64,000 nucleotides of DNA, from positions 1 through 64,000 of IMG/VR virus record IMGVR_UViG_3300034101_003866; one strand, 5' to 3'. Under the pieces are notes generated by a model. The model made no database searches, was not told where the DNA came from, and worked only from the letters and a program-made list of their open reading frames with translations. The position numbers and the translations under genes are program-made. Positions 1-64,000 of this stretch are shown piece by piece. How positions within the stretch are numbered: position 1 is the stretch's first letter; the number at the start of each line of letters is the position of its first letter. This stretch comes from a virus.

Positions 1-78
1 TTTATATCGCTAATGATAGTAGAGGTTGCTATCCCGATATTGGTTTGGGTTGTTTACAATTACAGGTAATGGTGAAAT

Positions 79-1275
79 ATGTTTAAGATGGAACTTGGTT
101 TTAATCCGTATGACAAGGCTAACAGCAATACTGGAAAGCGTCATGTTAATTCGTGGAGTAGACTACAGCAGCAGTTTCTAGATTCTTTTAATCTAAATGC
201 TGGTCATATCTTTTGCTACAATGGAGATCCTCGTAGAAAGATTAGTAGTATGAAGCATACTAGTGATCTAAACGAGGTACATGATGCTAATGAGAATAGC
301 AACTCTGATGCTTACTTCTACGTTAACGGTGGGCGAAAGCAGTATGCTATTAATACTATTGCTTGTTGCTTTGTTGATATTGATGCTGGTCGAGACTCTG
401 ACGGAAACTATCTGCCCTCAAAAGAGGTTATGAAGTTTAAGCAGTCCTCTCTTGATAAGATCAATAATTTTCCTGTTAAGCCAAGTTGGGTAGTAGATAC
501 TCGTAACGGTTATCAGATTTATTGGATTATGGATGATCAAAGTCGAACTCTGATTAATCAAACCACATGGAATGGTATTCAGAAGAAACTGGTAAATTAC
601 TTTGGTGGAGATGCACGAGCCATAAAGATCAATCAGATTTATCGAGTTCCTTATACTTGGTGGCGTAAGTGCTGGGAAAAGAAGGCGTCTTACTTTACCA
701 GTATTCTAAATGGCTCAACTGGTCAGAGCGTTAATGTTCAAGATTTAATCTCTGCATTAAATGGTCAACCAGCAACAGTAACTATTGTTCCTAACGCTAC
801 TAGTGATGCTTGGTTTGAACAGTGGAGAAAAACCTATAAGAAGTCTGACGCTAATGGGCTTCCTGTGACGGTTGATGCTGCTGCAAAGATTCTGAACGAA
901 CTTAATAGTCAGAGGGCGACCTATACAAATAGCAGTGCTGATTATTGTGGTCAAAAGAATAGTGTTAGTACCACAGATCAGTGGAAGGCAACTTGGGCGT
1001 CTTATGATCAGACTCCAAATAGTTACAATGAGGATCTTTCAAAGGCTTACAACAGCAAGTTTGAAAAGGCTTATGGTGATCCGTCGCCAGTATTGCCTTC
1101 TCATGCTGGTGACAGTGGTTTAGTTTTGAGTGGGGAGCAGGCCAAACTTTTAAAAACGGTGGTCGAGTACCTCAACCAAGCGTCTACAGCGTTGTATTTC
1201 AGTAACAACCGATTCCTTTCTGGTGCTGCCAGAGACTTGGCAAGCCAGATTAGTGATAAGTTTTGCGTAGGTTAA
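79..1275 (+). CDS. RepB'-like DNA primase (archaeo-eukaryotic primase superfamily) with a long C-terminal extension
   Basis: AEP-type motifs FVDID, VVDTRNGYQIYW and D...INQIYRVP in the N-terminal ~200 aa; C-terminal half not recognised. Confidence 0.65.
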   Translation: MFKMELGFNPYDKANSNTGKRHVNSWSRLQQQFLDSFNLNAGHIFCYNGDPRRKISSMKHTSDLNEVHDANENSNSDAYFYVNGGRKQYAINTIACCFVDIDAGRDSDGNYLPSKEVMKFKQSSLDKINNFPVKPSWVVDTRNGYQIYWIMDDQSRTLINQTTWNGIQKKLVNYFGGDARAIKINQIYRVPYTWWRKCWEKKASYFTSILNGSTGQSVNVQDLISALNGQPATVTIVPNATSDAWFEQWRKTYKKSDANGLPVTVDAAAKILNELNSQRATYTNSSADYCGQKNSVSTTDQWKATWASYDQTPNSYNEDLSKAYNSKFEKAYGDPSPVLPSHAGDSGLVLSGEQAKLLKTVVEYLNQASTALYFSNNRFLSGAARDLASQISDKFCVG

Positions 1276-1281
1276 TTAAAG

Positions 1282-1326
1282 CCGGATCAGTCGGGGGATG
1301 CTTTTGTGTCCCCCGATTGTGTCTGG
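1282..1326 (+). other. GC-rich intergenic RNA stem-loop without a U-tract
   Basis: ccggat-cagtcgggggatgc-tttt-gtgtcccccgattg-t-gtctgg; several G-U pairs; AGGAGG RBS follows. Confidence 0.75.
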
Positions 1327-1343
1327 ACTAGGAGGAATAAATT

Positions 1344-1613
1344 ATGGGAAGACACACAAATAAACTATTACAGCATTTACTAGATAATGAATCTTCTAGA
1401 AAATATTTTATCGAATTAGTTCAAAAAACCAGTAACAATCGGGAAGTGGCTAAATTTCTGGAAGAAGGTTTTGAGAACACAAAATGGTATGTTAGTGGTC
1501 AAACAGTTAATAATATTATGAAACGATTAGGATATGAAGGTAAGCGTGGACGTAAACCAACTCGACCTCATGTAATTGATAATACTGGGCCAAGATGGTC
1601 TGAAAGAGTTTAG
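1344..1613 (+). CDS. small HTH-like DNA-binding protein
   Basis: AGGAGG RBS; NREVAKFL...VSGQTVNNIMKRLGY helix-turn-helix pattern plus basic KRGRKP. Confidence 0.55.
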   Translation: MGRHTNKLLQHLLDNESSRKYFIELVQKTSNNREVAKFLEEGFENTKWYVSGQTVNNIMKRLGYEGKRGRKPTRPHVIDNTGPRWSERV

Positions 1614-1620
1614 TTAAATT

Positions 1621-2034
1621 ATGAATAGTCAAGAATATCCAGAAGATAAAGATCCTTACAAATTCTACTTTCAGATAGATACTGAATGGGTCAAGAAATA
1701 TATGGATAGTCTGCTCAATAAGATAGAATATAAATGGATAACTAAGGAAGTTATAGAGGATGCGTTGAAGAATCTACCTAACTATAATACTCCTTTACTT
1801 CCAGATGGATTTTCTCCGATTTCGTTACCTGTGAATAGTTCGTTCTCCAGTACAGCGGATGATAAAAAGTCCCTGTACTTGGGGAACAACTATTGGAACG
1901 AAGGAATATGGAAAATAAAATACTTTGTCTACAACAAATTACAGAAAGAATATGAATTACATTTACAAAGTCATGCTAGGCATATTGTTAGCCAGCCTAG
2001 ATACTATGAAGGATTATTTGAAATACTTAATTAG
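1621..2034 (+). CDS. hypothetical protein
   Basis: 137-aa ORF in operon order. Confidence 0.6.
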   Translation: MNSQEYPEDKDPYKFYFQIDTEWVKKYMDSLLNKIEYKWITKEVIEDALKNLPNYNTPLLPDGFSPISLPVNSSFSSTADDKKSLYLGNNYWNEGIWKIKYFVYNKLQKEYELHLQSHARHIVSQPRYYEGLFEILN

Positions 2035-2042
2035 GAAGATTT

Positions 2043-2477
2043 ATGAAAGATAACTGGTATGTAATTCACGACATGGATGCGTTTACTAACCACGCCAGAG
2101 TATTAGTTTATAATGCTTTTGGTAGTGGTTTATCGGAAGATAAAGATGATCCAGAAATTGATGATCTAATATCTGTTAAACCAGAAGATAAGGATGAGTT
2201 AGATAAAATATTATCTTTTGAAGAATCTTTGAATATCACAACCCAAATCGTTAAAAAACAGAAAAACAAAAAGACAAATAGTATACGATATGTTGTAAAC
2301 GATATTATATTTTCAGAAGTATTAGAGTCTTTGAACGACAGAATGGTGAGTAATCTGTTGAATAACTTGGTAAATAAGGGAGTTCTTGAAACGGGATTTG
2401 ATAATGAGACTAATGATTTCCTATTTTGGATAAAAGAAAATGATAAAAACAAATCTGAAAAGCCAGAAACCGATTGA
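2043..2477 (+). CDS. hypothetical protein (possible winged-helix C-terminus)
   Basis: AGGA RBS; LNNLVNKGVLE...FLFW resembles a wHTH end. Confidence 0.65.
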   Translation: MKDNWYVIHDMDAFTNHARVLVYNAFGSGLSEDKDDPEIDDLISVKPEDKDELDKILSFEESLNITTQIVKKQKNKKTNSIRYVVNDIIFSEVLESLNDRMVSNLLNNLVNKGVLETGFDNETNDFLFWIKENDKNKSEKPETD

Positions 2478-2850
2478 GACTGATGCCTCTTTTAAATATC
2501 AGTGTCCTTCAGAAGATTGTGATAATGAACATTGGCTATTTATAAGACAGGCTCAGATTAAAAACTTTAAGATAGTCTGTGAGTGTGGTTTGGTTTTCAA
2601 GCCAAAACAGATAAAACATATTAAAATAATTTACGAAAAGCCCAAAAGGAAACGAAAGACCGCAGAAGATATTGTTGATAGTATTCCTGTTGACCTTTTG
2701 AATCAATGTGCTAAAGTTTTGTCTGGCTATGGATTTGATTTGGACGAGTCTAAAGAATTAATTAAGCAATCATATAATTCTTGCAAGACTAATGATATTG
2801 GATCTTTAATTAAAAACGCTTTAAAATCTTTTGGAGAAAAAAATGGCTAA
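2440..2850 (+). CDS. Zn-ribbon protein with RuvA C-terminal (domain III)-like tail
   Basis: CPSEDC/CECG cysteines; C-terminal AKVLSGYGFDLDESKELI...DIGSLIKNALKSF matches the RuvA domain III pattern; overlaps the start of ruvB. Confidence 0.7.
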   Translation: MIKTNLKSQKPIETDASFKYQCPSEDCDNEHWLFIRQAQIKNFKIVCECGLVFKPKQIKHIKIIYEKPKRKRKTAEDIVDSIPVDLLNQCAKVLSGYGFDLDESKELIKQSYNSCKTNDIGSLIKNALKSFGEKNG

Positions 2851-3754
2851 AGGTATTCGACCATCAACTTTTGACGAGATCATTGGACAGGATAATGTTA
2901 AGGAGCGTCTGCGAGTGTCTGTGAGGGGTTGTAAAAACACAGGCACGGTGATGCCTCACGTTTTAATAGACGGCCCTCCTGGCCTTGGAAAGACCACCAT
3001 AGCGAGTGCCATAGCAAACGAGTTGGGGGTGAACCTTTATACCACCAATGCTGCAAATATACGCAGTATAAAAAACATTATTCCATATATCATGGGTATT
3101 GAGCCAAGATCAGTTTTGTTCATTGACGAAATTCATAGATTACCTAAAATTGTAGAAGAATTTCTATATCCAATCATGGAAGATTTTGTGCTCAATATTA
3201 CTGTTAAAAATGATGACGATAAGGATGTGCCAGAAACTATTGATCTACCAATGTTTACTGTTGTTGGTGCTACAACCAGCGGCGGAAGTTTAAGTCAACC
3301 ATTTTATGATCGATTTTGTATTAAAGAGCATCTATCTTTTTACAACACAGATGATCTAGCTAAACTAGCAAGGTCGAATTCGTCTAAACTAGGAATAGTC
3401 ATAGATGATTCAGACCTCTTAGAGATTGCACGACGAAGCAAAGGTACTCCAAGAATTCTAAATGCTAGATTGCAATGGTATAAAAATTATATATCTTGTA
3501 ATCCAGATAAAACTATTTCTGTGGATGAGATATTTAATGTTCAGGGTATTGATAATAATGGTCTTGATGTTTATGATAGACTATATATTGATATTTTGAA
3601 AAAGAGTAAGGGATCACCACTTGGATTGAAAGCAATATCTTCAATGACAGGAATTGCTATTGAAACTATTGAAAATAGTATTGAGCCATTTCTAGTTCGA
3701 CGAGGATATGTGATCAGAACTCAGAAGGGAAGAGTTTTAGGATCTCAACCATGA
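2843..3754 (+). CDS. ruvB: Holliday junction branch migration AAA+ ATPase RuvB
   Basis: RPSTFDEIIGQ, Walker A GPPGLGKTT, Walker B LFIDEIHRL, VGATT, DRF, GTPR, IEPFL...RTQKGR; ATG at 2843 follows a GGAG RBS. Confidence 0.95.
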   Translation: MAKGIRPSTFDEIIGQDNVKERLRVSVRGCKNTGTVMPHVLIDGPPGLGKTTIASAIANELGVNLYTTNAANIRSIKNIIPYIMGIEPRSVLFIDEIHRLPKIVEEFLYPIMEDFVLNITVKNDDDKDVPETIDLPMFTVVGATTSGGSLSQPFYDRFCIKEHLSFYNTDDLAKLARSNSSKLGIVIDDSDLLEIARRSKGTPRILNARLQWYKNYISCNPDKTISVDEIFNVQGIDNNGLDVYDRLYIDILKKSKGSPLGLKAISSMTGIAIETIENSIEPFLVRRGYVIRTQKGRVLGSQP

Positions 3755-3791
3755 TAATTTGATATCAATAAATATATAATGTTAAGATACT

Positions 3792-3818
3792 AAAGGGGCC
3801 TTTTTGGCCCCTTTTTTA
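3792..3818 (+). terminator. Rho-independent terminator (possibly bidirectional)
   Basis: aaaggggcc-ttttt-ggcccc-tttttt just after ruvB. Confidence 0.85.
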
Positions 3819-3828
3819 TTGGTATGGT

Positions 3829-3840
3829 GGTGTAATCTAC
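3829..3840 (+). promoter_or_regulatory. GGTGTA motif, putative phage (late) promoter
   Basis: GGTGTA 25 nt upstream of ATG 3854, right after a terminator; motif recurs before many genes. Confidence 0.55.
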
Positions 3841-3853
3841 CTTAGAGGAATCT

Positions 3854-4165
3854 ATGATAGATACTATATACATATTATTGATTATATTAATACTATTAAA
3901 TATAGTATTTTTCTTTTTGGGATACTCTATTGGTCGATTAAATAGTAGTCAGGCCATTGTTGAGAGTCAGCCAATTTCATTTTTTAATAAAAGCAAATCA
4001 GATAATGATAAAATGATTAACAAAATTACTATTGACGAGAGCAAGTATGTAACAGATATTAAGACATCTGGCATGGAGAAAAAATACGAGAATCTTGGTG
4101 AGACAAAAGTATCTGAAGAAAACATAGAATCTTCAATTAATAAACTTAAGAATATAAAGAGGTAA
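3854..4165 (+). CDS. single-pass membrane protein upstream of actin
   Basis: N-terminal hydrophobic IYILLIILILLNIVFFFLGY followed by a charged cytoplasmic-type tail; GAGGA RBS. Confidence 0.8.
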   Translation: MIDTIYILLIILILLNIVFFFLGYSIGRLNSSQAIVESQPISFFNKSKSDNDKMINKITIDESKYVTDIKTSGMEKKYENLGETKVSEENIESSINKLKNIKR

Positions 4166-4170
4166 TACTT

Positions 4171-5172
4171 ATGGGAAAAGGTTTAGATGTTGGAACTAGT
4201 TATATTGTATTATCTCAAGACTCTGCTAATGGAGTAGTCTATAAGGATTTTAGGGATGCTTTTTATATTATCAAACCAACCACACCAGTTGCAACAAAAA
4301 TGATTGAAAAGGGATTAGCTGGTAAGGTTTTTGTTAAGGATGCTGATGGGTCGTTTTTAATTTTAGGCAAGGATGCTATTGAAAAGGCTATTGAGCGTAA
4401 TGACAACGCAAAGAGGCCAATGAGTAAAGGGGTTGTATCGGCCAAGGAGAAAGATGCAAAGCGTGTGCTGGCTTTTATTTTAAAAGAAGTGGCTGGCAAG
4501 GCATCAGAACAAAATGAAAAACTAGTATTCTGCGTACCCGCTCAACCAGTTGATCAAGAAGATGAAGATTTTGACGTTGGATACCATGAAGATGTAGTCA
4601 AGGCTATTTTGGGTGAATGTGGATATGATGCTAAGGCTATTAATGAGGCGGAAGCTTTGTGCTATGCAGAATTAGGCGACGAAGATTATACTGGGATAGC
4701 AGTATCTTGTGGAGCAGGAATGACTAATGTTTGCGTTATGCTTAATGGGGAGCCCACCGTGGTATTTAGTACAACTAAATCTGGAGACTGGGTTGATAGA
4801 ATGAGTGCCGTGGCAACTGGTGAAAAGGATAGTGTTGTTCAAGCAGAAAAAGAAGGTGGTGGATTTGTTATTGGCGAGCATAATGAAAATCCAGTTTTAT
4901 CAGCAGTATCTTCGTACTATGAAAGACTTATTGATTATACTACAAAACAATTAACATTAGCATTATCTGATCATAAATCTTTACCTAAATTTAAAAATCC
5001 ATTAACAGTTGTTGTTGCTGGTGGAACTTCTCAAGCGAAAGGCTATATTGAAAATTTTACTACAAAATTATCAGAAAATGGTTTTCCTTTACAGGTAAAG
5101 GTAGTCAAGCACGCTTCAGACCCCTTACATGCGGTTTCTAAAGGTTGTTTAATAGCAGCAAAGGTATTATAA
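4171..5172 (+). CDS. actin-fold ATPase (MreB/MamK superfamily, volactin-like)
   Basis: phosphate-1 GLDVGTS, CVPA, INEAEA, phosphate-2 SCGAGMTNV, GDWVD, adenosine VVAGGTS, DPLHAVSKGCL. Confidence 0.9.
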   Translation: MGKGLDVGTSYIVLSQDSANGVVYKDFRDAFYIIKPTTPVATKMIEKGLAGKVFVKDADGSFLILGKDAIEKAIERNDNAKRPMSKGVVSAKEKDAKRVLAFILKEVAGKASEQNEKLVFCVPAQPVDQEDEDFDVGYHEDVVKAILGECGYDAKAINEAEALCYAELGDEDYTGIAVSCGAGMTNVCVMLNGEPTVVFSTTKSGDWVDRMSAVATGEKDSVVQAEKEGGGFVIGEHNENPVLSAVSSYYERLIDYTTKQLTLALSDHKSLPKFKNPLTVVVAGGTSQAKGYIENFTTKLSENGFPLQVKVVKHASDPLHAVSKGCLIAAKVL

Positions 5173-5176
5173 AATT

Positions 5177-5794
5177 ATGTCAGACAATAATCCAAAATTA
5201 ATATCAGACTGTGGTGATTGTAGCGGGCCAGCGAGTCCAACACCAACACGAACATCAACAGCAACTCCACGACCATCATCTACTGTAACAAAAACACCAC
5301 CAGCCACAAGAACTGGTACGCCAGTTAAAACTGCAACACCTACACTTAGCGTAACAAAATCACCAAATCCAACAACAACTCCACAACCAACAATAACTAA
5401 AACTCCTGCAAATACTAAAACTCCAGCCCCAACAAAAACTATTACTGCTACTCCAACTATTACTTTAACAGTAAGTCAGACCGTAAGCAAAACACCAGCA
5501 GCAAGTAAGAGTCCAACTCCAACAAAAACATCAACAAGAACACCAACAATTACTAAAACTGTAACACCAACAGTAACAAAGTCATTATCTGCAACTCCAA
5601 CAGTATCACCAACTCGCACGATAACTGCTACTCCAACAATATCTTTGACTAGAACAGCAACGCCAACTATTACTCCGTCAAAAACTCCATCTCCAAGTTT
5701 AACGCCAAGTATAACACCATCTATATCCGAACCTCCTCAACCAACTCCAAGTTCCAGTTATCCAGCAATTGGAACTATTCTTTATATACCATAA
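5177..5794 (+). CDS. Thr/Pro-rich mucin-like protein
   Basis: almost entirely TPT/xTxT repeats; no signal peptide. Confidence 0.8.
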   Translation: MSDNNPKLISDCGDCSGPASPTPTRTSTATPRPSSTVTKTPPATRTGTPVKTATPTLSVTKSPNPTTTPQPTITKTPANTKTPAPTKTITATPTITLTVSQTVSKTPAASKSPTPTKTSTRTPTITKTVTPTVTKSLSATPTVSPTRTITATPTISLTRTATPTITPSKTPSPSLTPSITPSISEPPQPTPSSSYPAIGTILYIP

Positions 5795-5800
5795 TAAATT

Positions 5801-8800
5801 ATGAGCAATTTTAGTCTTATAGTCGCAGGAAACCAACATATAACATTAGGATGGAATAATCCTGGAAATTTGCAGGCAAGAGAGTCTAGGTACAGAGTAC
5901 AGTATCGAGTGAAAACCAGCGTTACTGCAACATTTAGCGCAAATTGGGTAGACCATGGAACATTATATATAGCTAATACTCCACCATCTAATATTTTATA
6001 TACTGTTAATGGATTAATTAATGGATATTATTATCAATTTAGAGTAGTTGCAGTTAATAACACTAATAATGTTGAAAGAGAGATTTTTACAACAGTAAAT
6101 AACTCTATAGCTGATTGGACACCGTATGATTCTGCTGATGGCGGTGGTCAGGCTGTAAGAAATCTTAATCTATCGTATGTTGGTCAAAGACCTAAATTAA
6201 TATGGACAACTCCAAGCGTCTTAAGAGGAGCACAAGGAGAGTTTGGTAGTATTGGAGGACCAGATAACAGTTATGTTATACAGTATAAACTATCATCACC
6301 TAGTGTATCATGGCCAAAGGATACATCAGGATTGAATCGCCAAGGTTATAAAATAATCGATGCGGTGGTTGATATCGGAATAAACTCTTATTTATTTCCT
6401 GTTGGAGCATTAGTATCTGGTCAAACTTATGATATTAGAGTGAGTAGTCTTAGAACACAACAATATGTTGATAATCCACTGCTAGATAAAAATTTATCAT
6501 ATTTTACAACAAATGATCCTACTGTCGAGCCTCAGGAATTCGCAAATTCTGGTGCGGTAACAATACCGATCACTCGTATTCAGAGACCAATTTGGTCAAA
6601 AGTATTAACCGTAGTGGCAGTAGCACCAACCACTCCAACTCCAACACAAACTCAAAGTTTAACTCCTACAAAGACTAGAATCCCACAGGTTAGTCAAACA
6701 AGAACACCAACAAAAAGTTTAACGCCTACACGAACACCAACAAAACCGCCACTACAAATAACAGCTACTCCAACTTCAAGCAAACCATCTATTCAAACAA
6801 CAGCAACTCCTACTAATACAAAAGTTAATGTTGTGACTCAGACTCCAATAAACCAAACCAGTAATAAAATACTATTTTTACCAGCAAGTATTGGCAAAGA
6901 TAAAACTTGGAATTCAATTGGTCAAAATCTAGAAAAAATAACTTATACTAATGGTAATACTATTATTGGAGTATATAATGGAAAAATATACAAGTCTTTA
7001 GATAATGGATCCACATGGAATTCTTATACTATAAATAGTTCCAATTCTAATAAAGTAGAAAATACATTTACATTTACAGATTATCAAGCTTTATTGGGTA
7101 ATGTTTTAAGATTATCATCTGTTCCTCCTTTTTCATCACTAGACAGATATGCCGATGGAATGTCAGTGAGCGAATTCGATAATCAAGGAGTATTAATTCC
7201 ATATGTATATGATATGGATTTTTCAGATGATGGTCAAATAGTATATGCTATTGCTAGAACAATAATTTATCCAGAATCTACAAAAACACAAAGTGCTATT
7301 CTAAGATTCTCTCCATCCTTTCCTACTAGTATTCTTTATAAAAGCACAGATGGAGGAACAACATGGAAAATACTATCTTTTGAAAAAGATTCTCGTATCA
7401 TACATGGAGCTTGTGTTTGTTCTGGTGATGGACAAAAATTAGCTTTAATGAGTGAAAAATATCTTTATTATTATTCAGATTCATGGGTGGTGTCTCAATT
7501 AGCTGTGTCTGATGATGGAGGTAATACTATGTCTATAGTATTCTCTGATAATGGTCAACAAATTTTAAGAAATATTTCCATAGCTAAAAATAGTAATAAA
7601 GTTCTTTTTGCTGCACTTGTCAATCCTGGAACTGCAAATACTATAACTTCAATTATGCTATATGATTTTGCAAAAAAGACTATTAATATATTAAGTGATA
7701 AGTTTAATAACCGATTTGGAAATTCTCCATTAGGAGCTAGAATACATGTTGAGTCTGAAATTATTAAATTTGGTAAAGAATCTCTTGGTATTGGAGTTAT
7801 TGATATATCTAATGATGGAAATACTATAGCATATATTCAAGACAATGCTGCTGGAGACAGGTATTTAGCTATCAGTACAAACGGGGGAGATTCATTTAAT
7901 TATATCGGACGTTATTTTGTTGGGAATCCATATAGAATAGCTATCAATAATAAAAAAATTATATATTATACAACAGTAATGTTTGATATAGAAGGAATAC
8001 AATCAGAAAATGGTGGAGAAACATGGTCAACAATTGGTAAAATTCCATTAACACCATATGGTACGGCTGGGCTTACTTCATTTATTAAACAATTACGTTT
8101 TATGGATAGTGGAAATAAATTAGTTATAACAGCTTTCAATAACACCGACAATACCGCACAAAGACCTTCAAAAAATTCTACTAGACCTGTTTTTATTAGT
8201 CAGGAAAGTCCATCAACAAATAATCCTCAAATAACGCCAACAAGATCATCGGCATCAACAATAACCAGAACTCCAACTAAAACCAGACCATCAGTAACTC
8301 CAACACCTCTTGGAAAAGCCGTAAGAAATATAGAAATAGTTGGAGGAAACGAGTGCGCTTATGTCACATGGGACGCTCCTGAACAAACAGTTAATCTAAT
8401 TGGATATAGAGTATATTATTTACAGTCTGTAAATAGTTTATCTATTGCAGCCAATGACCCTAGATGGATACCGGCAGCATTTGGATATACATTTCCTATT
8501 AATATGAGGAACACACTAGTAGCAAATCTAGCTAATTCTACAAAACTTTTTATCAAGATTGAAAGCGTATATTCTGATAATATTCATAGTATTGTAATGA
8601 ATAATATTGTTGATAGTCCACAATATAATAAATATACAGATAATTCTCCAAACATAAGTTTGACTCAATCAACACCAAGTTTATCAAATTTATCTTGGAG
8701 CAATCCTATTGATCAAACTATTGGTAATTTAATTTGCACTAGAGAATATTCAGTAATATTTTATAAAGATAATATTTTAGAATATCAATCTGAATATAAT

Positions 8801-11800
8801 ACTAATATTTTTTCAGCAGAAATAAAGGATAAGTTTGGAAATTATTCTTTTGAAGTTGCTACAAAATATGTTGATACTTCTAATGGTAATCAAATAATTG
8901 TTAAATCACAAAGATTATTTTCATATTTCAAGCCAGTAACTCCTACTCCAACAGTAACAGTTTCTCCAACTAAAACAATAACCCCAACACCAACAAACCT
9001 TAAGAATAATTTAAGACCACAAAATCCACGAGTAACGGTTGGAAATAAATGTGCGTATGTAACATGGACTCCTCCAACAAATAATCAATTTACAGAAAGT
9101 ATGGGTTTCCCTCCTTCTGGCGTAAATTTTGAACTCGTAGGATATGAAGCATACTATGTTAACAGTGCTGAGTCATCAATAGTTAATCCTAAAACAAATA
9201 GTAAATGGATACCAGCATTAGATGGAATATTATTGCCAACAAACAAAACAAATATAACAATAAATGATTTAAAATTAGTTAATAATAGTTATTCATGTAA
9301 AATATCTAGCGTTTATCGTAGAGTCGGATATGTTCCATTATCATCTGAATTAATTAATAGTTTTAGTGATCCATATATTAAAAAATACGATTCTCCAGAA
9401 GTACAATTTAACACTACTACATCGCCACAAGATGTTAGTAATAGTCCAAATGCCTTAATGGCTAAAGAATCATATCCTGGAGTAATAGATTTATCTTGGA
9501 ATCAACCAAATGATAGATCTCTTGCGGGATTTAATTTTACTGATCAGTACTTTATAAATATTAGGGGACCAATTAATGATTCTGGAGATATTTCTTGGAT
9601 AGAATACGAAAAACATATTGGCAATAGACCATACTACTCATATAAAACTCCATATAGCGGATCTTATAGTTTTGAAATTATGGCAAATTATAATGTTCCA
9701 ACTGTCAAAGATTATAATAGCGATGGAGAAATCGACGTATTGGATCAGATAGAATTACTAAGTAATGAAACACTATTAAAATATGGAGTATTATCTAAAC
9801 CAATTGAGGTCGATGCTGCTAAATATAATAATGACATTGATTATATAGTTATAACTTGTGAATTTGATAGTGGGGATTTAAATTTAAGATCCCGTATGAT
9901 TTCTCCGAATTTAGGTCAAAACTCAGCAGATGATTATTTAGGAACAGGAAAAAAATTCACTTGGTATCCTGATCAAGCAGGCGCCCCAATATTAAAATGG
10001 GTAGGAGATAAGGGCGGCGCCCCGTCATATGAGTCTATAATAATTGATTTGAAAAAATTTAAAATTAATAATCCCAATGATCAAATATTAAAGTTAGATA
10101 TTAGAGGTTATTGGGACGGAGATATTAATTCTACTCCAATTAAAATATATGCTGATACATATCAAGAAGGAGAACAAGATTCTTATGATTTGAAAAAATT
10201 TATTAATTATATATCTTATAATAGAATAAATGCGCCAGATAAAATAGTACTAAGCTCAAATAAGGATTCTGGAGAGAGAATAACTGTAGTTGACTATAAC
10301 TTATTAACAAAACAATTAACATTTAATAATAATGATTTTAGTAGTCCATTTATAGGAGTTACGCCGACTCCAACAGTTAGCATAACACAAACTCAAACAC
10401 GAACAACAACTCCAACAGTAACACCAACAAAGAAATTAATATCCTTTGCAGGATGTTCTTTAGATATTGATGCTGGTATTTTAGTTAATTCGTTACGAGG
10501 AAATCAAATATGTTTATTAATTAATTTACCAGATATAGCATGTCTAACTAATTCTAGATTTTCTAATTTAGAAATTAGTGCAATCGAGGTTGGATCTTTA
10601 TCTTATAATTCAAGGGCATCAGACAGAACTTCAACAAGTCTAGGAACCGCCACTGTTCCATTTACTGATATATTATCTGGCGGAGGAAGTTGGAACTCAA
10701 CATCTTTTGATAAAGCAAGAATTTGGTCAGAAGGATCTTCTTATGGATATAAAAATCCAATATCTAATAATGGATCAACTGACAGCACTATCTTATTTAT
10801 GAAAAATGATTGGATTATAGATACAAATAAAATTTATTATATACAAATTAGATTGTCTGATGATAGTGGATTTTATAGTCAATATTTTTATAGTAATTAT
10901 ATTGGAAACAAACTTAATATACCTGGTAATTTTACATATAATACAAGATCTGATATAAGATCGTCTGGATTTGGACAAAAGGTTGTTGATTTAGGAGAAC
11001 CAACTCCAACTCCTACAAGAACACCAACAATTACGCAAACGATGACGCCAAGTATAACTCCAACAGTAACACCAACGGAGAAATTGCTAGAGTTAGATCT
11101 TAATATGTGTCAACCATCATATATTGATGCTTGTACAGTTATTGTAGAAGATTTCCGACCAATAAAACGTTATTCAGTTTTGTATATTGGTAATACTTGT
11201 GGTGATGTGCTACCTTCTGGACTAGAATATTTCTTAGAACGTTATTTTGCTTTTGGGAGTTGGGTTAATGGTGGCTGGGTTGGGGTATGGATTCCAACAG
11301 ACGGAAGAATAGAGTTTGTCCCAGGTGATGTTACAAGATTTAGAGTTACTATTATAGATAAAGTTAATAACAAAAAATCAAGCAGTTTAGTCTCGAATAC
11401 TGTTGGATACTCTATCCCAATATGTGGACCTCCGCCAAGTCAAACTCCAACAAATACGAAAAACGCGCCAACACCAACAATAACACCAACAATAACAAAA
11501 ACACCAACAACAACACAAACAGTAACACCAACCTTAACAAAAACGCTCACAAGAACACCTACTATAACACCAACAATAACTCCTACAATAACAACAACAA
11601 TCACACCAACACCATCGACAACAGAAAATACTATTTTATGTAAGAGTTTTAACCCAGGTAATGCAAATTTATTTATTGATGCTGCAATATTAAGCAATTC
11701 CACCAGAGCAAATCAACCTTGCTTATTAATTAATGTGTCTAATATTAATTGTATTAAATATTATAATGAAATAAAAATTGAACCATTTATGTTTGGTGGA

Positions 11801-14800
11801 GGTTATCAGATTGTTAATGGGATGGTTAATGAAGAAAATCTAGATTATGTACCAGATATGGATCCTATAATTATTCCAATAAAAGACATTATATCAGGAA
11901 CTGGTATTTTTAATGCAACTCCCCTTGATAAAGCAAGGATTTGGACGGAAGGTTCGTCTTATGGATATGTCAATCCATTAAGTCAAACAAGTAACTTATG
12001 GAATGGAGATAGTAATACTACTAATCATACTATATTATTTATGTCTAGTAAATGGACAGCAAATACAAATATGACATATACATTTAAAGTTAATTTAGGG
12101 TCTAATAATAGAAATGTATATAGTAATTTTATGGGTCCATTAGCTACAGGGAATTTTAAATATGTTAATCGTAGTGATATGAAAGTATCAAATTTTGGAC
12201 CAAGACCAATGATTGTGGAATTAACTCCAACACCAACAGTTACTCAAACAAAATCATTAACACCAACACCAACTAAATCTCCAACACCAACAAAATCACT
12301 AACACCTACTATAACTCCAACGCCAACAAAATATGTAGTTAGTAACTTTAATTTATTTAAGAATGACCCATATGCTCCTCAAAATTTTACAATTAATAAA
12401 TATTTAGGATCTTATTTAGTGGAATTTAATGGATCTCTTAATAAAATAATACCATATACTACTCAAATTCAATATCTTAAATTAAATTCATATAGTTTAG
12501 TTATTTATGCGAGATATGGTTACTCTCCATCTTGGAATACATTAAAAGAATTTCTTATTAAACCAGAAGATGTGGTGGCAGGCGACAAGTCCGTATTCCC
12601 AATCACTTTTACCGATTTAGACATAGAAGACGAACCATATAATTTTAATTATAATATTTCTGAATTTGATAAACGAAATAGATTAATATATAGAATAGGA
12701 TTAATTGCTAATTATAGCGACTCGACAGCTTTCCCAAGAGGCATAGGGAAAATAGCAGAGAATGATGAGGGATTAAGTGTCGATGGTATTGTTAATAATA
12801 CTGGCGCTGGATATGTACCAGAGTTTTATAGATCTGCTGGATTTTATGAATTAGATCCTGCAGATATATCATTGAACGATAGTCAATTAATTAATCCATT
12901 AGCTCCTAAACTGTTATCTATAGATAATCAGGGAAAATTTTCTTTTGAAATACCACAAACTTCATTATGTAGACCTACAGTAAAATCTGTTTTTGAAATT
13001 GTGTCATTCAACTCTCCTACAATCAAAGAGAATTTACAAGCATATCCTATGAGCTTATATTATACATTAACAGGGAATAATATTGGCACCTCAACATACT
13101 ACTATAAAGGTTCACGTTTACCAGCTGGAACTTATGCTGGAAGAATTAGGGTTTATTACTCTGATCGCTCAACCACTTTTGGAGCTAACGACTCAATTGT
13201 TTCAAATACTATATCTTTCACAGTTGATTCACAAACAGCTCCGATACCGACAAATACAAATGTAAATACTGGTTCTGATAGAACAATAAGAAATTTAAGT
13301 GTATTTGGAGGAAATAGTAGTATATATATAGGTTTTGATCAGCCAGTTAAAACTAAAGATGATGGATTATTAGGATATAAAGTTTATTATAGTAGTGATA
13401 ATGGAGTAAGTTGGGTCTTCTCTGATCCAGATCCTTATGACAGGGGAATCTATGTTTCATATGGTATCGAAAATATTCCATATGAATATAGACCAATCGC
13501 TGGAATACTATACTCATTTACCGTGCCATCAAATGGAGATTACTTAGTAAAAGTGGTATCAGAATATTCTGGTATTGATGGATCAAGTTATATTAATCCA
13601 AAAACATATGAAGTAATTTCTAATAAAGTATCAACAATTTCTACTTTAGAAACTCCGTTTTCTCCAACTATTAATTATAGTTTTGAAAAATATAAAGATA
13701 GTCCGGCTATTCGTTTTAATATAGTTGATAATGATAATTCTGCAACCTACGCCATAGTGTTAGACACATTAGCTCTTGGTGATCAAATAATTGATGCTAC
13801 TACTAATGAAATAAAATATGTTATTAATTCTTTTATTGGATTTAATAATGTATCTGATGCAACCAAACAATTAATATTTTCTGATCGTGAATTTATTAAA
13901 CCGGGAAGAACATATTATTTAAAGTTAACTAATAATAGTAATTATAAATTAAGTATTTTAAAGAGACAAAAAGTATGGACAACTGCTTCTACAACATATC
14001 CTTATAATGTTTATGTTGATAGTTTAAGCAAGGAATACGTCATAGGGAATAATTTAGCTACTGCAACTCCAACACCAACATCCACAAGATTACCACAACC
14101 ATCTCCAACTCCAACAAGAACTCCGGTTCCATTAACACCTGTTGAAAGAGCCTCATCGTCAGATTCTCCAACATTTGATATGGAATTAGAAACTAATCCA
14201 GTTACAGGAGATTATGATATAGTTATAAAAATTATTCCATTACAAAATAATCGTAATAACTTTAAATACGTTTCCAATTCAAGTTCTGTACAAAGTTTTG
14301 CTTCGGCCACGGCCAGTTTGCCAAAAACATCTCAGGATAATTGTGGAACATCAACTTATTCATATAGTGTTGGTGATAATATTGGTTATCCAAATATAGA
14401 TCGAGGGTTGGATCTTGCTCATATAATATTTTATAAAACATCTATTAATGGTAAAACAGCCATTGATTTAACGGATGCCAGTGGAACGAGGTCAGTATTT
14501 TATGGAGTAAGATATGGTGATGATAATTCATTGAGTCCAATATATAAAATAAAATTTACAAGATCTCAATTTTCCTTATTAACAAAAGAATTAGGAAATG
14601 GACAATATCAAATATATGCAGAAATTTCTCTTATATATAGAGGATCGCAAAGAAGATATATTGTTAGAAATACTAATTATCAGCAAACAAATACCACTGT
14701 TGGTTGTGCAAGTAGAGGGGGTGGGTTTTTTACAGATCCGACATTCACCATTTACACAGATGCGGCCTCGTCATTCCCATATAGAACAGTATATAGAACA

Positions 14801-15298
14801 TTACAAGTTCCATTCTCTCCGTCATATGGGCCTGATAAAATTTGGTTAAATAATGGAAAGTTCTATATTAGCGATAATATGTCAACTTATTTAAATCCAT
14901 TAGGAACAGTATTAAGAACTATATCTGCTAACGACAGTGATGGAACAGCATTGATAAGCGGATCAAAGGCCAATGTTCCATCTTGTGTTACCTGTTTTGG
15001 ATATGGAATTACAAACCCAACAACATTATCTGCTATTATGGATTTTAGCTGCTCTCTACAATTAAAATCAGTTTCATTTATATTATATAATAGTGATAAT
15101 TCTTTTACTTCTCCAAATATAGTTTTTGAAACATCAATAGATGGTATAACATGGACATCGGTAGCGGCAACAGTAACTCCGTTCTTCTACAGCCGAGAAA
15201 TAGGATTACCTGTTGATAGATCTTGTAGGTACTTTAGAATACGCACAACAGTATCAAGTCAAAAACTTGTTTTAGCAAAATTTGCACCAAAATTTTAA
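5801..15298 (+). CDS. giant multidomain surface/virion fibre-like protein (Fn3 repeats, BNR propeller, Thr/Pro linkers, C-terminal discoidin-like domain)
   Basis: Fn3 patterns (WNNP...YQFRVVAVN; AYVTWDAP...GYRVYY), Asp-box SxDGGxTW repeats, TPTPT linkers, FETSIDGITWT...RYFRIR. Confidence 0.8.
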   Translation: MSNFSLIVAGNQHITLGWNNPGNLQARESRYRVQYRVKTSVTATFSANWVDHGTLYIANTPPSNILYTVNGLINGYYYQFRVVAVNNTNNVEREIFTTVNNSIADWTPYDSADGGGQAVRNLNLSYVGQRPKLIWTTPSVLRGAQGEFGSIGGPDNSYVIQYKLSSPSVSWPKDTSGLNRQGYKIIDAVVDIGINSYLFPVGALVSGQTYDIRVSSLRTQQYVDNPLLDKNLSYFTTNDPTVEPQEFANSGAVTIPITRIQRPIWSKVLTVVAVAPTTPTPTQTQSLTPTKTRIPQVSQTRTPTKSLTPTRTPTKPPLQITATPTSSKPSIQTTATPTNTKVNVVTQTPINQTSNKILFLPASIGKDKTWNSIGQNLEKITYTNGNTIIGVYNGKIYKSLDNGSTWNSYTINSSNSNKVENTFTFTDYQALLGNVLRLSSVPPFSSLDRYADGMSVSEFDNQGVLIPYVYDMDFSDDGQIVYAIARTIIYPESTKTQSAILRFSPSFPTSILYKSTDGGTTWKILSFEKDSRIIHGACVCSGDGQKLALMSEKYLYYYSDSWVVSQLAVSDDGGNTMSIVFSDNGQQILRNISIAKNSNKVLFAALVNPGTANTITSIMLYDFAKKTINILSDKFNNRFGNSPLGARIHVESEIIKFGKESLGIGVIDISNDGNTIAYIQDNAAGDRYLAISTNGGDSFNYIGRYFVGNPYRIAINNKKIIYYTTVMFDIEGIQSENGGETWSTIGKIPLTPYGTAGLTSFIKQLRFMDSGNKLVITAFNNTDNTAQRPSKNSTRPVFISQESPSTNNPQITPTRSSASTITRTPTKTRPSVTPTPLGKAVRNIEIVGGNECAYVTWDAPEQTVNLIGYRVYYLQSVNSLSIAANDPRWIPAAFGYTFPINMRNTLVANLANSTKLFIKIESVYSDNIHSIVMNNIVDSPQYNKYTDNSPNISLTQSTPSLSNLSWSNPIDQTIGNLICTREYSVIFYKDNILEYQSEYNTNIFSAEIKDKFGNYSFEVATKYVDTSNGNQIIVKSQRLFSYFKPVTPTPTVTVSPTKTITPTPTNLKNNLRPQNPRVTVGNKCAYVTWTPPTNNQFTESMGFPPSGVNFELVGYEAYYVNSAESSIVNPKTNSKWIPALDGILLPTNKTNITINDLKLVNNSYSCKISSVYRRVGYVPLSSELINSFSDPYIKKYDSPEVQFNTTTSPQDVSNSPNALMAKESYPGVIDLSWNQPNDRSLAGFNFTDQYFINIRGPINDSGDISWIEYEKHIGNRPYYSYKTPYSGSYSFEIMANYNVPTVKDYNSDGEIDVLDQIELLSNETLLKYGVLSKPIEVDAAKYNNDIDYIVITCEFDSGDLNLRSRMISPNLGQNSADDYLGTGKKFTWYPDQAGAPILKWVGDKGGAPSYESIIIDLKKFKINNPNDQILKLDIRGYWDGDINSTPIKIYADTYQEGEQDSYDLKKFINYISYNRINAPDKIVLSSNKDSGERITVVDYNLLTKQLTFNNNDFSSPFIGVTPTPTVSITQTQTRTTTPTVTPTKKLISFAGCSLDIDAGILVNSLRGNQICLLINLPDIACLTNSRFSNLEISAIEVGSLSYNSRASDRTSTSLGTATVPFTDILSGGGSWNSTSFDKARIWSEGSSYGYKNPISNNGSTDSTILFMKNDWIIDTNKIYYIQIRLSDDSGFYSQYFYSNYIGNKLNIPGNFTYNTRSDIRSSGFGQKVVDLGEPTPTPTRTPTITQTMTPSITPTVTPTEKLLELDLNMCQPSYIDACTVIVEDFRPIKRYSVLYIGNTCGDVLPSGLEYFLERYFAFGSWVNGGWVGVWIPTDGRIEFVPGDVTRFRVTIIDKVNNKKSSSLVSNTVGYSIPICGPPPSQTPTNTKNAPTPTITPTITKTPTTTQTVTPTLTKTLTRTPTITPTITPTITTTITPTPSTTENTILCKSFNPGNANLFIDAAILSNSTRANQPCLLINVSNINCIKYYNEIKIEPFMFGGGYQIVNGMVNEENLDYVPDMDPIIIPIKDIISGTGIFNATPLDKARIWTEGSSYGYVNPLSQTSNLWNGDSNTTNHTILFMSSKWTANTNMTYTFKVNLGSNNRNVYSNFMGPLATGNFKYVNRSDMKVSNFGPRPMIVELTPTPTVTQTKSLTPTPTKSPTPTKSLTPTITPTPTKYVVSNFNLFKNDPYAPQNFTINKYLGSYLVEFNGSLNKIIPYTTQIQYLKLNSYSLVIYARYGYSPSWNTLKEFLIKPEDVVAGDKSVFPITFTDLDIEDEPYNFNYNISEFDKRNRLIYRIGLIANYSDSTAFPRGIGKIAENDEGLSVDGIVNNTGAGYVPEFYRSAGFYELDPADISLNDSQLINPLAPKLLSIDNQGKFSFEIPQTSLCRPTVKSVFEIVSFNSPTIKENLQAYPMSLYYTLTGNNIGTSTYYYKGSRLPAGTYAGRIRVYYSDRSTTFGANDSIVSNTISFTVDSQTAPIPTNTNVNTGSDRTIRNLSVFGGNSSIYIGFDQPVKTKDDGLLGYKVYYSSDNGVSWVFSDPDPYDRGIYVSYGIENIPYEYRPIAGILYSFTVPSNGDYLVKVVSEYSGIDGSSYINPKTYEVISNKVSTISTLETPFSPTINYSFEKYKDSPAIRFNIVDNDNSATYAIVLDTLALGDQIIDATTNEIKYVINSFIGFNNVSDATKQLIFSDREFIKPGRTYYLKLTNNSNYKLSILKRQKVWTTASTTYPYNVYVDSLSKEYVIGNNLATATPTPTSTRLPQPSPTPTRTPVPLTPVERASSSDSPTFDMELETNPVTGDYDIVIKIIPLQNNRNNFKYVSNSSSVQSFASATASLPKTSQDNCGTSTYSYSVGDNIGYPNIDRGLDLAHIIFYKTSINGKTAIDLTDASGTRSVFYGVRYGDDNSLSPIYKIKFTRSQFSLLTKELGNGQYQIYAEISLIYRGSQRRYIVRNTNYQQTNTTVGCASRGGGFFTDPTFTIYTDAASSFPYRTVYRTLQVPFSPSYGPDKIWLNNGKFYISDNMSTYLNPLGTVLRTISANDSDGTALISGSKANVPSCVTCFGYGITNPTTLSAIMDFSCSLQLKSVSFILYNSDNSFTSPNIVFETSIDGITWTSVAATVTPFFYSREIGLPVDRSCRYFRIRTTVSSQKLVLAKFAPKF
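11430..11620 (+). repeat. low-complexity coding repeat (ACACCAACAATA-type, TPTI units)
   Basis: tandem acaccaacaata/acaccaacaaca units; similar tracts near 6630, 8230, 8935, 10360, 11000, 12220, 14060, 15355 and 16360. Confidence 0.85.
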
Positions 15299-15310
15299 AG
15301 AAATAATATT

Positions 15311-18300
15311 ATGAGTAATAATCCTAAAATTGATATTGATAAAAATTGTGAAGTGACACGAACTCCAGAAAAGAGTCCAACTCCGACACGAACAACCACA
15401 CGAACTCCCAAGGTTACAAGAACAGTAACAAAATCATTAACACCTACTCCTTCAGTAACCAAGTCATCAACTCCAACACGAACAGTAACAAAAAGTCCAA
15501 CTCAAACAATAACTCCAACAAAAACTATTACTGGAACAGTAACAAATACTCCAACAAATACAGTTACAGCAACTGTAACAAAAACAGTAACACCAACAAT
15601 AAGTATCAGTCCAACAAAGACTATAACCCCAACTACAACAAAAACAGTAACGCCAACTCTAAGTCCTTCTAGTCCAAATCAGCCAGATTCAAATACAAAT
15701 ATAGCACTAGCAGGGTGGGATTATGTAAATGGAAGAGTAGCATCTTTTACAAATACTATGGGAGTAGAAGATTTATCTGATATTAATTATAGACAATTGG
15801 TTCTTAATACAATTAATTGGTTAGTAAAAAATAAATCAAATCCTAAAATACTAATTTTAAATCCTAATAACGATTTATACGAAAATGCTTTAGGTTCTGT
15901 TCTTGGTGCTATATCTAATAATATAACTTATACTAGTGAGAATTGGTCTAATTTTACTGGAATTTCTTTAAACAATACGTACGATATTATTTTACCATTA
16001 ATGAATTATAATTGGAGTATTGCAAATACTATGCCAATTGATGGACAGTTAGCTATTTCTAATTTTATCATAAATGGCGGATCAATGTTAACTTGTGAGT
16101 GGATGATGTGGAGAATAGCAATTGCTTCTGTAAATGTAAATAATATGAATACATTAGAACAGCTATTACCTTGTGTAGTATCAAGTCAGTATTCAAATAG
16201 AACAAAATTAAGATATCAATTATCATTTTATGATAGTATCATATCTAATAATATTCCATCAGATTTTATGTGGACCCCAACAGATATAGCGGGTGTAGAG
16301 ACTAATATTAGCATAGCAAAACCAGGAGCAAAGATTTTTTATAATAGCGTGCCAGCATTTACAACCTCGGCAACTCCTACTCCGACACCAACAATTACTC
16401 CAACTATCACCATCACAATCACTCCAAGTACAACACCTCCTAATATTGTAAATAATGGTGATGTTCCGCCAGGAAATAATAGTGCAAATTATAATAGTCA
16501 AGCATTTTGGGATGGCAAAGCTAATGTAACAACTGTGGGTTCAAATGGAGGACCAAGTGCATATGGTGCATTTGATATGATTGGAAATGTATATCAGTGG
16601 ACTGATTATGGTCTATCATCAAATGTTCGTGGGTTTGCTGGAGTATCTCATCATAATAATATTTTTTTTAATGGGAGAGATGGTGTAACCACGCCAAATA
16701 CAAAAACAAGTTTTACTGGTTTTCGTGTTGCAAGTTTGTCTAATCCATTTAATTTTTCTAATTTTGTAGATGTTAATGATAGACAAAATGCAGCAAGTAG
16801 TCTGGGTTTTGGTGCTGTTGCTTATGATTATAAAATTGGAAAATATCTTGTAACTAACTGTGAATATGTTGAGTTTTTAAATATTGTAGCAAGGACGGAT
16901 ATTAATAGCACTTATTATAATGAAGCTACAACTGGTATTGGTATTAACAGAAATGGAACTTCAGGAAGTTATACTTATACTGCTAAGACTAATTATGGAA
17001 ATAAACCGGTAGTTGGTGTTAGTTGGTTTGAATGTGCAAGATATTGTAATTGGTTGCACAATAATAAAGCCAATATTACAGAAACTGGCGCGTATACATT
17101 AAATGCAATGAATATAAATGCAGTAGTTAAGAATAATGATGCAAAATACCATATACCGCATCCTGATGAATGGTATAAAGCAGCGTATTATAAATCGGGC
17201 AGTCAGACTGCTGGTTATTGGGCTTACCCAACACAAAGTAACACATTGCCTTCTTCGGTTACAGCAGATTCTGCTGGAAATGGCCCTGTTACTTCATTGT
17301 ATACTTGTTTAGGAGTAACTCCTGTTAATACTTCAAATATTCCAATTAATCCTATAAGAACTTGTTTAGATAATTTTCAAGGATTGATATATGGAATAGA
17401 AGCAAACACAAGTATAATTGGATTAACTTCAGGAGCAAAATGGACAAATCTTTATACCTCTAGAAATAGTAGCTCAGAATTAGGCAGCATTACTAGAGGA
17501 GTGGCAACAACAAGCAATAATATCTCTTTTATCGAAGGAGAAATTGTATTTATAGATACGAGATCATCATTATTACTACCACAATTAAATATTACTGGTC
17601 ATTATCAAATACAATCAGCATCAAATGATTTGTTAAAAATACAGTGTTTAACACTTAATAAAAGAATAATGTCAAATCGAAATGATATGCCGGGATCTAG
17701 TGCTAACAGATCAAATATAACCTACGGAGCAGTATCGTCTGATAATACTAAGTTATATATTATAGGACAAGCTCTCAATTCGTTTACAGTATTAGATATT
17801 TTAACAAATAAAGTTATTAGAACTATTACTCTGCCATATGATAGTCCTACTAAAATAGTTGTGAGTTCACAATTTAAAAAAATATATATTGCTTGTCGAA
17901 ATAATATCGTAGCAATGGATGAGGATACATATAATATATACGGAGGATTAGAATTTCCATTAGGATTAGTATGTAGAGATATGGTAATAGATGAGTCAAC
18001 AACATCAACTGTAGATTTATATGTTATTGATGCCACAAAAGTATATAGAGTAGTAGATAGTCAGGGTTTTCTTTCCTTGTATAGAACCATAACTTTATCC
18101 AATGTGGGTGGAAGTTTTTATCAAATATTTATTATTGATTCTAAATATTATATAATAATTCAAGGAAATGCAACTACATCATATGTTGTTTTTGATATAG
18201 ATAATATGTCTAATACAGGACCAGATATATTAGTTAGTAACTATACAAGATTTAAATTCTCAGCATACGGATATGCAGTATATGATAAACTTAGTAAAAA

Positions 18301-18661
18301 ACTATACATAGCAGATACTACTGATAGTTTTGTTTCTATAATTGATACTCTTACTAATACTGAAATTGGAACATTAGACACAAATAGTTTATCTGGTGCA
18401 AAAGGGTATATGGCTCTTAATGAGCAAACACAATTATTGTATTTAGCAAGTACTAGACCTGGTAATCCGATCCCGATGATAGAAATATTTGATCTAAATA
18501 CGAATACTAAGATATCAGATATGATTGATGTCAATAGTTATGGAATTAGTGATATGATAGTCTCTAATGTTGATATATTAAAATATCCAAAAAGTAGATT
18601 ATATATAATTAGGAATGGCGTTAATACTGTAGATACTATTGCTATTGATGATGGAAGTTGA
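15311..18661 (+). CDS. multidomain protein: Thr/Pro tract, permuted FGE-sulfatase/C-type-lectin-fold domain, C-terminal YVTN-like beta-propeller
   Basis: YGAFDMIGNVYQW, GFRVAS, KYLVTNCEY, PVVGVSW, DEWYKAA; propeller-type repeats KLYIAD...VSIIDTLTN. Confidence 0.8.
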   Translation: MSNNPKIDIDKNCEVTRTPEKSPTPTRTTTRTPKVTRTVTKSLTPTPSVTKSSTPTRTVTKSPTQTITPTKTITGTVTNTPTNTVTATVTKTVTPTISISPTKTITPTTTKTVTPTLSPSSPNQPDSNTNIALAGWDYVNGRVASFTNTMGVEDLSDINYRQLVLNTINWLVKNKSNPKILILNPNNDLYENALGSVLGAISNNITYTSENWSNFTGISLNNTYDIILPLMNYNWSIANTMPIDGQLAISNFIINGGSMLTCEWMMWRIAIASVNVNNMNTLEQLLPCVVSSQYSNRTKLRYQLSFYDSIISNNIPSDFMWTPTDIAGVETNISIAKPGAKIFYNSVPAFTTSATPTPTPTITPTITITITPSTTPPNIVNNGDVPPGNNSANYNSQAFWDGKANVTTVGSNGGPSAYGAFDMIGNVYQWTDYGLSSNVRGFAGVSHHNNIFFNGRDGVTTPNTKTSFTGFRVASLSNPFNFSNFVDVNDRQNAASSLGFGAVAYDYKIGKYLVTNCEYVEFLNIVARTDINSTYYNEATTGIGINRNGTSGSYTYTAKTNYGNKPVVGVSWFECARYCNWLHNNKANITETGAYTLNAMNINAVVKNNDAKYHIPHPDEWYKAAYYKSGSQTAGYWAYPTQSNTLPSSVTADSAGNGPVTSLYTCLGVTPVNTSNIPINPIRTCLDNFQGLIYGIEANTSIIGLTSGAKWTNLYTSRNSSSELGSITRGVATTSNNISFIEGEIVFIDTRSSLLLPQLNITGHYQIQSASNDLLKIQCLTLNKRIMSNRNDMPGSSANRSNITYGAVSSDNTKLYIIGQALNSFTVLDILTNKVIRTITLPYDSPTKIVVSSQFKKIYIACRNNIVAMDEDTYNIYGGLEFPLGLVCRDMVIDESTTSTVDLYVIDATKVYRVVDSQGFLSLYRTITLSNVGGSFYQIFIIDSKYYIIIQGNATTSYVVFDIDNMSNTGPDILVSNYTRFKFSAYGYAVYDKLSKKLYIADTTDSFVSIIDTLTNTEIGTLDTNSLSGAKGYMALNEQTQLLYLASTRPGNPIPMIEIFDLNTNTKISDMIDVNSYGISDMIVSNVDILKYPKSRLYIIRNGVNTVDTIAIDDGS

Positions 18662-18673
18662 ATATTCTTATAT

Positions 18674-19045
18674 ATGTTTAATTTTTATTCTAGCAGATCA
18701 TCGCAGTGGAACAATGTAAGAAAACAACATCTTAAAGAAAATAATAGTTGTTGTGCTTGTGGTAAAAAAGATAAACTAGAGGTTCATCATATTGAACCAT
18801 ATCATGTTAATCCAAATAGAGAATTAGATCCTTCAAATTTGACAACATTATGCAAGAGTTGCCATTTCACTATTGGTCATTTAATGGATTGGAATAGTTG
18901 GAATATTGATGTTATTAATGATAGTAGGGTGTATTTAAATAAGGTAAAGAATCGACCTTATCAAACAAGGATTCAGAGCAATGAAGACTATAGTTTATTT
19001 AATCGTTGCTTTTATTGGATACTCAATAAGTTTAGCGGGAACTAG
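18674..19045 (+). CDS. HNH endonuclease
   Basis: CCACG...LEVHHI...NLTTLCKSCH. Confidence 0.85.
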   Translation: MFNFYSSRSSQWNNVRKQHLKENNSCCACGKKDKLEVHHIEPYHVNPNRELDPSNLTTLCKSCHFTIGHLMDWNSWNIDVINDSRVYLNKVKNRPYQTRIQSNEDYSLFNRCFYWILNKFSGN

Positions 19046-19727
19046 GGATCCAAGTATTAGTGATGAGCAATATATTAATTATGGATCTAAATTTAGGTGT
19101 GTTGTAGCAATATGCGGCGTAGAGGATGATAATCAATTATATTGTGCGTCTGCTGTTGCTATAAAACCTCACTGGATATTAACGGCTGCTCATGTTATTA
19201 AAAGAGCTAAAACTTGTACAGTAACAGTGGGTGATAAAAAAATTAATGTTTCAGTATTTATTCCTCATAAGGAATTTGAAAATAATAATTTTGGATATTA
19301 TGATATTGGTTTAGCTTATTGTGATGAGGATATAGGATTAGATTTTTATCCAGAATTTTATACAGAATCAGACGAGGTTGGTAAAGTTTGTGCATTGGCC
19401 GGTTATGGCATAACTGGCACATTTGAGACCGGGGCAAAGATAGGAGATCGTAAAAAAAGAGGTGGATCTAATAGGATTATGGGCATTGAGAGACATCTAC
19501 TGACCTGTGATTTAAAAGATAGCAATACTGCTATGGAGTTTTTAATAGCAAGTGGAGACAGCGGAGGTGGATTATTTATTGATAAAAAATTGGCCGGAAT
19601 TACTTCATGTGTTATGACAACAGATGGACATACTGATTCAAATCATAATGATGAAAGTGGTCATACTAGAATTAGTCAACATATAAACTGGATAGAAAGT
19701 ACTATAAATGAAAATGAAAAAAAATAA
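18981..19727 (+). CDS. trypsin-like (S1) serine protease with signal peptide
   Basis: WILTAAHV, YDIGL and GDSGGGL triad; hydrophobic N-terminus. Confidence 0.9.
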   Translation: MKTIVYLIVAFIGYSISLAGTRDPSISDEQYINYGSKFRCVVAICGVEDDNQLYCASAVAIKPHWILTAAHVIKRAKTCTVTVGDKKINVSVFIPHKEFENNNFGYYDIGLAYCDEDIGLDFYPEFYTESDEVGKVCALAGYGITGTFETGAKIGDRKKRGGSNRIMGIERHLLTCDLKDSNTAMEFLIASGDSGGGLFIDKKLAGITSCVMTTDGHTDSNHNDESGHTRISQHINWIESTINENEKK

Positions 19728-20634
19728 AATAGGCTTACTCCCATATGTAACAGAAGAACTTCACGGATTATCGTCTGACGGTTCTCAAGAATATGGGTGG
19801 GAATTATTAAAGTTTAATATACCGGATTTATGGACTAAAACCGATGGAGATGGGGTAGTTGTCGCTGTTGTTGATACAGGGTGTGACTTGAATCATCCAG
19901 ATTTAAAAGATAATTTATTAGAGGGTAAAAATTTTGTTGATTCAAATAAGTCTCCTCAAGATGATAATGGTCATGGAAGTCACGTATCTTCAACAATAGC
20001 CGCTATTAATAATAGTACAGGAATGGTAGGCATAGCCCCAAGAACAAAAATAGTACCAGTAAAATCATTAGACGGAAATGGTACTGGGAGTATAGACAAT
20101 ATTGCTAAAGGAGTTATATGGGCGGCTGATCAAAATGTTAATTTTATTACAATGAGCTTAGGATCTCCGAGAGGAGTAAATTCATTAGAAGAAGCAATTA
20201 ACTACGCTAACTCTAAAGGATGTGTTGTATTCTGTGCTGCTGGAAATAGTGGGGAGAATGCGGACATAATGTATCCTGCTAAATATGAACAAACTATAAG
20301 TATTGGTGCGATAGACGAGAATCTTGACAGAACCAGTTTTACTTGTAGTGGTGAATCATTAGATTTTTTAGCTCCTGGACATAATATTTTAGGATGTATT
20401 CCAGGTGGAAGATATGCTCTTATGAGCGGAACCAGTATGAGCAATCCATTCGCCGTAGGATGTGCATCATTACTATTAAGCTATAATAACAAGCATAAAA
20501 GGTATAATTTAAAAACTCATAATGACTATATAGAGGTTTTCAAAAGCAATTGTTTTGATCTGAAAAATCCAAGATATAAGGGTATTAAAAAATACCAAGG
20601 ATATGGGGTCTTAAATCCATTACAACTATTTTAG
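19708..20634 (+). CDS. subtilisin-family (S8) protease, intracellular type
   Basis: VAVVDTG, NGHGSHV, AAGN, SGTSMSNP; short N-terminal extension containing LLPY. Confidence 0.92.
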   Translation: MKMKKNKIGLLPYVTEELHGLSSDGSQEYGWELLKFNIPDLWTKTDGDGVVVAVVDTGCDLNHPDLKDNLLEGKNFVDSNKSPQDDNGHGSHVSSTIAAINNSTGMVGIAPRTKIVPVKSLDGNGTGSIDNIAKGVIWAADQNVNFITMSLGSPRGVNSLEEAINYANSKGCVVFCAAGNSGENADIMYPAKYEQTISIGAIDENLDRTSFTCSGESLDFLAPGHNILGCIPGGRYALMSGTSMSNPFAVGCASLLLSYNNKHKRYNLKTHNDYIEVFKSNCFDLKNPRYKGIKKYQGYGVLNPLQLF

Positions 20635-20982
20635 ATTTTGTCGATGTAAATAATGTAATTTATAATTTGAATTATAGTTATTATAAGACGGCTTATTAGG
20701 ATTGTATAGTCTGCGACGATTTTGAGGATTCTCCATCTGCATCCTTTGTCTATTCATTTCCAGTTCATATTCTGATTGGTCATGATAGTTATCGGATATT
20801 CTTGATCGTCTCTCTGTGTCCATTAAGGATCTAGGATCAGAAAATGGAACGCTTGTATTATTAGAATAATAAAAAAAACTACTCATACTATCAGATAACA
20901 TCTGATTCTCTGGATTGTTCCAGTGTTGAGCATTAAGATTTACAGAGAGCAGAATTAAAATAAAAATTGACTTGTATAACAT
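20626..20982 (-). CDS. hypothetical secreted protein
   Basis: AAGGAG RBS before ATG 20982; signal-peptide-like MLYKSIFILILLSVNLNA. Confidence 0.6.
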   Translation of the reverse strand: MLYKSIFILILLSVNLNAQHWNNPENQMLSDSMSSFFYYSNNTSVPFSDPRSLMDTERRSRISDNYHDQSEYELEMNRQRMQMENPQNRRRLYNPNKPSYNNYNSNYKLHYLHRQNLK

Positions 20983-21004
20983 TTTTTCTCCTTGTGTCAC
21001 TTAT

Positions 21005-21033
21005 ATAGTATATCAAAGTGGCCAAAAGGACAA
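21005..21033 (-). promoter_or_regulatory. sigma70-like promoter (extended -10)
   Basis: minus strand reads TTGTCC...TGaTATACTat upstream of the 20982 gene. Confidence 0.45.
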
Positions 21034-21094
21034 GATGCGATACTAATTAAATTTATAGCTATTGCTATTCAATATAACGTTTTATTTTATTACA

Positions 21095-22066
21095 TTACCA
21101 GTTATTTAGTTCTAACAGCTTAATAGTATGATTTATACCATTTTGATCATGTATAAAATTTAAATAATATTCCCTAGCATTATTTGAAATAAACTCTAAA
21201 AAGTCCTCATCCCCCTTAATCTGTAAAAATCTTTCTTCAATTAGTTTAGCGTGTTCTTGTGTTGCAGTATGTTCTTCTCTATTCTCTATTGGTGGGCCAG
21301 CAGAGATATAATGAAAATTTGGTATGAGATTGGGACTCATTTCATTGGTATATTCAAATCGTAACATAGGAACACCCATAGCCATATATTCTATGTCTCT
21401 ATAGCATATTTGGGCAGATCCGGCACAAGAAAATCCAACTTTATAATTAATTAGTTCATTAGCATAGTTATCAAAATTTCCAATAGAATTTCCTCCATAG
21501 AATAAATTAGTATTGAAAAATTTGATCATTGGTCTATGTTCCAGACCAGTGCCTCTAAAATAGAACTTATCAATAAATAATGATATTTTTTTACGTTTAT
21601 TGTATAGAGTATTTAAATCATATAAATTAGATGGAAAATATATCCAAGGACTATAAATATCGTCTATATTTTTATCATAGCAGTGATGTAATATATCCTT
21701 ACGATTAAATTGAGATATTAATACTTTATTTACGAATGGTTTTGCCCTTTCGTTATTAAATAATCCAAGATTAATATCACTAAAATAATCACTTACAGAT
21801 AGTATCTTTATCTCTTTAGAGTCATAATTTTCTAAAATCATTTCACATTCAAGCATTATTGTAGAATGATCGATAGATTCATTGTCGTTATCATAAAGAA
21901 GTTTAACAGGATATCTCTCTTTATGACAATTAATAAAATATCTGTTTTCAATAATATCAAATTTTTCTTTTAGACTTGAAACTAAGTTATCAAAAAAAAT
22001 ATTATAGTATCTATATTTTTTCGTTATAAAATTAGTTGGATTATGTACTATTATTCTGGATTTCAT
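21095..22066 (-). CDS. glycosyltransferase-like protein (GT-B, GT47/GT90-like C-terminus)
   Basis: FYFRG...YKVGFSCAG...CYRDIEYMAMGVP...LIPNFHYI. Confidence 0.55.
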   Translation of the reverse strand: MKSRIIVHNPTNFITKKYRYYNIFFDNLVSSLKEKFDIIENRYFINCHKERYPVKLLYDNDNESIDHSTIMLECEMILENYDSKEIKILSVSDYFSDINLGLFNNERAKPFVNKVLISQFNRKDILHHCYDKNIDDIYSPWIYFPSNLYDLNTLYNKRKKISLFIDKFYFRGTGLEHRPMIKFFNTNLFYGGNSIGNFDNYANELINYKVGFSCAGSAQICYRDIEYMAMGVPMLRFEYTNEMSPNLIPNFHYISAGPPIENREEHTATQEHAKLIEERFLQIKGDEDFLEFISNNAREYYLNFIHDQNGINHTIKLLELNNW

Positions 22067-23640
22067 AGTTTATGAATAATAAATTTATCAGTAAAAATAT
22101 TGTCTAATCCAGAATTATCTAACATATAAATTGCGTCTTTGTACGTGTTTATGAGTGGTTTGCCATTAACATTAAATGACGTATTCAGTAAAACTCCTAT
22201 ACCAGATTGTTTTTCAAATTCTGTTAATAGATCATATATAAAAGCATTCTGATCTCTTGTAACAGTTTGTAATCTGGCTGTTCCATCAACGTGAGTAATT
22301 GATACTAGTTGGTCTTTATATTCTGGTCTGACTTTAGCATAGTAGCTCATGAACCTACTTTCTCCATCAAACTCAAAATACTTATTAGCATCTTCTAATT
22401 TAACTATTGGGGCAAATGGTCTGAACCACTCTCTCTTTTTTACTTTATCATTTAAAATATCTTTCATATTAGGAATAGAGGGATTGCATAAAATACTTCT
22501 ATTACCTAATGCTCTGGGCCCATGTTCAGAGTTACCCTGTATCAAACCAACTATATTACCATTAGTTAATAGTTTAGCAGCTTTCTCGTGGCTATATTTT
22601 GAGGAGTGTCTAATTTCTATTATCTCATAAAGATTATAAGGATCTAAAACTGGTAAACCTCCATATGTTACATCAACTTGATTTTTTGGTTTCTCATGAT
22701 CTAGTAACATTCCAAGAGCTAATCCACAATCATTAGAATTTGGTGCAACAAATGTGGGCCTATTGAATAAATCTTTAACTTTGGTATTACATACAACATT
22801 CAGAGCACATCCTCCAGTTAGACATATTGGCATATCTGGATATTCATTAACAACTGGAGTTATTAGTTCAAAAAATACTTCTTCAAATGCTGCCTGGGAC
22901 GTAGCAGCTATATCTAGAGCAATTTGACCATCTATCCTATTATCTGTTGTGAAAACAACTCCAATATTAGATCCTACTATAGTATTGATTTTTGATAAGT
23001 AATTTCCACCATCAGGTTTACTATAGTAATATTCTTTAAAATATGGTAGCCATTCACTATTAATTTTACCATATCCGCATAATCCCATAAGTTTTCCAGA
23101 ATAAACAAGATTTCCCATTCCTAATTCTGATTCAAATTTTATAGGAGATAGAAAATGGCCAAAAGACATATATGCAAATCCAAAATCAATTTCAATACGT
23201 TTAATATTTTTTACACTATTTTCTCTAGTAGCATAAAATATATTAAAGAATCCGTCGCTACCACCACCATCATAACTAATAACTAAAGACTCTTGAAAGG
23301 GAGACTGATAAAATGTGCTAGAAGCATGAGCGTGATGATGTAAGCAAGATACTCTTTCTTTTGCATTTATAAATTTTTCATAATGTAAATACTCATCTCC
23401 ATATACTACATCGGTATTAGAATATATAACAGTATCAAAATTTAAATCTATATTAAAATGAGTATTGATATAATTTAACATTTCTTGAAGAATAAATTTA
23501 TTATGATGACATAATAGATATTGAGTTAATCCATAATTTTTTCTATTAATAAATCTTTCTATTTCGATTACTCTATAATTAGAACCGTCTCTAAAAGCGA
23601 TTCCACCATTATGAGATCCGTATATAGCAATATTATTCAT
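22063..23640 (-). CDS. carbamoyltransferase (NodU/CmcH family)
   Basis: ERFINRK, HHHAHA, DGGG, GKLMGL, GGCALN, EHGPRALGNRS, REWFRPFAP, HVDGTARLQTV, LNTSFN. Confidence 0.93.
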   Translation of the reverse strand: MNNIAIYGSHNGGIAFRDGSNYRVIEIERFINRKNYGLTQYLLCHHNKFILQEMLNYINTHFNIDLNFDTVIYSNTDVVYGDEYLHYEKFINAKERVSCLHHHAHASSTFYQSPFQESLVISYDGGGSDGFFNIFYATRENSVKNIKRIEIDFGFAYMSFGHFLSPIKFESELGMGNLVYSGKLMGLCGYGKINSEWLPYFKEYYYSKPDGGNYLSKINTIVGSNIGVVFTTDNRIDGQIALDIAATSQAAFEEVFFELITPVVNEYPDMPICLTGGCALNVVCNTKVKDLFNRPTFVAPNSNDCGLALGMLLDHEKPKNQVDVTYGGLPVLDPYNLYEIIEIRHSSKYSHEKAAKLLTNGNIVGLIQGNSEHGPRALGNRSILCNPSIPNMKDILNDKVKKREWFRPFAPIVKLEDANKYFEFDGESRFMSYYAKVRPEYKDQLVSITHVDGTARLQTVTRDQNAFIYDLLTEFEKQSGIGVLLNTSFNVNGKPLINTYKDAIYMLDNSGLDNIFTDKFIIHKL

Positions 23641-24341
23641 TTTTGTTTAGGCACTAACAGGCCGTCTCCACGTATTGTTGAAATATCAATGTGTTCATAG
23701 TTATATTTATTTGAATAGTCATTAAGAATTGATTGAGCAAACTCTGTTGTTTGTCCACCAGCAGTATAATTAATTTCAAATTCAATAATGGGTTTATATG
23801 TTAAAATATCTACTATGGATAGTATGTCTTTTAAAATTAAAATATCACTATTTTCAGTATCTATCTTGATAAAGATTTTTTTATTTAATAAATTGTATTC
23901 TTTTAAAAAATCTGATATTTTTTTGGTTTCTTTTTTATTTGTATTTTTATATGAGTTAGTTTTTGATAATCCAAAATTAATATAGTCTTCATTTTTAGAA
24001 ATATGATAATCCATATATTCATCATCAAAATTAATATGTGTTTTAGTGTCTAAAATTATCTCATTAAATACTGACACAATAGGATCATTAGAATACTTAT
24101 CTTTCATATATTGTGATAATTTAGGGCTGCCTTCAAATAAATATGCTTTTTCAATATTTACAATAGATTTTTGTTTAATTAAATCGTATACTTTTCCTAC
24201 ATTAGCTCCAATATCTATGTATATAACTGGATCTTGTTTATAATAAGATTTTAAAGTATCTGATATGCCACATAAAAATGGTTCCACATGTTGTGAGCAG
24301 TGATAATCGTCCCATTTTTTTATATATGAATTATAGTCCAT
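23637..24341 (-). CDS. FkbM-family SAM methyltransferase
   Basis: YIDIGANVG, FEGSP, FIKIDTE. Confidence 0.8.
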   Translation of the reverse strand: MDYNSYIKKWDDYHCSQHVEPFLCGISDTLKSYYKQDPVIYIDIGANVGKVYDLIKQKSIVNIEKAYLFEGSPKLSQYMKDKYSNDPIVSVFNEIILDTKTHINFDDEYMDYHISKNEDYINFGLSKTNSYKNTNKKETKKISDFLKEYNLLNKKIFIKIDTENSDILILKDILSIVDILTYKPIIEFEINYTAGGQTTEFAQSILNDYSNKYNYEHIDISTIRGDGLLVPKQK

Positions 24342-24343
24342 AA

Positions 24344-25636
24344 TTATAAATTACCTGTTATAGGATCTGCCCAACCCTTTTTAATACTGTGGGGCCATAC
24401 TATCCAACTAGTAGGAAGTTTTTCGGCCTGAAATTCTCTCCATACTTTACAATAATTATCGGGATCGTTTTTCATAGATAGTATTTCATTAGCATCAGCA
24501 TCTTGCCGATACATATCCTCTCCATGTTCATCCTTGAAAGCAACAGCCCAAAAATCATAATCATTCTCTGGAACTTGATCATATTGAATATCTATGCAGT
24601 GCTTAAATATTCTTAATAGTTTACTATCAAATTCTTCGTCTGATAAATTGGTTGTTTCTGGGTCTGGGGGCGGTTTTCGATCAATAACTCTTTTAGTGAT
24701 TGCTCTTTTACCAAAACATAGTCCACTATATTTTTCATAATCTCTTAATGTTCTTACTGATCCGAATCCGTATGGTCCAAAATCAATATCTCGTTTCTCT
24801 CCATCCATTTCAAAAAGTTTACGGTTTTTTAAATGACAATAACTATTTCTCTGAGCCCAATCTTTATCATCATCCCACTGTTTCGTTCTTCCTTTTCTTG
24901 TGTATTCGTGCCAACATACGACTTTATTAGGATGAAAAAGATCATATCCCCATGTATACGCTCTAACAGCTATACTTATTTCTTCTCCGTGAAAATAATA
25001 CTCTGGATCATGAGGAACCTCAATACTAAATTCTCCTAGAGTAAAAGCGAAATGAGCACTGTAGAATCTAGCAGGAAGAGGTTTGCTAATATCATCATGG
25101 GGCTCGTATGATGCAGGAAGAAAGAAAACGGCGCCTTCTGGAATGAATCTGTCGAAGTTCATTTTCCATGGTTCATTAACTCTGGCGCCTGGATCATTAT
25201 CTGGATCAAAACTAGGAATATAGCCGGTTAATAATGGTTTTTTATATCCGTCTTCTTGTAAACCTTTTAACATATTAATAAGTTCAGTATCCCAATGCTC
25301 AATGAATCTATGATGACTATCTAATTGAAGAGTATATTTTTCTCCTTCATATAAGGATTGAACACTGTTTCTTGCCCAACACACACCCTTGCTCTCAAGA
25401 TAATTAATATCTAATATTTTAAATCTTGGATCATTTTTAAATTCATCTAAATTATCCCATTCATCCTTATCACAGTGTTGCCAGCATATACCAAACCTTA
25501 ATAATTCGGGATGGTCGGCTTTATCTATCATATCTTTAAGAGTTGGCAACAATTGAGGATCTCTATAAGAAGCTATTTGGATAAAAATAGTATTCTTACG
25601 ATCTGTTTTAATTTTCTTTTCTTTCTTGCGCTTCAT
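24344..25636 (-). CDS. GT60-family polypeptide alpha-GlcNAc transferase-like protein (Gnt1/Gnt2 type)
   Basis: IFIQIASYRDP, SKGVCWAR, LQLDSHHRF, VPHDP..YFHGEEI, RAYTWGYDLFHP. Confidence 0.88.
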   Translation of the reverse strand: MKRKKEKKIKTDRKNTIFIQIASYRDPQLLPTLKDMIDKADHPELLRFGICWQHCDKDEWDNLDEFKNDPRFKILDINYLESKGVCWARNSVQSLYEGEKYTLQLDSHHRFIEHWDTELINMLKGLQEDGYKKPLLTGYIPSFDPDNDPGARVNEPWKMNFDRFIPEGAVFFLPASYEPHDDISKPLPARFYSAHFAFTLGEFSIEVPHDPEYYFHGEEISIAVRAYTWGYDLFHPNKVVCWHEYTRKGRTKQWDDDKDWAQRNSYCHLKNRKLFEMDGEKRDIDFGPYGFGSVRTLRDYEKYSGLCFGKRAITKRVIDRKPPPDPETTNLSDEEFDSKLLRIFKHCIDIQYDQVPENDYDFWAVAFKDEHGEDMYRQDADANEILSMKNDPDNYCKVWREFQAEKLPTSWIVWPHSIKKGWADPITGNL

Positions 25637-27260
25637 AAAAATGTACTCTGTTATGTGTTATAGGACTAGATAATAATATTGCCGAACGAACTTTTTCTTC
25701 AATAGTTAATGTGTATATATGACTCATCCATGTTTGTTCAAATGGATTTTCCCATTTTGTGTCTAAAAAAAGCTTTTGATTGCCTTCTTGATCTATAATA
25801 TGAGGCCAATTACAGTAGTAAACTTCTCCTTCGGCATAAGGATTTCCATTATAAGATTTTATATGATGGAATTTTGTTGGAGGTTTTTTATTACCTCTTC
25901 CAAAAAATTTCATTCTTTTTTCTGAAGGAACATTATGCCAACTCCATTGGTCAGAATTATTTCCATAAAATTCGCTAAAACTTAATTTTAGAAAATCATA
26001 GTGTTCATTCTCCATGATTTTTATAGAGACACTAAAAAGATTGTCTACTCTCTTATTGAAACCAAAGGGGCATCTGTTCTCAAAATCTAAAAGCATATCA
26101 TCCTCAAAAAAGAACATATACTTTGATCCGCTATCAGCAAAGTGCTCTGCTGCTATCTGTCTAGATCGACAGATTCCTTTATTTCCGTGCCTTATTTCTT
26201 CAAAATTATATTTTTTTGTTATAGTGTCATATTTTTCAAATAGTTCTTCTTTGGTTGTATTATTTAATAAAATTTTTCTGGTTTTATTCAAGAAGTTTTG
26301 ATCATATTTTTCAAAGCTATCTAAAACCATTTGTAATTGTTCTGGAGAATTGAATGCATTAATATATAATATAGTATTATTATTAGTGTGTTTTTTTCTA
26401 TTTGGTTTTCCAATATCTTGTACTATAGTTATATTATTTTTTACTTTTTCAAAAAATGTAGAAATTAATCCATTATCATCTATCATTTCATATTTAAAAA
26501 CATCGGGATCAAGATAGGTCATTATGGTAAAAATACTCTCTTCAGTACCCATTAAACCAGAATTAAGACTATCATTTAGCAGAGAATAGTAAAGTTCATT
26601 AGCTTTTGATATGTAGTCTATATGTCCACCAAAAAATCCACCTCTAGCTACCCTATTAACACTATCACTATGACAGTATTCCTTCATTTTGTCTATCTTG
26701 AATCCATGTATTTCAGATGTTGTTTCATATGGAAAACAAACGAATAAAAATTTATCAACTATACTTTCTATTTTTTCTATTACATTATCATGACTAAAAT
26801 ACCCAGGATGAACAGTATTCGTTATTCCTCCATCTAACCAAAATAAATACTCTGTATTAAAAGGATTGAAGCACTTAGCGTTGTGTAGTAGGAACATTTT
26901 GCTCATAACCATAGGATTATATAGCTCCATGACACATTGGGTGCTGTCTTTAAGCCATCCTACTTGATTTTGCCACTCTTCATTTAATCTTATTTTTTGT
27001 ACATTATCGAAAAATGGGAAAAATGATCCTCTAAACTGCTCCCTAGAATGATGATAAACAACAGTATTTGACTTATCTCTATGTTCCCAGACAATATGTT
27101 CGTGTTCTTTGTCTATAAAAACTATTAATGGGACATTTTTTAGGGATTTGAGCAGGATAATAAAATTATCAACATAATGCTGAAAGGATCTTCCCCATCC
27201 ATCAGATAGATTATCCCTACCAAGATCCCATATGCCAGTCACGATAGTAGAGTTTATCAT
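25608..27260 (-). CDS. HtrL/YibB-family domain fused to a GT-A-like domain
   Basis: TIVTGIWDLGR, WLDGG, GGFFGG, GTEESIFT; C-terminal half has FFEDD; likely start is ATG 27260. Confidence 0.75.
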   Translation of the reverse strand: MINSTIVTGIWDLGRDNLSDGWGRSFQHYVDNFIILLKSLKNVPLIVFIDKEHEHIVWEHRDKSNTVVYHHSREQFRGSFFPFFDNVQKIRLNEEWQNQVGWLKDSTQCVMELYNPMVMSKMFLLHNAKCFNPFNTEYLFWLDGGITNTVHPGYFSHDNVIEKIESIVDKFLFVCFPYETTSEIHGFKIDKMKEYCHSDSVNRVARGGFFGGHIDYISKANELYYSLLNDSLNSGLMGTEESIFTIMTYLDPDVFKYEMIDDNGLISTFFEKVKNNITIVQDIGKPNRKKHTNNNTILYINAFNSPEQLQMVLDSFEKYDQNFLNKTRKILLNNTTKEELFEKYDTITKKYNFEEIRHGNKGICRSRQIAAEHFADSGSKYMFFFEDDMLLDFENRCPFGFNKRVDNLFSVSIKIMENEHYDFLKLSFSEFYGNNSDQWSWHNVPSEKRMKFFGRGNKKPPTKFHHIKSYNGNPYAEGEVYYCNWPHIIDQEGNQKLFLDTKWENPFEQTWMSHIYTLTIEEKVRSAILLSSPITHNRVHFYEAQERKEN

Positions 27261-27355
27261 AGTTAAGTATGTATTATAGTATATCCACCCGCTCTGCATA
27301 ATATATAATCATAAATCACCTCATGGTCAAGGCTAAAAAATCTTATCGTGAGCTG

Positions 27356-27383
27356 TTGACATCCATTCAACTCGACCTATAAT
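27356..27383 (+). promoter_or_regulatory. consensus sigma70 promoter
   Basis: TTGACA (27356-61), 16-nt spacer, TATAAT (27378-83). Confidence 0.85.
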
Positions 27384-27417
27384 ACAATGGTATGGGTCAA
27401 TTTACTTGAGAGATGAA

Positions 27418-27612
27418 ATGAGAAATTTAGACGACGAGAACAGTGACAAAAAGCCAGAAAGAAGGCAGAAAGTTAAGAAGCAGCACATCAAAAGGAATAT
27501 GCTGGATGATGAGCTGATTAATAAAAATAATGCCAAAAAAGAAATAAAGAAACTCAAAGAGAGTTTCGATGATGAAGAATGGGAAAATTGGGATAGATTT
27601 TACAATCATTAA
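27418..27612 (+). CDS. small charged hypothetical protein
   Basis: ORF downstream of the promoter; acidic/aromatic C-terminus DDEEWENWD. Confidence 0.65.
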   Translation: MRNLDDENSDKKPERRQKVKKQHIKRNMLDDELINKNNAKKEIKKLKESFDDEEWENWDRFYNH

Positions 27613-27616
27613 TTAT

Positions 27617-27868
27617 ATGAAATATTTAGAAGAAATATCTACTGGCGAATGCTTTACTCTTGCTGGTAAGTATTTTATTTTAACAGCAGACTTTAAGAGA
27701 AATGGCGATAAATTAGCAGTATGTTTATCTGATGGATTATCGAAATGGGTCAAGTCTAATGATATGATTGATCCAATTGATGTATTCACGCTAGATAAAG
27801 ATAATAATATTATAGCAATGAAAGAAAGAATAAAAGATGTTGCTAATTCGACTACAGACATTTCTTAA
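27617..27868 (+). CDS. hypothetical protein
   Basis: operon-spaced ORF beginning MKYLEEISTGECF. Confidence 0.65.
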   Translation: MKYLEEISTGECFTLAGKYFILTADFKRNGDKLAVCLSDGLSKWVKSNDMIDPIDVFTLDKDNNIIAMKERIKDVANSTTDIS

Positions 27869-28091
27869 GTCTTTATTTTTTCATGTATGGAATGGCTTTC
27901 CTAAAACCACCCAATCTGAAATTTTAGATAGATACTCTATATGTATGGACTGTTCTGATTTTAATAGAGAAAGATCAGAATGTAACATATGTGGTTGTGC
28001 TATTAGCAAGAAGAGTAAGTTTTTAAATAAACTTGCTTGGGCAGATCAAGAATGTCCGGCTGGTAAGTGGCCAAAAATAACTAGAGGATAA
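27837..28091 (+). CDS. small Cys-rich metal-binding protein (DUF6171-like)
   Basis: RYSICMDC...CNICGC...ECPAGKW. Confidence 0.7.
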   Translation: MLLIRLQTFLKSLFFHVWNGFPKTTQSEILDRYSICMDCSDFNRERSECNICGCAISKKSKFLNKLAWADQECPAGKWPKITRG

Positions 28092-28092
28092 A

Positions 28093-28668
28093 ATGGTAAT
28101 TAAAACAATAAATAAAAAAAATACTCCTACTAATATAGTTTATTCAAATCATGACCTATTTGGAATGGTCAGAGACAGAGTAACAACAGGAAACGAAGGG
28201 GCGACAGTTTTTGTTCCTCACGTTTGTAATAATATCGACTTGTTTGGGGCAGGATTTGCTGCTCAGGTTGCTATAAAATATCCTATAGTTAAAGAGAACT
28301 ATCATTTGCTTGGTAAAAGTTTCTTAAAAACTAATCTTGGATATTCTCAAATTGTTAAAGTATATGAGAATGATAAATATAGACATAAACTATGTTTTGT
28401 TAATATGATAGGACAAAATGGAATTAAAAGTAGTACAAATATTAGACCATTAAATTATTTGGCACTAGTAAAATCTATGAACTCTTTATCTCAATATATT
28501 CATACTAATACAGGTTTCTTAAATAAGAGCGAGAAAATTGAAATTCATTGTCCTAAGTTCGGAAGCGGACTTGCTGGAGGTAATTGGGATTTTATAACAG
28601 ATCTTATAGAAGATATCTGGGGTAAGTTTTTTGTGACAGTATATAACTATCCTCCAAATAAAAAATAA
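28093..28668 (+). CDS. macrodomain ADP-ribose hydrolase (Poa1p/TARG1/DarG-like)
   Basis: HVCNN...FGAGFAAQV, NMIGQ, PKFGSGLAGGNW. Confidence 0.85.
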   Translation: MVIKTINKKNTPTNIVYSNHDLFGMVRDRVTTGNEGATVFVPHVCNNIDLFGAGFAAQVAIKYPIVKENYHLLGKSFLKTNLGYSQIVKVYENDKYRHKLCFVNMIGQNGIKSSTNIRPLNYLALVKSMNSLSQYIHTNTGFLNKSEKIEIHCPKFGSGLAGGNWDFITDLIEDIWGKFFVTVYNYPPNKK

Positions 28669-28669
28669 T

Positions 28670-29272
28670 ATGACTAATACCTATAAACAAACATGGTGGG
28701 ACAATAATTTAAATAACGAATATATGTTTAATGTATTCTTAGGATGGGTCGGAGACTCGTCAGCAAAGTCAAAAGTATTTTTTAGAGAATTTTTAAAACA
28801 GCATAATTTTGAATCTATTATTGATATAGGCTGTGGACCGGCGACAGAATTCTTTGGTTTCAAGAATGATAATATAAATATTGAGTACACTGGTGTTGAC
28901 TCCAGTGCTATTTTAGTAGATAAGAATCTTAAACAAGGAATACCCATGATAAAAGCAGAGGCTCACAGTATTCCTGTTGAAGATAGTAGCTATGAAATAG
29001 CTTTTTCTAGACACGTTTTAGAACATCAACCAGCATTTGGTCCAGTACTTGATGAAATGATAAGAATAGGAAAAAAACTAGCTGCTCATACATGGTTTAA
29101 AAAACCGTCAAATGAAGAAGTCATATCTTATGATCCGGCACAACAGCTCTATCATAATACATATAATAAAGAAGATATAAATAAGTATATCTTATCTAAT
29201 CAAAAAGTTAAAAATTTTGAATGGATAGAGATAGATGAAACAGAATGTCTACTATTAGTATGGCTCAAATGA
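28670..29272 (+). CDS. class I SAM-dependent methyltransferase
   Basis: IIDIGCG, YTGVD, SRHVLEH. Confidence 0.88.
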   Translation: MTNTYKQTWWDNNLNNEYMFNVFLGWVGDSSAKSKVFFREFLKQHNFESIIDIGCGPATEFFGFKNDNINIEYTGVDSSAILVDKNLKQGIPMIKAEAHSIPVEDSSYEIAFSRHVLEHQPAFGPVLDEMIRIGKKLAAHTWFKKPSNEEVISYDPAQQLYHNTYNKEDINKYILSNQKVKNFEWIEIDETECLLLVWLK

Positions 29273-29916
29273 AAAAAGTCATTAGCTTTAGTTTATGGGG
29301 AGATAACAAGAAATATACGTTTGGAGCTATGCGTAATGCAGAATTATTGCATAAGATATATCCAGGATGGGAAGCTTATTTTTTTCTAGGATCATCTGTT
29401 CCCGATATTGTTTGGAAAAACCTATTACTACTTCCAAATATAACAGTATTTTACAAGGACTCACCTGGAGATTGGAGTTCCATGTTCTGGAGATTTGAAA
29501 CGTCCTATGATCCTATGGTTGATGTTTCTATATTCAGAGATACCGATTCTAGAATATCTATGAGAGAAAAATATGCTGTTGATGAGTGGTTATCATCAGA
29601 TAAGACTTTTCATATAATGAGAGATCATCCTCATCATGGATTCCCTATTTTGGGAGGAATGTGGGGCTATAAGAAAAATGATAAATATGATATGAGAAAG
29701 CTATTAACCTCTTTTGATAAAAATAATAGATACGGTACTGACTATGAATTTTTTGGTAAAGTGTTATATCCAATGATTGGAGAAGATAAAATAGTTCATG
29801 ATCCATTCTTTGACAAAAAACCCTTCCCAACAGAACGAATAGACAGAGAGTTCGTTGGAGATGTATTTGATGAAAAAGGTAATAGACATCCAGAATATTG
29901 GAAATATATATCATGA
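29269..29916 (+). CDS. glycosyltransferase-like protein
   Basis: ISFSLWG, YPGW, MFWRF, RDTDSR, FHIMRDHP, ILGGMWG; ATGA overlap with the upstream gene. Confidence 0.7.
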   Translation: MKKVISFSLWGDNKKYTFGAMRNAELLHKIYPGWEAYFFLGSSVPDIVWKNLLLLPNITVFYKDSPGDWSSMFWRFETSYDPMVDVSIFRDTDSRISMREKYAVDEWLSSDKTFHIMRDHPHHGFPILGGMWGYKKNDKYDMRKLLTSFDKNNRYGTDYEFFGKVLYPMIGEDKIVHDPFFDKKPFPTERIDREFVGDVFDEKGNRHPEYWKYIS

Positions 29917-30692
29917 TTAAAAATTATGGATTTAATACTTTCGTAACTAAAAATTGGCTCCCTTTAGCAGAAGTATTGGTTGATTCAATTGTATCTTTTA
30001 GTAAATACAAGATCACCATAAACTGCATAAATTTTGAACATGACTTTAATCATAATCAAGTTATTAGTAAAACCATAAACATAGATAATCTTAATTTTTA
30101 TTCTATATGTATGGCAAAATGGATGTCTCTATTAGATAATCCCTATGATATATGTGCAATACTAGATTCTGATATGGTTGCTACTAAAGAAATAGATAAT
30201 CTTTTCTATGAAAATGAAAATAAAATTAAAAATTCTAAATTCCCTTTATTAGCAAAACATCCCCATAATCCTTTTTCTAATCCTATGCATATTGAAAATC
30301 TAAAAAATTTATGTTCTTTCTTTTCTAAGAATAGTCCCAAAATGAACTGGGTATATGCATGTGGACTAGTATCTCAAGACCATAAACATTTTATATCAGA
30401 ATTAGTGGATAATATTTCTGCATTCCATAAACGAGGAATACAAACCTATATAGAAGATGAAGGCATTTTGAATGCATTATTGACTAAATATGAAGTTTCT
30501 GAAGACTTAGGATATAATCATATTCCAAATTCTACTTTGATAAATGCATATATAAATAATGACATGACTGATAAAGATTTATATGAATCTTACTTAAAGA
30601 ATAATTGTCCTGTCAAATTTTATCTGTTACACGGATGTAAAAATCCTACACTAGCAAAGTCACTACTACAACAAATCAAAAATAAAACATGA
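29913..30692 (+). CDS. GT-A fold glycosyltransferase (GT8-like)
   Basis: LDSD DxD motif, DEGILN, LHGCK. Confidence 0.65.
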   Translation: MIKNYGFNTFVTKNWLPLAEVLVDSIVSFSKYKITINCINFEHDFNHNQVISKTINIDNLNFYSICMAKWMSLLDNPYDICAILDSDMVATKEIDNLFYENENKIKNSKFPLLAKHPHNPFSNPMHIENLKNLCSFFSKNSPKMNWVYACGLVSQDHKHFISELVDNISAFHKRGIQTYIEDEGILNALLTKYEVSEDLGYNHIPNSTLINAYINNDMTDKDLYESYLKNNCPVKFYLLHGCKNPTLAKSLLQQIKNKT

Positions 30693-31348
30693 TTATTCAT
30701 CATCATCTGGGACTAGGCGATCATTTTGTCTGTAATGGTTTAGTAAATTTTATTGCTAAACATAATACCGATTGTATAGATTTGATATGCAAAAAACATA
30801 ATTTTCCAACAGTAGAATGTCTATACTCTGAAAATAATAAAATCAATGTGATTCCAATTGAGCATAATGGAAATGAACTAGAAGCAGTGGATGAATATGC
30901 ACTATCTCATAATAAAACAATTTTACGAATAGGATTTCAATATTGCGATTCAAATAATTGGGATAAATCTTTTTATAAACAAGTCGGAATAGATTTTATA
31001 GAAAGATATAGATTTTTTAAATTACCCAGATCTAGATCAAACCCGTTTCTGCAGTCTCCTAGTCACAAATATATTTTTATTCATAACCAGAGTAGCGATG
31101 GACTATTTGATCTTGCTTTACAAAGCGATCTTCCAAAAATTTATGTTAAAAAAGAAGATACCAACAATCTATTATCCTATATTCATTTAATACAAAATGC
31201 TGAAGAAATTCATTGTATTAATAGTTCATTATTCCATCTTATAGACAGTATACCAAATATAACAAACAATTTATATTATCATAATGTAAGAAAACATCCT
31301 TGCCATTTTCAAGTATCACCCAAATGGAACATAGTAGAATATGTCTGA
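30689..31348 (+). CDS. glycosyltransferase-like protein (GT-B)
   Basis: HHLGLGDHF, AEEIHCINSS. Confidence 0.6.
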   Translation: MIIHHHLGLGDHFVCNGLVNFIAKHNTDCIDLICKKHNFPTVECLYSENNKINVIPIEHNGNELEAVDEYALSHNKTILRIGFQYCDSNNWDKSFYKQVGIDFIERYRFFKLPRSRSNPFLQSPSHKYIFIHNQSSDGLFDLALQSDLPKIYVKKEDTNNLLSYIHLIQNAEEIHCINSSLFHLIDSIPNITNNLYYHNVRKHPCHFQVSPKWNIVEYV

Positions 31349-31724
31349 GAGAATACCAACTTCTAATGGAGAAATATTAGATAAATTTTCTATACTAGAA
31401 TTAAAATATAATAAAATTTTAGATCCAAATAAAATAAATAATATAAAAAATGAATTATCTTATTTAAAAGATATTTCTTATAATATTATTAAAAGTTATA
31501 ATATAGTTAATCTTTATAATGAATTAAAACAAGTTAATGAGCGATTATGGAATATAGAAGATAATATTAGAATCAAAGAAAATAAACAAGAATTTGATAA
31601 TGAATTTATAGAATTAGCTAGAAATGTATACAAAACTAATGATCAACGAGCAAATATAAAAAAACTTATAAATGAAATATCGGATTCAGAGATCGTAGAA
31701 GAAAAATCCTATGAAAAATATTGA
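31341..31724 (+). CDS. DUF6165-like coiled protein
   Basis: SNGEILDKFSILELK, LWNIED.IR, ARNVYKTNDQR, EEKSY. Confidence 0.7.
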   Translation: MSERIPTSNGEILDKFSILELKYNKILDPNKINNIKNELSYLKDISYNIIKSYNIVNLYNELKQVNERLWNIEDNIRIKENKQEFDNEFIELARNVYKTNDQRANIKKLINEISDSEIVEEKSYEKY

Positions 31725-32499
31725 TTATATAGAATTAAATAAATTATCTCATCTTCATGATGAACAAAATATCTTTTTTTGTAAGACAGATTATATCTTA
31801 GAAGATTTTGAAACAATACGAAACGTAAATCATCCGGTCACTTTAATTACGGGAAACTCTGATTATGCAATTACAGATGATATAGTTTCTTTGGCTCCTA
31901 AGAATATCATTGATTGGTATGCACAGAACGCAGTTTCCAAGTCTAAAATTCTACATCCTCTACCAATAGGATTAGAAAATAAACTACCATCAGTTAGACA
32001 AGGACATGGTATAGGATATTTTGACAGAGCATCAGAGAAGGAGAATCTGCTAAATGAAAATAATATATCTAATTTAGATAGTAAATTTATTTATGCTAAT
32101 TTTAATGTTAATACCAATTATAGTCATAGATCAATAGTTAAACAATATTGTATACAATCGTCTTTTATTAATTGGCAAGAACCTAATTTAACTCTGTCAG
32201 ATTTTTTTAATACAATACGAGATTATAAGATGGTAGTTTGTCCAGCAGGAAATGGTATAGATACACACAGATTATGGGAAGTTTTATACAGTAATAGGGT
32301 GCCAATTACCCTAGTTACTGGAGACTTTAAGATATATGAACTATATAAAAAATTACCAATAATTCTATTAAATCATATTGATCAATTGCTTGATAAAAAT
32401 TTTATAACACAAGAATATAATAGGTGTTTGTCTCAGAACTGGGATAAATCATTATTAGATGTAAACTCATGGATTAAAATTATTCAAAATAAAGACTAA
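31711..32499 (+). CDS. exostosin-like (GT47-related) protein
   Basis: PLPIGL, YANF, CPAGNGIDTHRLWEVLY. Confidence 0.65.
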   Translation: MKNIDYIELNKLSHLHDEQNIFFCKTDYILEDFETIRNVNHPVTLITGNSDYAITDDIVSLAPKNIIDWYAQNAVSKSKILHPLPIGLENKLPSVRQGHGIGYFDRASEKENLLNENNISNLDSKFIYANFNVNTNYSHRSIVKQYCIQSSFINWQEPNLTLSDFFNTIRDYKMVVCPAGNGIDTHRLWEVLYSNRVPITLVTGDFKIYELYKKLPIILLNHIDQLLDKNFITQEYNRCLSQNWDKSLLDVNSWIKIIQNKD

Positions 32500-32503
32500 C
32501 ATT

Positions 32504-33349
32504 ATGAGTAAAAATATATTAATATTAGGTAATGGGTTTATTGGTAAGAACCTATACGCATATTTTGTTTCTAAATATAATACAACTGTTACTAGTAAAA
32601 AAGATGTAGATATCACAAAAATCGAAACTGTTAGAAACTATCTGTCTGATAAAAATTTTGATTATGTTATTTACTCTATCGGAATAAAAGATATTGCTGA
32701 ATGTGAGAAATATCCAGATAAAGCATATGCTATTAACTCTAACGGTGTTGCTAATGTTATCAAATCTCTAAATAAAGATACCAAATTTATTTATATATCT
32801 ACAGACTATGTATTTGATGGTAACGCAGGAGGATATTCAGAAAACTCTGTATCTCTACCGTCAACCACTTACGGACAATCCAAACTAATAGGAGAACAAC
32901 ACTCACTCCAGCACAATAACTCTATTGTTGTTAGAACATCCGGAGTATATGGAGAAAATTGTCTTTGGCTTAAAAACTTATTAATTTCTTTGTCAGAGAA
33001 GAAAGAAACTGTATGTTTTTCTGATGTATATAATACTCCAACATATGCTATCAATTTAGCAGAAATGATTGACGATATTATTAATATTAATTTTGTAGGA
33101 GTTATCCATTTAAGCGGGAATACAAGAAATAATAGATATGAACTATACTCATCTGTGGCTACTATATTTGAGAGGGATCTTTCTCTTTTGTCTAGCGGAC
33201 TATCAGACGGAAAATTTCCTAAAGATATTTCATTAAATAATAATTTGTATAAACAAATAACTAAAAAAATACCAGATTCTGTAACTAGCGGACTAACAAG
33301 ACTAAAAAATGAACATCAATATATTGATCCCGTCAACTTCATCAATTAA
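32504..33349 (+). CDS. rmlD: dTDP-4-dehydrorhamnose reductase
   Basis: GNGFIG, YISTDYVFDG, YGQSKLIGE, NTPTY. Confidence 0.88.
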   Translation: MSKNILILGNGFIGKNLYAYFVSKYNTTVTSKKDVDITKIETVRNYLSDKNFDYVIYSIGIKDIAECEKYPDKAYAINSNGVANVIKSLNKDTKFIYISTDYVFDGNAGGYSENSVSLPSTTYGQSKLIGEQHSLQHNNSIVVRTSGVYGENCLWLKNLLISLSEKKETVCFSDVYNTPTYAINLAEMIDDIININFVGVIHLSGNTRNNRYELYSSVATIFERDLSLLSSGLSDGKFPKDISLNNNLYKQITKKIPDSVTSGLTRLKNEHQYIDPVNFIN

Positions 33350-34202
33350 TACTATTAATAATGGAGCAAATGTTCAAGGGGATGAACTAGTTGCTCGATC
33401 CTGGGCAAAATATCTACAAAAAGATACAAGAGTTTCTAATGTAGATATTAATGGATTTGGCATATATGATATTTCTATATCCTTTAGTCCATTAGTAAAC
33501 CAACAAATGACAGGATATAAAGTACTATATCTACAAAATGTTTTTCCAAAACCCGCTTGGCCCGGCACTATTGAAGTTTATCATCAAATAAAAAATAACT
33601 ATGATGGTTTTATATTTCCGTCTGAAGGACTAATGAACAACTGTGGCGAAGGGCTTGTGTGTCAATTTGCTGTTGATCCTGATTTATTTTTTCCTAAATC
33701 TATAAATGATAATTTATCTCATAACTTGTGTTTTGTAGGAAATAATATTAGAGATCAACAAACATCAGAAAAATATTTATTATGTGCTAAAGATAAAGGA
33801 TTGGCTATATATGGTAATCCAGCAGGATGGAACTCTCCACTATGTAAAGGAAAGATAAGCATAGATGATGAAGCCACATTATACTCTTCTTCAAAAATAT
33901 GTTTAAATGCTCATCTTACTGAACACCTAGATTATGGTTCATATAATTTCCGTATATTTAATATTCTAGCATGTAAAGGTTTTATTATTTCTGACAGATC
34001 TAAATTCTTAGAAACAGAATTTAATGACTGTATGGAATTTACAGACGGAAATGATGATCTTCTTTCAAAGATTGATTATTACTTAAATAATCCAGAAGAG
34101 ACAAATAAATATAGAGAATATGGCTATAATTATATTTTATCTAAACATACTTTCAAACACAGAATGTCAGATCTATTAAACTGGCTAGGAACAAAATTAT
34201 GA
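33309..34202 (+). CDS. glycosyltransferase (CgeB / Glyco_trans_1_2-like)
   Basis: FAVDP, FVGN, SKICLN, NFRIFNILAC, HTFKHR. Confidence 0.8.
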   Translation: MNINILIPSTSSINTINNGANVQGDELVARSWAKYLQKDTRVSNVDINGFGIYDISISFSPLVNQQMTGYKVLYLQNVFPKPAWPGTIEVYHQIKNNYDGFIFPSEGLMNNCGEGLVCQFAVDPDLFFPKSINDNLSHNLCFVGNNIRDQQTSEKYLLCAKDKGLAIYGNPAGWNSPLCKGKISIDDEATLYSSSKICLNAHLTEHLDYGSYNFRIFNILACKGFIISDRSKFLETEFNDCMEFTDGNDDLLSKIDYYLNNPEETNKYREYGYNYILSKHTFKHRMSDLLNWLGTKL

Positions 34203-35578
34203 AAATATTATTTGCAAATATACCAAATGTAAAATATGTTAATGGACAGATCCATACTGGGCCAAATGCAGGATCACGATGGCCTTGGACTAATCCCGGA
34301 GGACATTTTCATGGCTATGCACCTTTCCCATTTTGGCTAGGATATGCTGCAAAATATGTACAACATCATGGTTTTGAAACGTATTTTTATGATGGCGTTG
34401 CACTAAAACATGCTGATTTAGAAATTACTAAAAAAGTTATTTATGATTTAAAACCAGATATAATTTTTTATGATATATCTACTCCAACTTTTAAACTAAA
34501 TAACGATATAGCATTATGGTTTAAACAAAATATTGGATGTCGAAATGTATATTGTGGACCGCACATGAAAACCTATGCCAATGAATGTATAGAGTTAGAT
34601 CATGTCGATCATTGTATTGTTGGAGAATACGACATACCAGCATTAGACATTTGTCAAAAACTAGATAATGCTAAAGATATCTACAGATTTGAACATTTGT
34701 CAAATATCGATACTCTGCCCAATGGAGACAATTTTTTACCATATAGACCATTAGAATATATTCAAAATTATTATGAACCAACTATGAACACTCCAATGAT
34801 TCAATTAACTGTGAGTGCTTCTCGTGGATGTCCATTTAAATGTACATATTGTCAATGGCCAAATGTTATAAATAATGGTAAATACAGAGCAAGATCAGCA
34901 GAAATGGTTGTTGATGAAATCCAACAAATGAAAAATATTTTAGGAGATAATCTAAGAAGTATACTTTTTGATGATGATACATGGAATCTTGGACACAACA
35001 GAATATCCAAAATTTGTGATGGATTAAAGAATTTTAATATGCCGTGGACAATGATGGGTAGAATAGATACGAGTAAACCAGAGCTATATGATAAAATGGT
35101 GGATTCTGGTTGTGTTGGTATGAGATTTGGTATTGAAACATTTAATCAGGAACTATCTGATAATGTTAAAAAACATATGAATACTAAAACTGCTTATGAT
35201 AATCTAAAATATTTAGTTACTAGATTTTCAAATATGGAATTTCATTTTACTACCATGAAAAATTTTCCAGGAGAAAAAGCAGGATCATGGGCAAAAGATC
35301 AAGAAATACTCCAAGATCTTCAACGAATTGGTAGACAAAATAATAATACTGTTCATTGGCAAATTAGTGATTGCATACCCTTCCCTGGAACAGAATTATG
35401 GGAGGAACTAGTAGAACTCGGACACGGAGATACTCTTAAAGACTTTAGTTTATATGATGGTAGTCCAGAGCATAATGGAGCATTAGAAAAAACTGTAGGC
35501 TGGCTAGGAGAAAATTACAAACCTAAATATTCAGAATACTCTAAGGATGGAAGTCCAACAAACTTTCCAGAACATTAA
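34199..35578 (+). CDS. cobalamin-binding radical SAM protein (class B methyltransferase-like)
   Basis: N-terminal B12-binding-type region (GPH, IVGEYD); SRGCPFKCTYC; FDDD; FGIE; PFPGT. Confidence 0.88.
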   Translation: MKILFANIPNVKYVNGQIHTGPNAGSRWPWTNPGGHFHGYAPFPFWLGYAAKYVQHHGFETYFYDGVALKHADLEITKKVIYDLKPDIIFYDISTPTFKLNNDIALWFKQNIGCRNVYCGPHMKTYANECIELDHVDHCIVGEYDIPALDICQKLDNAKDIYRFEHLSNIDTLPNGDNFLPYRPLEYIQNYYEPTMNTPMIQLTVSASRGCPFKCTYCQWPNVINNGKYRARSAEMVVDEIQQMKNILGDNLRSILFDDDTWNLGHNRISKICDGLKNFNMPWTMMGRIDTSKPELYDKMVDSGCVGMRFGIETFNQELSDNVKKHMNTKTAYDNLKYLVTRFSNMEFHFTTMKNFPGEKAGSWAKDQEILQDLQRIGRQNNNTVHWQISDCIPFPGTELWEELVELGHGDTLKDFSLYDGSPEHNGALEKTVGWLGENYKPKYSEYSKDGSPTNFPEH

Positions 35579-35580
35579 TC

Positions 35581-36210
35581 ATGAAAGGTCAAATAAATCT
35601 TGATACAAAATTAGGTCAGCATATATATAACATTATTAAAAATTATGATATTAAAACTATATTAGACATAGGAACATGGAATGGATACGGCAGTACAATG
35701 TGTTGCTTACAGTCTATCATAGATAACAATAAAAATTGTAACTTCATTTCAATAGAAGCTAACCATAAACAATTCTTGGAAGCACAAGTAAATCTGAAAA
35801 ACTATATCAAATATGTTCAATTATTTTATGGACGTATAACACATTTAAAGGATTTAGTTTCTTTAAATGATTATGATGAATCTTTTTTTACCTTATTCAG
35901 TAAAAATCTTCAAGAACAATGGTATCAAGTAGACGTAAACCAGCACACCACTGCTCCATATATATATGATACAATTATTTCTATAATGAATAATCATATA
36001 AATTTACTAATATCAGATGGTGGAGAATATTGTTCACATGGAGAATTTAATAAATTAAAAGATATTGTTGATTTTATTATTTTAGATGACACTAATACTA
36101 TTAAAAACTATAACACAGCAGAAATAATTAGAAAATCTCCAGATCAATACGAAATATTAGCAGATGATACTAATGAGAGAAATGGTTTTATGGTGTGTAG
36201 AAAAAAATGA
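35581..36210 (+). CDS. SAM-dependent methyltransferase-like protein
   Basis: LDIGTWNGYGST, DGGEY, ILDDTN. Confidence 0.7.
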   Translation: MKGQINLDTKLGQHIYNIIKNYDIKTILDIGTWNGYGSTMCCLQSIIDNNKNCNFISIEANHKQFLEAQVNLKNYIKYVQLFYGRITHLKDLVSLNDYDESFFTLFSKNLQEQWYQVDVNQHTTAPYIYDTIISIMNNHINLLISDGGEYCSHGEFNKLKDIVDFIILDDTNTIKNYNTAEIIRKSPDQYEILADDTNERNGFMVCRKK

Positions 36211-36731
36211 ATCATACATTTATTTATAATAAATTAATTTCTGATATAATTTTAATTAAAACTCAAATTTATGAAGATAATCGAGGTACTCTTTATGAAA
36301 CTTATAATAAAGAGTTATTTACTAAAAATGGTATACCAGAGATAGTACAAGAAAAATGTTCACGTTCCGAACATAGAGTACTAAGAGGATTACACTATCA
36401 AAAAGATCCTTACGGACAAGGCAAAATAATTAGATGTAATAGAGGTAAAATTTTTGATGTTGCCGTTGATATTAGAGAAAATTCAACAACATATAAACAA
36501 TGGGTTTCATATGAATTATCAGAATCTAATAAAGATATGGTATATATACCACCAGGATTTGCTCATGGAATATTAGTGTTAAGCGAGGATGGTGCAGACT
36601 TTAGCTACTTTACAACAGAAAAACACTATCCAGAATATGAAACGGTAATAAAATATGATGATCCAACAATAAATATAGATTGGCCAATTAAAGATGTAAT
36701 TCTATCAAATAAGGACAAAGGAAACAAATGA
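36207..36731 (+). CDS. rmlC: dTDP-4-dehydrorhamnose 3,5-epimerase
   Basis: EDNRG, VLRGLHYQ, DVAVDIR, IPPGFAHG, DDPTINIDWP. Confidence 0.93.
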   Translation: MNHTFIYNKLISDIILIKTQIYEDNRGTLYETYNKELFTKNGIPEIVQEKCSRSEHRVLRGLHYQKDPYGQGKIIRCNRGKIFDVAVDIRENSTTYKQWVSYELSESNKDMVYIPPGFAHGILVLSEDGADFSYFTTEKHYPEYETVIKYDDPTINIDWPIKDVILSNKDKGNK

Positions 36732-37465
36732 AAAATTATAGATGTTCTTCTTTTTGTTCTTTATATAAAGGAGAAAAATTTGTTCAAGGATATATAGAAG
36801 ACATGTTGAAACAGTCTATTTTTAATGATATTGAATTTATCTTTTTAGACTGTGCTTCTCCAGAAAATGAAAAAGACTTTATTTTACCATTAACTGAAGA
36901 ATATTCAAATATAAAGTATCATAGACTAGATAGCGATCCTGGTTTATATGCAGCATGGAATATGGCTATTAAAATGTGCTCATCAAATTTAATAGGAAAC
37001 TGGAATATTGACGATAGAAAAAATATAAATAGTTTTGAAATACTGGTTAAGTGTTTTGATAGAGATCCAGATTTAGACGTAGCATACGGACTAACATACG
37101 TATCAACAATCGCTAATGAAAAATATGAAAATAATGATTACTCTAATTTTTATCCGTGCTTACCTCATTCGTTAAAAAACTTATTAATGAATAACAGTCC
37201 TCATTGTATGCCGTTATGGAAAAAGAATTTACATGATAGATTTGGATACTTTGACGAATCGTATAAGACGGCTTCTGATGGAGATATGTGGTTGCGTTCC
37301 TGCGTCGGAGGTGCTAAGATACAGTTGGTCAATCACCCTGTTGGCTTGTACTACCACAACCCAAAGGGTAGATCGACTGATCAAAAAACGTTGTTGGAGA
37401 TGGTTGCTGAAGTTCAGCAAATGAGAAAAAAATACATACACTATTTGGAGAATGACAATGGATAG
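36728..37465 (+). CDS. GT2-family glycosyltransferase
   Basis: LYAAWN, NIDDR, GYFDE, DGDMWLR. Confidence 0.85.
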   Translation: MKNYRCSSFCSLYKGEKFVQGYIEDMLKQSIFNDIEFIFLDCASPENEKDFILPLTEEYSNIKYHRLDSDPGLYAAWNMAIKMCSSNLIGNWNIDDRKNINSFEILVKCFDRDPDLDVAYGLTYVSTIANEKYENNDYSNFYPCLPHSLKNLLMNNSPHCMPLWKKNLHDRFGYFDESYKTASDGDMWLRSCVGGAKIQLVNHPVGLYYHNPKGRSTDQKTLLEMVAEVQQMRKKYIHYLENDNG

Positions 37466-37601
37466 TTTTATTATTTTGTGTTTGGCAATATCCCTAATTG
37501 GCGGAATAATTTCTGGGATCAAAGAAATGACAGATAGATCAGGCTATTCTGTTAAATCATCAAAAAATATATTTACATTTCTGTTTTGCGATAAATATTA
37601 A
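37452..37601 (+). CDS. 49-aa membrane protein not in the ORF track
   Basis: MTMDSFIILCLAISLIGGIISG...; GGAG RBS; TAATG coupling to the next gene; fills the gap exactly. Confidence 0.6.
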   Translation: MTMDSFIILCLAISLIGGIISGIKEMTDRSGYSVKSSKNIFTFLFCDKY

Positions 37602-38131
37602 TGGAAAGACTAAAAAATCAAAGAGTATATCTTGCTGGAGCAATGGATAGGGTTCCAGATAGAGGTTCAACATGGAGAGATAATATTACTCCATTTCTTA
37701 ATGAGCTTGGTATAGTAGTGTTTAATCCTATTAGTAAACCAACAGATATAGGATTAGAAGATAAAGACACTCATGCTATAAAAACCAAGCTGAAAGAAAA
37801 AGCACGATACGACGAATTAACTGCCATGATGAAAACTATTCGTTCTGTTGACTTGAGGCTTGTTGATATTAGTGATTTTTTGATAGTTAATTTAGACCTT
37901 AATACTCATCCGTGTGGAACTCTTGAAGAAATTTTCTGGGCTAATCGTCAAAAAAAACCAATAATTATTCATATGGTTCAAGGAAAGAATCATACGCCAG
38001 ATTGGTTATTTGGAACAATACCTCACCAGATGATATTCTCTACATGGGATGAAATTAAAAGTTATTTACAACACATTAATACTTCTGAAAATATAGATTC
38101 TCATAAAAGATGGTATTTCTTTTCGGTGTAA
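37601..38131 (+). CDS. nucleoside 2-deoxyribosyltransferase-like / nucleotide N-hydrolase
   Basis: VYLAG, WR, FNP, DL..V..SD, GTLEE. Confidence 0.8.
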   Translation: MERLKNQRVYLAGAMDRVPDRGSTWRDNITPFLNELGIVVFNPISKPTDIGLEDKDTHAIKTKLKEKARYDELTAMMKTIRSVDLRLVDISDFLIVNLDLNTHPCGTLEEIFWANRQKKPIIIHMVQGKNHTPDWLFGTIPHQMIFSTWDEIKSYLQHINTSENIDSHKRWYFFSV

Positions 38132-38132
38132 A

Positions 38133-38336
38133 ATGCCCAAATATTATGTTAAATCTGGTCAAATAAAATTTATTGTAGATTGCACCGATCATATATGCGC
38201 TATATTAGCAGCGTTATCTCACTATAAGGGAAAAGGTATTGTGACTGGGCCAAAAATTTGTGTTAGTGAACAAGGATTTGAAGATTTTAAAAAATGGAAA
38301 TGCTATGATACTGATAAGTATCTAAAGGGAATATAA
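38133..38336 (+). CDS. hypothetical protein
   Basis: coupled 67-aa ORF MPKYYVKSG...VSEQGF. Confidence 0.6.
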   Translation: MPKYYVKSGQIKFIVDCTDHICAILAALSHYKGKGIVTGPKICVSEQGFEDFKKWKCYDTDKYLKGI

Positions 38337-39463
38337 TGCAAAAAATTATAAATGAAATTAAATTAGATTTTGATGATGTTCTAATCAGACCTAAAAGATC
38401 AACACTCAATAGTCGATCAGAAGTTTGTATTCAAAGAGAATTTAAGTTCAAATATTCTCCACGAAAATTACTAGCAGTTCCCGTCATGGTTGCGAATATG
38501 GATACTGTTGGAACTTTTGAGATGGCAAAATCATTAGGAAAAAATCAAGCCATAGTATGTTTGCACAAACACTATAAGATTAATGAATATGTTGCTTTCT
38601 ATACTGATCCTAGTATTTTAAATAAAAATCTTGCATTTTATTCTATTGGAACTAGCCAAAAAGACACAGAAAAACTAATTGAAGTATTCAATCAAATTAA
38701 AAAATTTAATTACCCTACCCCTAATATCTGCTTAGATGTTGCAAATGGGTATACAGAACAGTTTGTTAAAATTGCTCGTAAAATAAGAAATTTATATCCA
38801 GAATCAGTTATCATGGCCGGTAATGTTGTAACCCCAGAAATGACAGAAGAATTAATCATTCATGGTCAGGTTGACATAGTAAAGGTTGGTATAGGATCGG
38901 GCAGTGTTTGTACTACTCGTTTAAAAACTGGCGTAGGATACCCTCAGTTGAGTGCGGTGATGGAATGTACGGACGCTGCTCATGGCCTTGGTGGACACGT
39001 TTGCTCAGACGGTGGGTGTAAAGTGGTGGGGGATGTTTGCAAAGCATTTGGTGCAAATAGTGATTTTGTTATGTTAGGAAGCATATTTGCTGGCACAGAC
39101 GAGTGTGAAGGAGAATGGAAATACGAATATTTAATTGAGGCAGGATCATCTGCTCCTGGATTTTGGCAGCCAATAGATCCAGAAAATAATAGCATAAAAA
39201 GAAAAATATCTTTGCAATACTATGGAATGAGTAGTTCCAAAGCTATGGATAAGCACCATAATGGCGTTGCAGATTATAGAACAGCAGAAGGTAAGTGCGT
39301 TACTGTTCCATATAAAGGAATAGCAGAAGAAGTACTTCAAGATATTTATGGAGGAATACGAAGTGCTTGTACTTACATAGGCGCTAGTAAAATAAAAGAT
39401 TTTGGCAAAAAAACAACATTTATACAAGTCAACAATACCCATAATAAGATATATGAAAAATGA
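38336..39463 (+). CDS. guaC: GMP reductase
   Basis: KLDFDDVLIRPKRSTL, ANMDTVG, DVANGY, KVGIGSGSVCTTR, YGMSS, YRTAEGK, GGIRSACTYIGA. Confidence 0.95.
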   Translation: MQKIINEIKLDFDDVLIRPKRSTLNSRSEVCIQREFKFKYSPRKLLAVPVMVANMDTVGTFEMAKSLGKNQAIVCLHKHYKINEYVAFYTDPSILNKNLAFYSIGTSQKDTEKLIEVFNQIKKFNYPTPNICLDVANGYTEQFVKIARKIRNLYPESVIMAGNVVTPEMTEELIIHGQVDIVKVGIGSGSVCTTRLKTGVGYPQLSAVMECTDAAHGLGGHVCSDGGCKVVGDVCKAFGANSDFVMLGSIFAGTDECEGEWKYEYLIEAGSSAPGFWQPIDPENNSIKRKISLQYYGMSSSKAMDKHHNGVADYRTAEGKCVTVPYKGIAEEVLQDIYGGIRSACTYIGASKIKDFGKKTTFIQVNNTHNKIYEK

Positions 39464-40518
39464 AAATCAATTATTCAAGTCCAGTTAATAACACAGGTTA
39501 CGGATTAGCCTCGGTCAACATTTTACGAGAACTATCGAAGATAGCAGATGTAACTTACTATCCAATAGGGCAACCATCAGTTAATAATCAAAATGATCAT
39601 GACTTTATACTTTCTTTATTAAAGAAGAGGATGAGTCCTGATATTAATGCTGTTAATTTTAAGATCTGGCATCAATTTGATTTACTAGATCATATTGGAC
39701 GAGGAAAATATATTGCCTATCCATTTTTTGAGTTGGATACATTTAATGAATATGAAAAAATTAATTTGAAAGTTCCAGACAGCATATGTGTTAGTAGCAA
39801 ATGGGGTCAGGAAGTTCTACTTAAGAATGGAATAGATTCTGAATCATTCGTGGTGCCATTAGGTGTTAATAGAAATATTTTTAATAATACTATCAAAAGA
39901 ACTAGATCAGATGATAAATATGTTTTTCTAAATATAGGCAAATGGGAAGTTCGTAAAGGACACGATATTTTATTCTCATTATTTAATGAGGCTTTTCCAG
40001 ATCAAAAAGATGTTGAACTATGGATATTAGCATCAGAAAAAACCAATTCATATTCATCTGCTGATGAGCTAAAACAATGGAAAAATATGTATGGTTCAGA
40101 TAGAGTGAAATTATTTGATGGATTTGAAACTCAAGAAGAAATAGCCCAATTAATAGCAGATACTGATTGTGGATTATATCCATCAAGAGCAGAAGGGTGG
40201 AATTTGGAACTATTAGAAACCATGAGTATGGGAAAACCGGCCATAGCGACCAACTATTCTGCACACACAGAGTTTTGCACACAGGATAACTGTTATTTGG
40301 TCAATATTGACGAGACAGAAAAAGCTTTTGACGGAAAAGCATTTCAAGGTCAGGGGAATTGGGCCAAATTAGGCAATAATCAGATAGAAAATATTATTGA
40401 GCATATGAGATATGTTTATAATAATAAAATAAATACTAATCTGAATGGAATAGAAACGGCCAAAAAGTATTCTTGGGAGAATGCTGCTCAACAACTTGTG
40501 AGGTGTATTTCTAAGTAG
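39460..40518 (+). CDS. GT4-family glycosyltransferase
   Basis: TGYG, GKWEVRKG, PSRAEGWNLELLETMSMG, YSWE. Confidence 0.88.
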   Translation: MKINYSSPVNNTGYGLASVNILRELSKIADVTYYPIGQPSVNNQNDHDFILSLLKKRMSPDINAVNFKIWHQFDLLDHIGRGKYIAYPFFELDTFNEYEKINLKVPDSICVSSKWGQEVLLKNGIDSESFVVPLGVNRNIFNNTIKRTRSDDKYVFLNIGKWEVRKGHDILFSLFNEAFPDQKDVELWILASEKTNSYSSADELKQWKNMYGSDRVKLFDGFETQEEIAQLIADTDCGLYPSRAEGWNLELLETMSMGKPAIATNYSAHTEFCTQDNCYLVNIDETEKAFDGKAFQGQGNWAKLGNNQIENIIEHMRYVYNNKINTNLNGIETAKKYSWENAAQQLVRCISK

Positions 40519-40528
40519 GAGATACTAT

Positions 40529-41110
40529 ATGCCAATTCCATCACAAGATAAAGACGAAGACAAACAGAAATTTGTATCTCGTTGCATGGGCGACGAGACT
40601 ATGAAAAAGGACTATCCTGACTCAAAGCAGCGAGTTGCTATTTGCTTAGGACAAACAAAGAAAACTAAAAGTAGTTTTGTAGATCAAGTTTTTGAAATTT
40701 TAGGATTTATTACTTTTTTTGACTGCGGAGAGTGTAGTTCTTCAGAAGAATTAACTTCTTTAAACCTGATTGTTCCGAATAATGAGGATTATATCGAGAT
40801 ATCAGAAAATCCAGAAGATTATGATATTTCTCATATATTAGCTTCTGAATATCAAGGAAAAAAAGTAACACTAAACAAACCATTTAGAACTCCTGGAGGT
40901 CCTAAAAAATTTGCAGTATATGTAAAAAATAATAAAGGCAAAGTGGTTATCGTTCGTTTTGGAGACCCAAACCTATCCATAAAAAGAGATGATCCAAAAA
41001 GAAGAAAAAGTTTTAGAGCAAGACACAAGTGTGATCAGCAAAAAGACAAAACAACACCAGCATACTGGTCATGCTATCAATGGAGATCTAATAGTCCGGT
41101 TCAGGATTAA
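40529..41110 (+). CDS. phage hypothetical protein made of two modules
   Basis: N-module FVSRCM...QRVAIC; basic C-module VRFGDPN...RRKSFRARHKC...YWSC; GGTGTA motif and AGGAG RBS upstream. Confidence 0.7.
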   Translation: MPIPSQDKDEDKQKFVSRCMGDETMKKDYPDSKQRVAICLGQTKKTKSSFVDQVFEILGFITFFDCGECSSSEELTSLNLIVPNNEDYIEISENPEDYDISHILASEYQGKKVTLNKPFRTPGGPKKFAVYVKNNKGKVVIVRFGDPNLSIKRDDPKRRKSFRARHKCDQQKDKTTPAYWSCYQWRSNSPVQD

Positions 41111-41131
41111 CAACCAATAAGGGTAAAATTA

Positions 41132-41731
41132 ATGATTAAATCAATCTCAGAACTATTGCAAGAACACGAGGACTCAATGGATACAAAAGAACAAACACAG
41201 GAAGAATATATAACCCAAGAAACTAAAACCCCAGAAGCTGAAATACAAGCACAAGAAGTTCCCGACTATACTTCTGATAGTGTTATTGAATTACTAAAAA
41301 AATCACTCAATATTCACTGGCAACAAACAACAGTATTAACAGCCCAAGCAGAACATCTTGAAAGATGGGGCTATACAAAATTAGCTGCCATTATCAAGGC
41401 CGATTCAAGAGAAGAACAAGAACATGCTTCTATTAATATTAAGAGACTCGAATTCTTTGATGCTGATTATCAGCCGCTGACAGTAAGTCCTCCATCATGG
41501 AAAAGACATGACATGGTAGCAATGCTTCAATACAATCTCGATTCTGTTAGAGAGGCTTCCTCTGTAGAAAGAGCAACAATAGTTGCAGCAAGAGCAGAAG
41601 GAGATGAGATAACAGCCAATATGATGATTCCATTACTACAGGGTAGTGAAGACGGCATTGAACTATACGAAGGATATCTAAAGATTATTGAACAGATGGG
41701 TCTGGACAATTTCCTAAGTATCCAGGTCTAA
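41132..41731 (+). CDS. bacterioferritin-like protein with an acidic N-terminal extension
   Basis: RWGYTKLA, EEQEHA...KRLEFF, GDEITA, IEQMGLDNFL. Confidence 0.8.
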   Translation: MIKSISELLQEHEDSMDTKEQTQEEYITQETKTPEAEIQAQEVPDYTSDSVIELLKKSLNIHWQQTTVLTAQAEHLERWGYTKLAAIIKADSREEQEHASINIKRLEFFDADYQPLTVSPPSWKRHDMVAMLQYNLDSVREASSVERATIVAARAEGDEITANMMIPLLQGSEDGIELYEGYLKIIEQMGLDNFLSIQV

Positions 41732-41735
41732 ATAA

Positions 41736-42392
41736 ATGACAAGGAATAAATTACTATCTGAACTGAGTTCTGTAATACCTTCTATTAATATAGATAATAT
41801 CAAATATGCCACAAAGATGGTAGAAGATAAGGAAGTTTCAACGGTAATTGATTTTGATTATAAATCTATTCTTGATAATCCTCCTATAAATAGTAGCGGT
41901 TCTACATTAAAGGAATTAATTTACATATCAAAGATTACCAATAATAGGAACGATGACGATATTGAATTTGTTCATAAAATAGATAAAAATGCAGCGTCTT
42001 TAGTTATTGATTTTTGTGAGAATAAAAATATTAAATTCCCACAATCTGATTTTGATAATTTATATAATATTATTAAACCTCTTGTATTTAATACTAAAAA
42101 CTATTTTAATAGAGCAAGACCTTATCAATTGGCCAAATTTTATGGATTAACAATTGATGTTATTGAAACCGATACTCATCACACTCCATCCTATCCGTCT
42201 GGACACACGGTGTATGCTAGACTAGCAGGCAATCTTGTGTTAAGTTCTCATCCAGAGTTCAAATACGAATTGGATCAAATTGTAAACAAGAGCGCTTATG
42301 CTAGGGTTTTACAAGGCGTTCATTATCCTTCAGACAATTCGGCTTCAATTATTTTTACTGATTTTATTTTTCACAAACTATATAAGAGATAA
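41736..42392 (+). CDS. PAP2-superfamily phosphatase
   Basis: KNYFNRARP, SYPSGH, RVLQGVHYPSD. Confidence 0.9.
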   Translation: MTRNKLLSELSSVIPSINIDNIKYATKMVEDKEVSTVIDFDYKSILDNPPINSSGSTLKELIYISKITNNRNDDDIEFVHKIDKNAASLVIDFCENKNIKFPQSDFDNLYNIIKPLVFNTKNYFNRARPYQLAKFYGLTIDVIETDTHHTPSYPSGHTVYARLAGNLVLSSHPEFKYELDQIVNKSAYARVLQGVHYPSDNSASIIFTDFIFHKLYKR

Positions 42393-42397
42393 TAATT

Positions 42398-43102
42398 ATG
42401 GACAGAATTTATAATTTATTAAATATTGTCGAACAATCCTTAGTACAAAAAACAAATGAGGATGCATCAGCGTCCAATCTCAACACATCAATAGCAATGT
42501 GCAAACTTAAAGCAGGGGATAAAGTTAAAAATATCAATGCCGCCTGTATGCATTACGGTAGCGAGGGCATTGTTGAAACTATAGAAGAGATGCCAGAAAA
42601 TATAGGATACGTGATTGGTTACAAAACAACAAATGCTGGATCATCATGGACAGTGGATCAATATTTAAGAAAAACAGAAGACCAACTAAGCCTAGTAGAT
42701 TCTATTGATGATTATGGTCTGGCCGAAGAAGAAATGGAATCTCCAGAAGAAGAACTAAATGAATATAAAGAAGATTTTTTTGAAATGAGTGTTGGCTCAC
42801 TTAGAGCAATAGCCACACATGCTCAAGAAATAATGAATTCTTTGGACAATCCATCCGTAAAAGAAAACTTGACAGAGAGCTGGTTGCAGGGTAAGATCGC
42901 CATAACTGAGGACTACATGAGAACAATTCATGATTTTGTCATGTATGTCTCAGACTCTGACGATACTATATCTGCTGCTGACAAGCAAGGTCTTTGGGAT
43001 AACATACGAAAAAAGAAAGAGAGAGAAGGAAAGAAGTATAGACCAGCAAAGCCAGGAGACAAAGATAGGCCAGATCCAAAACAATGGAAAAAGCTGACAT
43101 AG
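42398..43102 (+). CDS. modular phage hypothetical protein
   Basis: SH3/KOW-like GDKVKN module, acidic linker, ESWLQGKI helical module, basic GLWDNIRKK tail. Confidence 0.65.
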   Translation: MDRIYNLLNIVEQSLVQKTNEDASASNLNTSIAMCKLKAGDKVKNINAACMHYGSEGIVETIEEMPENIGYVIGYKTTNAGSSWTVDQYLRKTEDQLSLVDSIDDYGLAEEEMESPEEELNEYKEDFFEMSVGSLRAIATHAQEIMNSLDNPSVKENLTESWLQGKIAITEDYMRTIHDFVMYVSDSDDTISAADKQGLWDNIRKKKEREGKKYRPAKPGDKDRPDPKQWKKLT

Positions 43103-43160
43103 TACGAAGTTAATAGGACTAATTGCTTAATTTATAAACTCAATAAAGGACATCTTGATT

Positions 43161-43757
43161 ATGGACAGACAGTACGACAGTCTAGATACATATATTAATC
43201 TAGCAAAGAAGACGATATCAAAATTCTGCCCCAAATTCTATAATGGATTATCAGCAGAAATGCTAAAGAATAATGATGCAATATCTGATGTTGCAACGGC
43301 GATAATGTATGCTGATTGGAGATTCGATCCAACCAGAACAGGTAAAAATGGACAAGCCAAAACCTTGTATTCTTATAGAAATCAATGTGCTATTTGGGCT
43401 ATTAAAACATATGTGACTAATAAATATAAGAAAAATACAGATTCTATTAGTCTTGACTCTAACTCCAAAGTATCAGATTTATCGATGCACTCGACCATAT
43501 CAGATGTAAAGGCGCCCGAACCAATAGAGATTCTAATAGAAGCAGAACAAACTACCAATTTAAAAAATACAATTGGGGATTTATTGTCAAATAGTAATCT
43601 ATCAGAAAAACAAAGAGAACAGATTAGAATGTATTATTTAGAGAATCACACCTTATCTCATATTGGTAAGAAATTTGGAGTATCACGAGAAGCAGTTAGA
43701 CAGAATATCAAAAGAGCCTTAGATATTATTAGATCATATGATAAATGCCAAGTTTAA
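43161..43757 (+). CDS. phage sigma70-family RNA polymerase sigma factor
   Basis: region-2-like RFDP...LYSY...WAI; region 4 LSEKQREQI...TLSHIGKKFGVSREAVRQ. Confidence 0.85.
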   Translation: MDRQYDSLDTYINLAKKTISKFCPKFYNGLSAEMLKNNDAISDVATAIMYADWRFDPTRTGKNGQAKTLYSYRNQCAIWAIKTYVTNKYKKNTDSISLDSNSKVSDLSMHSTISDVKAPEPIEILIEAEQTTNLKNTIGDLLSNSNLSEKQREQIRMYYLENHTLSHIGKKFGVSREAVRQNIKRALDIIRSYDKCQV

Positions 43758-44085
43758 TCTAGCCATACTGGTTTTAGACCCCTCTGTTAATAGATACAAA
43801 ATACTATCATCTAAAGCAGATGATTTAGAACTTCCGTATCTTGATATTGAAACTAATCTTGATATTAATTCTTGCTTAGATCATTTAGTATCTACAAAAA
43901 TAGATAAAAATGATTCATATCTTAATTTTAGATTAACAGATGTGGAACTATCAGAAATGCTAGAAATTTATTATCTTGTTTTTATAACCTATGAATCTGT
44001 TGTAAAAGACGGATTTTTACTAGACATACAAACTTCTCTTACAAGACTTCCAAACAATGCTAAGAAAATTCTTACACTACTTTAA
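43738..44085 (+). CDS. hypothetical protein
   Basis: overlapping operon ORF. Confidence 0.6.
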   Translation: MINAKFNLAILVLDPSVNRYKILSSKADDLELPYLDIETNLDINSCLDHLVSTKIDKNDSYLNFRLTDVELSEMLEIYYLVFITYESVVKDGFLLDIQTSLTRLPNNAKKILTLL

Positions 44086-44446
44086 ATTCTTAAAAACAAA
44101 GCAAGAACCAGAGACATTAAGCATTATAATTTCCTTAAAAAGTAATTATGATATTGATATACAATTTAAGTATCCAAACCTTAATAGTACAGATATAAAT
44201 AATATACCAAATATTGCAGAAAAGTATGCAGAATTATTGATCTATATTAACAGCAATCCGCTAAAATATAAATTATTAGATACAATAAAAGATAAATCAT
44301 ATAGGTCAGAAGACATTAAAGAAAAATTATTTTTTGATAATGTTATCTCTTTTTATGACCTAATTAGGCAAGAAATTAAAAAAGCCAATATTATTAATAA
44401 TAACGGCCCACTTATTAATCCAATGTCCGTCTTTGCAACAAAGTGA
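44057..44446 (+). CDS. hypothetical protein
   Basis: overlapping operon ORF. Confidence 0.6.
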   Translation: MLRKFLHYFKFLKTKQEPETLSIIISLKSNYDIDIQFKYPNLNSTDINNIPNIAEKYAELLIYINSNPLKYKLLDTIKDKSYRSEDIKEKLFFDNVISFYDLIRQEIKKANIINNNGPLINPMSVFATK

Positions 44447-44523
44447 TATTGGAAATCTGGACTTTTGATTTACTATAAGGGGTATAATGTCTTGTTCTAT
44501 CTCTGCTTGACGGGGGTTCCATA

Positions 44524-44964
44524 ATGGATAAAAATAATCTAATTATATGGCAAAAATGGCTAGACCCATTTGGATCAGATGATCCCGATGTTGATGAGTT
44601 TGATCCGTACACAGGCAATTATATAGATAGTGATGAAGATCTTGAGAAAGATGAAGAAGAGAATAGTTATGAAGAAATTACTAAGAAAAAAAATAAAGCA
44701 GTCAGAGTCATTGCTACTCCTATGGGAATAATACCAATGAATGAGAATACTGCTAGTGGAAAACTTTTTAATTTTTGGATGGGGCATACTAATTTTGATA
44801 TATCTAAAAAAATAGCACAGATTATAGAAAGAACAGACGGAGTTGAAACGCTGGATATTTTTACAAGATACAGATTCAGAGTGTCAATAGGCAAAGCCTT
44901 TGATGATTCAGAAACTATGAGAAACATCAATAAAACAATATATAGTGAGTTAAATAATGGCTAG
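44524..44964 (+). CDS. hypothetical protein coupled to the ClpP-like gene
   Basis: acidic N-terminal half; globular C-terminal half FNFWMGHTNFD...RYRFRVSIGKAF. Confidence 0.7.
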   Translation: MDKNNLIIWQKWLDPFGSDDPDVDEFDPYTGNYIDSDEDLEKDEEENSYEEITKKKNKAVRVIATPMGIIPMNENTASGKLFNFWMGHTNFDISKKIAQIIERTDGVETLDIFTRYRFRVSIGKAFDDSETMRNINKTIYSELNNG

Positions 44965-45619
44965 AATAAACACCAGCGATACAGAATTACAGTCTTTACA
45001 CTCATATAATATTGATATAAAGAACAGAGAAATATTTTTACATTCTCATTTTGGATATGATGAAGACGAAGCTGGTGTTGACTACAGATCGTCTGTTACA
45101 TTTGAAAAAAATCTACGCTTTCTAAATCAACAATCCGGAGACCCCGTATTAATACATATGCATTTACCTGGGGGAGACTGGGAGGACTGCTTAAGCTTGT
45201 GTGATACTATAAAATATAGTCGTTCTAAAACAACAATATTAGCATATGCTAAAGTTCAATCCGCTAGTAGTATTATTTTTCAATCTGCTAATCTAAGAAT
45301 ATTAATGCCAAATGTAAATATGCTCATTCATTATGGCTCAATCAGTATAGATGACGAACACAAAGCAGCAATTAGTAGCTTACAATGGAGTGAAAGAGAA
45401 TCAGCAAAAATGCTTGATATCTTTGTTGATAAGTGGATGAGTAGTCCAATGTCAAAAGAAAAGAATTGGAAAAAACCAATAGCACGAAAACATATTCAAA
45501 GTCAATTAGCTACAAAAAGTGATTGGATACTAACAGCAGAGGAAGCGGTGTATTATGGTTTTGCGGATGGTATACTCGGAGATAAGAAATATCCAACCAT
45601 AGAATCATTAAAAAAGTAA
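44957..45619 (+). CDS. clpP: ClpP-like (S14) serine protease
   Basis: REIFL, PGGD, VQSAS (Ser), LIHYG (His), DWILTAEEAVYYGFADGI (Asp). Confidence 0.82.
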   Translation: MARINTSDTELQSLHSYNIDIKNREIFLHSHFGYDEDEAGVDYRSSVTFEKNLRFLNQQSGDPVLIHMHLPGGDWEDCLSLCDTIKYSRSKTTILAYAKVQSASSIIFQSANLRILMPNVNMLIHYGSISIDDEHKAAISSLQWSERESAKMLDIFVDKWMSSPMSKEKNWKKPIARKHIQSQLATKSDWILTAEEAVYYGFADGILGDKKYPTIESLKK

Positions 45620-45623
45620 GACT

Positions 45624-46286
45624 ATGCATTTAGAATACTGCTATTATGATATAACTCTCAAAGATTCAGAATTAATAGATATTATAAATAAAGTTATTAA
45701 ATTTGATCTAAAGACCATATCTGTTCTTCCATCATATCTTAGACCGCTCAAGTCAATACTCTCAAGCACAGATATCGCAGCATCTGCCCCAATAGATTTT
45801 CCTCTTGGCACAATGGATCTAAAATCCAGACTATCTGTTGCTGAAAACTGTATTAAAAATGGAGCATCCATACTTGATGTTGTATGTCCAACACACTTAT
45901 TATGCAATAGAAAGTATGATAAATTTCGTGAAGACATAAAAGAAATGCAGAGCTTGTGTTCTAATTCAAATTTAGAGATTAGATATGTTCTTGAATATCG
46001 CCAATTTAGTTATGAGTTATTATATAAAGTTGCACAAATATTATATGATTTTAATATTACAACGATATATCCTGCAAGTGGATATCTAATTGACGATATT
46101 TCTGATAATATAACAGCCTCGGCCCTCATAAATAAAAAAGTGCCTAATATTAATATAATTTGTAATGGCAATATCTGGAACGATAATCAGATAAAAATGG
46201 CTAAAAAAAGTAAAATTTATGGTTTAAGAGTCAATTCCTTAAATGCCTTAGAATTGATAACAAAAGAAAACATAATAGAGAATTAA
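45624..46286 (+). CDS. DeoC (deoxyribose-phosphate aldolase)-like TIM barrel with the catalytic lysines apparently lost
   Basis: IDFPLG, GASILDVV, YVLE, YPASG, NGNI. Confidence 0.7.
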   Translation: MHLEYCYYDITLKDSELIDIINKVIKFDLKTISVLPSYLRPLKSILSSTDIAASAPIDFPLGTMDLKSRLSVAENCIKNGASILDVVCPTHLLCNRKYDKFREDIKEMQSLCSNSNLEIRYVLEYRQFSYELLYKVAQILYDFNITTIYPASGYLIDDISDNITASALINKKVPNINIICNGNIWNDNQIKMAKKSKIYGLRVNSLNALELITKENIIEN

Positions 46287-46350
46287 CCTTTTTAGGTGTA
46301 CTAGATTATAGATTTTAAACAATCTTCACAGAACAAAACGGAGATATACA

Positions 46351-46929
46351 ATGGCTATAGCTACATCAGCAGGTGTTAATTACACAATACAACCAAATCT
46401 AACAGGAAGCGGATCCAGAAACAATGGTGGTTCAGCCACTAGAGTTGGAACATCCGCAGAATTAAATAACGTTGCAATTAGCAAAGATACAACCGGAGTT
46501 GTTGGCTCGGTTGTTGTTGACGGAGCAGACACAGACAAGGCAATAAGCGGTGGAACCATCGCACATGATCATGTTAAACCAATTGTTGCTAAGGTCACAT
46601 CAGAAATTGCTGGCCTAGCAAGTACTGCCCTATCAACAAATGCTAATAATCCAGCTCAATTAAGAGCTATTAATAAGGTTGAACGTATCAAGGGTAATGG
46701 AGAGGCCACAGCTATCAGAGCCGGTTACTTTAATATATATACTGGGAAGTTCTCAACCAATCCAACCCCAGTAACAGTTTATCCAACCGGGGTTCCAACA
46801 ACTAACCAAGCATGGGTTGGCACTGACGATGCTGCCACACCAACCAGAAGTGCTCCTGGCGAACTTGTTTTCAGAACTGGTGCTAAGCTACCCGTTAGAG
46901 ACAGAGACTATTCTGCCAAGAACGGCTGA
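46351..46929 (+). CDS. putative virion structural protein
   Basis: Gly/Ala/Thr-rich; GGAG RBS; own GGTGTA motif (46295) and downstream terminator. Confidence 0.55.
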   Translation: MAIATSAGVNYTIQPNLTGSGSRNNGGSATRVGTSAELNNVAISKDTTGVVGSVVVDGADTDKAISGGTIAHDHVKPIVAKVTSEIAGLASTALSTNANNPAQLRAINKVERIKGNGEATAIRAGYFNIYTGKFSTNPTPVTVYPTGVPTTNQAWVGTDDAATPTRSAPGELVFRTGAKLPVRDRDYSAKNG

Positions 46930-46953
46930 TAGTAATAGAATAAAATCTAAGTT

Positions 46954-46997
46954 AAAAGAGCAAAGCCATCAATTATGTTGTTGGCTTTTTGCTTTTT
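46954..46997 (+). terminator. Rho-independent terminator
   Basis: aaaagagcaaagccatcaa-ttatg-ttgttggctttttgcttttt imperfect stem with T-run. Confidence 0.65.
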
Positions 46998-47038
46998 AGT
47001 GTATCTAATAATACCGCCACAATAAAAGGGTTTTAATT

Positions 47039-47359
47039 ATGAGTGATACCATAGTTCACTTTTGGGAAAGCATAGCCACTACTAGTATTGGTATCATTAT
47101 TACTATGATTGGTTTTTGGGTGGCAATAGGCAAAAATATGGCCACAAAGTCAGAAGTTGCTGAAATGATAGAAACAAAATCTCCATATTTACATGATAGA
47201 CAGTTTATTATGGAAAGGCTTGCTGTGAACAAAGAAACACAGGCAGCATTAACAAATATGTTGCAACGCAATACAGAAGTTATGAATGAACTTAAAATTC
47301 AAATAGCAACACTTGGTAAAACATTAGAAGCACTAGAAGAAAGAATAGAAAGAACTTGA
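47039..47359 (+). CDS. membrane protein with coiled coil (holin/spanin-like architecture)
   Basis: one N-terminal TM helix, C-terminal heptad repeats. Confidence 0.6.
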   Translation: MSDTIVHFWESIATTSIGIIITMIGFWVAIGKNMATKSEVAEMIETKSPYLHDRQFIMERLAVNKETQAALTNMLQRNTEVMNELKIQIATLGKTLEALEERIERT

Positions 47360-47367
47360 GGTAAAAT

Positions 47368-47559
47368 ATGGCAATCGATATTGAACTAATAAATACTAAT
47401 AATCCAATTAAAAACGGAACAACTGTAACAACCTGTTCGTTCTCTGGTAAATATAATACTATCAATACATATGTTAACAATACTCCGATAATAGCAGATA
47501 TCGAATCCAAATATGATGAATTGTTTGATGATATCACATACTATATACTAGGTAGTTAA
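47368..47559 (+). CDS. hypothetical protein
   Basis: GAGG RBS; 63 aa. Confidence 0.55.
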   Translation: MAIDIELINTNNPIKNGTTVTTCSFSGKYNTINTYVNNTPIIADIESKYDELFDDITYYILGS

Positions 47560-47561
47560 TT

Positions 47562-48785
47562 ATGACTACTAATCGTTTTGCTTTAACGTCTGACATAAAT
47601 GAGCTTCCATCTTCTGTTTCTGTAAGTGGTAGTGATCTATTCGCCTTCTCTGATGATCCCGCCTCTGCAACAGTAACCAGAAAAATTACTTTTAGTGGCA
47701 TAAGAACTTCAATATTTAATCAGCCAACAACTCTTCAATTGAGACAAGGCACAAATACAGAAAGAACATATATTACTCCATCTAGTGGAGAACCAATATG
47801 GACCACAGATAATAAAAAATTATTTGTTGGAGATGGATCCGCAGTTGGAGGAATTCTTGTAGGGCCATATACTCCTCCAGAACTTACAAATGGCAACTCA
47901 AATAGTGGCACTCTTTCTATTATTTGTGGAGGAACAGGCAATAATATAGCTAATGGATCTATATATAGTAATATTAATGGGGGTTTAACTAATTATGGTA
48001 GTGGAGTTTCGTTTTGCATAGCGGGAGGAAGCAATAACAGCATAGGAACAAATGGTTCTTATTGTGCTATTGGTGGGGGTCAAAATAATAATATTCAATC
48101 ACAACATTCTACAATAGCAGGAGGATTATCAAATATAATAGGAACAATCGTCCCATATTCAACAATAGGAGGAGGAATCTCCAACAGGTCTTATGCTACC
48201 GGTGTAACAATATGCGGCGGAGCGCTCAACATTTCCTACAATACATATGGAACCATATGTGGTGGTTTTTCTAACCATATTTATGGTAATTATGCAACAA
48301 TTATAGGAGGAAATTCTGCTAAAGCAACACTTTATGGGCAAGTTTCTCATGCCGCCGGACATTTTGCTAATCGCGGAGATGCTCAACATACTACTTTAAT
48401 AGCACGACAAGAAACATCTGACACAACAGATACTGTGCTAACACTCGACGGTCTAGCCCCATCTGTTGACAACACTATACTGCTCACAGCCAAAACTTGT
48501 TGGATGTTTACAATTAAAGTAAGTGCATATAATGATTCAGACAACATTGGGGCGTCATGGCTCCTAAAAGGAGGAATAAGAAGAAATAATTCCAATCAAA
48601 CAACTTTAGTTGGAAATGTAACATCAGAAAGCTGGATAGAAAGTGGAATGTCTGGAACATCAGTCTCAGTAACAGCAAACAATACCAGTGACACACTAGA
48701 AATAACAGCAAAAGGATTGGCTGGCAAGAATATTCGCTGGGTAGCATTACTTGATATTTGCCAAGCAAGCTATGGTGTTCCATGA
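47562..48785 (+). CDS. tail fibre/spike-like protein
   Basis: Mtd-N/hyaluronidase-like LQLRQGT...GEPIWTTDNKKLFVGDG; GGxxN beta-helical repeats; C-terminal NIRWVA domain. Confidence 0.75.
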   Translation: MTTNRFALTSDINELPSSVSVSGSDLFAFSDDPASATVTRKITFSGIRTSIFNQPTTLQLRQGTNTERTYITPSSGEPIWTTDNKKLFVGDGSAVGGILVGPYTPPELTNGNSNSGTLSIICGGTGNNIANGSIYSNINGGLTNYGSGVSFCIAGGSNNSIGTNGSYCAIGGGQNNNIQSQHSTIAGGLSNIIGTIVPYSTIGGGISNRSYATGVTICGGALNISYNTYGTICGGFSNHIYGNYATIIGGNSAKATLYGQVSHAAGHFANRGDAQHTTLIARQETSDTTDTVLTLDGLAPSVDNTILLTAKTCWMFTIKVSAYNDSDNIGASWLLKGGIRRNNSNQTTLVGNVTSESWIESGMSGTSVSVTANNTSDTLEITAKGLAGKNIRWVALLDICQASYGVP

Positions 48786-50041
48786 TGTATGACGCAGTTA
48801 ATGCTCCGGGTAACTGCGGAACTGTCAATAATGATCCTCCACAATACACTATTCGTCAATCAGCAATTGGAGGAGACGATATAAAGATAACTGTCGAACC
48901 ATTTACTCGAATAATATCATCAACAGCATCGTCTTACGTTTTATATGACGCTAATCTCATAAATAATACCAGTACGCTCACAGTTACGGACCACCTCGTG
49001 TCTGTATCAAAAACAAATAATATCTCAGATATTGACATATATAGTTTAAATACTAATGTAGTAAATACTATTAGTTCTTATAATGGAGGTACGATGGTTG
49101 CCTCTGGAGTTAATACTGGCTCCACATCAATAGTTGCTAGCGGAATTAATTTAATAAATAATTTTAGTATTGCTGATGTACAAATCACAAGGATTGGTGG
49201 ACAATCCATAACTTCTTTTTCTTCGTATTTAAATGGAACACTTGGTAAGCACTGTAGTGATGCTATAGATACTAGGATAGTAGGGAAAAATTCATTAACT
49301 ACAAAACCCATTTTTACTACGCAAAATCATTCAAATTCCACATATGTTAGGAATACTAATTGTTGGGCTTATGATTTAGATTTAACTTGCATAAGTCCTT
49401 GGAATACAACTGGAGCAAATACTATGGCTGGAACTTTGATCAGCCCATGTCATATTGTTTTTGCAACGCATTTCCAGATCGATACTGGAGCTAAAATTAG
49501 ATTTATTACTAATAATAATGTTGTTATAGAAAGAACAATGATTGATAAAATTGATATAGCTAATGATATCACATTAGGTATTTTAGATAGCGACGTTCCA
49601 GGCACCATATCTTTTGCAAAAATTTTACCGAGCAATTGGTCAAACTATTTGCCAAACTTATGGGGAAATAGTGCTCATCCGACCAATAACAGCACATTAT
49701 GCAAAGTGCCTATACTTTGTCTTGATCAAGAAGAGAAAGCATTAGTACATGATATGAATATTGGAGGAGGAAATTGCGGATGGAGAGCTCCGATTGCAGG
49801 TGATAGATTGTCTTTTTATGAGCCTATAGTTCTTTATGATAGTGGGAATCCATGTTTTCTAATTGTGAACAATTCATTAGTTTTAATGTCAACATATTCA
49901 TATTCAGTTAGTGGTCCGTTTTATCCTGCATATATAACCTCGATCAACACTGGTATGAATACGCTTTGGACAAGAAATGGAAAATCAGGAAGCTCTTATT
50001 CTATCACAACAGTAGATTTAACTGGATTCACATCATTTTAA
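48782..50041 (+). CDS. virion-type protein with a C-terminal trypsin-like domain
   Basis: GTLISPCHIVFATH, DITLG, YDSGNP; ATGA overlap with the fibre gene. Confidence 0.65.
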   Translation: MMYDAVNAPGNCGTVNNDPPQYTIRQSAIGGDDIKITVEPFTRIISSTASSYVLYDANLINNTSTLTVTDHLVSVSKTNNISDIDIYSLNTNVVNTISSYNGGTMVASGVNTGSTSIVASGINLINNFSIADVQITRIGGQSITSFSSYLNGTLGKHCSDAIDTRIVGKNSLTTKPIFTTQNHSNSTYVRNTNCWAYDLDLTCISPWNTTGANTMAGTLISPCHIVFATHFQIDTGAKIRFITNNNVVIERTMIDKIDIANDITLGILDSDVPGTISFAKILPSNWSNYLPNLWGNSAHPTNNSTLCKVPILCLDQEEKALVHDMNIGGGNCGWRAPIAGDRLSFYEPIVLYDSGNPCFLIVNNSLVLMSTYSYSVSGPFYPAYITSINTGMNTLWTRNGKSGSSYSITTVDLTGFTSF

Positions 50042-50089
50042 TACAAATAGCACTATGGTGTATATTTAATATAACATGGAGAAATTATA

Positions 50090-50416
50090 ATGATTAAACC
50101 TGGTTATAGAACAAGCGAATTTTGGTTTACGTTAGTAAGTTTCATTTTTAGTGGAGCGTATTTATTTGGAGTATTAGATGATTTTAATCATAAAGAAGAT
50201 CTAATACAAGAAACAAGCAAAGGAGTAGAAGCTGTAATACTAATTATTGGTCAATTAACATTATTATTTAGATATGTAAAAGGAAGAACAGATCTTAAAA
50301 AGACTTGGTGGGATACAGCAACACCAGAAGAGAGAAAAACAGCCGTTAGAAGCAAATCTACTAAATCCAAAGCCAAAAAGAAAATTAAAAAGCCAATTCA
50401 GCCCAAAGTAGAGTAG
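50090..50416 (+). CDS. holin-like membrane protein
   Basis: KPGYRTSEFW N-terminus, two hydrophobic segments, very basic C-terminal tail. Confidence 0.55.
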   Translation: MIKPGYRTSEFWFTLVSFIFSGAYLFGVLDDFNHKEDLIQETSKGVEAVILIIGQLTLLFRYVKGRTDLKKTWWDTATPEERKTAVRSKSTKSKAKKKIKKPIQPKVE

Positions 50417-50472
50417 ACAGGGTTTCTGGGTGTATTATAATATATAGGGCGTTTTCAAAAAGGACATTTTTT

Positions 50473-50916
50473 ATGGTAGAAGCAGCTTCAATAGACTCGA
50501 TAAAAATTAAAATGGATGAATTCATGACACAGGTTAAAATCTCTTTAGGAGAGGTTAAATCTGTAGCCATATCTCAAGCATGGAAAATTCTACAACTTGC
50601 TGTTGCTCAAACGGTACAGGTATTAGAGCAGAACGCTAATAATTTGGCTGGTCCAGATAAAAAAGCTATGGCTATGGACTATCTATCAAAATTTTATGAT
50701 AGTGTTTTTACCGTTGTTGACGTTCCTATGATCCCAAACTTCATTCAACCAATTATTCGTCAATACGTAAAAGTATTTCTGATGGCACTAGTCAGTTCTA
50801 GTATTGATGCTATGGTCACCACATTCAGACAAGTTGGAGTCTTTAAAACACAGCCGTTAGTTTCACAATCTATCAAGTCTAACCCCAAAGTTAAAAGAGT
50901 GAGGAAAAAGAAATGA
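50473..50916 (+). CDS. hypothetical helical protein
   Basis: AGGA RBS; GPDKKAMA motif; basic tail. Confidence 0.65.
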   Translation: MVEAASIDSIKIKMDEFMTQVKISLGEVKSVAISQAWKILQLAVAQTVQVLEQNANNLAGPDKKAMAMDYLSKFYDSVFTVVDVPMIPNFIQPIIRQYVKVFLMALVSSSIDAMVTTFRQVGVFKTQPLVSQSIKSNPKVKRVRKKK

Positions 50917-51296
50917 ATTACACAGAAAGTTTTGAGCAATTTGCTAGCAGAGTCACGCCAACCGATTTAGCCCTATATGCTGGGGCTGGAATTATTCTAT
51001 GGATTCTATTCAAGGATAAACTAAGTCCAGTACAAAAATTCTTAGGAGACTTGGTTGGTGGTCTAAAGTCAAAACTAAATAATGGAGCATCAGTTGTTCC
51101 AGTTGTTGTTCCAGATGTTTCTCCTGTTGAAGTATCTAAAGAGACCAAAGAAGATAATTTTTTCAAGTTAGTTGTTTCTTGGAAACAAACCAGAGATTTA
51201 GCAGTTAAAAGCGGATGCGAAGAAGCCGTTAAGGTTGCTGATCAAATGTTTCCATTCTTAAGCCCCACCGTTTGCTCAAAGGAAAAAAGTGTATGA
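50913..51296 (+). CDS. membrane protein
   Basis: TM LALYAGAGIILWILF; ATGA coupling. Confidence 0.65.
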   Translation: MNYTESFEQFASRVTPTDLALYAGAGIILWILFKDKLSPVQKFLGDLVGGLKSKLNNGASVVPVVVPDVSPVEVSKETKEDNFFKLVVSWKQTRDLAVKSGCEEAVKVADQMFPFLSPTVCSKEKSV

Positions 51297-51790
51297 ATCC
51301 CAAACTTAAAACAGGTCTTTTAATACTTGCTCTTGCATTATTAGGAATTGGCATACTAAAACCAGATCTTGGCTTTAATAATCCAGTATCTCCATCTGCT
51401 GTTGTTGAGTTGGACGTTAAGGAACCAGAATCAGTAGAACTTAAAGAAAAAGCAGACGCTGTTATAAAAGCATTATCTGTTGATTCTGATCGTAAAACTG
51501 ATGGTTTGAGATTAGCTTATTTATATAATGATATGGCAACATTAGTTGGTCTTGATGGAGATAGTGAGGTGATTAAGAATACTGAAGAAATTAGACAAGC
51601 TAACAGACTAGCTGGTTTAATGTTAAGACTAGATATTAAGGGCAAATATGAAGACCTACCAGAAGCTGCTCAAGCATTAGTATTAACAGCAATTGGTGAT
51701 GACAATGTTTTATTAAATAAAGACCTTAGAGCTAAAGCTGTTGATGGTTTGAAAGCTTTATCCTGGGCCTGTTTACAAGGAAGCAAATAA
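51293..51790 (+). CDS. membrane-anchored/exported hypothetical protein
   Basis: N-terminal GLLILALALLGIGIL; ATGA coupling. Confidence 0.7.
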   Translation: MNPKLKTGLLILALALLGIGILKPDLGFNNPVSPSAVVELDVKEPESVELKEKADAVIKALSVDSDRKTDGLRLAYLYNDMATLVGLDGDSEVIKNTEEIRQANRLAGLMLRLDIKGKYEDLPEAAQALVLTAIGDDNVLLNKDLRAKAVDGLKALSWACLQGSK

Positions 51791-52716
51791 TGCCAAGACT
51801 TTCACCACAAGAATTATATGATAATTATCGCAAGGGCTTTAGTGGATGCTTGTGGGAGCAGCACATATTTGATGAATTGATGCAAAATAGCAAATATCCA
51901 TTATTTGGTAGTGCTAGTAAAAAAATTAAGAGTAGTGGTAAGGGCAAATTATCAACTCCATATAAGAGTGTGTTAAAGTTTGACAAAAACCCTTATAATG
52001 AAAGACAAACTACTGGAGATTGTGTGAGTCATGGAACACGAAATGCTTGTGATGTTAGTAGAGCTGTCGAAATAGATGTTCATGGAGAAAAAGAAGCTTG
52101 GATAGCAAGAGGAGCAACAGAAGCTATTTATGGTGCTCGTGGTCATGGTGGAGAAGGAATGAGTTGCTCTAGGGCTGCTGAATTTGTTAGTAAGAATGGT
52201 GGCATACTACTAAGACAAAATTATAAGGGGGTAGCCGACTTTACTAAATATAATGGTAATCTAGGAGCCGGTTGGGGAGGACGAGGATTACCAGATAAGG
52301 TTATTGATGCAGCTAATGATCATCAAATTAAAACAACCAGTTTAATAAAAACAGTAGAAGAAGCACGAGATGCTTTAGCTAATGGTTATGGTTTAGCCGT
52401 ATGCTCTAATTATGGATTTTCTAATAAGAGAGACAAGAAGGGCATTGCAAATACTAGCGGAAGCTGGGGCCATTGTATGGCTTGGATAGCATGTGACGAT
52501 ACCGGAAGCGAACCATTATTCTTAGTTCAAAATAGTTGGGGCAAATGGAATGACGGTGGTCATCCAGAATGGGGCCCCATACCAGACGGCAGTTTTTTAA
52601 TACGAGCCGACGTAGCAGCAGGGATGCTTTCACAAAATGGAAGTTATGCGTTTAGTAATTTTGACGGATTCCCTGTTCAAAAGCTACCATCTTACGGTTT
52701 TGAAGACTATCTATAA
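51790..52716 (+). CDS. papain-like (C1) cysteine peptidase
   Basis: QTTGDCVSHG (Gln/Cys), WGHCM (His), VQNSWG (Asn). Confidence 0.85.
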   Translation: MPRLSPQELYDNYRKGFSGCLWEQHIFDELMQNSKYPLFGSASKKIKSSGKGKLSTPYKSVLKFDKNPYNERQTTGDCVSHGTRNACDVSRAVEIDVHGEKEAWIARGATEAIYGARGHGGEGMSCSRAAEFVSKNGGILLRQNYKGVADFTKYNGNLGAGWGGRGLPDKVIDAANDHQIKTTSLIKTVEEARDALANGYGLAVCSNYGFSNKRDKKGIANTSGSWGHCMAWIACDDTGSEPLFLVQNSWGKWNDGGHPEWGPIPDGSFLIRADVAAGMLSQNGSYAFSNFDGFPVQKLPSYGFEDYL

Positions 52717-52779
52717 TATAGCGGTCTAAAAGCTAACCTTAAGTTTGGTGTATTATATTTATACCTTTAGGGTTATGTT

Positions 52780-52974
52780 ATGAAACTATTAGATAGAATT
52801 GCTTTAAATAATCTATTACGAATAATAAGAGAACTTATTATACGAATGGTTGAATTTTTTGAAAAAGAAAATAAGCCAGTCAAACCAGTACCAAAACCAA
52901 GTCCAAATAGACCTCGCCCTTTGAAAAATATTATAGACTTGATACCTGTTCCATGGAGAACAAAAGATGAATAA
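52780..52974 (+). CDS. small Pro-rich hypothetical protein
   Basis: GGTGTA motif upstream; coupled to the next ORF. Confidence 0.6.
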   Translation: MKLLDRIALNNLLRIIRELIIRMVEFFEKENKPVKPVPKPSPNRPRPLKNIIDLIPVPWRTKDE

Positions 52975-53314
52975 AATATTATTACCAATTTTAGCAGTTG
53001 CTATGATATTTGGGTCATATGGATATCATGGGTCAACAACTTCCGCAGTAACTCTTGTGGGGGGAATTGTTAAGGCTCAACATACTGAAAGTGTGAAAAA
53101 ATACAAAAGAAAAGACTGTCCAATATGCAAAGGCAAAGGATACTATATTAGTGGTGACGGTATTGAAAAAGTTAACTGCGGATATTGTATTCCTGATAAG
53201 AGTGACACTCCAAAAAACCAATTACCAAACACATATCCAAAAGTTATTACTCATCCTCCAGTAACTATTCAACAAAATTGCCCAAATGGCGTTTGTCCAA
53301 TTCCTAAAAAATAA
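52967..53314 (+). CDS. exported Cys-rich protein
   Basis: signal-like N-terminus; CPICKGKG...GDG...CGYC; C-terminal CPNGVCP. Confidence 0.7.
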   Translation: MNKILLPILAVAMIFGSYGYHGSTTSAVTLVGGIVKAQHTESVKKYKRKDCPICKGKGYYISGDGIEKVNCGYCIPDKSDTPKNQLPNTYPKVITHPPVTIQQNCPNGVCPIPKK

Positions 53315-53325
53315 AGGTATAAAAA

Positions 53326-53724
53326 ATGGACGATAATCTCAGAGAAAAATTAAAAGCTATCGCAGAAAAAGTGTTAAAACAAGCCAATGTGCCAAATGAT
53401 GAAAAATTTGGTAGTGTTATTGCTATACTAATGATGATTAGTATAATACTTACAGTAATTAGAGTATTACAAGAATGCAATAAAAATAAAACACAAGGCA
53501 TGACATCAGAAAACAAACAATCACTCTATGCTGAAAATATTAAATCTTATAGTAAAAAACGAGGTTGGTTTACTAGACTAAGAATAAAAAGAATTCTTAA
53601 AAGAGAACTGACCTCAGAAGAATATAATAAATACGGCATTAAATTAACAGAAGCATTGTTAGATATAGGAGAAACCCTCAAGGATGATGAAGTCGCAACT
53701 CTAATGGAGGCAGCAAATGTTTAG
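53326..53724 (+). CDS. membrane protein
   Basis: TM VIAILMMISIILTVI followed by a basic domain. Confidence 0.7.
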   Translation: MDDNLREKLKAIAEKVLKQANVPNDEKFGSVIAILMMISIILTVIRVLQECNKNKTQGMTSENKQSLYAENIKSYSKKRGWFTRLRIKRILKRELTSEEYNKYGIKLTEALLDIGETLKDDEVATLMEAANV

Positions 53725-53971
53725 TATATTAATCTGGTGTGTATATGGTATTTTTGTTGGCGGTATAGCAAAAGCTATAGTTCCTGGAGAAGAAAATTTT
53801 GGTTTTGTTAAGACAGTAGCACTAGGAGTATGTGGCTCCTATATGGGTGGCGCACTATTATACTTACTGGGTAAGTATGAATCGGTGTCTCCTGCTGGAT
53901 TGTTCATGGGAGTCGCCGGTGCTGTTTTAGCATTGGTGCTTTATAACAAACTACAATCATCATCAAAATAA
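53717..53971 (+). CDS. GlsB/YeaQ/YmgE (transglycosylase-associated) membrane protein
   Basis: GIFVGGIAKAIVPG...LGVCGSYMGG...GVAGAVLAL; GGAGG RBS. Confidence 0.85.
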   Translation: MFSILIWCVYGIFVGGIAKAIVPGEENFGFVKTVALGVCGSYMGGALLYLLGKYESVSPAGLFMGVAGAVLALVLYNKLQSSSK

Positions 53972-54056
53972 ACTAGCAATAGTTTTATATCTATATCATA
54001 CAGATTTATGGCCAGAGTTTAAAGACTTATTAAGTCGTTTAGACCTGAATTATACT

Positions 54057-56720
54057 TTGTATTTGGGATTATGTAAAGACAATGATAATTCCGAAATCTT
54101 AAATGATCTTAACTCTTTAAAGTGCCAAACTAAAGTTAGTTATCATGAAAATTATGGAGCAGATATAGCTCCTTTTTTATCTCAGCTTCATGATATAAAA
54201 GAGTCTCTTTTTATTAAAATCCATGGTAAAAAAACCAATATAGGAACTCATAACCATGTGAATTGGAGATCTGTTTTATTAAACGATTTGATTGGTGGCC
54301 CAGATATAATAAATTCAAATGTCTTAGCGTTTGAAGATGAATCAGTCGGTATGATATCCCCAAGACCTTTCATATGGTCCAACTTAGAGGGATCGAACTC
54401 CTCCAAGATACAGAAACTATGTTTAGAACTGAATATAGATTATAACTTAGTTAAAGATGGAAATTTTGTTGCTGGATGTATGTTTATGTCCAGGACAAAA
54501 ATTTTTAAAAGTATTTTTACTAAAAAGAAAATAATAAACATATTAAAACTACTTACTGAAGAAATCAACAAAGTAGAAGATATAGTTACTGGAACATATT
54601 CACATTCTCTTGAAAGAATTTTTGGTTATATTATTAAATTTAAAAACTTAACTATTAGTAATAATATTATAGATAATTATATCTTAATTAAGAACACAGA
54701 CACACAAAAAATATTTCATGCAATAAAACTATATACTAACTTTATTTATCTGCTAGAAGATATGAATGTTTATGGAGAAATATTAAAAGAAACAAATAAT
54801 ACTAAACTAATTCGATGGTATCACTTGAATAGTCCAATAGATCAATCATATGATTTATCGGAAGATGGCTATTTTATTTCCAATGGGAACAATTCCAGTC
54901 TTTTAGATGATTCTAAAATTAATTTTAAGTTTAAAACTCCTAGTAGTATATCGGTATCTATACTTTTATTTTATCCAGAGGAGTTATCTTTAAAATCTAT
55001 TAATAATATATGCTCTATGCTATTTAATAAATGTAATGAGCTAAATCTATTAAAGATAATACTAAATATTAGAAATAATTCATTAAATTATAATTCAGAA
55101 ATTATTAAAAATAATATTTTAAATTTACAAAAATACTATAGTGATTTAAACGATTTAGATGTAGAAATTAATTATTTTGAAAATTTTAACTATGGCTATG
55201 GCCGTGGTCATAATGAAAACTTTAATATTAATTCCAACACAGAATATTTTTTAATCATGAATGACGATATATTATTTCCTAATCTAGATTGGATGAATAG
55301 ATGTTTTAAAGAATTTGATGAACAAGAAAATTTAGCAATTATAGGATCAGAGCAGTCTCCTCAATTTTTAGATAATTTAGCCAACGGAATACTAAGACCT
55401 ATAATCGAAACAAATAATCCAGACTATTCTGAGGGATCGATACTTCTGATAAAATCAGATATTTTTAAACAGATTAATGGATTTGATACTTCTTTAGAAT
55501 ATTGTTATTATGAAGACGTAGATTTATGTTTTAGAGTTAAGCAGCTTGAGTATAAGATTAAAAACATAACTATTAAACATCAGCATTTTAGATCAAGTAG
55601 TTCATCAAAACTTCCAATAATAGCAAGAGAATCCATAAGCGAATTAAATAGAGCAAAATTTTTATCTAAATGGGGTGGATTTATACAAGGAAAAAAAGAA
55701 AATTTATATAATAATATATTAATAAATATAGATTTTGATGGATTTGGTGATATTGTTGACTGTTACTATCCTATTAAACAGCTATTATTGAATAACTTAA
55801 ACAATAATATATATTTATATATTTCATCTAATTTATTTCATTTATATTTGTCTTTAATCTTTTTTCATCCAAATATAACCTTCATAAAAAAAGAAGAAAT
55901 CGATAATATAAATTATGATAGTATATACTCAACAAAAAATTTAAATCTATCTCCACCATATCATACTATGGATATTATTGCATCTAAATTTGGAGTGGTT
56001 GACTTTGATACTGATCCAACGGTCATATGCTCTTATTATAAAGATAAATTAAAACATTCAACAATACTAAAACCAGATAAAAAGTATATTGTTATTCATT
56101 TTGACTCTCAAAGAGCAGGTTTTGAGTCAAGGATGCCCAATCAAGAAATATTAATCCCTATAATTCAAAAATTTAGTAAAGACTATAAATTTATTATTTT
56201 AGGTAAACATCTAGACATATCAAATATTGAATTTGAAAACTTTATATCAATCTTAAAAGACAATAACATTCTTTACGATTATAGAGATTCAGGATCAATA
56301 GAGGATATGTTCATGCTAATTTCAGAATGTTTTATGTTTTTAGGCGTTGACTCAGGGCCAAGTCATATAGCTCAATTATTTAATATTCCCAGCTATATTA
56401 TATATGGCCCAATAAATCCCGCAACTAAAATATATAGATATCACAATTCTGGTTGTTATTATAATTTAAATCATGAGTCTGGTTCTGGAACATATCATAG
56501 ATCATTAAGGCCGTCATATCATTATGACATGAGGAGAGATGAAAATTGTATAAAAGAAATAAATAGTTCTTTTTTGATGGAAGATATTGAAAAATTTATA
56601 TTAAATAATTTTATCTTTGATTGGATTCCTATCTTTGATTCTTTAAGGAGAAATCAGAGAGAGGCACTACTACTACAAATGCATAATCCTCTATATAAAA
56701 ATAAAATTTTAATTAATTAA
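54057..56720 (+). CDS. multidomain glycosyltransferase: RgpF (rhamnan synthesis F)-like + GT2 + GT9-like
   Basis: ENYGADIAPF, KIHGKK, FVAGCMF, HSLER; MNDD, GFD...YYEDVDLCFR; GFGD, GVDSGPSHIA; the true start is probably further upstream. Confidence 0.82.
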   Translation: MYLGLCKDNDNSEILNDLNSLKCQTKVSYHENYGADIAPFLSQLHDIKESLFIKIHGKKTNIGTHNHVNWRSVLLNDLIGGPDIINSNVLAFEDESVGMISPRPFIWSNLEGSNSSKIQKLCLELNIDYNLVKDGNFVAGCMFMSRTKIFKSIFTKKKIINILKLLTEEINKVEDIVTGTYSHSLERIFGYIIKFKNLTISNNIIDNYILIKNTDTQKIFHAIKLYTNFIYLLEDMNVYGEILKETNNTKLIRWYHLNSPIDQSYDLSEDGYFISNGNNSSLLDDSKINFKFKTPSSISVSILLFYPEELSLKSINNICSMLFNKCNELNLLKIILNIRNNSLNYNSEIIKNNILNLQKYYSDLNDLDVEINYFENFNYGYGRGHNENFNINSNTEYFLIMNDDILFPNLDWMNRCFKEFDEQENLAIIGSEQSPQFLDNLANGILRPIIETNNPDYSEGSILLIKSDIFKQINGFDTSLEYCYYEDVDLCFRVKQLEYKIKNITIKHQHFRSSSSSKLPIIARESISELNRAKFLSKWGGFIQGKKENLYNNILINIDFDGFGDIVDCYYPIKQLLLNNLNNNIYLYISSNLFHLYLSLIFFHPNITFIKKEEIDNINYDSIYSTKNLNLSPPYHTMDIIASKFGVVDFDTDPTVICSYYKDKLKHSTILKPDKKYIVIHFDSQRAGFESRMPNQEILIPIIQKFSKDYKFIILGKHLDISNIEFENFISILKDNNILYDYRDSGSIEDMFMLISECFMFLGVDSGPSHIAQLFNIPSYIIYGPINPATKIYRYHNSGCYYNLNHESGSGTYHRSLRPSYHYDMRRDENCIKEINSSFLMEDIEKFILNNFIFDWIPIFDSLRRNQREALLLQMHNPLYKNKILIN

Positions 56721-56721
56721 T

Positions 56722-57498
56722 ATGTCTACTAAAAAAAATAAAATAGAAATCGTTTTATTTATTAAAAACGAAGAAGAATTAATAGAGTCCTCTATTCTAT
56801 ATCACAAGCAGATTACTGATAAAATAACTATAATAGATAATGGATCTACAGATAAAACATTAACTATAATCAGTAAATATTTAAATGATAATATCTCTTT
56901 GATTATAGACAATAGTAGTTTTGACAACAAGGGTAAAATATGCACAAAACAAATTCAAGATTCCAGTGCAGATATTGTAGTTCCATTAGATGCTGATGAG
57001 TTTTTATTATATGATAATGGATTAATAATTAAGGACAGTCCAAAACTTATTAGAGAATATTTACAACAGCTACCAATCAATGGGCACATGTATAAAATTA
57101 ATAAGGTTTATAACAAAATAGAAAATACTAATAATTATTGTATAGATAAAACTTATAATTCTAATAAAATTATTTTTCCAAAATTAGGATTCATTGAAAC
57201 AGACTGTGGATTTCATTTTGGTAAAGTGTCATCAGATGATAGTGATAATAAAACATATAATATAGACATATCATATTTGCATTTTCACTATTTGTCAAAA
57301 GAGCGTTGGTTAAAAAGCTGCCACCAAAAGTTAAAAGCTAGACTACAAGATAAATTTAATAATTTAGAGAGTATCATAGATTTAGCTGGCACAACAAACA
57401 GGTCAAACCACATAGCGAAAGAAATGCTATATTACTTAGCTTCTAATAGATGGCATAGATTAAAACAAGATATTGTATTTGATACTTATAATATATGA
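56722..57498 (+). CDS. GT2-like glycosyltransferase
   Basis: IKNEE, IIDNGSTD, PLDADEF, GFH, LHFH. Confidence 0.82.
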   Translation: MSTKKNKIEIVLFIKNEEELIESSILYHKQITDKITIIDNGSTDKTLTIISKYLNDNISLIIDNSSFDNKGKICTKQIQDSSADIVVPLDADEFLLYDNGLIIKDSPKLIREYLQQLPINGHMYKINKVYNKIENTNNYCIDKTYNSNKIIFPKLGFIETDCGFHFGKVSSDDSDNKTYNIDISYLHFHYLSKERWLKSCHQKLKARLQDKFNNLESIIDLAGTTNRSNHIAKEMLYYLASNRWHRLKQDIVFDTYNI

Positions 57499-58505
57499 CT
57501 AAGATACTCTCAAAACTAGATTATAATAATATTTGGGAATATTATCTAAATCTATATAAAACATGCTCAAATAACAAAGAATTTATTTCTGCAGTAACCG
57601 AAGAAAATAAAATAGTTTTTTCTAATATGGTTAATAATAAAGATATATATATAAAACATAATATTGATTTAGTATCTAGCTTTAAAAATAATTCTTTAAT
57701 TACTGTCCGTTTAGGTGGCGTAGAGAGCAGATTTTTGGTTAATAATTATTTTTTTAAAACTATTCCAATCAATTTTAAAGACAGTCATCATGCAACTGAT
57801 GATTCACAAATGAAATCAAATGCTGGAATGTATTATATTAAAAATACAGATAAAACAATGGTAAATGATTGGTGGATTTTAAACACAATAAATTTATTAA
57901 AAAATAATAAAGTTACATATATGTCGTGTTTCTTGGTCCTTCATTACGATCTATATATTCTTGCCTTATTAGATATAAAAAATAAAGTAATTGACTCTTA
58001 TACTAGACAAAGCGAGTTAATACAATATTTCTATGATAGAAAAATTCTTGTAATATCTAATGGAATAGAAGATATGCATAGATCATATAAATTAGGTTTA
58101 CAAAGACTATACAATATAGATATACATGAAGAAAAATTAAATATATCATTCATAAAGTGTCCTCAAACTACAGTCGGCATGGAAACACCACATAGTAATA
58201 TGATAGAAACAACACAATCTATAATAGATTTAATTGATAAACGATATAATGATTTTGATACAATATTATTTTGCTGTGGAGCATACTCTTCAGTATTAAT
58301 TAATTTATTATCAAAAATATATATTAATAAAAACTTATTATATTTTGGATCAGAACTATATACTATGTTCGGTCTCTATTCTAACGGAATAGATAAGCCA
58401 ACTACTAGATCCGAAATGTTTGTTATAAATAATTTTTTGCCAATAGAACAGCCATGTCCAAAAAACTGTAAAAATATCGATGACGGTAAGTATTGGAAAA
58501 AATGA
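57495..58505 (+). CDS. GT-D-fold-like glycosyltransferase-related protein
   Basis: VRLGGVE, KILVIS, FDTILFCCGAY, FGSELYTMFG, GKYW. Confidence 0.55.
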   Translation: MTKILSKLDYNNIWEYYLNLYKTCSNNKEFISAVTEENKIVFSNMVNNKDIYIKHNIDLVSSFKNNSLITVRLGGVESRFLVNNYFFKTIPINFKDSHHATDDSQMKSNAGMYYIKNTDKTMVNDWWILNTINLLKNNKVTYMSCFLVLHYDLYILALLDIKNKVIDSYTRQSELIQYFYDRKILVISNGIEDMHRSYKLGLQRLYNIDIHEEKLNISFIKCPQTTVGMETPHSNMIETTQSIIDLIDKRYNDFDTILFCCGAYSSVLINLLSKIYINKNLLYFGSELYTMFGLYSNGIDKPTTRSEMFVINNFLPIEQPCPKNCKNIDDGKYWKK

Positions 58506-58518
58506 CATTGGTTGGGTC

Positions 58519-58546
58519 TTGACTTTTTTCGTCTCTTGTTTACAAT
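58519..58546 (+). promoter_or_regulatory. sigma70 promoter, probably giving a leaderless mRNA
   Basis: TTGACT, 16-nt spacer, TACAAT; ATG 7 nt downstream with no SD. Confidence 0.7.
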
Positions 58547-58552
58547 ACCTTC

Positions 58553-59020
58553 ATGAGACCATCATGGACTGATTACTTTTTAGGATTGGCAAAAGTTGTT
58601 TCTCAACGCAGCCATGACACCCAAACTCAGCACGGTTGTGTAATTACAGATAATCATAATAGAATATTGGGTGTTGGTTATAATGGCTTTGCTCGCGGTC
58701 TTGATGATACTAAATTACCAAATATTAGGCCAGAAAAATATCCATGGATGATTCATGCAGAAAGAAATGCTTTGTCTAATTGTATTGTTAGGCCAGATAA
58801 TGGAGTAGCATATGTTACCGGCCAATGCTGTAATGATTGTATCATGGCATTATGGCAGGAAGGTGTGACAAAAGTATTTATGGCCGATGACCACGGAACA
58901 AAATTGTTTGACAGTGAAGCGAAAAATAGATTTGATACATTTGTAGATATGAGTGGTATAGAAATTTTTTATATTAAGCCAGATCTATCTTGGCTCAAAG
59001 GGTTGTGTGGTGTATTATGA
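58553..59020 (+). CDS. dCMP deaminase (ComEB-like)
   Basis: RPSWTDYF, GYNG, HAERNA, CCNDC. Confidence 0.9.
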   Translation: MRPSWTDYFLGLAKVVSQRSHDTQTQHGCVITDNHNRILGVGYNGFARGLDDTKLPNIRPEKYPWMIHAERNALSNCIVRPDNGVAYVTGQCCNDCIMALWQEGVTKVFMADDHGTKLFDSEAKNRFDTFVDMSGIEIFYIKPDLSWLKGLCGVL

Positions 59021-59154
59021 ATGCATTAGTATATTATATATCATGTGGAATATATTTCTACAACAGGTGGTTTAATGGTAGCTCAGAAACTACAAATCTT
59101 TCTTTTCAAGCCACTGTCTTAATAGGCATAATTGTAATTTTAAATAGGAGATAA
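59017..59154 (+). CDS. 45-aa hydrophobic protein not in the ORF track
   Basis: MNALVYYISCGIYFY...ATVLIGIIVILNRR; ATGA overlap upstream; ends 1 nt before nrdJ. Confidence 0.5.
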   Translation: MNALVYYISCGIYFYNRWFNGSSETTNLSFQATVLIGIIVILNRR

Positions 59155-59155
59155 T

Positions 59156-61345
59156 ATGTCGGCACTTCAAGAACTTCAGAATTATACATTTGTTAGTAAG
59201 TATGCTCGTTGGATAGAAGATAAGAATCGCAGAGAAACTTGGAAGGAAGCTGTTGATCGCGTCAAGAACATGATGCATACCCAATATCCAGGCGTTAAAG
59301 AAGATATCGATTGGGCATACGATATGATGTATAAGAAGAAGGTTCTAGGTAGCCAGAGAGCGCTCCAATTTGGTGGCGAACCAATCCTAAAAAGACACGC
59401 CAAAATATATAACTGCACAAGCTCTTATTGTGACCGACTTCGCTTTTTCCAAGAGTGTTTCTGGCTACTCTTATGCGGTAGTGGAACAGGATTTAGTGTT
59501 CAAAAGCACCACGTTTCTAAACTACCAACATTAGAACATGAGATTCCTGACAATAACGAAGGAATCAAATATGTAATCGAAGACAGTATTGAAGGTTGGG
59601 CAGACGCTCTAGGTGTTCTTCTTAGCTCGTACTTTAGTAAGCCAATTGAAGAATTCAAAATGTACAAAAATACCTATGTTGTTTTTGATTATTCAAATAT
59701 TCGACCAAAAGGATCATCATTAGCTAGTGGAGTAGGAAAGGCTCCTGGATTCGAGCCACTACAAAATGGACTAGAGAAAATCAGAACTCTGCTAGATCGT
59801 TGTATTGCTAATGGTCAAAAGAAACTACGACCAGTTGATGCGTATGATATTGTTATGCATAGTAGTGATGCCGTTTTGAGCGGTGGAGTTAGACGCTCTG
59901 CTAGTCTTGCTTTGTTTAGTCCTGACGATGAAGAAATGGCAAAAGCAAAAACTGGTAATTGGTATATAGACAACCCACAAAGAGCACGAAGTAATAATTC
60001 GGCACTTCTACTTAAAAACGAAACAACACTGGAAGAGTTTCAAGAATTAATGGAGAGCGTTAAAGAATTCGGAGAACCCGGATTTATTTGGAGCGACTCA
60101 ACAGAAATGACATTTAATCCTTGCGTAGAAGTTGGAATGTGGCCAGTTGATGAAGAGACTGGAAAGAGCGGATGGCAGGGATGTAATCTGTCTACTATCA
60201 ACTGCTCATCTATTGAAGATGAAGATGATTTTTATGAAAGATGCAAAGCCGCTGCTATTATAGGAACTCTACAAGCTGGATTCACTAAGTTAGATTATCT
60301 TGGAGAGATTACTTGCAGAATCTTTGAAAGAGAAGCTCTACTCGGAGTTTCATTAACTGGAACAATGGAAAAGCATGATCTTATTCTTTCAGAAAAGGTT
60401 CTTCGTGCTGGAGCTAAGATTGCAGTTGAAACAAATAAAGATCTTTCCAAAAAGATCAAAATTAATCAAGCAGCAAGAGTAACTTGCTTAAAGCCAGAAG
60501 GAACAAGTTCTAGTATGCTTGGAACAAGCTCCGGTATCCACCCACATCATGCTAAACGATATATAAGACACGTACAGGCCAATGTTTTAGAAGCGCCTTA
60601 CCAACACTTCAAAAAACTAAATCCGCAAGCCTGTGAAAAATCTAGTTGGTCAGCAAACAACACAGACGAGGTAATTAAGTTCCCAATAGAAGTACCAGAC
60701 GGTGCTAAATTAAAGAATCAACTACCGGCCGTTGAAATGTTGTCTATTGTCAAAGACACTCAAAAGAACTGGGTTCAAAGCGGCAAGAATAGATCGTTAT
60801 GTACACAAGAATATTTGAGTCATAATGTTAGCAATACTGTAACTGTTAAGCCAGATGAATGGGACGATGTTACAAAATATATTTATGATAATCGTAAGTA
60901 TTTTGCTGGTATCAGTTTAATTCCACAAAGTGGAGACAAAGACTATACTCAGGCTCCATTCACAACAGTTTATACTAGTCGTGAAATAGTTAAAGAATAT
61001 GGTGACGCTGCACTATGGTGCTCTGGATTAATTGAGTTAGGATTGAATGCTTTCAATAATAATCTATGGGCAGCCTGTGACTATGTTAGTATGAATCAAG
61101 CAAAAGATAATGATAGTCAAGATAAACTTTTATTTATAAATAAAATGAAAACCTTTGCTGGAAAATATTTTGATGGAGATACTAAGCGTCTAACATATTG
61201 CATGAAAGACGTTTACAATTGGAAAGTATACTGTGATCTTTATAATGGATTTAAGAAAGTAGACTATACACAACTATTAGAAGATGAAGACAATACTATC
61301 GGCATAGAAGAAATTAGTTGTGCTGGTGGTGCGTGTTTACTATAA
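59156..61345 (+). CDS. nrdJ: class II (adenosylcobalamin-dependent) ribonucleotide reductase, monomeric RTPR type
   Basis: RRETW, YNC, GSGTGF, GGVRRSA, NPCVE, CNL, KPEGT, HNVSNTV, C-terminal CAGGAC; AGGAG RBS. Confidence 0.92.
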   Translation: MSALQELQNYTFVSKYARWIEDKNRRETWKEAVDRVKNMMHTQYPGVKEDIDWAYDMMYKKKVLGSQRALQFGGEPILKRHAKIYNCTSSYCDRLRFFQECFWLLLCGSGTGFSVQKHHVSKLPTLEHEIPDNNEGIKYVIEDSIEGWADALGVLLSSYFSKPIEEFKMYKNTYVVFDYSNIRPKGSSLASGVGKAPGFEPLQNGLEKIRTLLDRCIANGQKKLRPVDAYDIVMHSSDAVLSGGVRRSASLALFSPDDEEMAKAKTGNWYIDNPQRARSNNSALLLKNETTLEEFQELMESVKEFGEPGFIWSDSTEMTFNPCVEVGMWPVDEETGKSGWQGCNLSTINCSSIEDEDDFYERCKAAAIIGTLQAGFTKLDYLGEITCRIFEREALLGVSLTGTMEKHDLILSEKVLRAGAKIAVETNKDLSKKIKINQAARVTCLKPEGTSSSMLGTSSGIHPHHAKRYIRHVQANVLEAPYQHFKKLNPQACEKSSWSANNTDEVIKFPIEVPDGAKLKNQLPAVEMLSIVKDTQKNWVQSGKNRSLCTQEYLSHNVSNTVTVKPDEWDDVTKYIYDNRKYFAGISLIPQSGDKDYTQAPFTTVYTSREIVKEYGDAALWCSGLIELGLNAFNNNLWAACDYVSMNQAKDNDSQDKLLFINKMKTFAGKYFDGDTKRLTYCMKDVYNWKVYCDLYNGFKKVDYTQLLEDEDNTIGIEEISCAGGACLL

Positions 61346-61427
61346 GAACAATTTTACAACTTATACTTATAAAGGTGTATTATTATACAGTATTTTAATA
61401 CTCCTTATATAAGAAAAAGGGCACACA

Positions 61428-62159
61428 TTGAGAAAAACCAATAAAAACTCAAAGAAAAAAACTAAGGTTATTGATGCGACAAATAGTTTGGAACCCAAAG
61501 GAGCAGCTTATAGAAATCGATTAAAACCAAGAACAGAAAACCAAAAAGAATACATAAGGACTGTTGCAGAAAATACTATTACGTTTTGTCAGGGCTTAGC
61601 TGGTAGTGGTAAAACACACATTGCTATCGGAATGGCTCTTGAATATCTTTTAGACGAAAAAGTAAAAAAGATTATTATCACAAGACCAATATTAGAAGCC
61701 GGAGAAAAAATGGGATATCTCCCAGGATCAGCAGAAGAAAAATTACATCCTTATCTATTACCAATACTAGATGAAATTGGACACTTCATAAGTTCAGCAC
61801 ATTATGCTTCACTAAGATTGAATAATAAAGTTGAAGTAGTGCCACTTGGACTCATGAGAGGTCGTAATTTTCATAATGCTTTTATTGTTGCCGACGAGTG
61901 CCAGAACGCATCATATGAACAATTAAAAATGTTAATAACAAGAACAGGACAATCTAGTAAAATGGTTTTAACTGGTGACGTTGCTCAGTCTGACCTAAGC
62001 AGACATCTGCAAGGTGGTTTTAGCGATATGATATCGGCCCTTAATGGAGTTGAAGGTATAGGCTATTCTAAATTAGAAGCCTCAGATATTGTAAGAAATC
62101 CAATTATCTCTAAAATCTTATATAGACTTGATGACTATGAGCAGCAAAGCCGAAAATAG
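61428..62159 (+). CDS. phoH: PhoH-family ATPase
   Basis: GLAGSGKT, ITRP, GYLPG, MRGRNF, DECQN, GDVAQSD, VRNP; TTG start. Confidence 0.93.
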   Translation: MRKTNKNSKKKTKVIDATNSLEPKGAAYRNRLKPRTENQKEYIRTVAENTITFCQGLAGSGKTHIAIGMALEYLLDEKVKKIIITRPILEAGEKMGYLPGSAEEKLHPYLLPILDEIGHFISSAHYASLRLNNKVEVVPLGLMRGRNFHNAFIVADECQNASYEQLKMLITRTGQSSKMVLTGDVAQSDLSRHLQGGFSDMISALNGVEGIGYSKLEASDIVRNPIISKILYRLDDYEQQSRK

Positions 62160-62727
62160 TAAATGCTTATTATTAAACGCAGACTATGCCCCTCTGAGAA
62201 TAATATCTTGGCAGAGGGCTATAGTTTGGTCTATTAGATATGAAGATAATAAAAATTACGGTATTGAAATATTATCCTATTATGAAGACAAGCATATTCA
62301 AGGATCTGCCGGAAAACAATATCCAGTTCCAGCAGTAGCTAAAACTATTAGGTTCTTTAATATGTATAATAGAAAGATTAGTTTTTCGAGACATAATTTA
62401 TTTATCAGAGATAATCATACATGTCAATATTGTGGAATTCAATTATGCTCCTCACAATTAACATATGATCATATAATTCCTAAATGTAGATTTAATGAGA
62501 ATAAAAAATTATCAACAAATTGGAACAACATAGTGACTGCCTGTAGACCTTGTAATCATAAAAAGGGTAATAGGACTCCAAAAGAAGCAGGAATGAGACT
62601 AATAAATTCACCAATAGAGCCAAATTACTCATTAGAGTACTTGCCTTGGTTTCAGGAAGTCTCTACTATAAGGGGTGGACCTTCGTATGAATTGTGGAAA
62701 CCTTTTATAAATATACAATATGCATGA
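62128..62727 (+). CDS. HNH endonuclease (McrA-like)
   Basis: LLLNADYAPL, RDNHTCQYCG, DHIIP, WNNIVTACRPCNHKKG. Confidence 0.9.
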   Translation: MMTMSSKAENSKCLLLNADYAPLRIISWQRAIVWSIRYEDNKNYGIEILSYYEDKHIQGSAGKQYPVPAVAKTIRFFNMYNRKISFSRHNLFIRDNHTCQYCGIQLCSSQLTYDHIIPKCRFNENKKLSTNWNNIVTACRPCNHKKGNRTPKEAGMRLINSPIEPNYSLEYLPWFQEVSTIRGGPSYELWKPFINIQYA

Positions 62728-63127
62728 TTTTATTTTTAATTCCAAACCATCAGACATATCAGAGATGTTTTATTGTTTGAAGGGCAAAGAAGACTTTATT
62801 GATATCGATGGAAATCCCAGAGTATCAGATAAAGACTCTGACATCATAGCTGCTAAATGTATACAAAACAAAAAATCAAAAAGTTTTCAAGCAGCATCAA
62901 ATAATTATAGTTACTATATCAGAACAACCCCAAATGCCGCATTGTTTAATCCAATAGAAAAACTATCTCCAATTAAAGATAAACGACAATTTGATTTTAT
63001 AGATTCTACCTGTAAGGATAAGTGGATGTTTGTTGAGGTTGGGAAAACAACATTTGATAAGTATATAAAATTTCTAGTCACAAAAAACATTTCTTGGCTA
63101 AAGGAAGCCAATAGAGACTTGAAGTAA
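62720..63127 (+). CDS. hypothetical protein (paralog of the 63816 ORF)
   Basis: shares DFIF...YC..G.E...D.DG.PR...AK with the downstream ORF. Confidence 0.7.
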   Translation: MHDFIFNSKPSDISEMFYCLKGKEDFIDIDGNPRVSDKDSDIIAAKCIQNKKSKSFQAASNNYSYYIRTTPNAALFNPIEKLSPIKDKRQFDFIDSTCKDKWMFVEVGKTTFDKYIKFLVTKNISWLKEANRDLK

Positions 63128-63129
63128 TT

Positions 63130-63474
63130 ATGCCGACTTATTCATATGGTTGCGAAAAATGTAGTGCTGAATTTGAGCTATTCTTTTATATTAAAGACTA
63201 TCAAAGCAGCCCCAAATGTTCTGGTTGTGGATCCAAACAGACATACAGATGTTATGTTAAGGATGTAGCAACACAGAATACGTCTGTTAAAAAGTCAGAT
63301 ACAGAATTAAAAACTATTGGAGATTTAGCCAATAGGAATAGAGACAAAATGAGTGAAGACGAAAAGATCGCCTTGCATAATAAACATAATTCCTATAAAG
63401 AAGAACAGTCAGTTAACGAACTGCCAAAAGGAATGAAAAGACTAAAGAAACAACCAAAGATTAAGTGGACATGA
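63130..63474 (+). CDS. FmdB-family Zn-ribbon protein
   Basis: MPTYSYGCEKC...FE...CSGCGS. Confidence 0.8.
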   Translation: MPTYSYGCEKCSAEFELFFYIKDYQSSPKCSGCGSKQTYRCYVKDVATQNTSVKKSDTELKTIGDLANRNRDKMSEDEKIALHNKHNSYKEEQSVNELPKGMKRLKKQPKIKWT

Positions 63475-63475
63475 T

Positions 63476-63823
63476 ATGAAAGAAATAACACCAGAAGAAA
63501 AAGATAGTATTATTAATGCTCTTGACAGCATTAGAAAGCAGATGAGTGGTCAAGATTTATCAGACTATATTTCTAAAGATAATACTAAGCTCATAGAGTG
63601 TAAGCATGAGATAGTGATTAGTGTTGTTGCTAGTATTTTTGAAGAAGACGATACTGGTAATCTCATTGGAGCTAAAGAAATATCTAAAAAGAACTATCAT
63701 ATTCCAGTTCCGTCAAATAAAAGATATGAAGACTATCTACATGGATTTTTTAACTTTTTAGAAAATTGTATGTCATCATCATTAGAAAAAGCAGAAGAAC
63801 AAGAGGAAACAAAAAATGGATGA
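63476..63823 (+). CDS. hypothetical protein
   Basis: operon ORF, 115 aa. Confidence 0.6.
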   Translation: MKEITPEEKDSIINALDSIRKQMSGQDLSDYISKDNTKLIECKHEIVISVVASIFEEDDTGNLIGAKEISKKNYHIPVPSNKRYEDYLHGFFNFLENCMSSSLEKAEEQEETKNG

Positions 63824-64000
63824 TTTTATTTTTAGTCCAAAACAAAAAACAGATTCGACAGATACCAACTATTATTGTATGGCTGGATCAGAAAACTATA
63901 CTGATGGAGATGGATTTCCAAGATCAGAAAAAGATGGAAAGAATGTTCTTGCTAAAAGAATATTCAAAACAAATTCTCAACCGCAATATTTTATTAAGAT
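63816..64000 (+). CDS. partial hypothetical protein running off the window
   Basis: ATG 63816 after GAGGA; MDDFIFSPKQK...YYCMAGSENYTDGDGFPR, open to the window end. Confidence 0.7.
   Translation, partial: MDDFIFSPKQKTDSTDTNYYCMAGSENYTDGDGFPRSEKDGKNVLAKRIFKTNSQPQYFIK

Follow-up and report, generated by a model that had tools for sequence, protein, structure and literature searches.

The window analysed here, a stretch of 64,000 nucleotides, belongs to a tailed phage from lake water that has not been cultivated, and carries a ruvB gene that is directly preceded by a short gene, here termed mini-RuvA (Table 1). The first-pass annotation had placed a 136-aa product in the position of ruvA with an overlap into the ruvB start, and this arrangement is recovered: the ruvA-type position, directly upstream of and overlapping ruvB, is occupied by the mini-RuvA gene. 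Bacterial ruvA genes (E. coli, T. thermophilus, M. tuberculosis) likewise lie immediately upstream of ruvB, and in E. coli ruvA abuts ruvB. The overlap measures 8 nt (...GAA AAA AAT GGC TAA at the end of the mini-RuvA gene, ATG GCT AAA at the start of ruvB) if ruvB begins at the ATG at 2843, which is the start chosen by the gene callers in public assemblies and the one that gives 303 aa; an alternative TTG at 2831 would enlarge it to 20 nt. Translational overlap exists on both sides of the mini-RuvA gene, as the 3' end of the upstream gene o2043 reaches 38 nt into it. The order o1621, o2043, mini-RuvA, ruvB is kept in every long locus. Relatives of o1621 have an acidic N-terminus, and o2043 gives weak winged-helix signals (HTH_56 in five of 19 members, Cdc6_C in two). 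With its 144 aa, o2043 is as long as RuvA domains I and II combined, but as a candidate for a diverged RuvA core it was rejected on an hhalign probability of 0.1%, and its acidic pI of 4.6 also speaks against this idea. A programmed frameshift from o2043 into the mini-RuvA gene was considered because the +1 overlap of both genes is conserved; it was discarded, as the codons before the o2043 stop contain no obvious slippery site.

Table 1. Features of the mini-RuvA/ruvB locus (positions in the window).
Feature	Positions	Strand	Basis or remark
o1621 and o2043, two small conserved genes	1621..2477	+	packed against the mini-RuvA gene; context only
mini-RuvA gene (zinc ribbon and RuvA-domain-III-like domain, 136 aa)	2440..2850	+	ORF list; family; linkage
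Zinc-ribbon domain, residues 17-66	2488..2637	+	predicted Cys ligands C22, C27, C47, C49; AlphaFold2
Flexible linker, residues 67-83 (KPKRKRK...)	2638..2688	+	pLDDT <50 at 72-78
Three-helix C-terminal domain, residues 84-136	2689..2847	+	RuvA domain III (RuvA_C) homology
ruvB, 303 aa from ATG	2843..3754	+	Pfam; PDB RuvB chains; motifs
RuvB pre-sensor-1 beta-hairpin, residues 118-136	3194..3250	+	alignments; sequence NITVKNDDDKDVPETIDLP

Judged by its sequence, the RuvB of the window is a genuine, full-length and motif-intact member of its family. It comprises the AAA+ large domain, the lid and the winged-helix head (RuvB_N 5.1e-49, AAA_lid_4 2.5e-9 and RuvB_C 4.2e-17 in Pfam), and RuvB chains of the PDB match it at 1e-69 to 1e-57. 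Alignments identify conserved Walker A (44-52), Walker B (92-99) and sensor 1 (142-145) motifs, the arginine finger within YDRF (155-158) and sensor 2 (GTPRI, 201-205). The hairpin of the head, RTQKGR at 292-297, conserves the RT-x2-GR motif, and the role of its arginine residues has been described (PMC10071043). Identity to E. coli RuvB is about 39%, with ATPase motifs, lid, head and arginine hairpin conserved, while about 17 N-terminal and 13 C-terminal residues of bacterial RuvB are missing. The phage protein has been kept whole and looks catalytically competent.

In contrast to bacterial RuvA, mini-RuvA possesses neither the OB domain I nor the HhH domain II and carries a four-cysteine zinc ribbon instead, which makes it considerably shorter (136 aa compared to about 200 aa). 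AlphaFold2 predicts a beta zinc ribbon (17-52) followed by three helices (84-96, 101-114 and 120-134) with a mean pLDDT of 83. Both features had been claimed in the first-pass annotation, an N-terminal cysteine ribbon and the lack of OB fold and HhH domains, and both hold up. Within a conservation set of 140 family representatives (30-48% identical to the window protein), C22, C27 and C47 of the C22-x4-C27 ... C47-x-C49 pattern never vary and C49 is present in at least 90%; the ribbon also has aromatic and basic residues that are conserved. The C-x4-C and C-x-C knuckles sit on beta-hairpins, as expected for a four-cysteine ribbon, and are modelled with pLDDT values of 90-96. An OB fold (RuvA_N) was not detected by Pfam at E<=10 and the model contains no OB barrel; for domain II there was no HHH_5 match, and the model has no helices between residues 39 and 83. 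The absence of domains I and II leaves mini-RuvA without an evident tetramer core or four-way-junction cradle. The ribbon itself is mildly basic (net charge +3, pI 8.7). Its structural matches are weak and generic (ZitP Z 3.1, LysW 2.7, eS27 2.2-2.4; Foldseek E at least 0.86), likewise when the ribbon is folded alone, and none of the matched folds has a known DNA-binding role. A flexible linker ahead of domain III is common to bacterial RuvA and mini-RuvA. The basic KPKRKRK stretch emphasized in the first-pass annotation is indeed present in the window, but it is a sub-clade trait: across relatives the linker spans 7-35 aa with net charges from -5 to +7.

The C-terminal domain appears to be a homologue of RuvA domain III at the level of remote homology, as the first-pass annotation had supposed for this tail. 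Five approaches point to this assignment, namely Pfam, a family profile run against PDB sequences, profile-profile comparison, Foldseek and VIA-align. The best five matches of the family profile among 177,635 PDB sequences were all RuvA domain III, and when the profile grew from 22 to 140 sequences the E-value of 1ixs_A improved from 0.01 to 3e-4. In hhalign comparisons with six RuvA sequences the probability rose from 76% to 85% (E 5.8e-6), and RuvA 146-199 is matched over its full length. RuvA_C was the sole recurrent helical match among 24,736 Pfam families, although it was found in only 11 of the 140 members (best E 3.2e-5) and the window protein itself has no Pfam match, RuvA_C included. 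In the ESM Atlas, a neighbouring cluster of viral proteins of 122 aa, which serves as a lead only, has RuvA_C on 50% of its members. The top three structures in VIA-align are RuvA domain III (Z 7.3, 6.9 and 6.2; rmsd 1.6-2.0 A), one match spanning all 48 residues of chain 7pbp_G, and the top Foldseek matches are RuvA as well; these fold scores, with Z up to 7.3 and Foldseek E of 0.4-1.4, lie in the range where, as the tool warns, a match may reflect a common arrangement. Best in sequence and in fold are the isolated domain III pieces (1IXS; 7PBL and related), covered over nearly the whole fragment.

Sequence identity to RuvA domain III lies at only 15-20%. The shared three-helix domain retains the signature L-x2-[LY]-G-[YF]-x3-E. 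In the alignment, L94 and Y97 (Y or L at position 97 family-wide) correspond to L167 and L170 of E. coli RuvA, the invariant G98 to G171, and E103, which is kept in at least 90% of the members, to E176; L123, I124 and K125 take the places of L194, I195 and R196. According to the account of Nishino 1998 given in PMC2628435, the L167A and L170A exchanges in RuvA abolish RuvB activation while junction binding is unaffected. Three-helix bundles of the UBA type are common. It could hence be argued that mini-RuvA is an unrelated neighbour, a zinc-ribbon regulator whose bundle resembles domain III by UBA-like convergence and which is tied to RuvB by the operon only. The modest fold scores, UBA domains that appear lower down in the same Foldseek and VIA-align lists and the missing Pfam match of the window sequence fit such a view. 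We nevertheless consider it very unlikely, as database-wide sequence searches pick RuvA_C rather than UBA or other helical families, the G-x4-E signature and the hydrophobic positions match RuvA, the gene sits exactly where ruvA would be and the linkage is universal.

This linkage was traced through the viral loci. A first search recovered 41 clusters of the mini-RuvA family, which comprises at least 442 clusters at 50% identity, all of them short; longer or fused forms were searched and none was found, which is weak evidence. In 78 of 80 viral loci ruvB directly follows the mini-RuvA gene, the two being spaced by -16 to +26 nt, and the two loci without a visible pair are cut by contig ends. 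Three more distant members that were fetched separately show the same pairing. The two proteins diverge at different speed, since mini-RuvA falls to 41-48% identity across loci and RuvB stays at 68-80%. Fast divergence of this kind is typical of proteins in host interaction, and it lends some weight to the idea that mini-RuvA is a competitor or insulator, its domain III copy filling the RuvA-docking site rather than targeting RuvB to DNA. Such a protein could shield the phage RuvB from host RuvA, or its target could be host RuvB, in which case the host RuvAB system would be inhibited or hijacked. A competitive binder would be expected to look like this, a lone domain III devoid of the junction-binding core. 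A simple plug would, however, have no need for an invariant zinc ribbon with conserved aromatic and basic residues, and strict linkage and overlap with the phage ruvB point to a cognate partner that is made in step. A role as competitor is therefore unlikely in our view.

If mini-RuvA acts on RuvB, the docking surface deserves attention. Domain III of RuvA binds helix alpha3 and the pre-sensor-1 hairpin of RuvB and acts as nucleotide exchange factor and ATPase activator (PMC9477746). In the phage RuvB the hairpin is present, but its length and charge are altered. The unusually acidic hairpin that had been reported for the window is real, but the insert responsible (KNDDDKD) is confined to a sub-clade made up of the window, its close relatives and L014, L071, L072 and L077; most other relatives have a hairpin about 4 residues shorter than that of E. 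coli. Where E. coli RuvB has I148, the alignments show a nearly invariant Glu. In E. coli RuvB, I148 and I150 are RuvA contacts, I148 being a hydrophobic one. On sequence grounds the docking surface of RuvB thus differs from the bacterial one, and we count this against the interpretation that we favour below.

It has also to be asked whether a canonical RuvA serves as the real partner, as the first-pass annotation had named a complete ruvA elsewhere as the finding that would overturn its interpretation. A RuvA HMM run over six frames of the window gave nothing significant, and no RuvA-like ORF is present. Four related phage genomes (131-224 kb, rated 95-100% complete) were searched for RuvA_N, RuvC and RusA, and none was found; RuvA_C did not match at E<=10, and the only HhH signal was one sub-threshold HHH_5 match elsewhere in one of them (G003). 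Thus, for the virus, no complete ruvA challenges mini-RuvA. A RuvA of the host could still be the junction-targeting partner of the phage RuvB, with mini-RuvA as an accessory in another role, and cross-species complementation between RuvA and RuvB is known (PMC9477746). The hairpin and the alpha3 region are retained in the phage RuvB, which fits this view, but compared with bacterial RuvB the hairpin has become shorter or changed its charge, the I148-equivalent is Glu and the phage keeps its own copy of domain III in every locus, so that we regard dependence on host RuvA as quite unlikely.

Taken together, mini-RuvA is probably a minimal cofactor of the RuvA type: via domain III it would dock on the phage RuvB and regulate it, with the zinc ribbon as a different tether. 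Gene arrangement, domain make-up, homology, fold, linkage and the lack of a canonical RuvA in the related phages are direct observations on which this interpretation, drawn from sequences and models, is built. The two-gene unit would descend from a bacterial ruvA-ruvB operon in which RuvA lost its junction-binding core, OB domain I and HhH domain II, and kept domain III only, now tied by a flexible linker to the four-cysteine ribbon. Domain III would dock on the composite surface formed by helix alpha3 and the pre-sensor-1 hairpin and, once docked, act as a nucleotide-exchange and ATPase-activating factor as in RuvAB. The ribbon may tether the complex to DNA or to another phage protein, which is the weakest step of the model. 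Domain III alone is known as a self-contained RuvB-binding module from the 1IXS and 7PBL fragments; those are laboratory or modelled pieces of full-length RuvA, whereas the phage domain is naturally detached and fused to another module.

The gene content of the four related genomes is in line with this model. All four encode a RecA-like protein and three an endonuclease VII, indicating recombinase and resolvase functions with which a branch-migration motor could work. The pair may hence drive branch migration or fork remodelling in recombination-dependent replication of the phage, together with the RecA-like recombinase and endonuclease VII. Phage T4 offers a comparison, as its branch-migration motor UvsW takes part in recombination-dependent replication alongside a RecA-like recombinase and endonuclease VII. 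UvsW would be a functional analogue of the proposed phage RuvB role, but it is an SF2 helicase unrelated to the AAA+ protein RuvB. Separate searches for Gp23 and UvsW-1 gave no signal and are uninformative because the controls were equally silent. RuvB as replicative helicase of the phage is disfavoured, since all four relatives encode a DnaB-type helicase.

In the textbook RuvAB machine, RuvA has two tasks, recognition of the junction and, via its domain III, switching of the RuvB motor. In mini-RuvA the domain III switch is separated from the part that recognises junctions and is joined to a zinc ribbon, and this arrangement is stable across hundreds of sequence clusters from large phages of lake water. 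Provided that domain III still drives RuvB, the effect of domain III alone on the motor could be studied in a small system of two proteins, and the pair would reveal which minimal tether is sufficient for function and how branched DNA is processed by phages that encode their own recombinase and resolvase. A bolder extension, to which we give only a small chance, is that domain III is a portable "RuvB handle" that phages have transferred to a different targeting module. In that case Holliday junctions would cease to be the target of the motor, which would act instead on another substrate of the conserved PrimPol/winged-helix-like/mini-RuvA/RuvB block; stalled or nascent replication forks, origin DNA and a protein-DNA complex are examples. 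RuvB would then have been re-purposed in nature for a task outside classical RuvABC recombination.

GenBank phages contain no match to mini-RuvA or to the upstream PrimPol-like protein, and their RuvB matches remain below 42% identity; several such "phage" RuvB matches that were examined are bacterial ruvA-ruvB DNA under unverified records. A scan of genome contigs gave a sole match, a contig of a Lake Lanier alphaproteobacterial MAG that, at 1.1 kb, is too short to indicate a host. Our literature searches yielded neither a report on a zinc-ribbon/RuvA_C protein nor an account of phage RuvB biology. Members of this large family are currently annotated as "hypothetical protein" beside an annotated RuvB, and they would gain a functional name if domain III still drives the motor.

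The small protein of 136 aa encoded just before RuvB carries a C-terminal domain (residues 84-136) related to RuvA domain III. Searched against all PDB sequences, a 22-sequence family profile gave seven matches at E<=10, five of them RuvA domain III (best 1ixs_A, E 0.01). With a 140-sequence profile the top five were all RuvA and 1ixs_A reached 3e-4, a strengthening expected of true homology. A profile of six RuvA sequences, obtained from bacterial DNA, matched the family profile with a probability of 76% and then 85% (E 5.8e-6), over RuvA 146-199 and hence domain III end to end. When each of the 140 members was scanned against all of Pfam, RuvA_C was by a wide margin the most recurrent family (11/140, best 3.2e-5), every other family appearing in one or two members. 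Foldseek places RuvA of M. tuberculosis, E. coli and T. thermophilus at the top (2ztd_B, rmsd 1.2 Å over 47 columns; 1ixs_A, TM 0.74); the weak E-values (0.4-1.4) reflect the small size of the domain. In a VIA-align search of 48,161 representative chains, RuvA domain III takes the first three ranks (Z 7.3, 6.9 and 6.2; rmsd 1.6-2.0 Å), with Z values too low for the fold alone to convince, and lower rows include UBA-like bundles. The case for homology is the agreement of sequence searches, fold and gene position, and the RuvA-domain-III-like tail proposed in the first-pass annotation is borne out by Foldseek, profile-profile comparison, the PDB profile search and Pfam RuvA_C. In the profile-profile alignment, E. 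coli RuvA L167, L170, G171, Y172 and E176 correspond to L94, Y97 (Y or L in the family), G98, F99 and E103, and L194-I195-R196 to L123-I124-K125. As cited in PMC2628435 (Nishino 1998), RuvA with the exchange L167A or L170A no longer activates RuvB in vivo, yet its junction binding is unimpaired.

The family is large and uniform. A first search returned 41 clusters at 90% identity and an exhaustive profile search at least 442 clusters at 50% identity (E<=1e-3); among the 150 family matches listed, all are 80-184 aa long and share one end-to-end architecture. Longer fused forms were not found, which is weak evidence. AlphaFold2, given the family alignment, returns a model of mean pLDDT 83 in which an N-terminal beta zinc ribbon (pLDDT 91-96) is followed by a disordered linker (pLDDT <50 at residues 72-78) and three helices (residues 84-96, 101-114 and 120-134). 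Across 140 representatives with 30-48% identity to the window protein, C22, C27, C47 and G98 are invariant, and at least 90% of them retain P11, Y20, H31, W32, C49 and E103. The linker varies from 7 to 35 aa and from -5 to +7 in net charge in relatives, so that its basic character, noted previously, is not a family feature. Modelled alone, the zinc ribbon reaches pLDDT 88.6 and its structure matches are weak and generic (ZitP, Z 3.1; LysW, 2.7; ribosomal eS27, ~2.3; Foldseek E >=0.86). With a net charge of +3 and a pI of 8.7 the ribbon is mildly basic, and K10, Y20, W32, K41, F43, K44 and K56 are conserved, a pattern compatible with nucleic-acid and protein binding alike.

RuvB itself is ordinary by every sequence test. 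Pfam E-values are 5e-49 for RuvB_N, 2.5e-9 for the lid and 4e-17 for the winged-helix head, and solved RuvB chains in the PDB match over the full length at 1e-69 to 1e-57. An alignment of phage and bacterial RuvB shows no variation in Walker A, Walker B, sensor 1, the arginine finger, sensor 2 or the head hairpin RT-x2-GR; in the Pseudomonas structure (PMC10071043), the arginines of this hairpin contact DNA. Compared to bacterial RuvB, the phage protein is shorter by ~17 N-terminal and ~13 C-terminal residues, and its pre-sensor-1 hairpin is altered. A nearly invariant Glu occupies the position aligned with E. coli RuvB I148, reportedly a RuvA contact. The acidic hairpin insert KNDDDKD, previously noted as unusual, does not generalize: it is confined to the sub-clade of the window and a few others (L071, L072 and L077), and in most relatives the hairpin is ~4 residues shorter than in E. 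coli RuvB. Where the hairpin is long, the charge of domain III tends to lie between 0 and +3 (neutral to basic); where it is short, the domain is mostly acidic (-1 to -5). Given a small sample with phylogenetic dependence, this is a hint of charge matching and no more.

The two genes are tightly linked. Of 80 viral loci, 78 have a RuvB that starts between -16 and +26 nt from the end of the small gene, and the two loci lacking an adjoining RuvB both run into a contig edge. Three more distant members, retrieved independently, share the arrangement, and identity of the small protein drops to 41-48% where RuvB holds 68-80%. In the window the small gene overlaps the RuvB ATG by 8 nt; gene callers in public assemblies use the same ATG (303 aa). 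Both lie among closely packed plus-strand genes (79-5172), and the order from the PrimPol-like gene through the small ORFs o1344, o1621 and o2043 to RuvB is conserved throughout the clade, followed beyond a variable insert by the membrane-protein/actin-like pair. In one distant member the PrimPol gene is missing from the module site.

Features of the window (+, -: strand)
Feature	Position	Strand	Evidence or content
PrimPol-like protein	79-1275	+	weak RepB_primase and phrog DNA polymerase/primase matches
Small ORF o1344	1344-1613	+	ORF
Small ORF o1621	1621-2034	+	ORF
Small ORF o2043	2043-2477	+	ORF
Small protein, 136 aa	2440-2850	+	ORF
RuvB	2831 or 2843 to 3754	+	Pfam, PDB matches
Small membrane protein	3854-4165	+	N-terminal membrane helix
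Actin-like protein	4171-5172	+	full-length Pfam Volactin match, E 3e-63; MreB only 1e-5
Presumed surface or fibre proteins	5177-18661	+	205-aa Pro/Thr-rich protein; 3165-aa protein with many PT-rich linkers; 1116-aa protein with FGE-sulfatase-like domain
Protease pair	18981-20634	+	trypsin-like gene beside subtilisin-like gene (Peptidase_S8, 2e-52)
Large sugar/modification block	21095-27299	-	carbamoyltransferase, FkbM methyltransferase, GlcNAc transferase, HtrL/YibB-like, radical SAM, IMPDH/GMP-reductase-like, several GT1/GT4 glycosyltransferases (both parts)
Large sugar/modification block, continued	28670-40518	+	
Ribonucleotide reductase-like and PhoH-like genes	59156-62159	+	divergent class II (B12-dependent) reductase; PhoH-like (phrog_170, 7e-68)

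At its 5' end the small gene shares 38 nt with o2043 (2440-2477), in a +1 relationship at all loci checked. The two frames give look-alike peptides, KSEKPETD-stop and KSQKPIETD, 7 nt apart; the overlap is probably under dual-coding constraint, with no obvious slippery sequence by which a frameshift could fuse the two products. Profile-profile comparison with RuvA rejected o2043 (pI 4.6) as a RuvA remnant. Its weak winged-helix signals (HTH_56 in 5/19 members, best 1.4e-4; Cdc6_C in 2/19; APAF-1 WHD) all fall in the C-terminal half. Both o1621 and o2043 encode conserved small proteins, the former with a strongly acidic, Tyr/Asp-rich N-terminus in relatives.

Canonical ruvA and ruvC, named in the first-pass annotation as genes to look for elsewhere, were not found: a RuvA HMM run on all frames of the window detected no RuvA (best E 0.19), and four near-complete relatives have no RuvA_N at E<=1, no RuvC and no RusA, with one sub-threshold HHH_5 match in one genome. 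The phage RuvB might possibly work with a RuvA of the host. The relatives encode a DnaB-type helicase (4/4), a RecA-like recombinase (4/4) and Endonuclease VII (3/4), indicating a phage with its own recombinase, likely resolvase and replicative helicase, in which RuvB and the small protein are the candidate branch-migration component. Cryo-EM of RuvAB shows that domain III binds RuvB alpha3 and the pre-sensor-1 hairpin, wedges adjacent subunits apart in a way that favours ADP release, and stimulates hydrolysis at a distance (PMC9477746). Going beyond homology, fold and linkage, we infer that the small protein would act likewise on its cognate phage RuvB, the zinc ribbon serving as a tether in place of the tetrameric junction-binding core of RuvA. 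The literature searched describes neither a zinc-ribbon/RuvA_C protein nor this phage RuvB clade; public annotation names RuvB as such and its partner a 'hypothetical protein'.

We take the source of the window (GC ~31%) to be a large, uncultivated tailed phage from fresh water, because 150 IMG/VR viral contigs carry the small protein, it was not found in GenBank phages, four related records are rated 95-100% complete (131-224 kb), near-identical DNA is present in lake-water metagenomes of many studies, and more distant relatives (L105, L107 and L109) carry a T4 rIIB-like gene (Pfam Phage_T4_rIIB) just upstream of the PrimPol/RuvB module. In these three loci a gene for a ~850-900-aa protein lies 5' of the rIIB-like gene. 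Several GenBank 'phage' records (H4, H7, H9 and H25) either bear the flag UNVERIFIED_ORG or are contigs of an assembly; with an ordinary bacterial ruvA-ruvB and housekeeping neighbours they resemble bacterial DNA, not phage RuvB. Some relatives have an HNH or dCMP-deaminase gene inserted immediately 3' of RuvB. The actin-like protein is 76-95% identical across the viral clade, and its gene always follows that of the small membrane protein. Besides PhoH, the class II ribonucleotide reductase, many glycosyltransferases and giant Pro/Thr-rich proteins, the window encodes an Mtd_N tail-fibre domain, and the protease pair is also found close to RuvB in distant relatives.

Follow-up and report, generated by a model that had tools for sequence, protein, structure and literature searches.

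A candidate phage-encoded system for cytoplasmic mucin-type O-glycosylation in a lake jumbo phage

The DNA analysed here, a 64-kb window from the genome of an uncultured lake jumbo phage, in our judgement probably encodes a cytoplasmic mucin-type protein O-glycosylation system. Arguing for this reading are the family, fold and solubility of the enzymes, the invariant pairing of a GT60 glycosyltransferase with a two-headed glycosyltransferase, and the co-variation of this pair with Thr/Pro (TP) tracts across genomes: in complete related genomes the pair is found only together with long Thr-Pro tracts, and therefore probably sugar-coats the tract proteins. The candidate acceptors are encoded by three genes:

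5177..5794 (+), 205-aa candidate acceptor, nearly all Thr/Pro, with 6 tracts
5801..15298 (+), 3165-aa candidate acceptor, with 9 TP tracts linking its domains as 'beads on a string'
15311..18661 (+), 1116-aa candidate acceptor and binding protein, with 4 TP tracts

A composition scan, in which a tract was defined by a 12-residue window with at least 8 Thr plus Pro, yielded 19 tracts with a total of 417 residues in these ORFs (5177-18661), and none in the remaining ORFs of at least 60 aa of the window. The first-pass annotation had described three signal-peptide-free proteins with about a dozen tracts; the proteins stand, with a higher tract count, and neither a hydrophobic N-terminus nor a TM segment was found in any of the three. 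On shuffling of residues, the 3165-aa and 1116-aa proteins yielded 0.18 and 0.08 tracts versus the 9 and 4 real ones, and the 205-aa protein, whose entire composition is T/P-rich (29% Thr, 18% Pro), yielded 3.7 versus 6. Within the tracts, Thr occupies 75% of alternate positions; in the other phase Pro prevails over Ile, Lys, Thr, Arg and Val, and Asp, Glu and Ser are nearly absent. The DNA repeats encoding them are degenerate (59-87% matches). Outside its tracts, the 3165-aa protein has a BNR/sortilin-like segment and other domains besides fn3 domains at residues 1-88 and 841-923; the tracts of the 1116-aa protein lie within residues 1-380 and are followed by an FGE-sulfatase/C-type-lectin-fold domain, and the 205-aa protein has a DCGDC Cys motif near its N-terminus. 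The neighbours of the TP genes in the window are RuvB and volactin, with no recognised structural genes or tail module alongside. The closest complete relative has a paralogous 1226-aa TP protein with 11 tracts in a tail operon, which includes a match to minor-tail-protein families.

The pair itself is encoded on the opposite strand:

24344..25636 (-), soluble PF11397/GT60 glycosyltransferase, proposed initiating polypeptide HexNAc-transferase (Pfam, E 2.7e-68, 231 bits against a cut-off of 21)
25608..27299 (-), two-headed glycosyltransferase, predicted extender (HtrL_YibB by Pfam)

Judged by its AF2 model (pLDDT 94), the fold of the GT60 enzyme is closest to the mucin-type initiators, the polypeptide GalNAc-transferases, which make up all of the top 50 Foldseek matches in the PDB (50/50, E about 1e-9); VIA-align gave Z scores of 21.3 over 280 residues with GalNAc-T1 and 19.9 with TgGalNAc-T3, the next GT-A enzyme reaching 16.7. 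In its motif D106-S107-H108, D106-x-H108 is at least 90% conserved among 50 homologs, in which H243 is invariant; residues 340-430 form a beta-rich C-terminal domain. Both halves of the partner are GT-A folds, with an HtrL_YibB, GT6/GT8-like N-domain (13-282, WIDGG motif) and a GT2/GT13-like C-domain (305-563, FEDDMF motif). It stands beside GT60 in 77 of 82 loci, in two distinct gene orders, and the pair is also present in the phages XacN1 and Xoo-sp13. No TM segment was found in any cassette enzyme or TP protein. The surroundings of the pair comprise:

18981-19727 (+), trypsin-like protease with a signal-peptide-like N-terminus
19708-20634 (+), S8 subtilase
21095..22066 (-), 323-aa protein, no Pfam match, ESM Atlas lead to Glyco_trans_1_2/GT90-like clusters
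22063..23640 (-), O-carbamoyltransferase (Carbam_trans_N and _C; Pfam), accessory
23637..24341 (-), FkbM-type SAM methyltransferase (Pfam), accessory
27356..27383 (+), perfect sigma-70 consensus TTGACA-16-TATAAT heading the enzyme block on the plus strand
28670..29272 (+), class I SAM methyltransferase (Methyltransf_11; Pfam)
29245..29916 (+), GT8/nucleotide-diphospho-sugar-transferase-like protein (ESM Atlas lead)
29898-30692 (+), weak Mannosyl_trans3 match, below the Pfam cut-off
30689-31348 (+), small gene without family assignment
31341-31724 (+), DUF6165
31711-32499 (+), weak RXYLT1_C match, below the Pfam cut-off
32504..33349 (+), RmlD-type dTDP-4-dehydrorhamnose reductase (Pfam)
33309..34202 (+), Glyco_trans_1_2 glycosyltransferase (Pfam)
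34199..35578 (+), B12-binding radical SAM enzyme (Pfam)
35581..36210 (+), 209-aa protein, no family match, possibly a methyltransferase by an ILDIGTWNGYG motif seen by eye
36207..36731 (+), RmlC dTDP-4-dehydrorhamnose 3,5-epimerase (Pfam)
36728..40518 (+), block of GT2, nucleoside deoxyribosyltransferase-like, IMPDH/GMP reductase and GT4 genes
36728-37465 (+), GT2 of this block (Pfam)
39460-40518 (+), GT4 of this block (Pfam)

Across loci, GT60 and the two-headed glycosyltransferase form the invariant core; the carbamoyltransferase and methyltransferases, like most of the remaining enzymes, are exchangeable accessories. The carbamoyltransferase occurs in 6 of 82 GT60 loci, XacN1 and Xoo-sp13 among them; of the 82, 36 have the trypsin-like protease and 38 the subtilase near the cassette. 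A homologue of the 29245-29916 protein is found in 6/12 complete genomes with the pair and 0/14 without it. The best families of the radical SAM enzyme are HpnJ, PhpK and AprD4, each below cut-off. Phages G081 and G077, both devoid of TP tracts and of the pair, have conserved the 36728-40518 block as well, so that it probably serves another function.

Pfam bears out much of what the first-pass annotation had read from this region: the GT60-like enzyme is a true family member, and the HtrL glycosyltransferase, carbamoyltransferase, B12 radical SAM enzyme and RmlC/RmlD were correctly named. A family match backs two of its three SAM methyltransferases, and the third (35581-36210) has only the motif seen by eye; its other GT-like genes divide into five solid ones and four or five leads from ESM Atlas or sub-cut-off Pfam matches. 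The absence of a flippase or polymerase holds as well, no membrane protein of any kind having been found between 21095 and 40518. The proposed decoration kit survives as a set of soluble sugar enzymes, but its GT2, deoxyribosyltransferase, GMP reductase and GT4 are also present in tract-free phages.

How closely do pair and tracts travel together? In a small sample of 20 complete, interrelated genomes picked by PhoH or RNR, six have pair and tracts, none the pair without tracts, two tracts without the pair and twelve neither, so that TPTxTPT tracts accompany the pair in 6/6 genomes versus 2/14 lacking it (Fisher 7e-4, the genomes being mutually related); the states interleave on the PhoH tree. 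All nine complete records ascertained by GT60 carry 4-60 TPTxTPT sites, the reversed control pattern giving about 0. Tract density is 19.1 per 100 kb around GT60 (80 IMG/VR loci) versus 1.4 around PhoH (80 related-phage loci), and masking of the tracts leaves the 101 tract-bearing ORFs beside GT60 in 41 unrelated families. PF11397 is present in 14 of 38 records chosen solely by a TPTxTPTxTPT tract, many of them fragmentary, and in 35 of the 80 loci GT60 has no tract closer than 10 kb. Since tracts occur in complete phages lacking PF11397 (G034, G038 with 170 sites, G039, G045, G060 and G080), they can exist without GT60 and could be plain linkers; and since the complete, tract-free G081 has a divergent PF11397 protein (36% identity) and no two-headed partner, membership of this family alone does not predict the acceptor. 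The co-occurrence suggested at first pass applies to the pair, which co-varies with tracts and clusters with them locally; tracts are not confined to GT60 phages.

Homologs of the pair also occur in cultured phages. The GT60 enzymes of XacN1 and Xoo-sp13 are 48-49% identical to that of the window, and both phages share with it the carbamoyltransferase, the two-headed partner and TP sites, with 51 TPTxTPT sites in each. In XacN1, a Xanthomonas jumbo phage with the relatives Xoo-sp13 and Stenotrophomonas CM1 and RAS14, the GT60 homolog is ORF334, accompanied by ORF333 and ORF330; the giant neighbour ORF325 has no homology to the 3165-aa protein. At least two Schiff-positive virion glycoproteins, their bands unassigned to genes, were described in the XacN1 paper, which names ORF334 and whose authors proposed phage glycosyltransferases as their makers (PMC5852040). 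The same paper neither links ORF334 to GT60 or mucin-type initiation nor mentions TP tracts.

In the mechanism we propose, the soluble GT60 would add a first HexNAc, probably alpha-GlcNAc, to Thr of (Thr-X)n tracts (X being Pro, Ile, Lys, Arg or Val) on the phage's own large modular proteins, while these remain in the host cytoplasm. The two-headed GT-A/GT-A enzyme would append the next two sugars or a repeating disaccharide, and lineage-specific accessory enzymes would then decorate the chain, here the carbamoyltransferase, two to three methyltransferases, the RmlC/RmlD 6-deoxyhexose enzymes, the B12 radical SAM enzyme and several small glycosyltransferases. The resulting stalks would space the fn3, BNR and lectin-fold domains of carriers that are most likely virion fibres or whiskers. 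Acceptor residue, sugar and virion location are what we infer here; the coat envisaged by the first-pass annotation agrees with the GT60 fold, the solubility, the co-variation and the Schiff-positive XacN1 virions, while the plus-strand genes at 28-37 kb may serve this glycan only in part and the 36728-40518 block probably does not.

Could the enzymes instead build something other than a glycoprotein? They might synthesize or remodel a non-protein glycan at the cytoplasmic face, be it host LPS core, capsule or some other polymer of the envelope, for superinfection exclusion or a changed host surface, the tracts then being ordinary flexible linkers coincidentally common in the same phage lineages. 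The partner's N-domain matches HtrL_YibB, a family whose name goes back to the LPS-core region of E. coli; loci for surface polysaccharides typically include RmlC/RmlD; a GT2 and a stretch resembling GT9 (heptosyltransferase) are located at 54057-57498; and TP tracts are present in phages without GT60. We nevertheless consider this unlikely: the cluster lacks an initiating phosphoglycosyl transferase, a flippase, a polymerase and membrane proteins of any kind, the nearest folds of GT60 modify proteins rather than lipids or glycans, XacN1 virions contain glycoproteins (PMC5852040), and the confinement of the pair to tract-bearing genomes (6/6 versus 2/14 among the complete related ones) is not predicted. 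As doubtful, if not slightly more so, is that the pair glycosylates proteins at other phage structural sites or on host take-over targets. The GT60 member Gnt1 does have just one target protein, Skp1, which it modifies at one site (PMC8724618), bacterial homologs adjoin T6SS VgrG genes, the usual place of effector genes, and a tract-free phage has a divergent PF11397; yet the co-variation concerns the tracts themselves, over 41 unrelated carrier families and across genomes, and the bacterial VgrG neighbours bear (PT)n tracts, too.

Two further readings carry little weight. Hydroxyproline of the tracts as acceptor, as in the Skp1 pathway, would suit Pro as the commonest partner residue and the Hyp specificity of Gnt1, the sole characterised cytosolic GT60 (PMC8724618), but seems very improbable: the regularly spaced residue is Thr, not Pro, the scanned window ORFs yielded no 2OG-Fe(II) oxygenase, and prolyl-hydroxylase linkage to the phage GT60 was not found across complete genomes (PF13640 in 2/12 with GT60 and 1/7 without). 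That the glycosyltransferases act on phage DNA or nucleotides, evading restriction by hypermodified bases, appears more remote still. Phage DNA glucosylation is classical, and nearby genes include a dCMP deaminase, a GMP reductase and one resembling deoxyribosyltransferases; however, GT60 folds like polypeptide transferases and unlike T4-type DNA glucosyltransferases, the nucleotide-enzyme block occurs also in phages without the pair, and the co-variation with TP tracts would be left without reason.

Glycosylation of Thr tracts in the cytoplasm, as favoured here, resembles several known systems. The serine-rich-repeat adhesins of Gram-positive bacteria receive cytoplasmic O-GlcNAc on long Ser/Thr repeats of a fibre-like protein from GtfA/GtfB, followed by variable soluble accessory glycosyltransferases; there, a GT4 (GT-B) pair initiates, an accessory Sec system then exports the substrates, and the system is bacterial, not viral. 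In mycobacteriophages, phage-encoded transferases are said to glycosylate the particles in the cytoplasm; reportedly, the GT families are others, the acceptor sites are the C-termini of capsid and tail tube instead of long TP tracts, and the hosts are actinobacteria. That mycobacteriophage particles bear glycans is stated in PMC10568470 and PMC12582341, which cite Freeman et al. 2023. The GT27 polypeptide GalNAc-transferases of animals and Toxoplasma provide the nearest solved structures and share a DxH-type motif with the phage GT60, but belong to another Pfam family at 12-15% sequence identity and are Golgi enzymes with a membrane anchor and a ricin-type lectin domain.

Closer by family are the protist GT60 polypeptide alpha-GlcNAc-transferases (T. 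cruzi pp-alpha-GlcNAcT, Dictyostelium modB-type), which share PF11397 with the phage enzyme by profile match, a GT-A fold nearest the GT27 mucin initiators and, as proposed acceptors, Thr-rich mucin-like tracts with Pro. They begin O-glycans by alpha-GlcNAc on Thr (PMC3769586; PMC8724618). These mucin-type enzymes reside in the Golgi, whereas the phage GT60 has no TM segment, is predicted to act in the bacterial cytoplasm and has the additional 90-residue beta-rich C-terminal domain; secretory-pathway GT60 enzymes are suggested to derive from cytosolic ones via gained N-terminal signal anchors (PMC8724618). In the protist Skp1 pathway, the cytosolic GT60 Gnt1 is followed by the bifunctional diglycosyltransferase PgtA (PMC8724618). 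Its acceptor differs, being one Hyp on one protein that requires a prolyl hydroxylase, and PgtA combines GT2 with GT74 in place of the HtrL/GT6-GT8-like and GT2/GT13-like halves of the phage partner. The likeness lies in the order of the machinery: a soluble cytosolic GT60, then one two-domain glycosyltransferase, then more soluble glycosyltransferases.

What might a GT60 enzyme do in a phage? On balance, our analysis argues for a phage-encoded, cytoplasmic mucin-type O-glycosylation system, in which a GT60 initiator, a two-headed extender and swappable decorating enzymes probably act on (Thr-X)n tracts in the phage's own modular proteins. The window is part of an uncultured jumbo phage. It has a GC content of about 31% and densely packed, often overlapping ORFs, and it also encodes PhoH, a class II ribonucleotide reductase, RuvB, an HNH nuclease and an Mtd_N-type protein; IMG/VR viral contigs, the longest of which reach 244 kb and some of which have terminal repeats, carry its genes again at 62-99% identity.

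The first-pass annotation had singled out three Thr/Pro-rich proteins without signal peptides beside GT60 and sugar enzymes, an observation that holds, with 231 bits for the GT60 enzyme and 6, 9 and 4 TP tracts (12-residue stretches with at least eight Thr plus Pro) in three consecutive genes:

5177-5794, plus strand: TP-tract ORF, 6 tracts
5801-15298, plus strand: TP-tract ORF encoding a 3165-aa protein, 9 tracts
15311-18661, plus strand: TP-tract ORF encoding a 1116-aa protein, 4 tracts

These tracts total 417 residues, and a scan of all other ORFs of the 64-kb window found none elsewhere. Residue shuffles of the 3165-aa and 1116-aa proteins give an expectation of 0.18 and 0.08 tracts, compared with the 9 and 4 observed. 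Alternate tract positions are 75% Thr; the other phase is led by Pro (41%), followed by Ile, Lys, Thr, Arg and Val, with acidic residues and Ser almost absent. As the codons are varied and the DNA repeats degenerate (59-87% matches), the pattern appears to be maintained at the protein level. The 3165-aa protein is a string of fn3, BNR/sortilin-like and unassigned domains with tracts between them, the C-terminal part of the 1116-aa protein is an FGE-sulfatase/C-type-lectin-fold domain, and none of the three proteins has a signal peptide or TM segment. This combination of binding-type domains and absent export signals is compatible, as far as sequence can tell, with candidate virion-attached binding fibres. 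The TP genes come after those of RuvB and volactin. G001, the closest complete relative, encodes another tract protein (1226 aa, 11 tracts) as part of a long operon whose products are large and include one with matches to minor-tail-protein families.

Two further features of these genes deserve mention. Many TP proteins encoded beside GT60 start with a short peptide bearing CC, CxxC or a single Cys and directly followed by a tract, in the window (5177-5240 and 15311-15370) as well as at loci L014, L016, L017, L021, L034, L036, L045 and L047; examples are MTIININCCPV, MSKLRTSCCEDC and MSDNNPKLISDCGDC. Since a signal peptide is absent, the peptide is not a lipobox; a role in attachment or recognition is possible. 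Moreover, the TP genes are separated from the GT60 operon by genes for a trypsin-like protease with a signal-peptide-like N-terminus (18981-19727) and a cytoplasmic S8 subtilase (19708-20634), which are found within 10 kb of GT60 in 36/82 and 38/82 loci, respectively; they may process the giant TP proteins.

The proposed starter enzyme (24344-25636, minus strand) scores 231.4 bits against the PF11397 profile (E 2.7e-68; cut-off 21 bits), and PF11397 is the precomputed annotation of all homologs listed. Neither the protein nor a 50-sequence profile retrieved a PDB relative by sequence, so that the link to solved enzymes came only from fold comparison. Modelled by AF2 from 50 diverse homologs (pLDDT 94.1), the enzyme has only polypeptide GalNAc-transferases, which initiate mucin-type O-glycosylation, among its top 50 Foldseek matches. 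In VIA-align, GalNAc-T1 reaches a Z of 21.3 (280 residues, rmsd 3.6) and Toxoplasma GalNAc-T3 19.9, and representatives of other GT-A folds at most 16.7, three to four units below the GalNAc-transferases, in what is a comparison with the sister family GT27, a solved GT60 chain being absent from the match lists. Across an alignment of 50 homologs, conservation reaches at least 90% at D106, S107 and H108 and is complete at H243, a pattern that would be expected of an enzyme class with a DxH metal motif and a downstream His. Protist Golgi GT60 enzymes carry an N-terminal signal anchor. The 430-aa phage protein has neither a hydrophobic segment nor such an anchor, and in this it is like the cytosolic Gnt1 branch and unlike the mucin-type (Golgi) branch of GT60, in which signal anchors have been suggested to be acquired (PMC8724618). 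Its relatives are numerous, with more than 7,400 homologs among 8,000 candidates scored in a metagenome protein set, and with 4,673 representative clusters at 50% identity. Among them are metagenomic proteins of 1,600-2,460 residues with three or four tandem PF11397 domains (P0122, P0123, P0125, P0130 and P0135); fused TP tracts are absent from the long multi-domain PF11397 proteins, with the sole exception of a short one in a 612-aa protein.

The genes around the starter enzyme are arranged as follows:

25608-27299, minus strand: two-headed GT, in one operon with the next two entries
24344-25636, minus strand: PF11397/GT60 enzyme
same operon, minus strand: FkbM methyltransferase, carbamoyltransferase and a GT-like 323-aa protein
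27356-27383: perfect sigma-70 consensus, heading the plus-strand block
plus-strand block, first part: methyltransferase, several small GT-like genes, RmlD and a GT
plus-strand block, second part: B12 radical SAM enzyme, RmlC, GT2, deoxyribosyltransferase-like protein, GMP reductase and GT4

When all window proteins were compared by tblastn with 82 GT60 loci, the sole constant neighbour was the 563-aa HtrL-like product of the two-headed GT gene (77/82); the carbamoyltransferase was found at 6/82 loci and FkbM at 9/82, and other neighbours were likewise variable. The model of this partner (pLDDT 87) has two GT-A domains, of which residues 13-282 resemble retaining GT6/GT8 enzymes (BoGT6a, Z 12.6; PBCV-1 A64R, 11.1; LgtC, 11.0) and residues 305-563 GT2/GT13 enzymes (B4GALNT1, Z 15.2; POMGNT1, 14.4), and its whole-chain matches are two-headed enzymes, for instance LARGE1, heparosan synthase, chondroitin synthase and Mimivirus R699. 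A predicted complex of the pair scored 0.00 in a prediction without control runs, which counts neither for nor against an interaction. The pair occurs in two gene orders, with the partner either directly upstream of GT60, as in the window, or 2-8 kb downstream, as in phage XacN1, in which case the variable genes are bracketed by the pair. A 13-member family found in L064-L069, L074 and L080 (at about 16.2-17 kb) combines an N-terminal domain of 138 residues (MEFFIKKNATLP...) with a TP tract behind it. In the loci checked (e.g. L064, L074 and L080), which have the partner downstream of GT60, its gene lies directly 3' of the two-headed GT gene; it is a candidate for a dedicated substrate encoded within the cassette.

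How closely are enzymes and tracts linked? A tract-bearing ORF lies within 10 kb of GT60 in 45 of 80 loci, and the tract density is 19.1 per 100 kb around GT60 versus 1.4 around PhoH in 80 loci of related phages. With the tracts masked, the 101 tract carriers beside GT60 fall into 41 unrelated families, so that the association is not that of one inherited neighbour gene. On whole records, all 9 of the 9 complete ones ascertained by GT60 contain TPTxTPT, 4-60 times each and often tens of kb away from the enzyme gene, compared with 0-1 occurrences of the reversed pattern as control. In a PhoH-ascertained sample, three complete GT60-positive records have 56-88 sites and seven GT60-negative ones have 0. 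The seemingly perfect correlation up to this point (12/12 vs 0/7) was overturned by a second, RNR-ascertained sample, which contained two tract-bearing records lacking GT60 (G080 and G038) and one, G081, with a PF11397 gene but free of tracts, and the claim was therefore narrowed to the pair of GT60 and two-headed GT. Searched for in whole records, the partner is present in 12/12 complete GT60-positive, tract-positive records and in 0/14 others. Among the 20 complete records that were ascertained through unrelated markers, 6 have pair and tracts, 0 the pair only, 2 tracts only and 12 neither (Fisher one-sided, about 7e-4), and the two states are intermingled on a PhoH tree, where they changed at least three times. 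Sampling in reverse, with a long TP tract as sole criterion, found PF11397 in 14 of 38 records, many of them 14-44% fragments; it is absent from 5 of the 8 complete ones, in which the tracts are often acidic, of the TPTE/TPTD type. Thus the co-occurrence of GT60 with TP-repeat proteins, proposed by the first-pass annotation as a check, holds for the pair, which predicted tracts in every complete genome sampled, but not in the other direction, as tracts do not require the pair, or GT60, and divergent PF11397 occurs without tracts.

Among the exceptions, the complete related phages G038 (IMGVR_UViG_3300042197_003184) and G080 have 170 and 30 TPTxTPT sites at 51-77 kb and 69-91 kb, respectively, those of G038 being Glu-rich (TPTETPT), and contain neither PF11397 nor the two-headed GT; they may use another transferase or none. 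Conversely, G081 (C1:48892-49791; L444/L445) and G077 (L446) encode a divergent PF11397 subfamily, 36% identical to the window enzyme. No two-headed partner lies within 19 kb of the G081 gene, the neighbours of which are ordinary genes, and TPTxTPT tracts are lacking in both G081 (complete, 159 kb) and the 67%-complete G077; the acceptor of this subfamily must differ.

Which genes belong to the system? Its core is GT60 plus the two-headed GT. The remaining minus-strand operon genes are probable accessories, as are some on the plus strand, for example 29245-29916; the latter, GT8-like, is present in 6/12 complete genomes with the pair and in 0/14 without. The enzymes listed in the first-pass annotation were correct overall, although only two of the methyltransferases have a family match, several of the "GTs" are leads only, and seven unassigned cluster ORFs are without an NCBIfam match. 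Its interpretation as a glycosylation system is partly supported, by the fold, the co-variation of pair and tracts and the soluble enzymes; the GT2-deoxyribosyltransferase-GMP reductase-GT4 block (36728-40518), conserved in G081 and G077, which lack both tracts and pair, is probably unrelated. The wider stretch 36728-41110, a mix of sugar and nucleotide enzymes including the nucleoside deoxyribosyltransferase-like protein, an IMPDH/GMP reductase and a 193-aa protein, recurs at 43-84% identity in phages without the GT60 pair. Of the four enzymes of the dTDP-L-rhamnose pathway, RmlC and RmlD are present, and the scan of window ORFs turned up neither RmlA nor RmlB, so that the set is incomplete there; the phage would need dTDP-4-keto-6-deoxyglucose from its host, or further genes beyond the window. 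A second glycan-type block at 54057-58505, which encodes a GT2, a 336-aa protein without assignment and an 887-aa protein that is weakly GT9-like over part of its length, forms an island of 25% GC in surroundings of about 31-35%.

Other roles for these enzymes have to be weighed. Were they to build a host-surface glycan, a membrane component would be expected; as the first-pass annotation had remarked for flippase and polymerase, none is apparent, since no ORF in 21095-40518 has a TM segment and the membrane initiating transferase, flippase/transporter and polymerase of a Wzx/Wzy or ABC-type locus are lacking there. Such a role, which also leaves the co-variation with tracts unexplained, is therefore weakened. 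Modification of DNA by the glycosyltransferases does not fit, the fold of GT60 being mismatched. A protein acceptor other than the tracts is possible, given the single-site habit of Gnt1 and the tract-free divergent PF11397 subfamily; the co-variation of pair and tracts points to the tracts themselves. Hydroxyproline as acceptor was set aside because no prolyl hydroxylase is linked: no prolyl 4-hydroxylase (PhyA-type, as in the Skp1 pathway) occurs among the window ORFs scanned, and PF13640 is found in 2/12 complete genomes with GT60 and 1/7 without.

Cultured relatives make a direct test of tract glycosylation possible, as four phages in INPHARED, and only these, carry a GT60 homolog (47-49% identity), namely Xanthomonas XacN1 and Xoo-sp13 and Stenotrophomonas CM1 and RAS14. 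In XacN1 and Xoo-sp13, the two examined, GT60, carbamoyltransferase and two-headed partner lie together near baseplate genes, and each genome has 51 TPTxTPT sites versus 0 for the control. Those of XacN1 are in ORF350, ORF384, ORF325 (next to the baseplate wedge) and large proteins encoded alongside the gene for tail-sheath completion. The window's giant TP protein was considered as a homolog of ORF325 and rejected; as the two are not homologous, the common giant neighbour is not inherited synteny. XacN1 virions are reported to contain at least two periodic-acid-Schiff-positive proteins, suggested to be made by phage enzymes, and its GT60 homolog, ORF334, is one of the two glycosyltransferases listed (PMC5852040). 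Beyond a CAZy tally, the searchable literature contains no link between GT60 and phages. GT60 relatives are also encoded in at least 561 bacterial species genomes, and in several Burkholderiales lie 1-5 kb from a T6SS VgrG spike, the C-terminal part of which bears a long (PT)n tract (L329, Ralstonia sp. 25C chromosome, 10001-15134; L345, Achromobacter; L352, Paraburkholderia ferrariae); either this tail-like spike is glycosylated too, or the GT is T6SS cargo.

Glycosylated structural proteins are considered rare among phages, the documented cases coming mainly from some mycobacteriophages. The starter enzyme described here is a member of a very large family, the paired form of which tracks a (Thr-X)n signature in complete genomes. 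If our reading is correct, mucin-type O-glycosylation would not be a eukaryotic speciality, but common in phages and readable from sequence. Sugar-coated fibres of lake and soil phages would affect host recognition, particle adhesion, protease and immune resistance, as well as the mass-spectrometric identification of virion proteins, and the soluble cytoplasmic enzymes would offer a toolkit for mucin-like glycoproteins in bacteria. A bolder extension, which we consider rather unlikely, would have GT60 prime Thr in the tracts and the two-headed GT polymerise a repeating disaccharide, yielding proteoglycan-like, methylated or carbamoylated brushes on the fibres of thousands of phages. Aquatic and soil phages would then wear a virus-made glycocalyx, built wholly in the bacterial cytoplasm, that shapes adsorption, protease resistance or particle stickiness; the partner would here be likened to the two-headed LARGE1, heparosan synthase and chondroitin synthase.

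Returning to the favoured tract glycosylation by initiator and extender, a parallel is the protist Skp1 pathway, in which a cytosolic GT60 is followed by a bifunctional diglycosyltransferase (PMC8724618). The phage pair of GT60 and a partner with two GT-A domains would match this layout, although the domain families of the partner differ from the GT2 and GT74 of PgtA in that pathway. The proposed system would be a new variant both of the protist GT60 pathways and of phage virion glycosylation.
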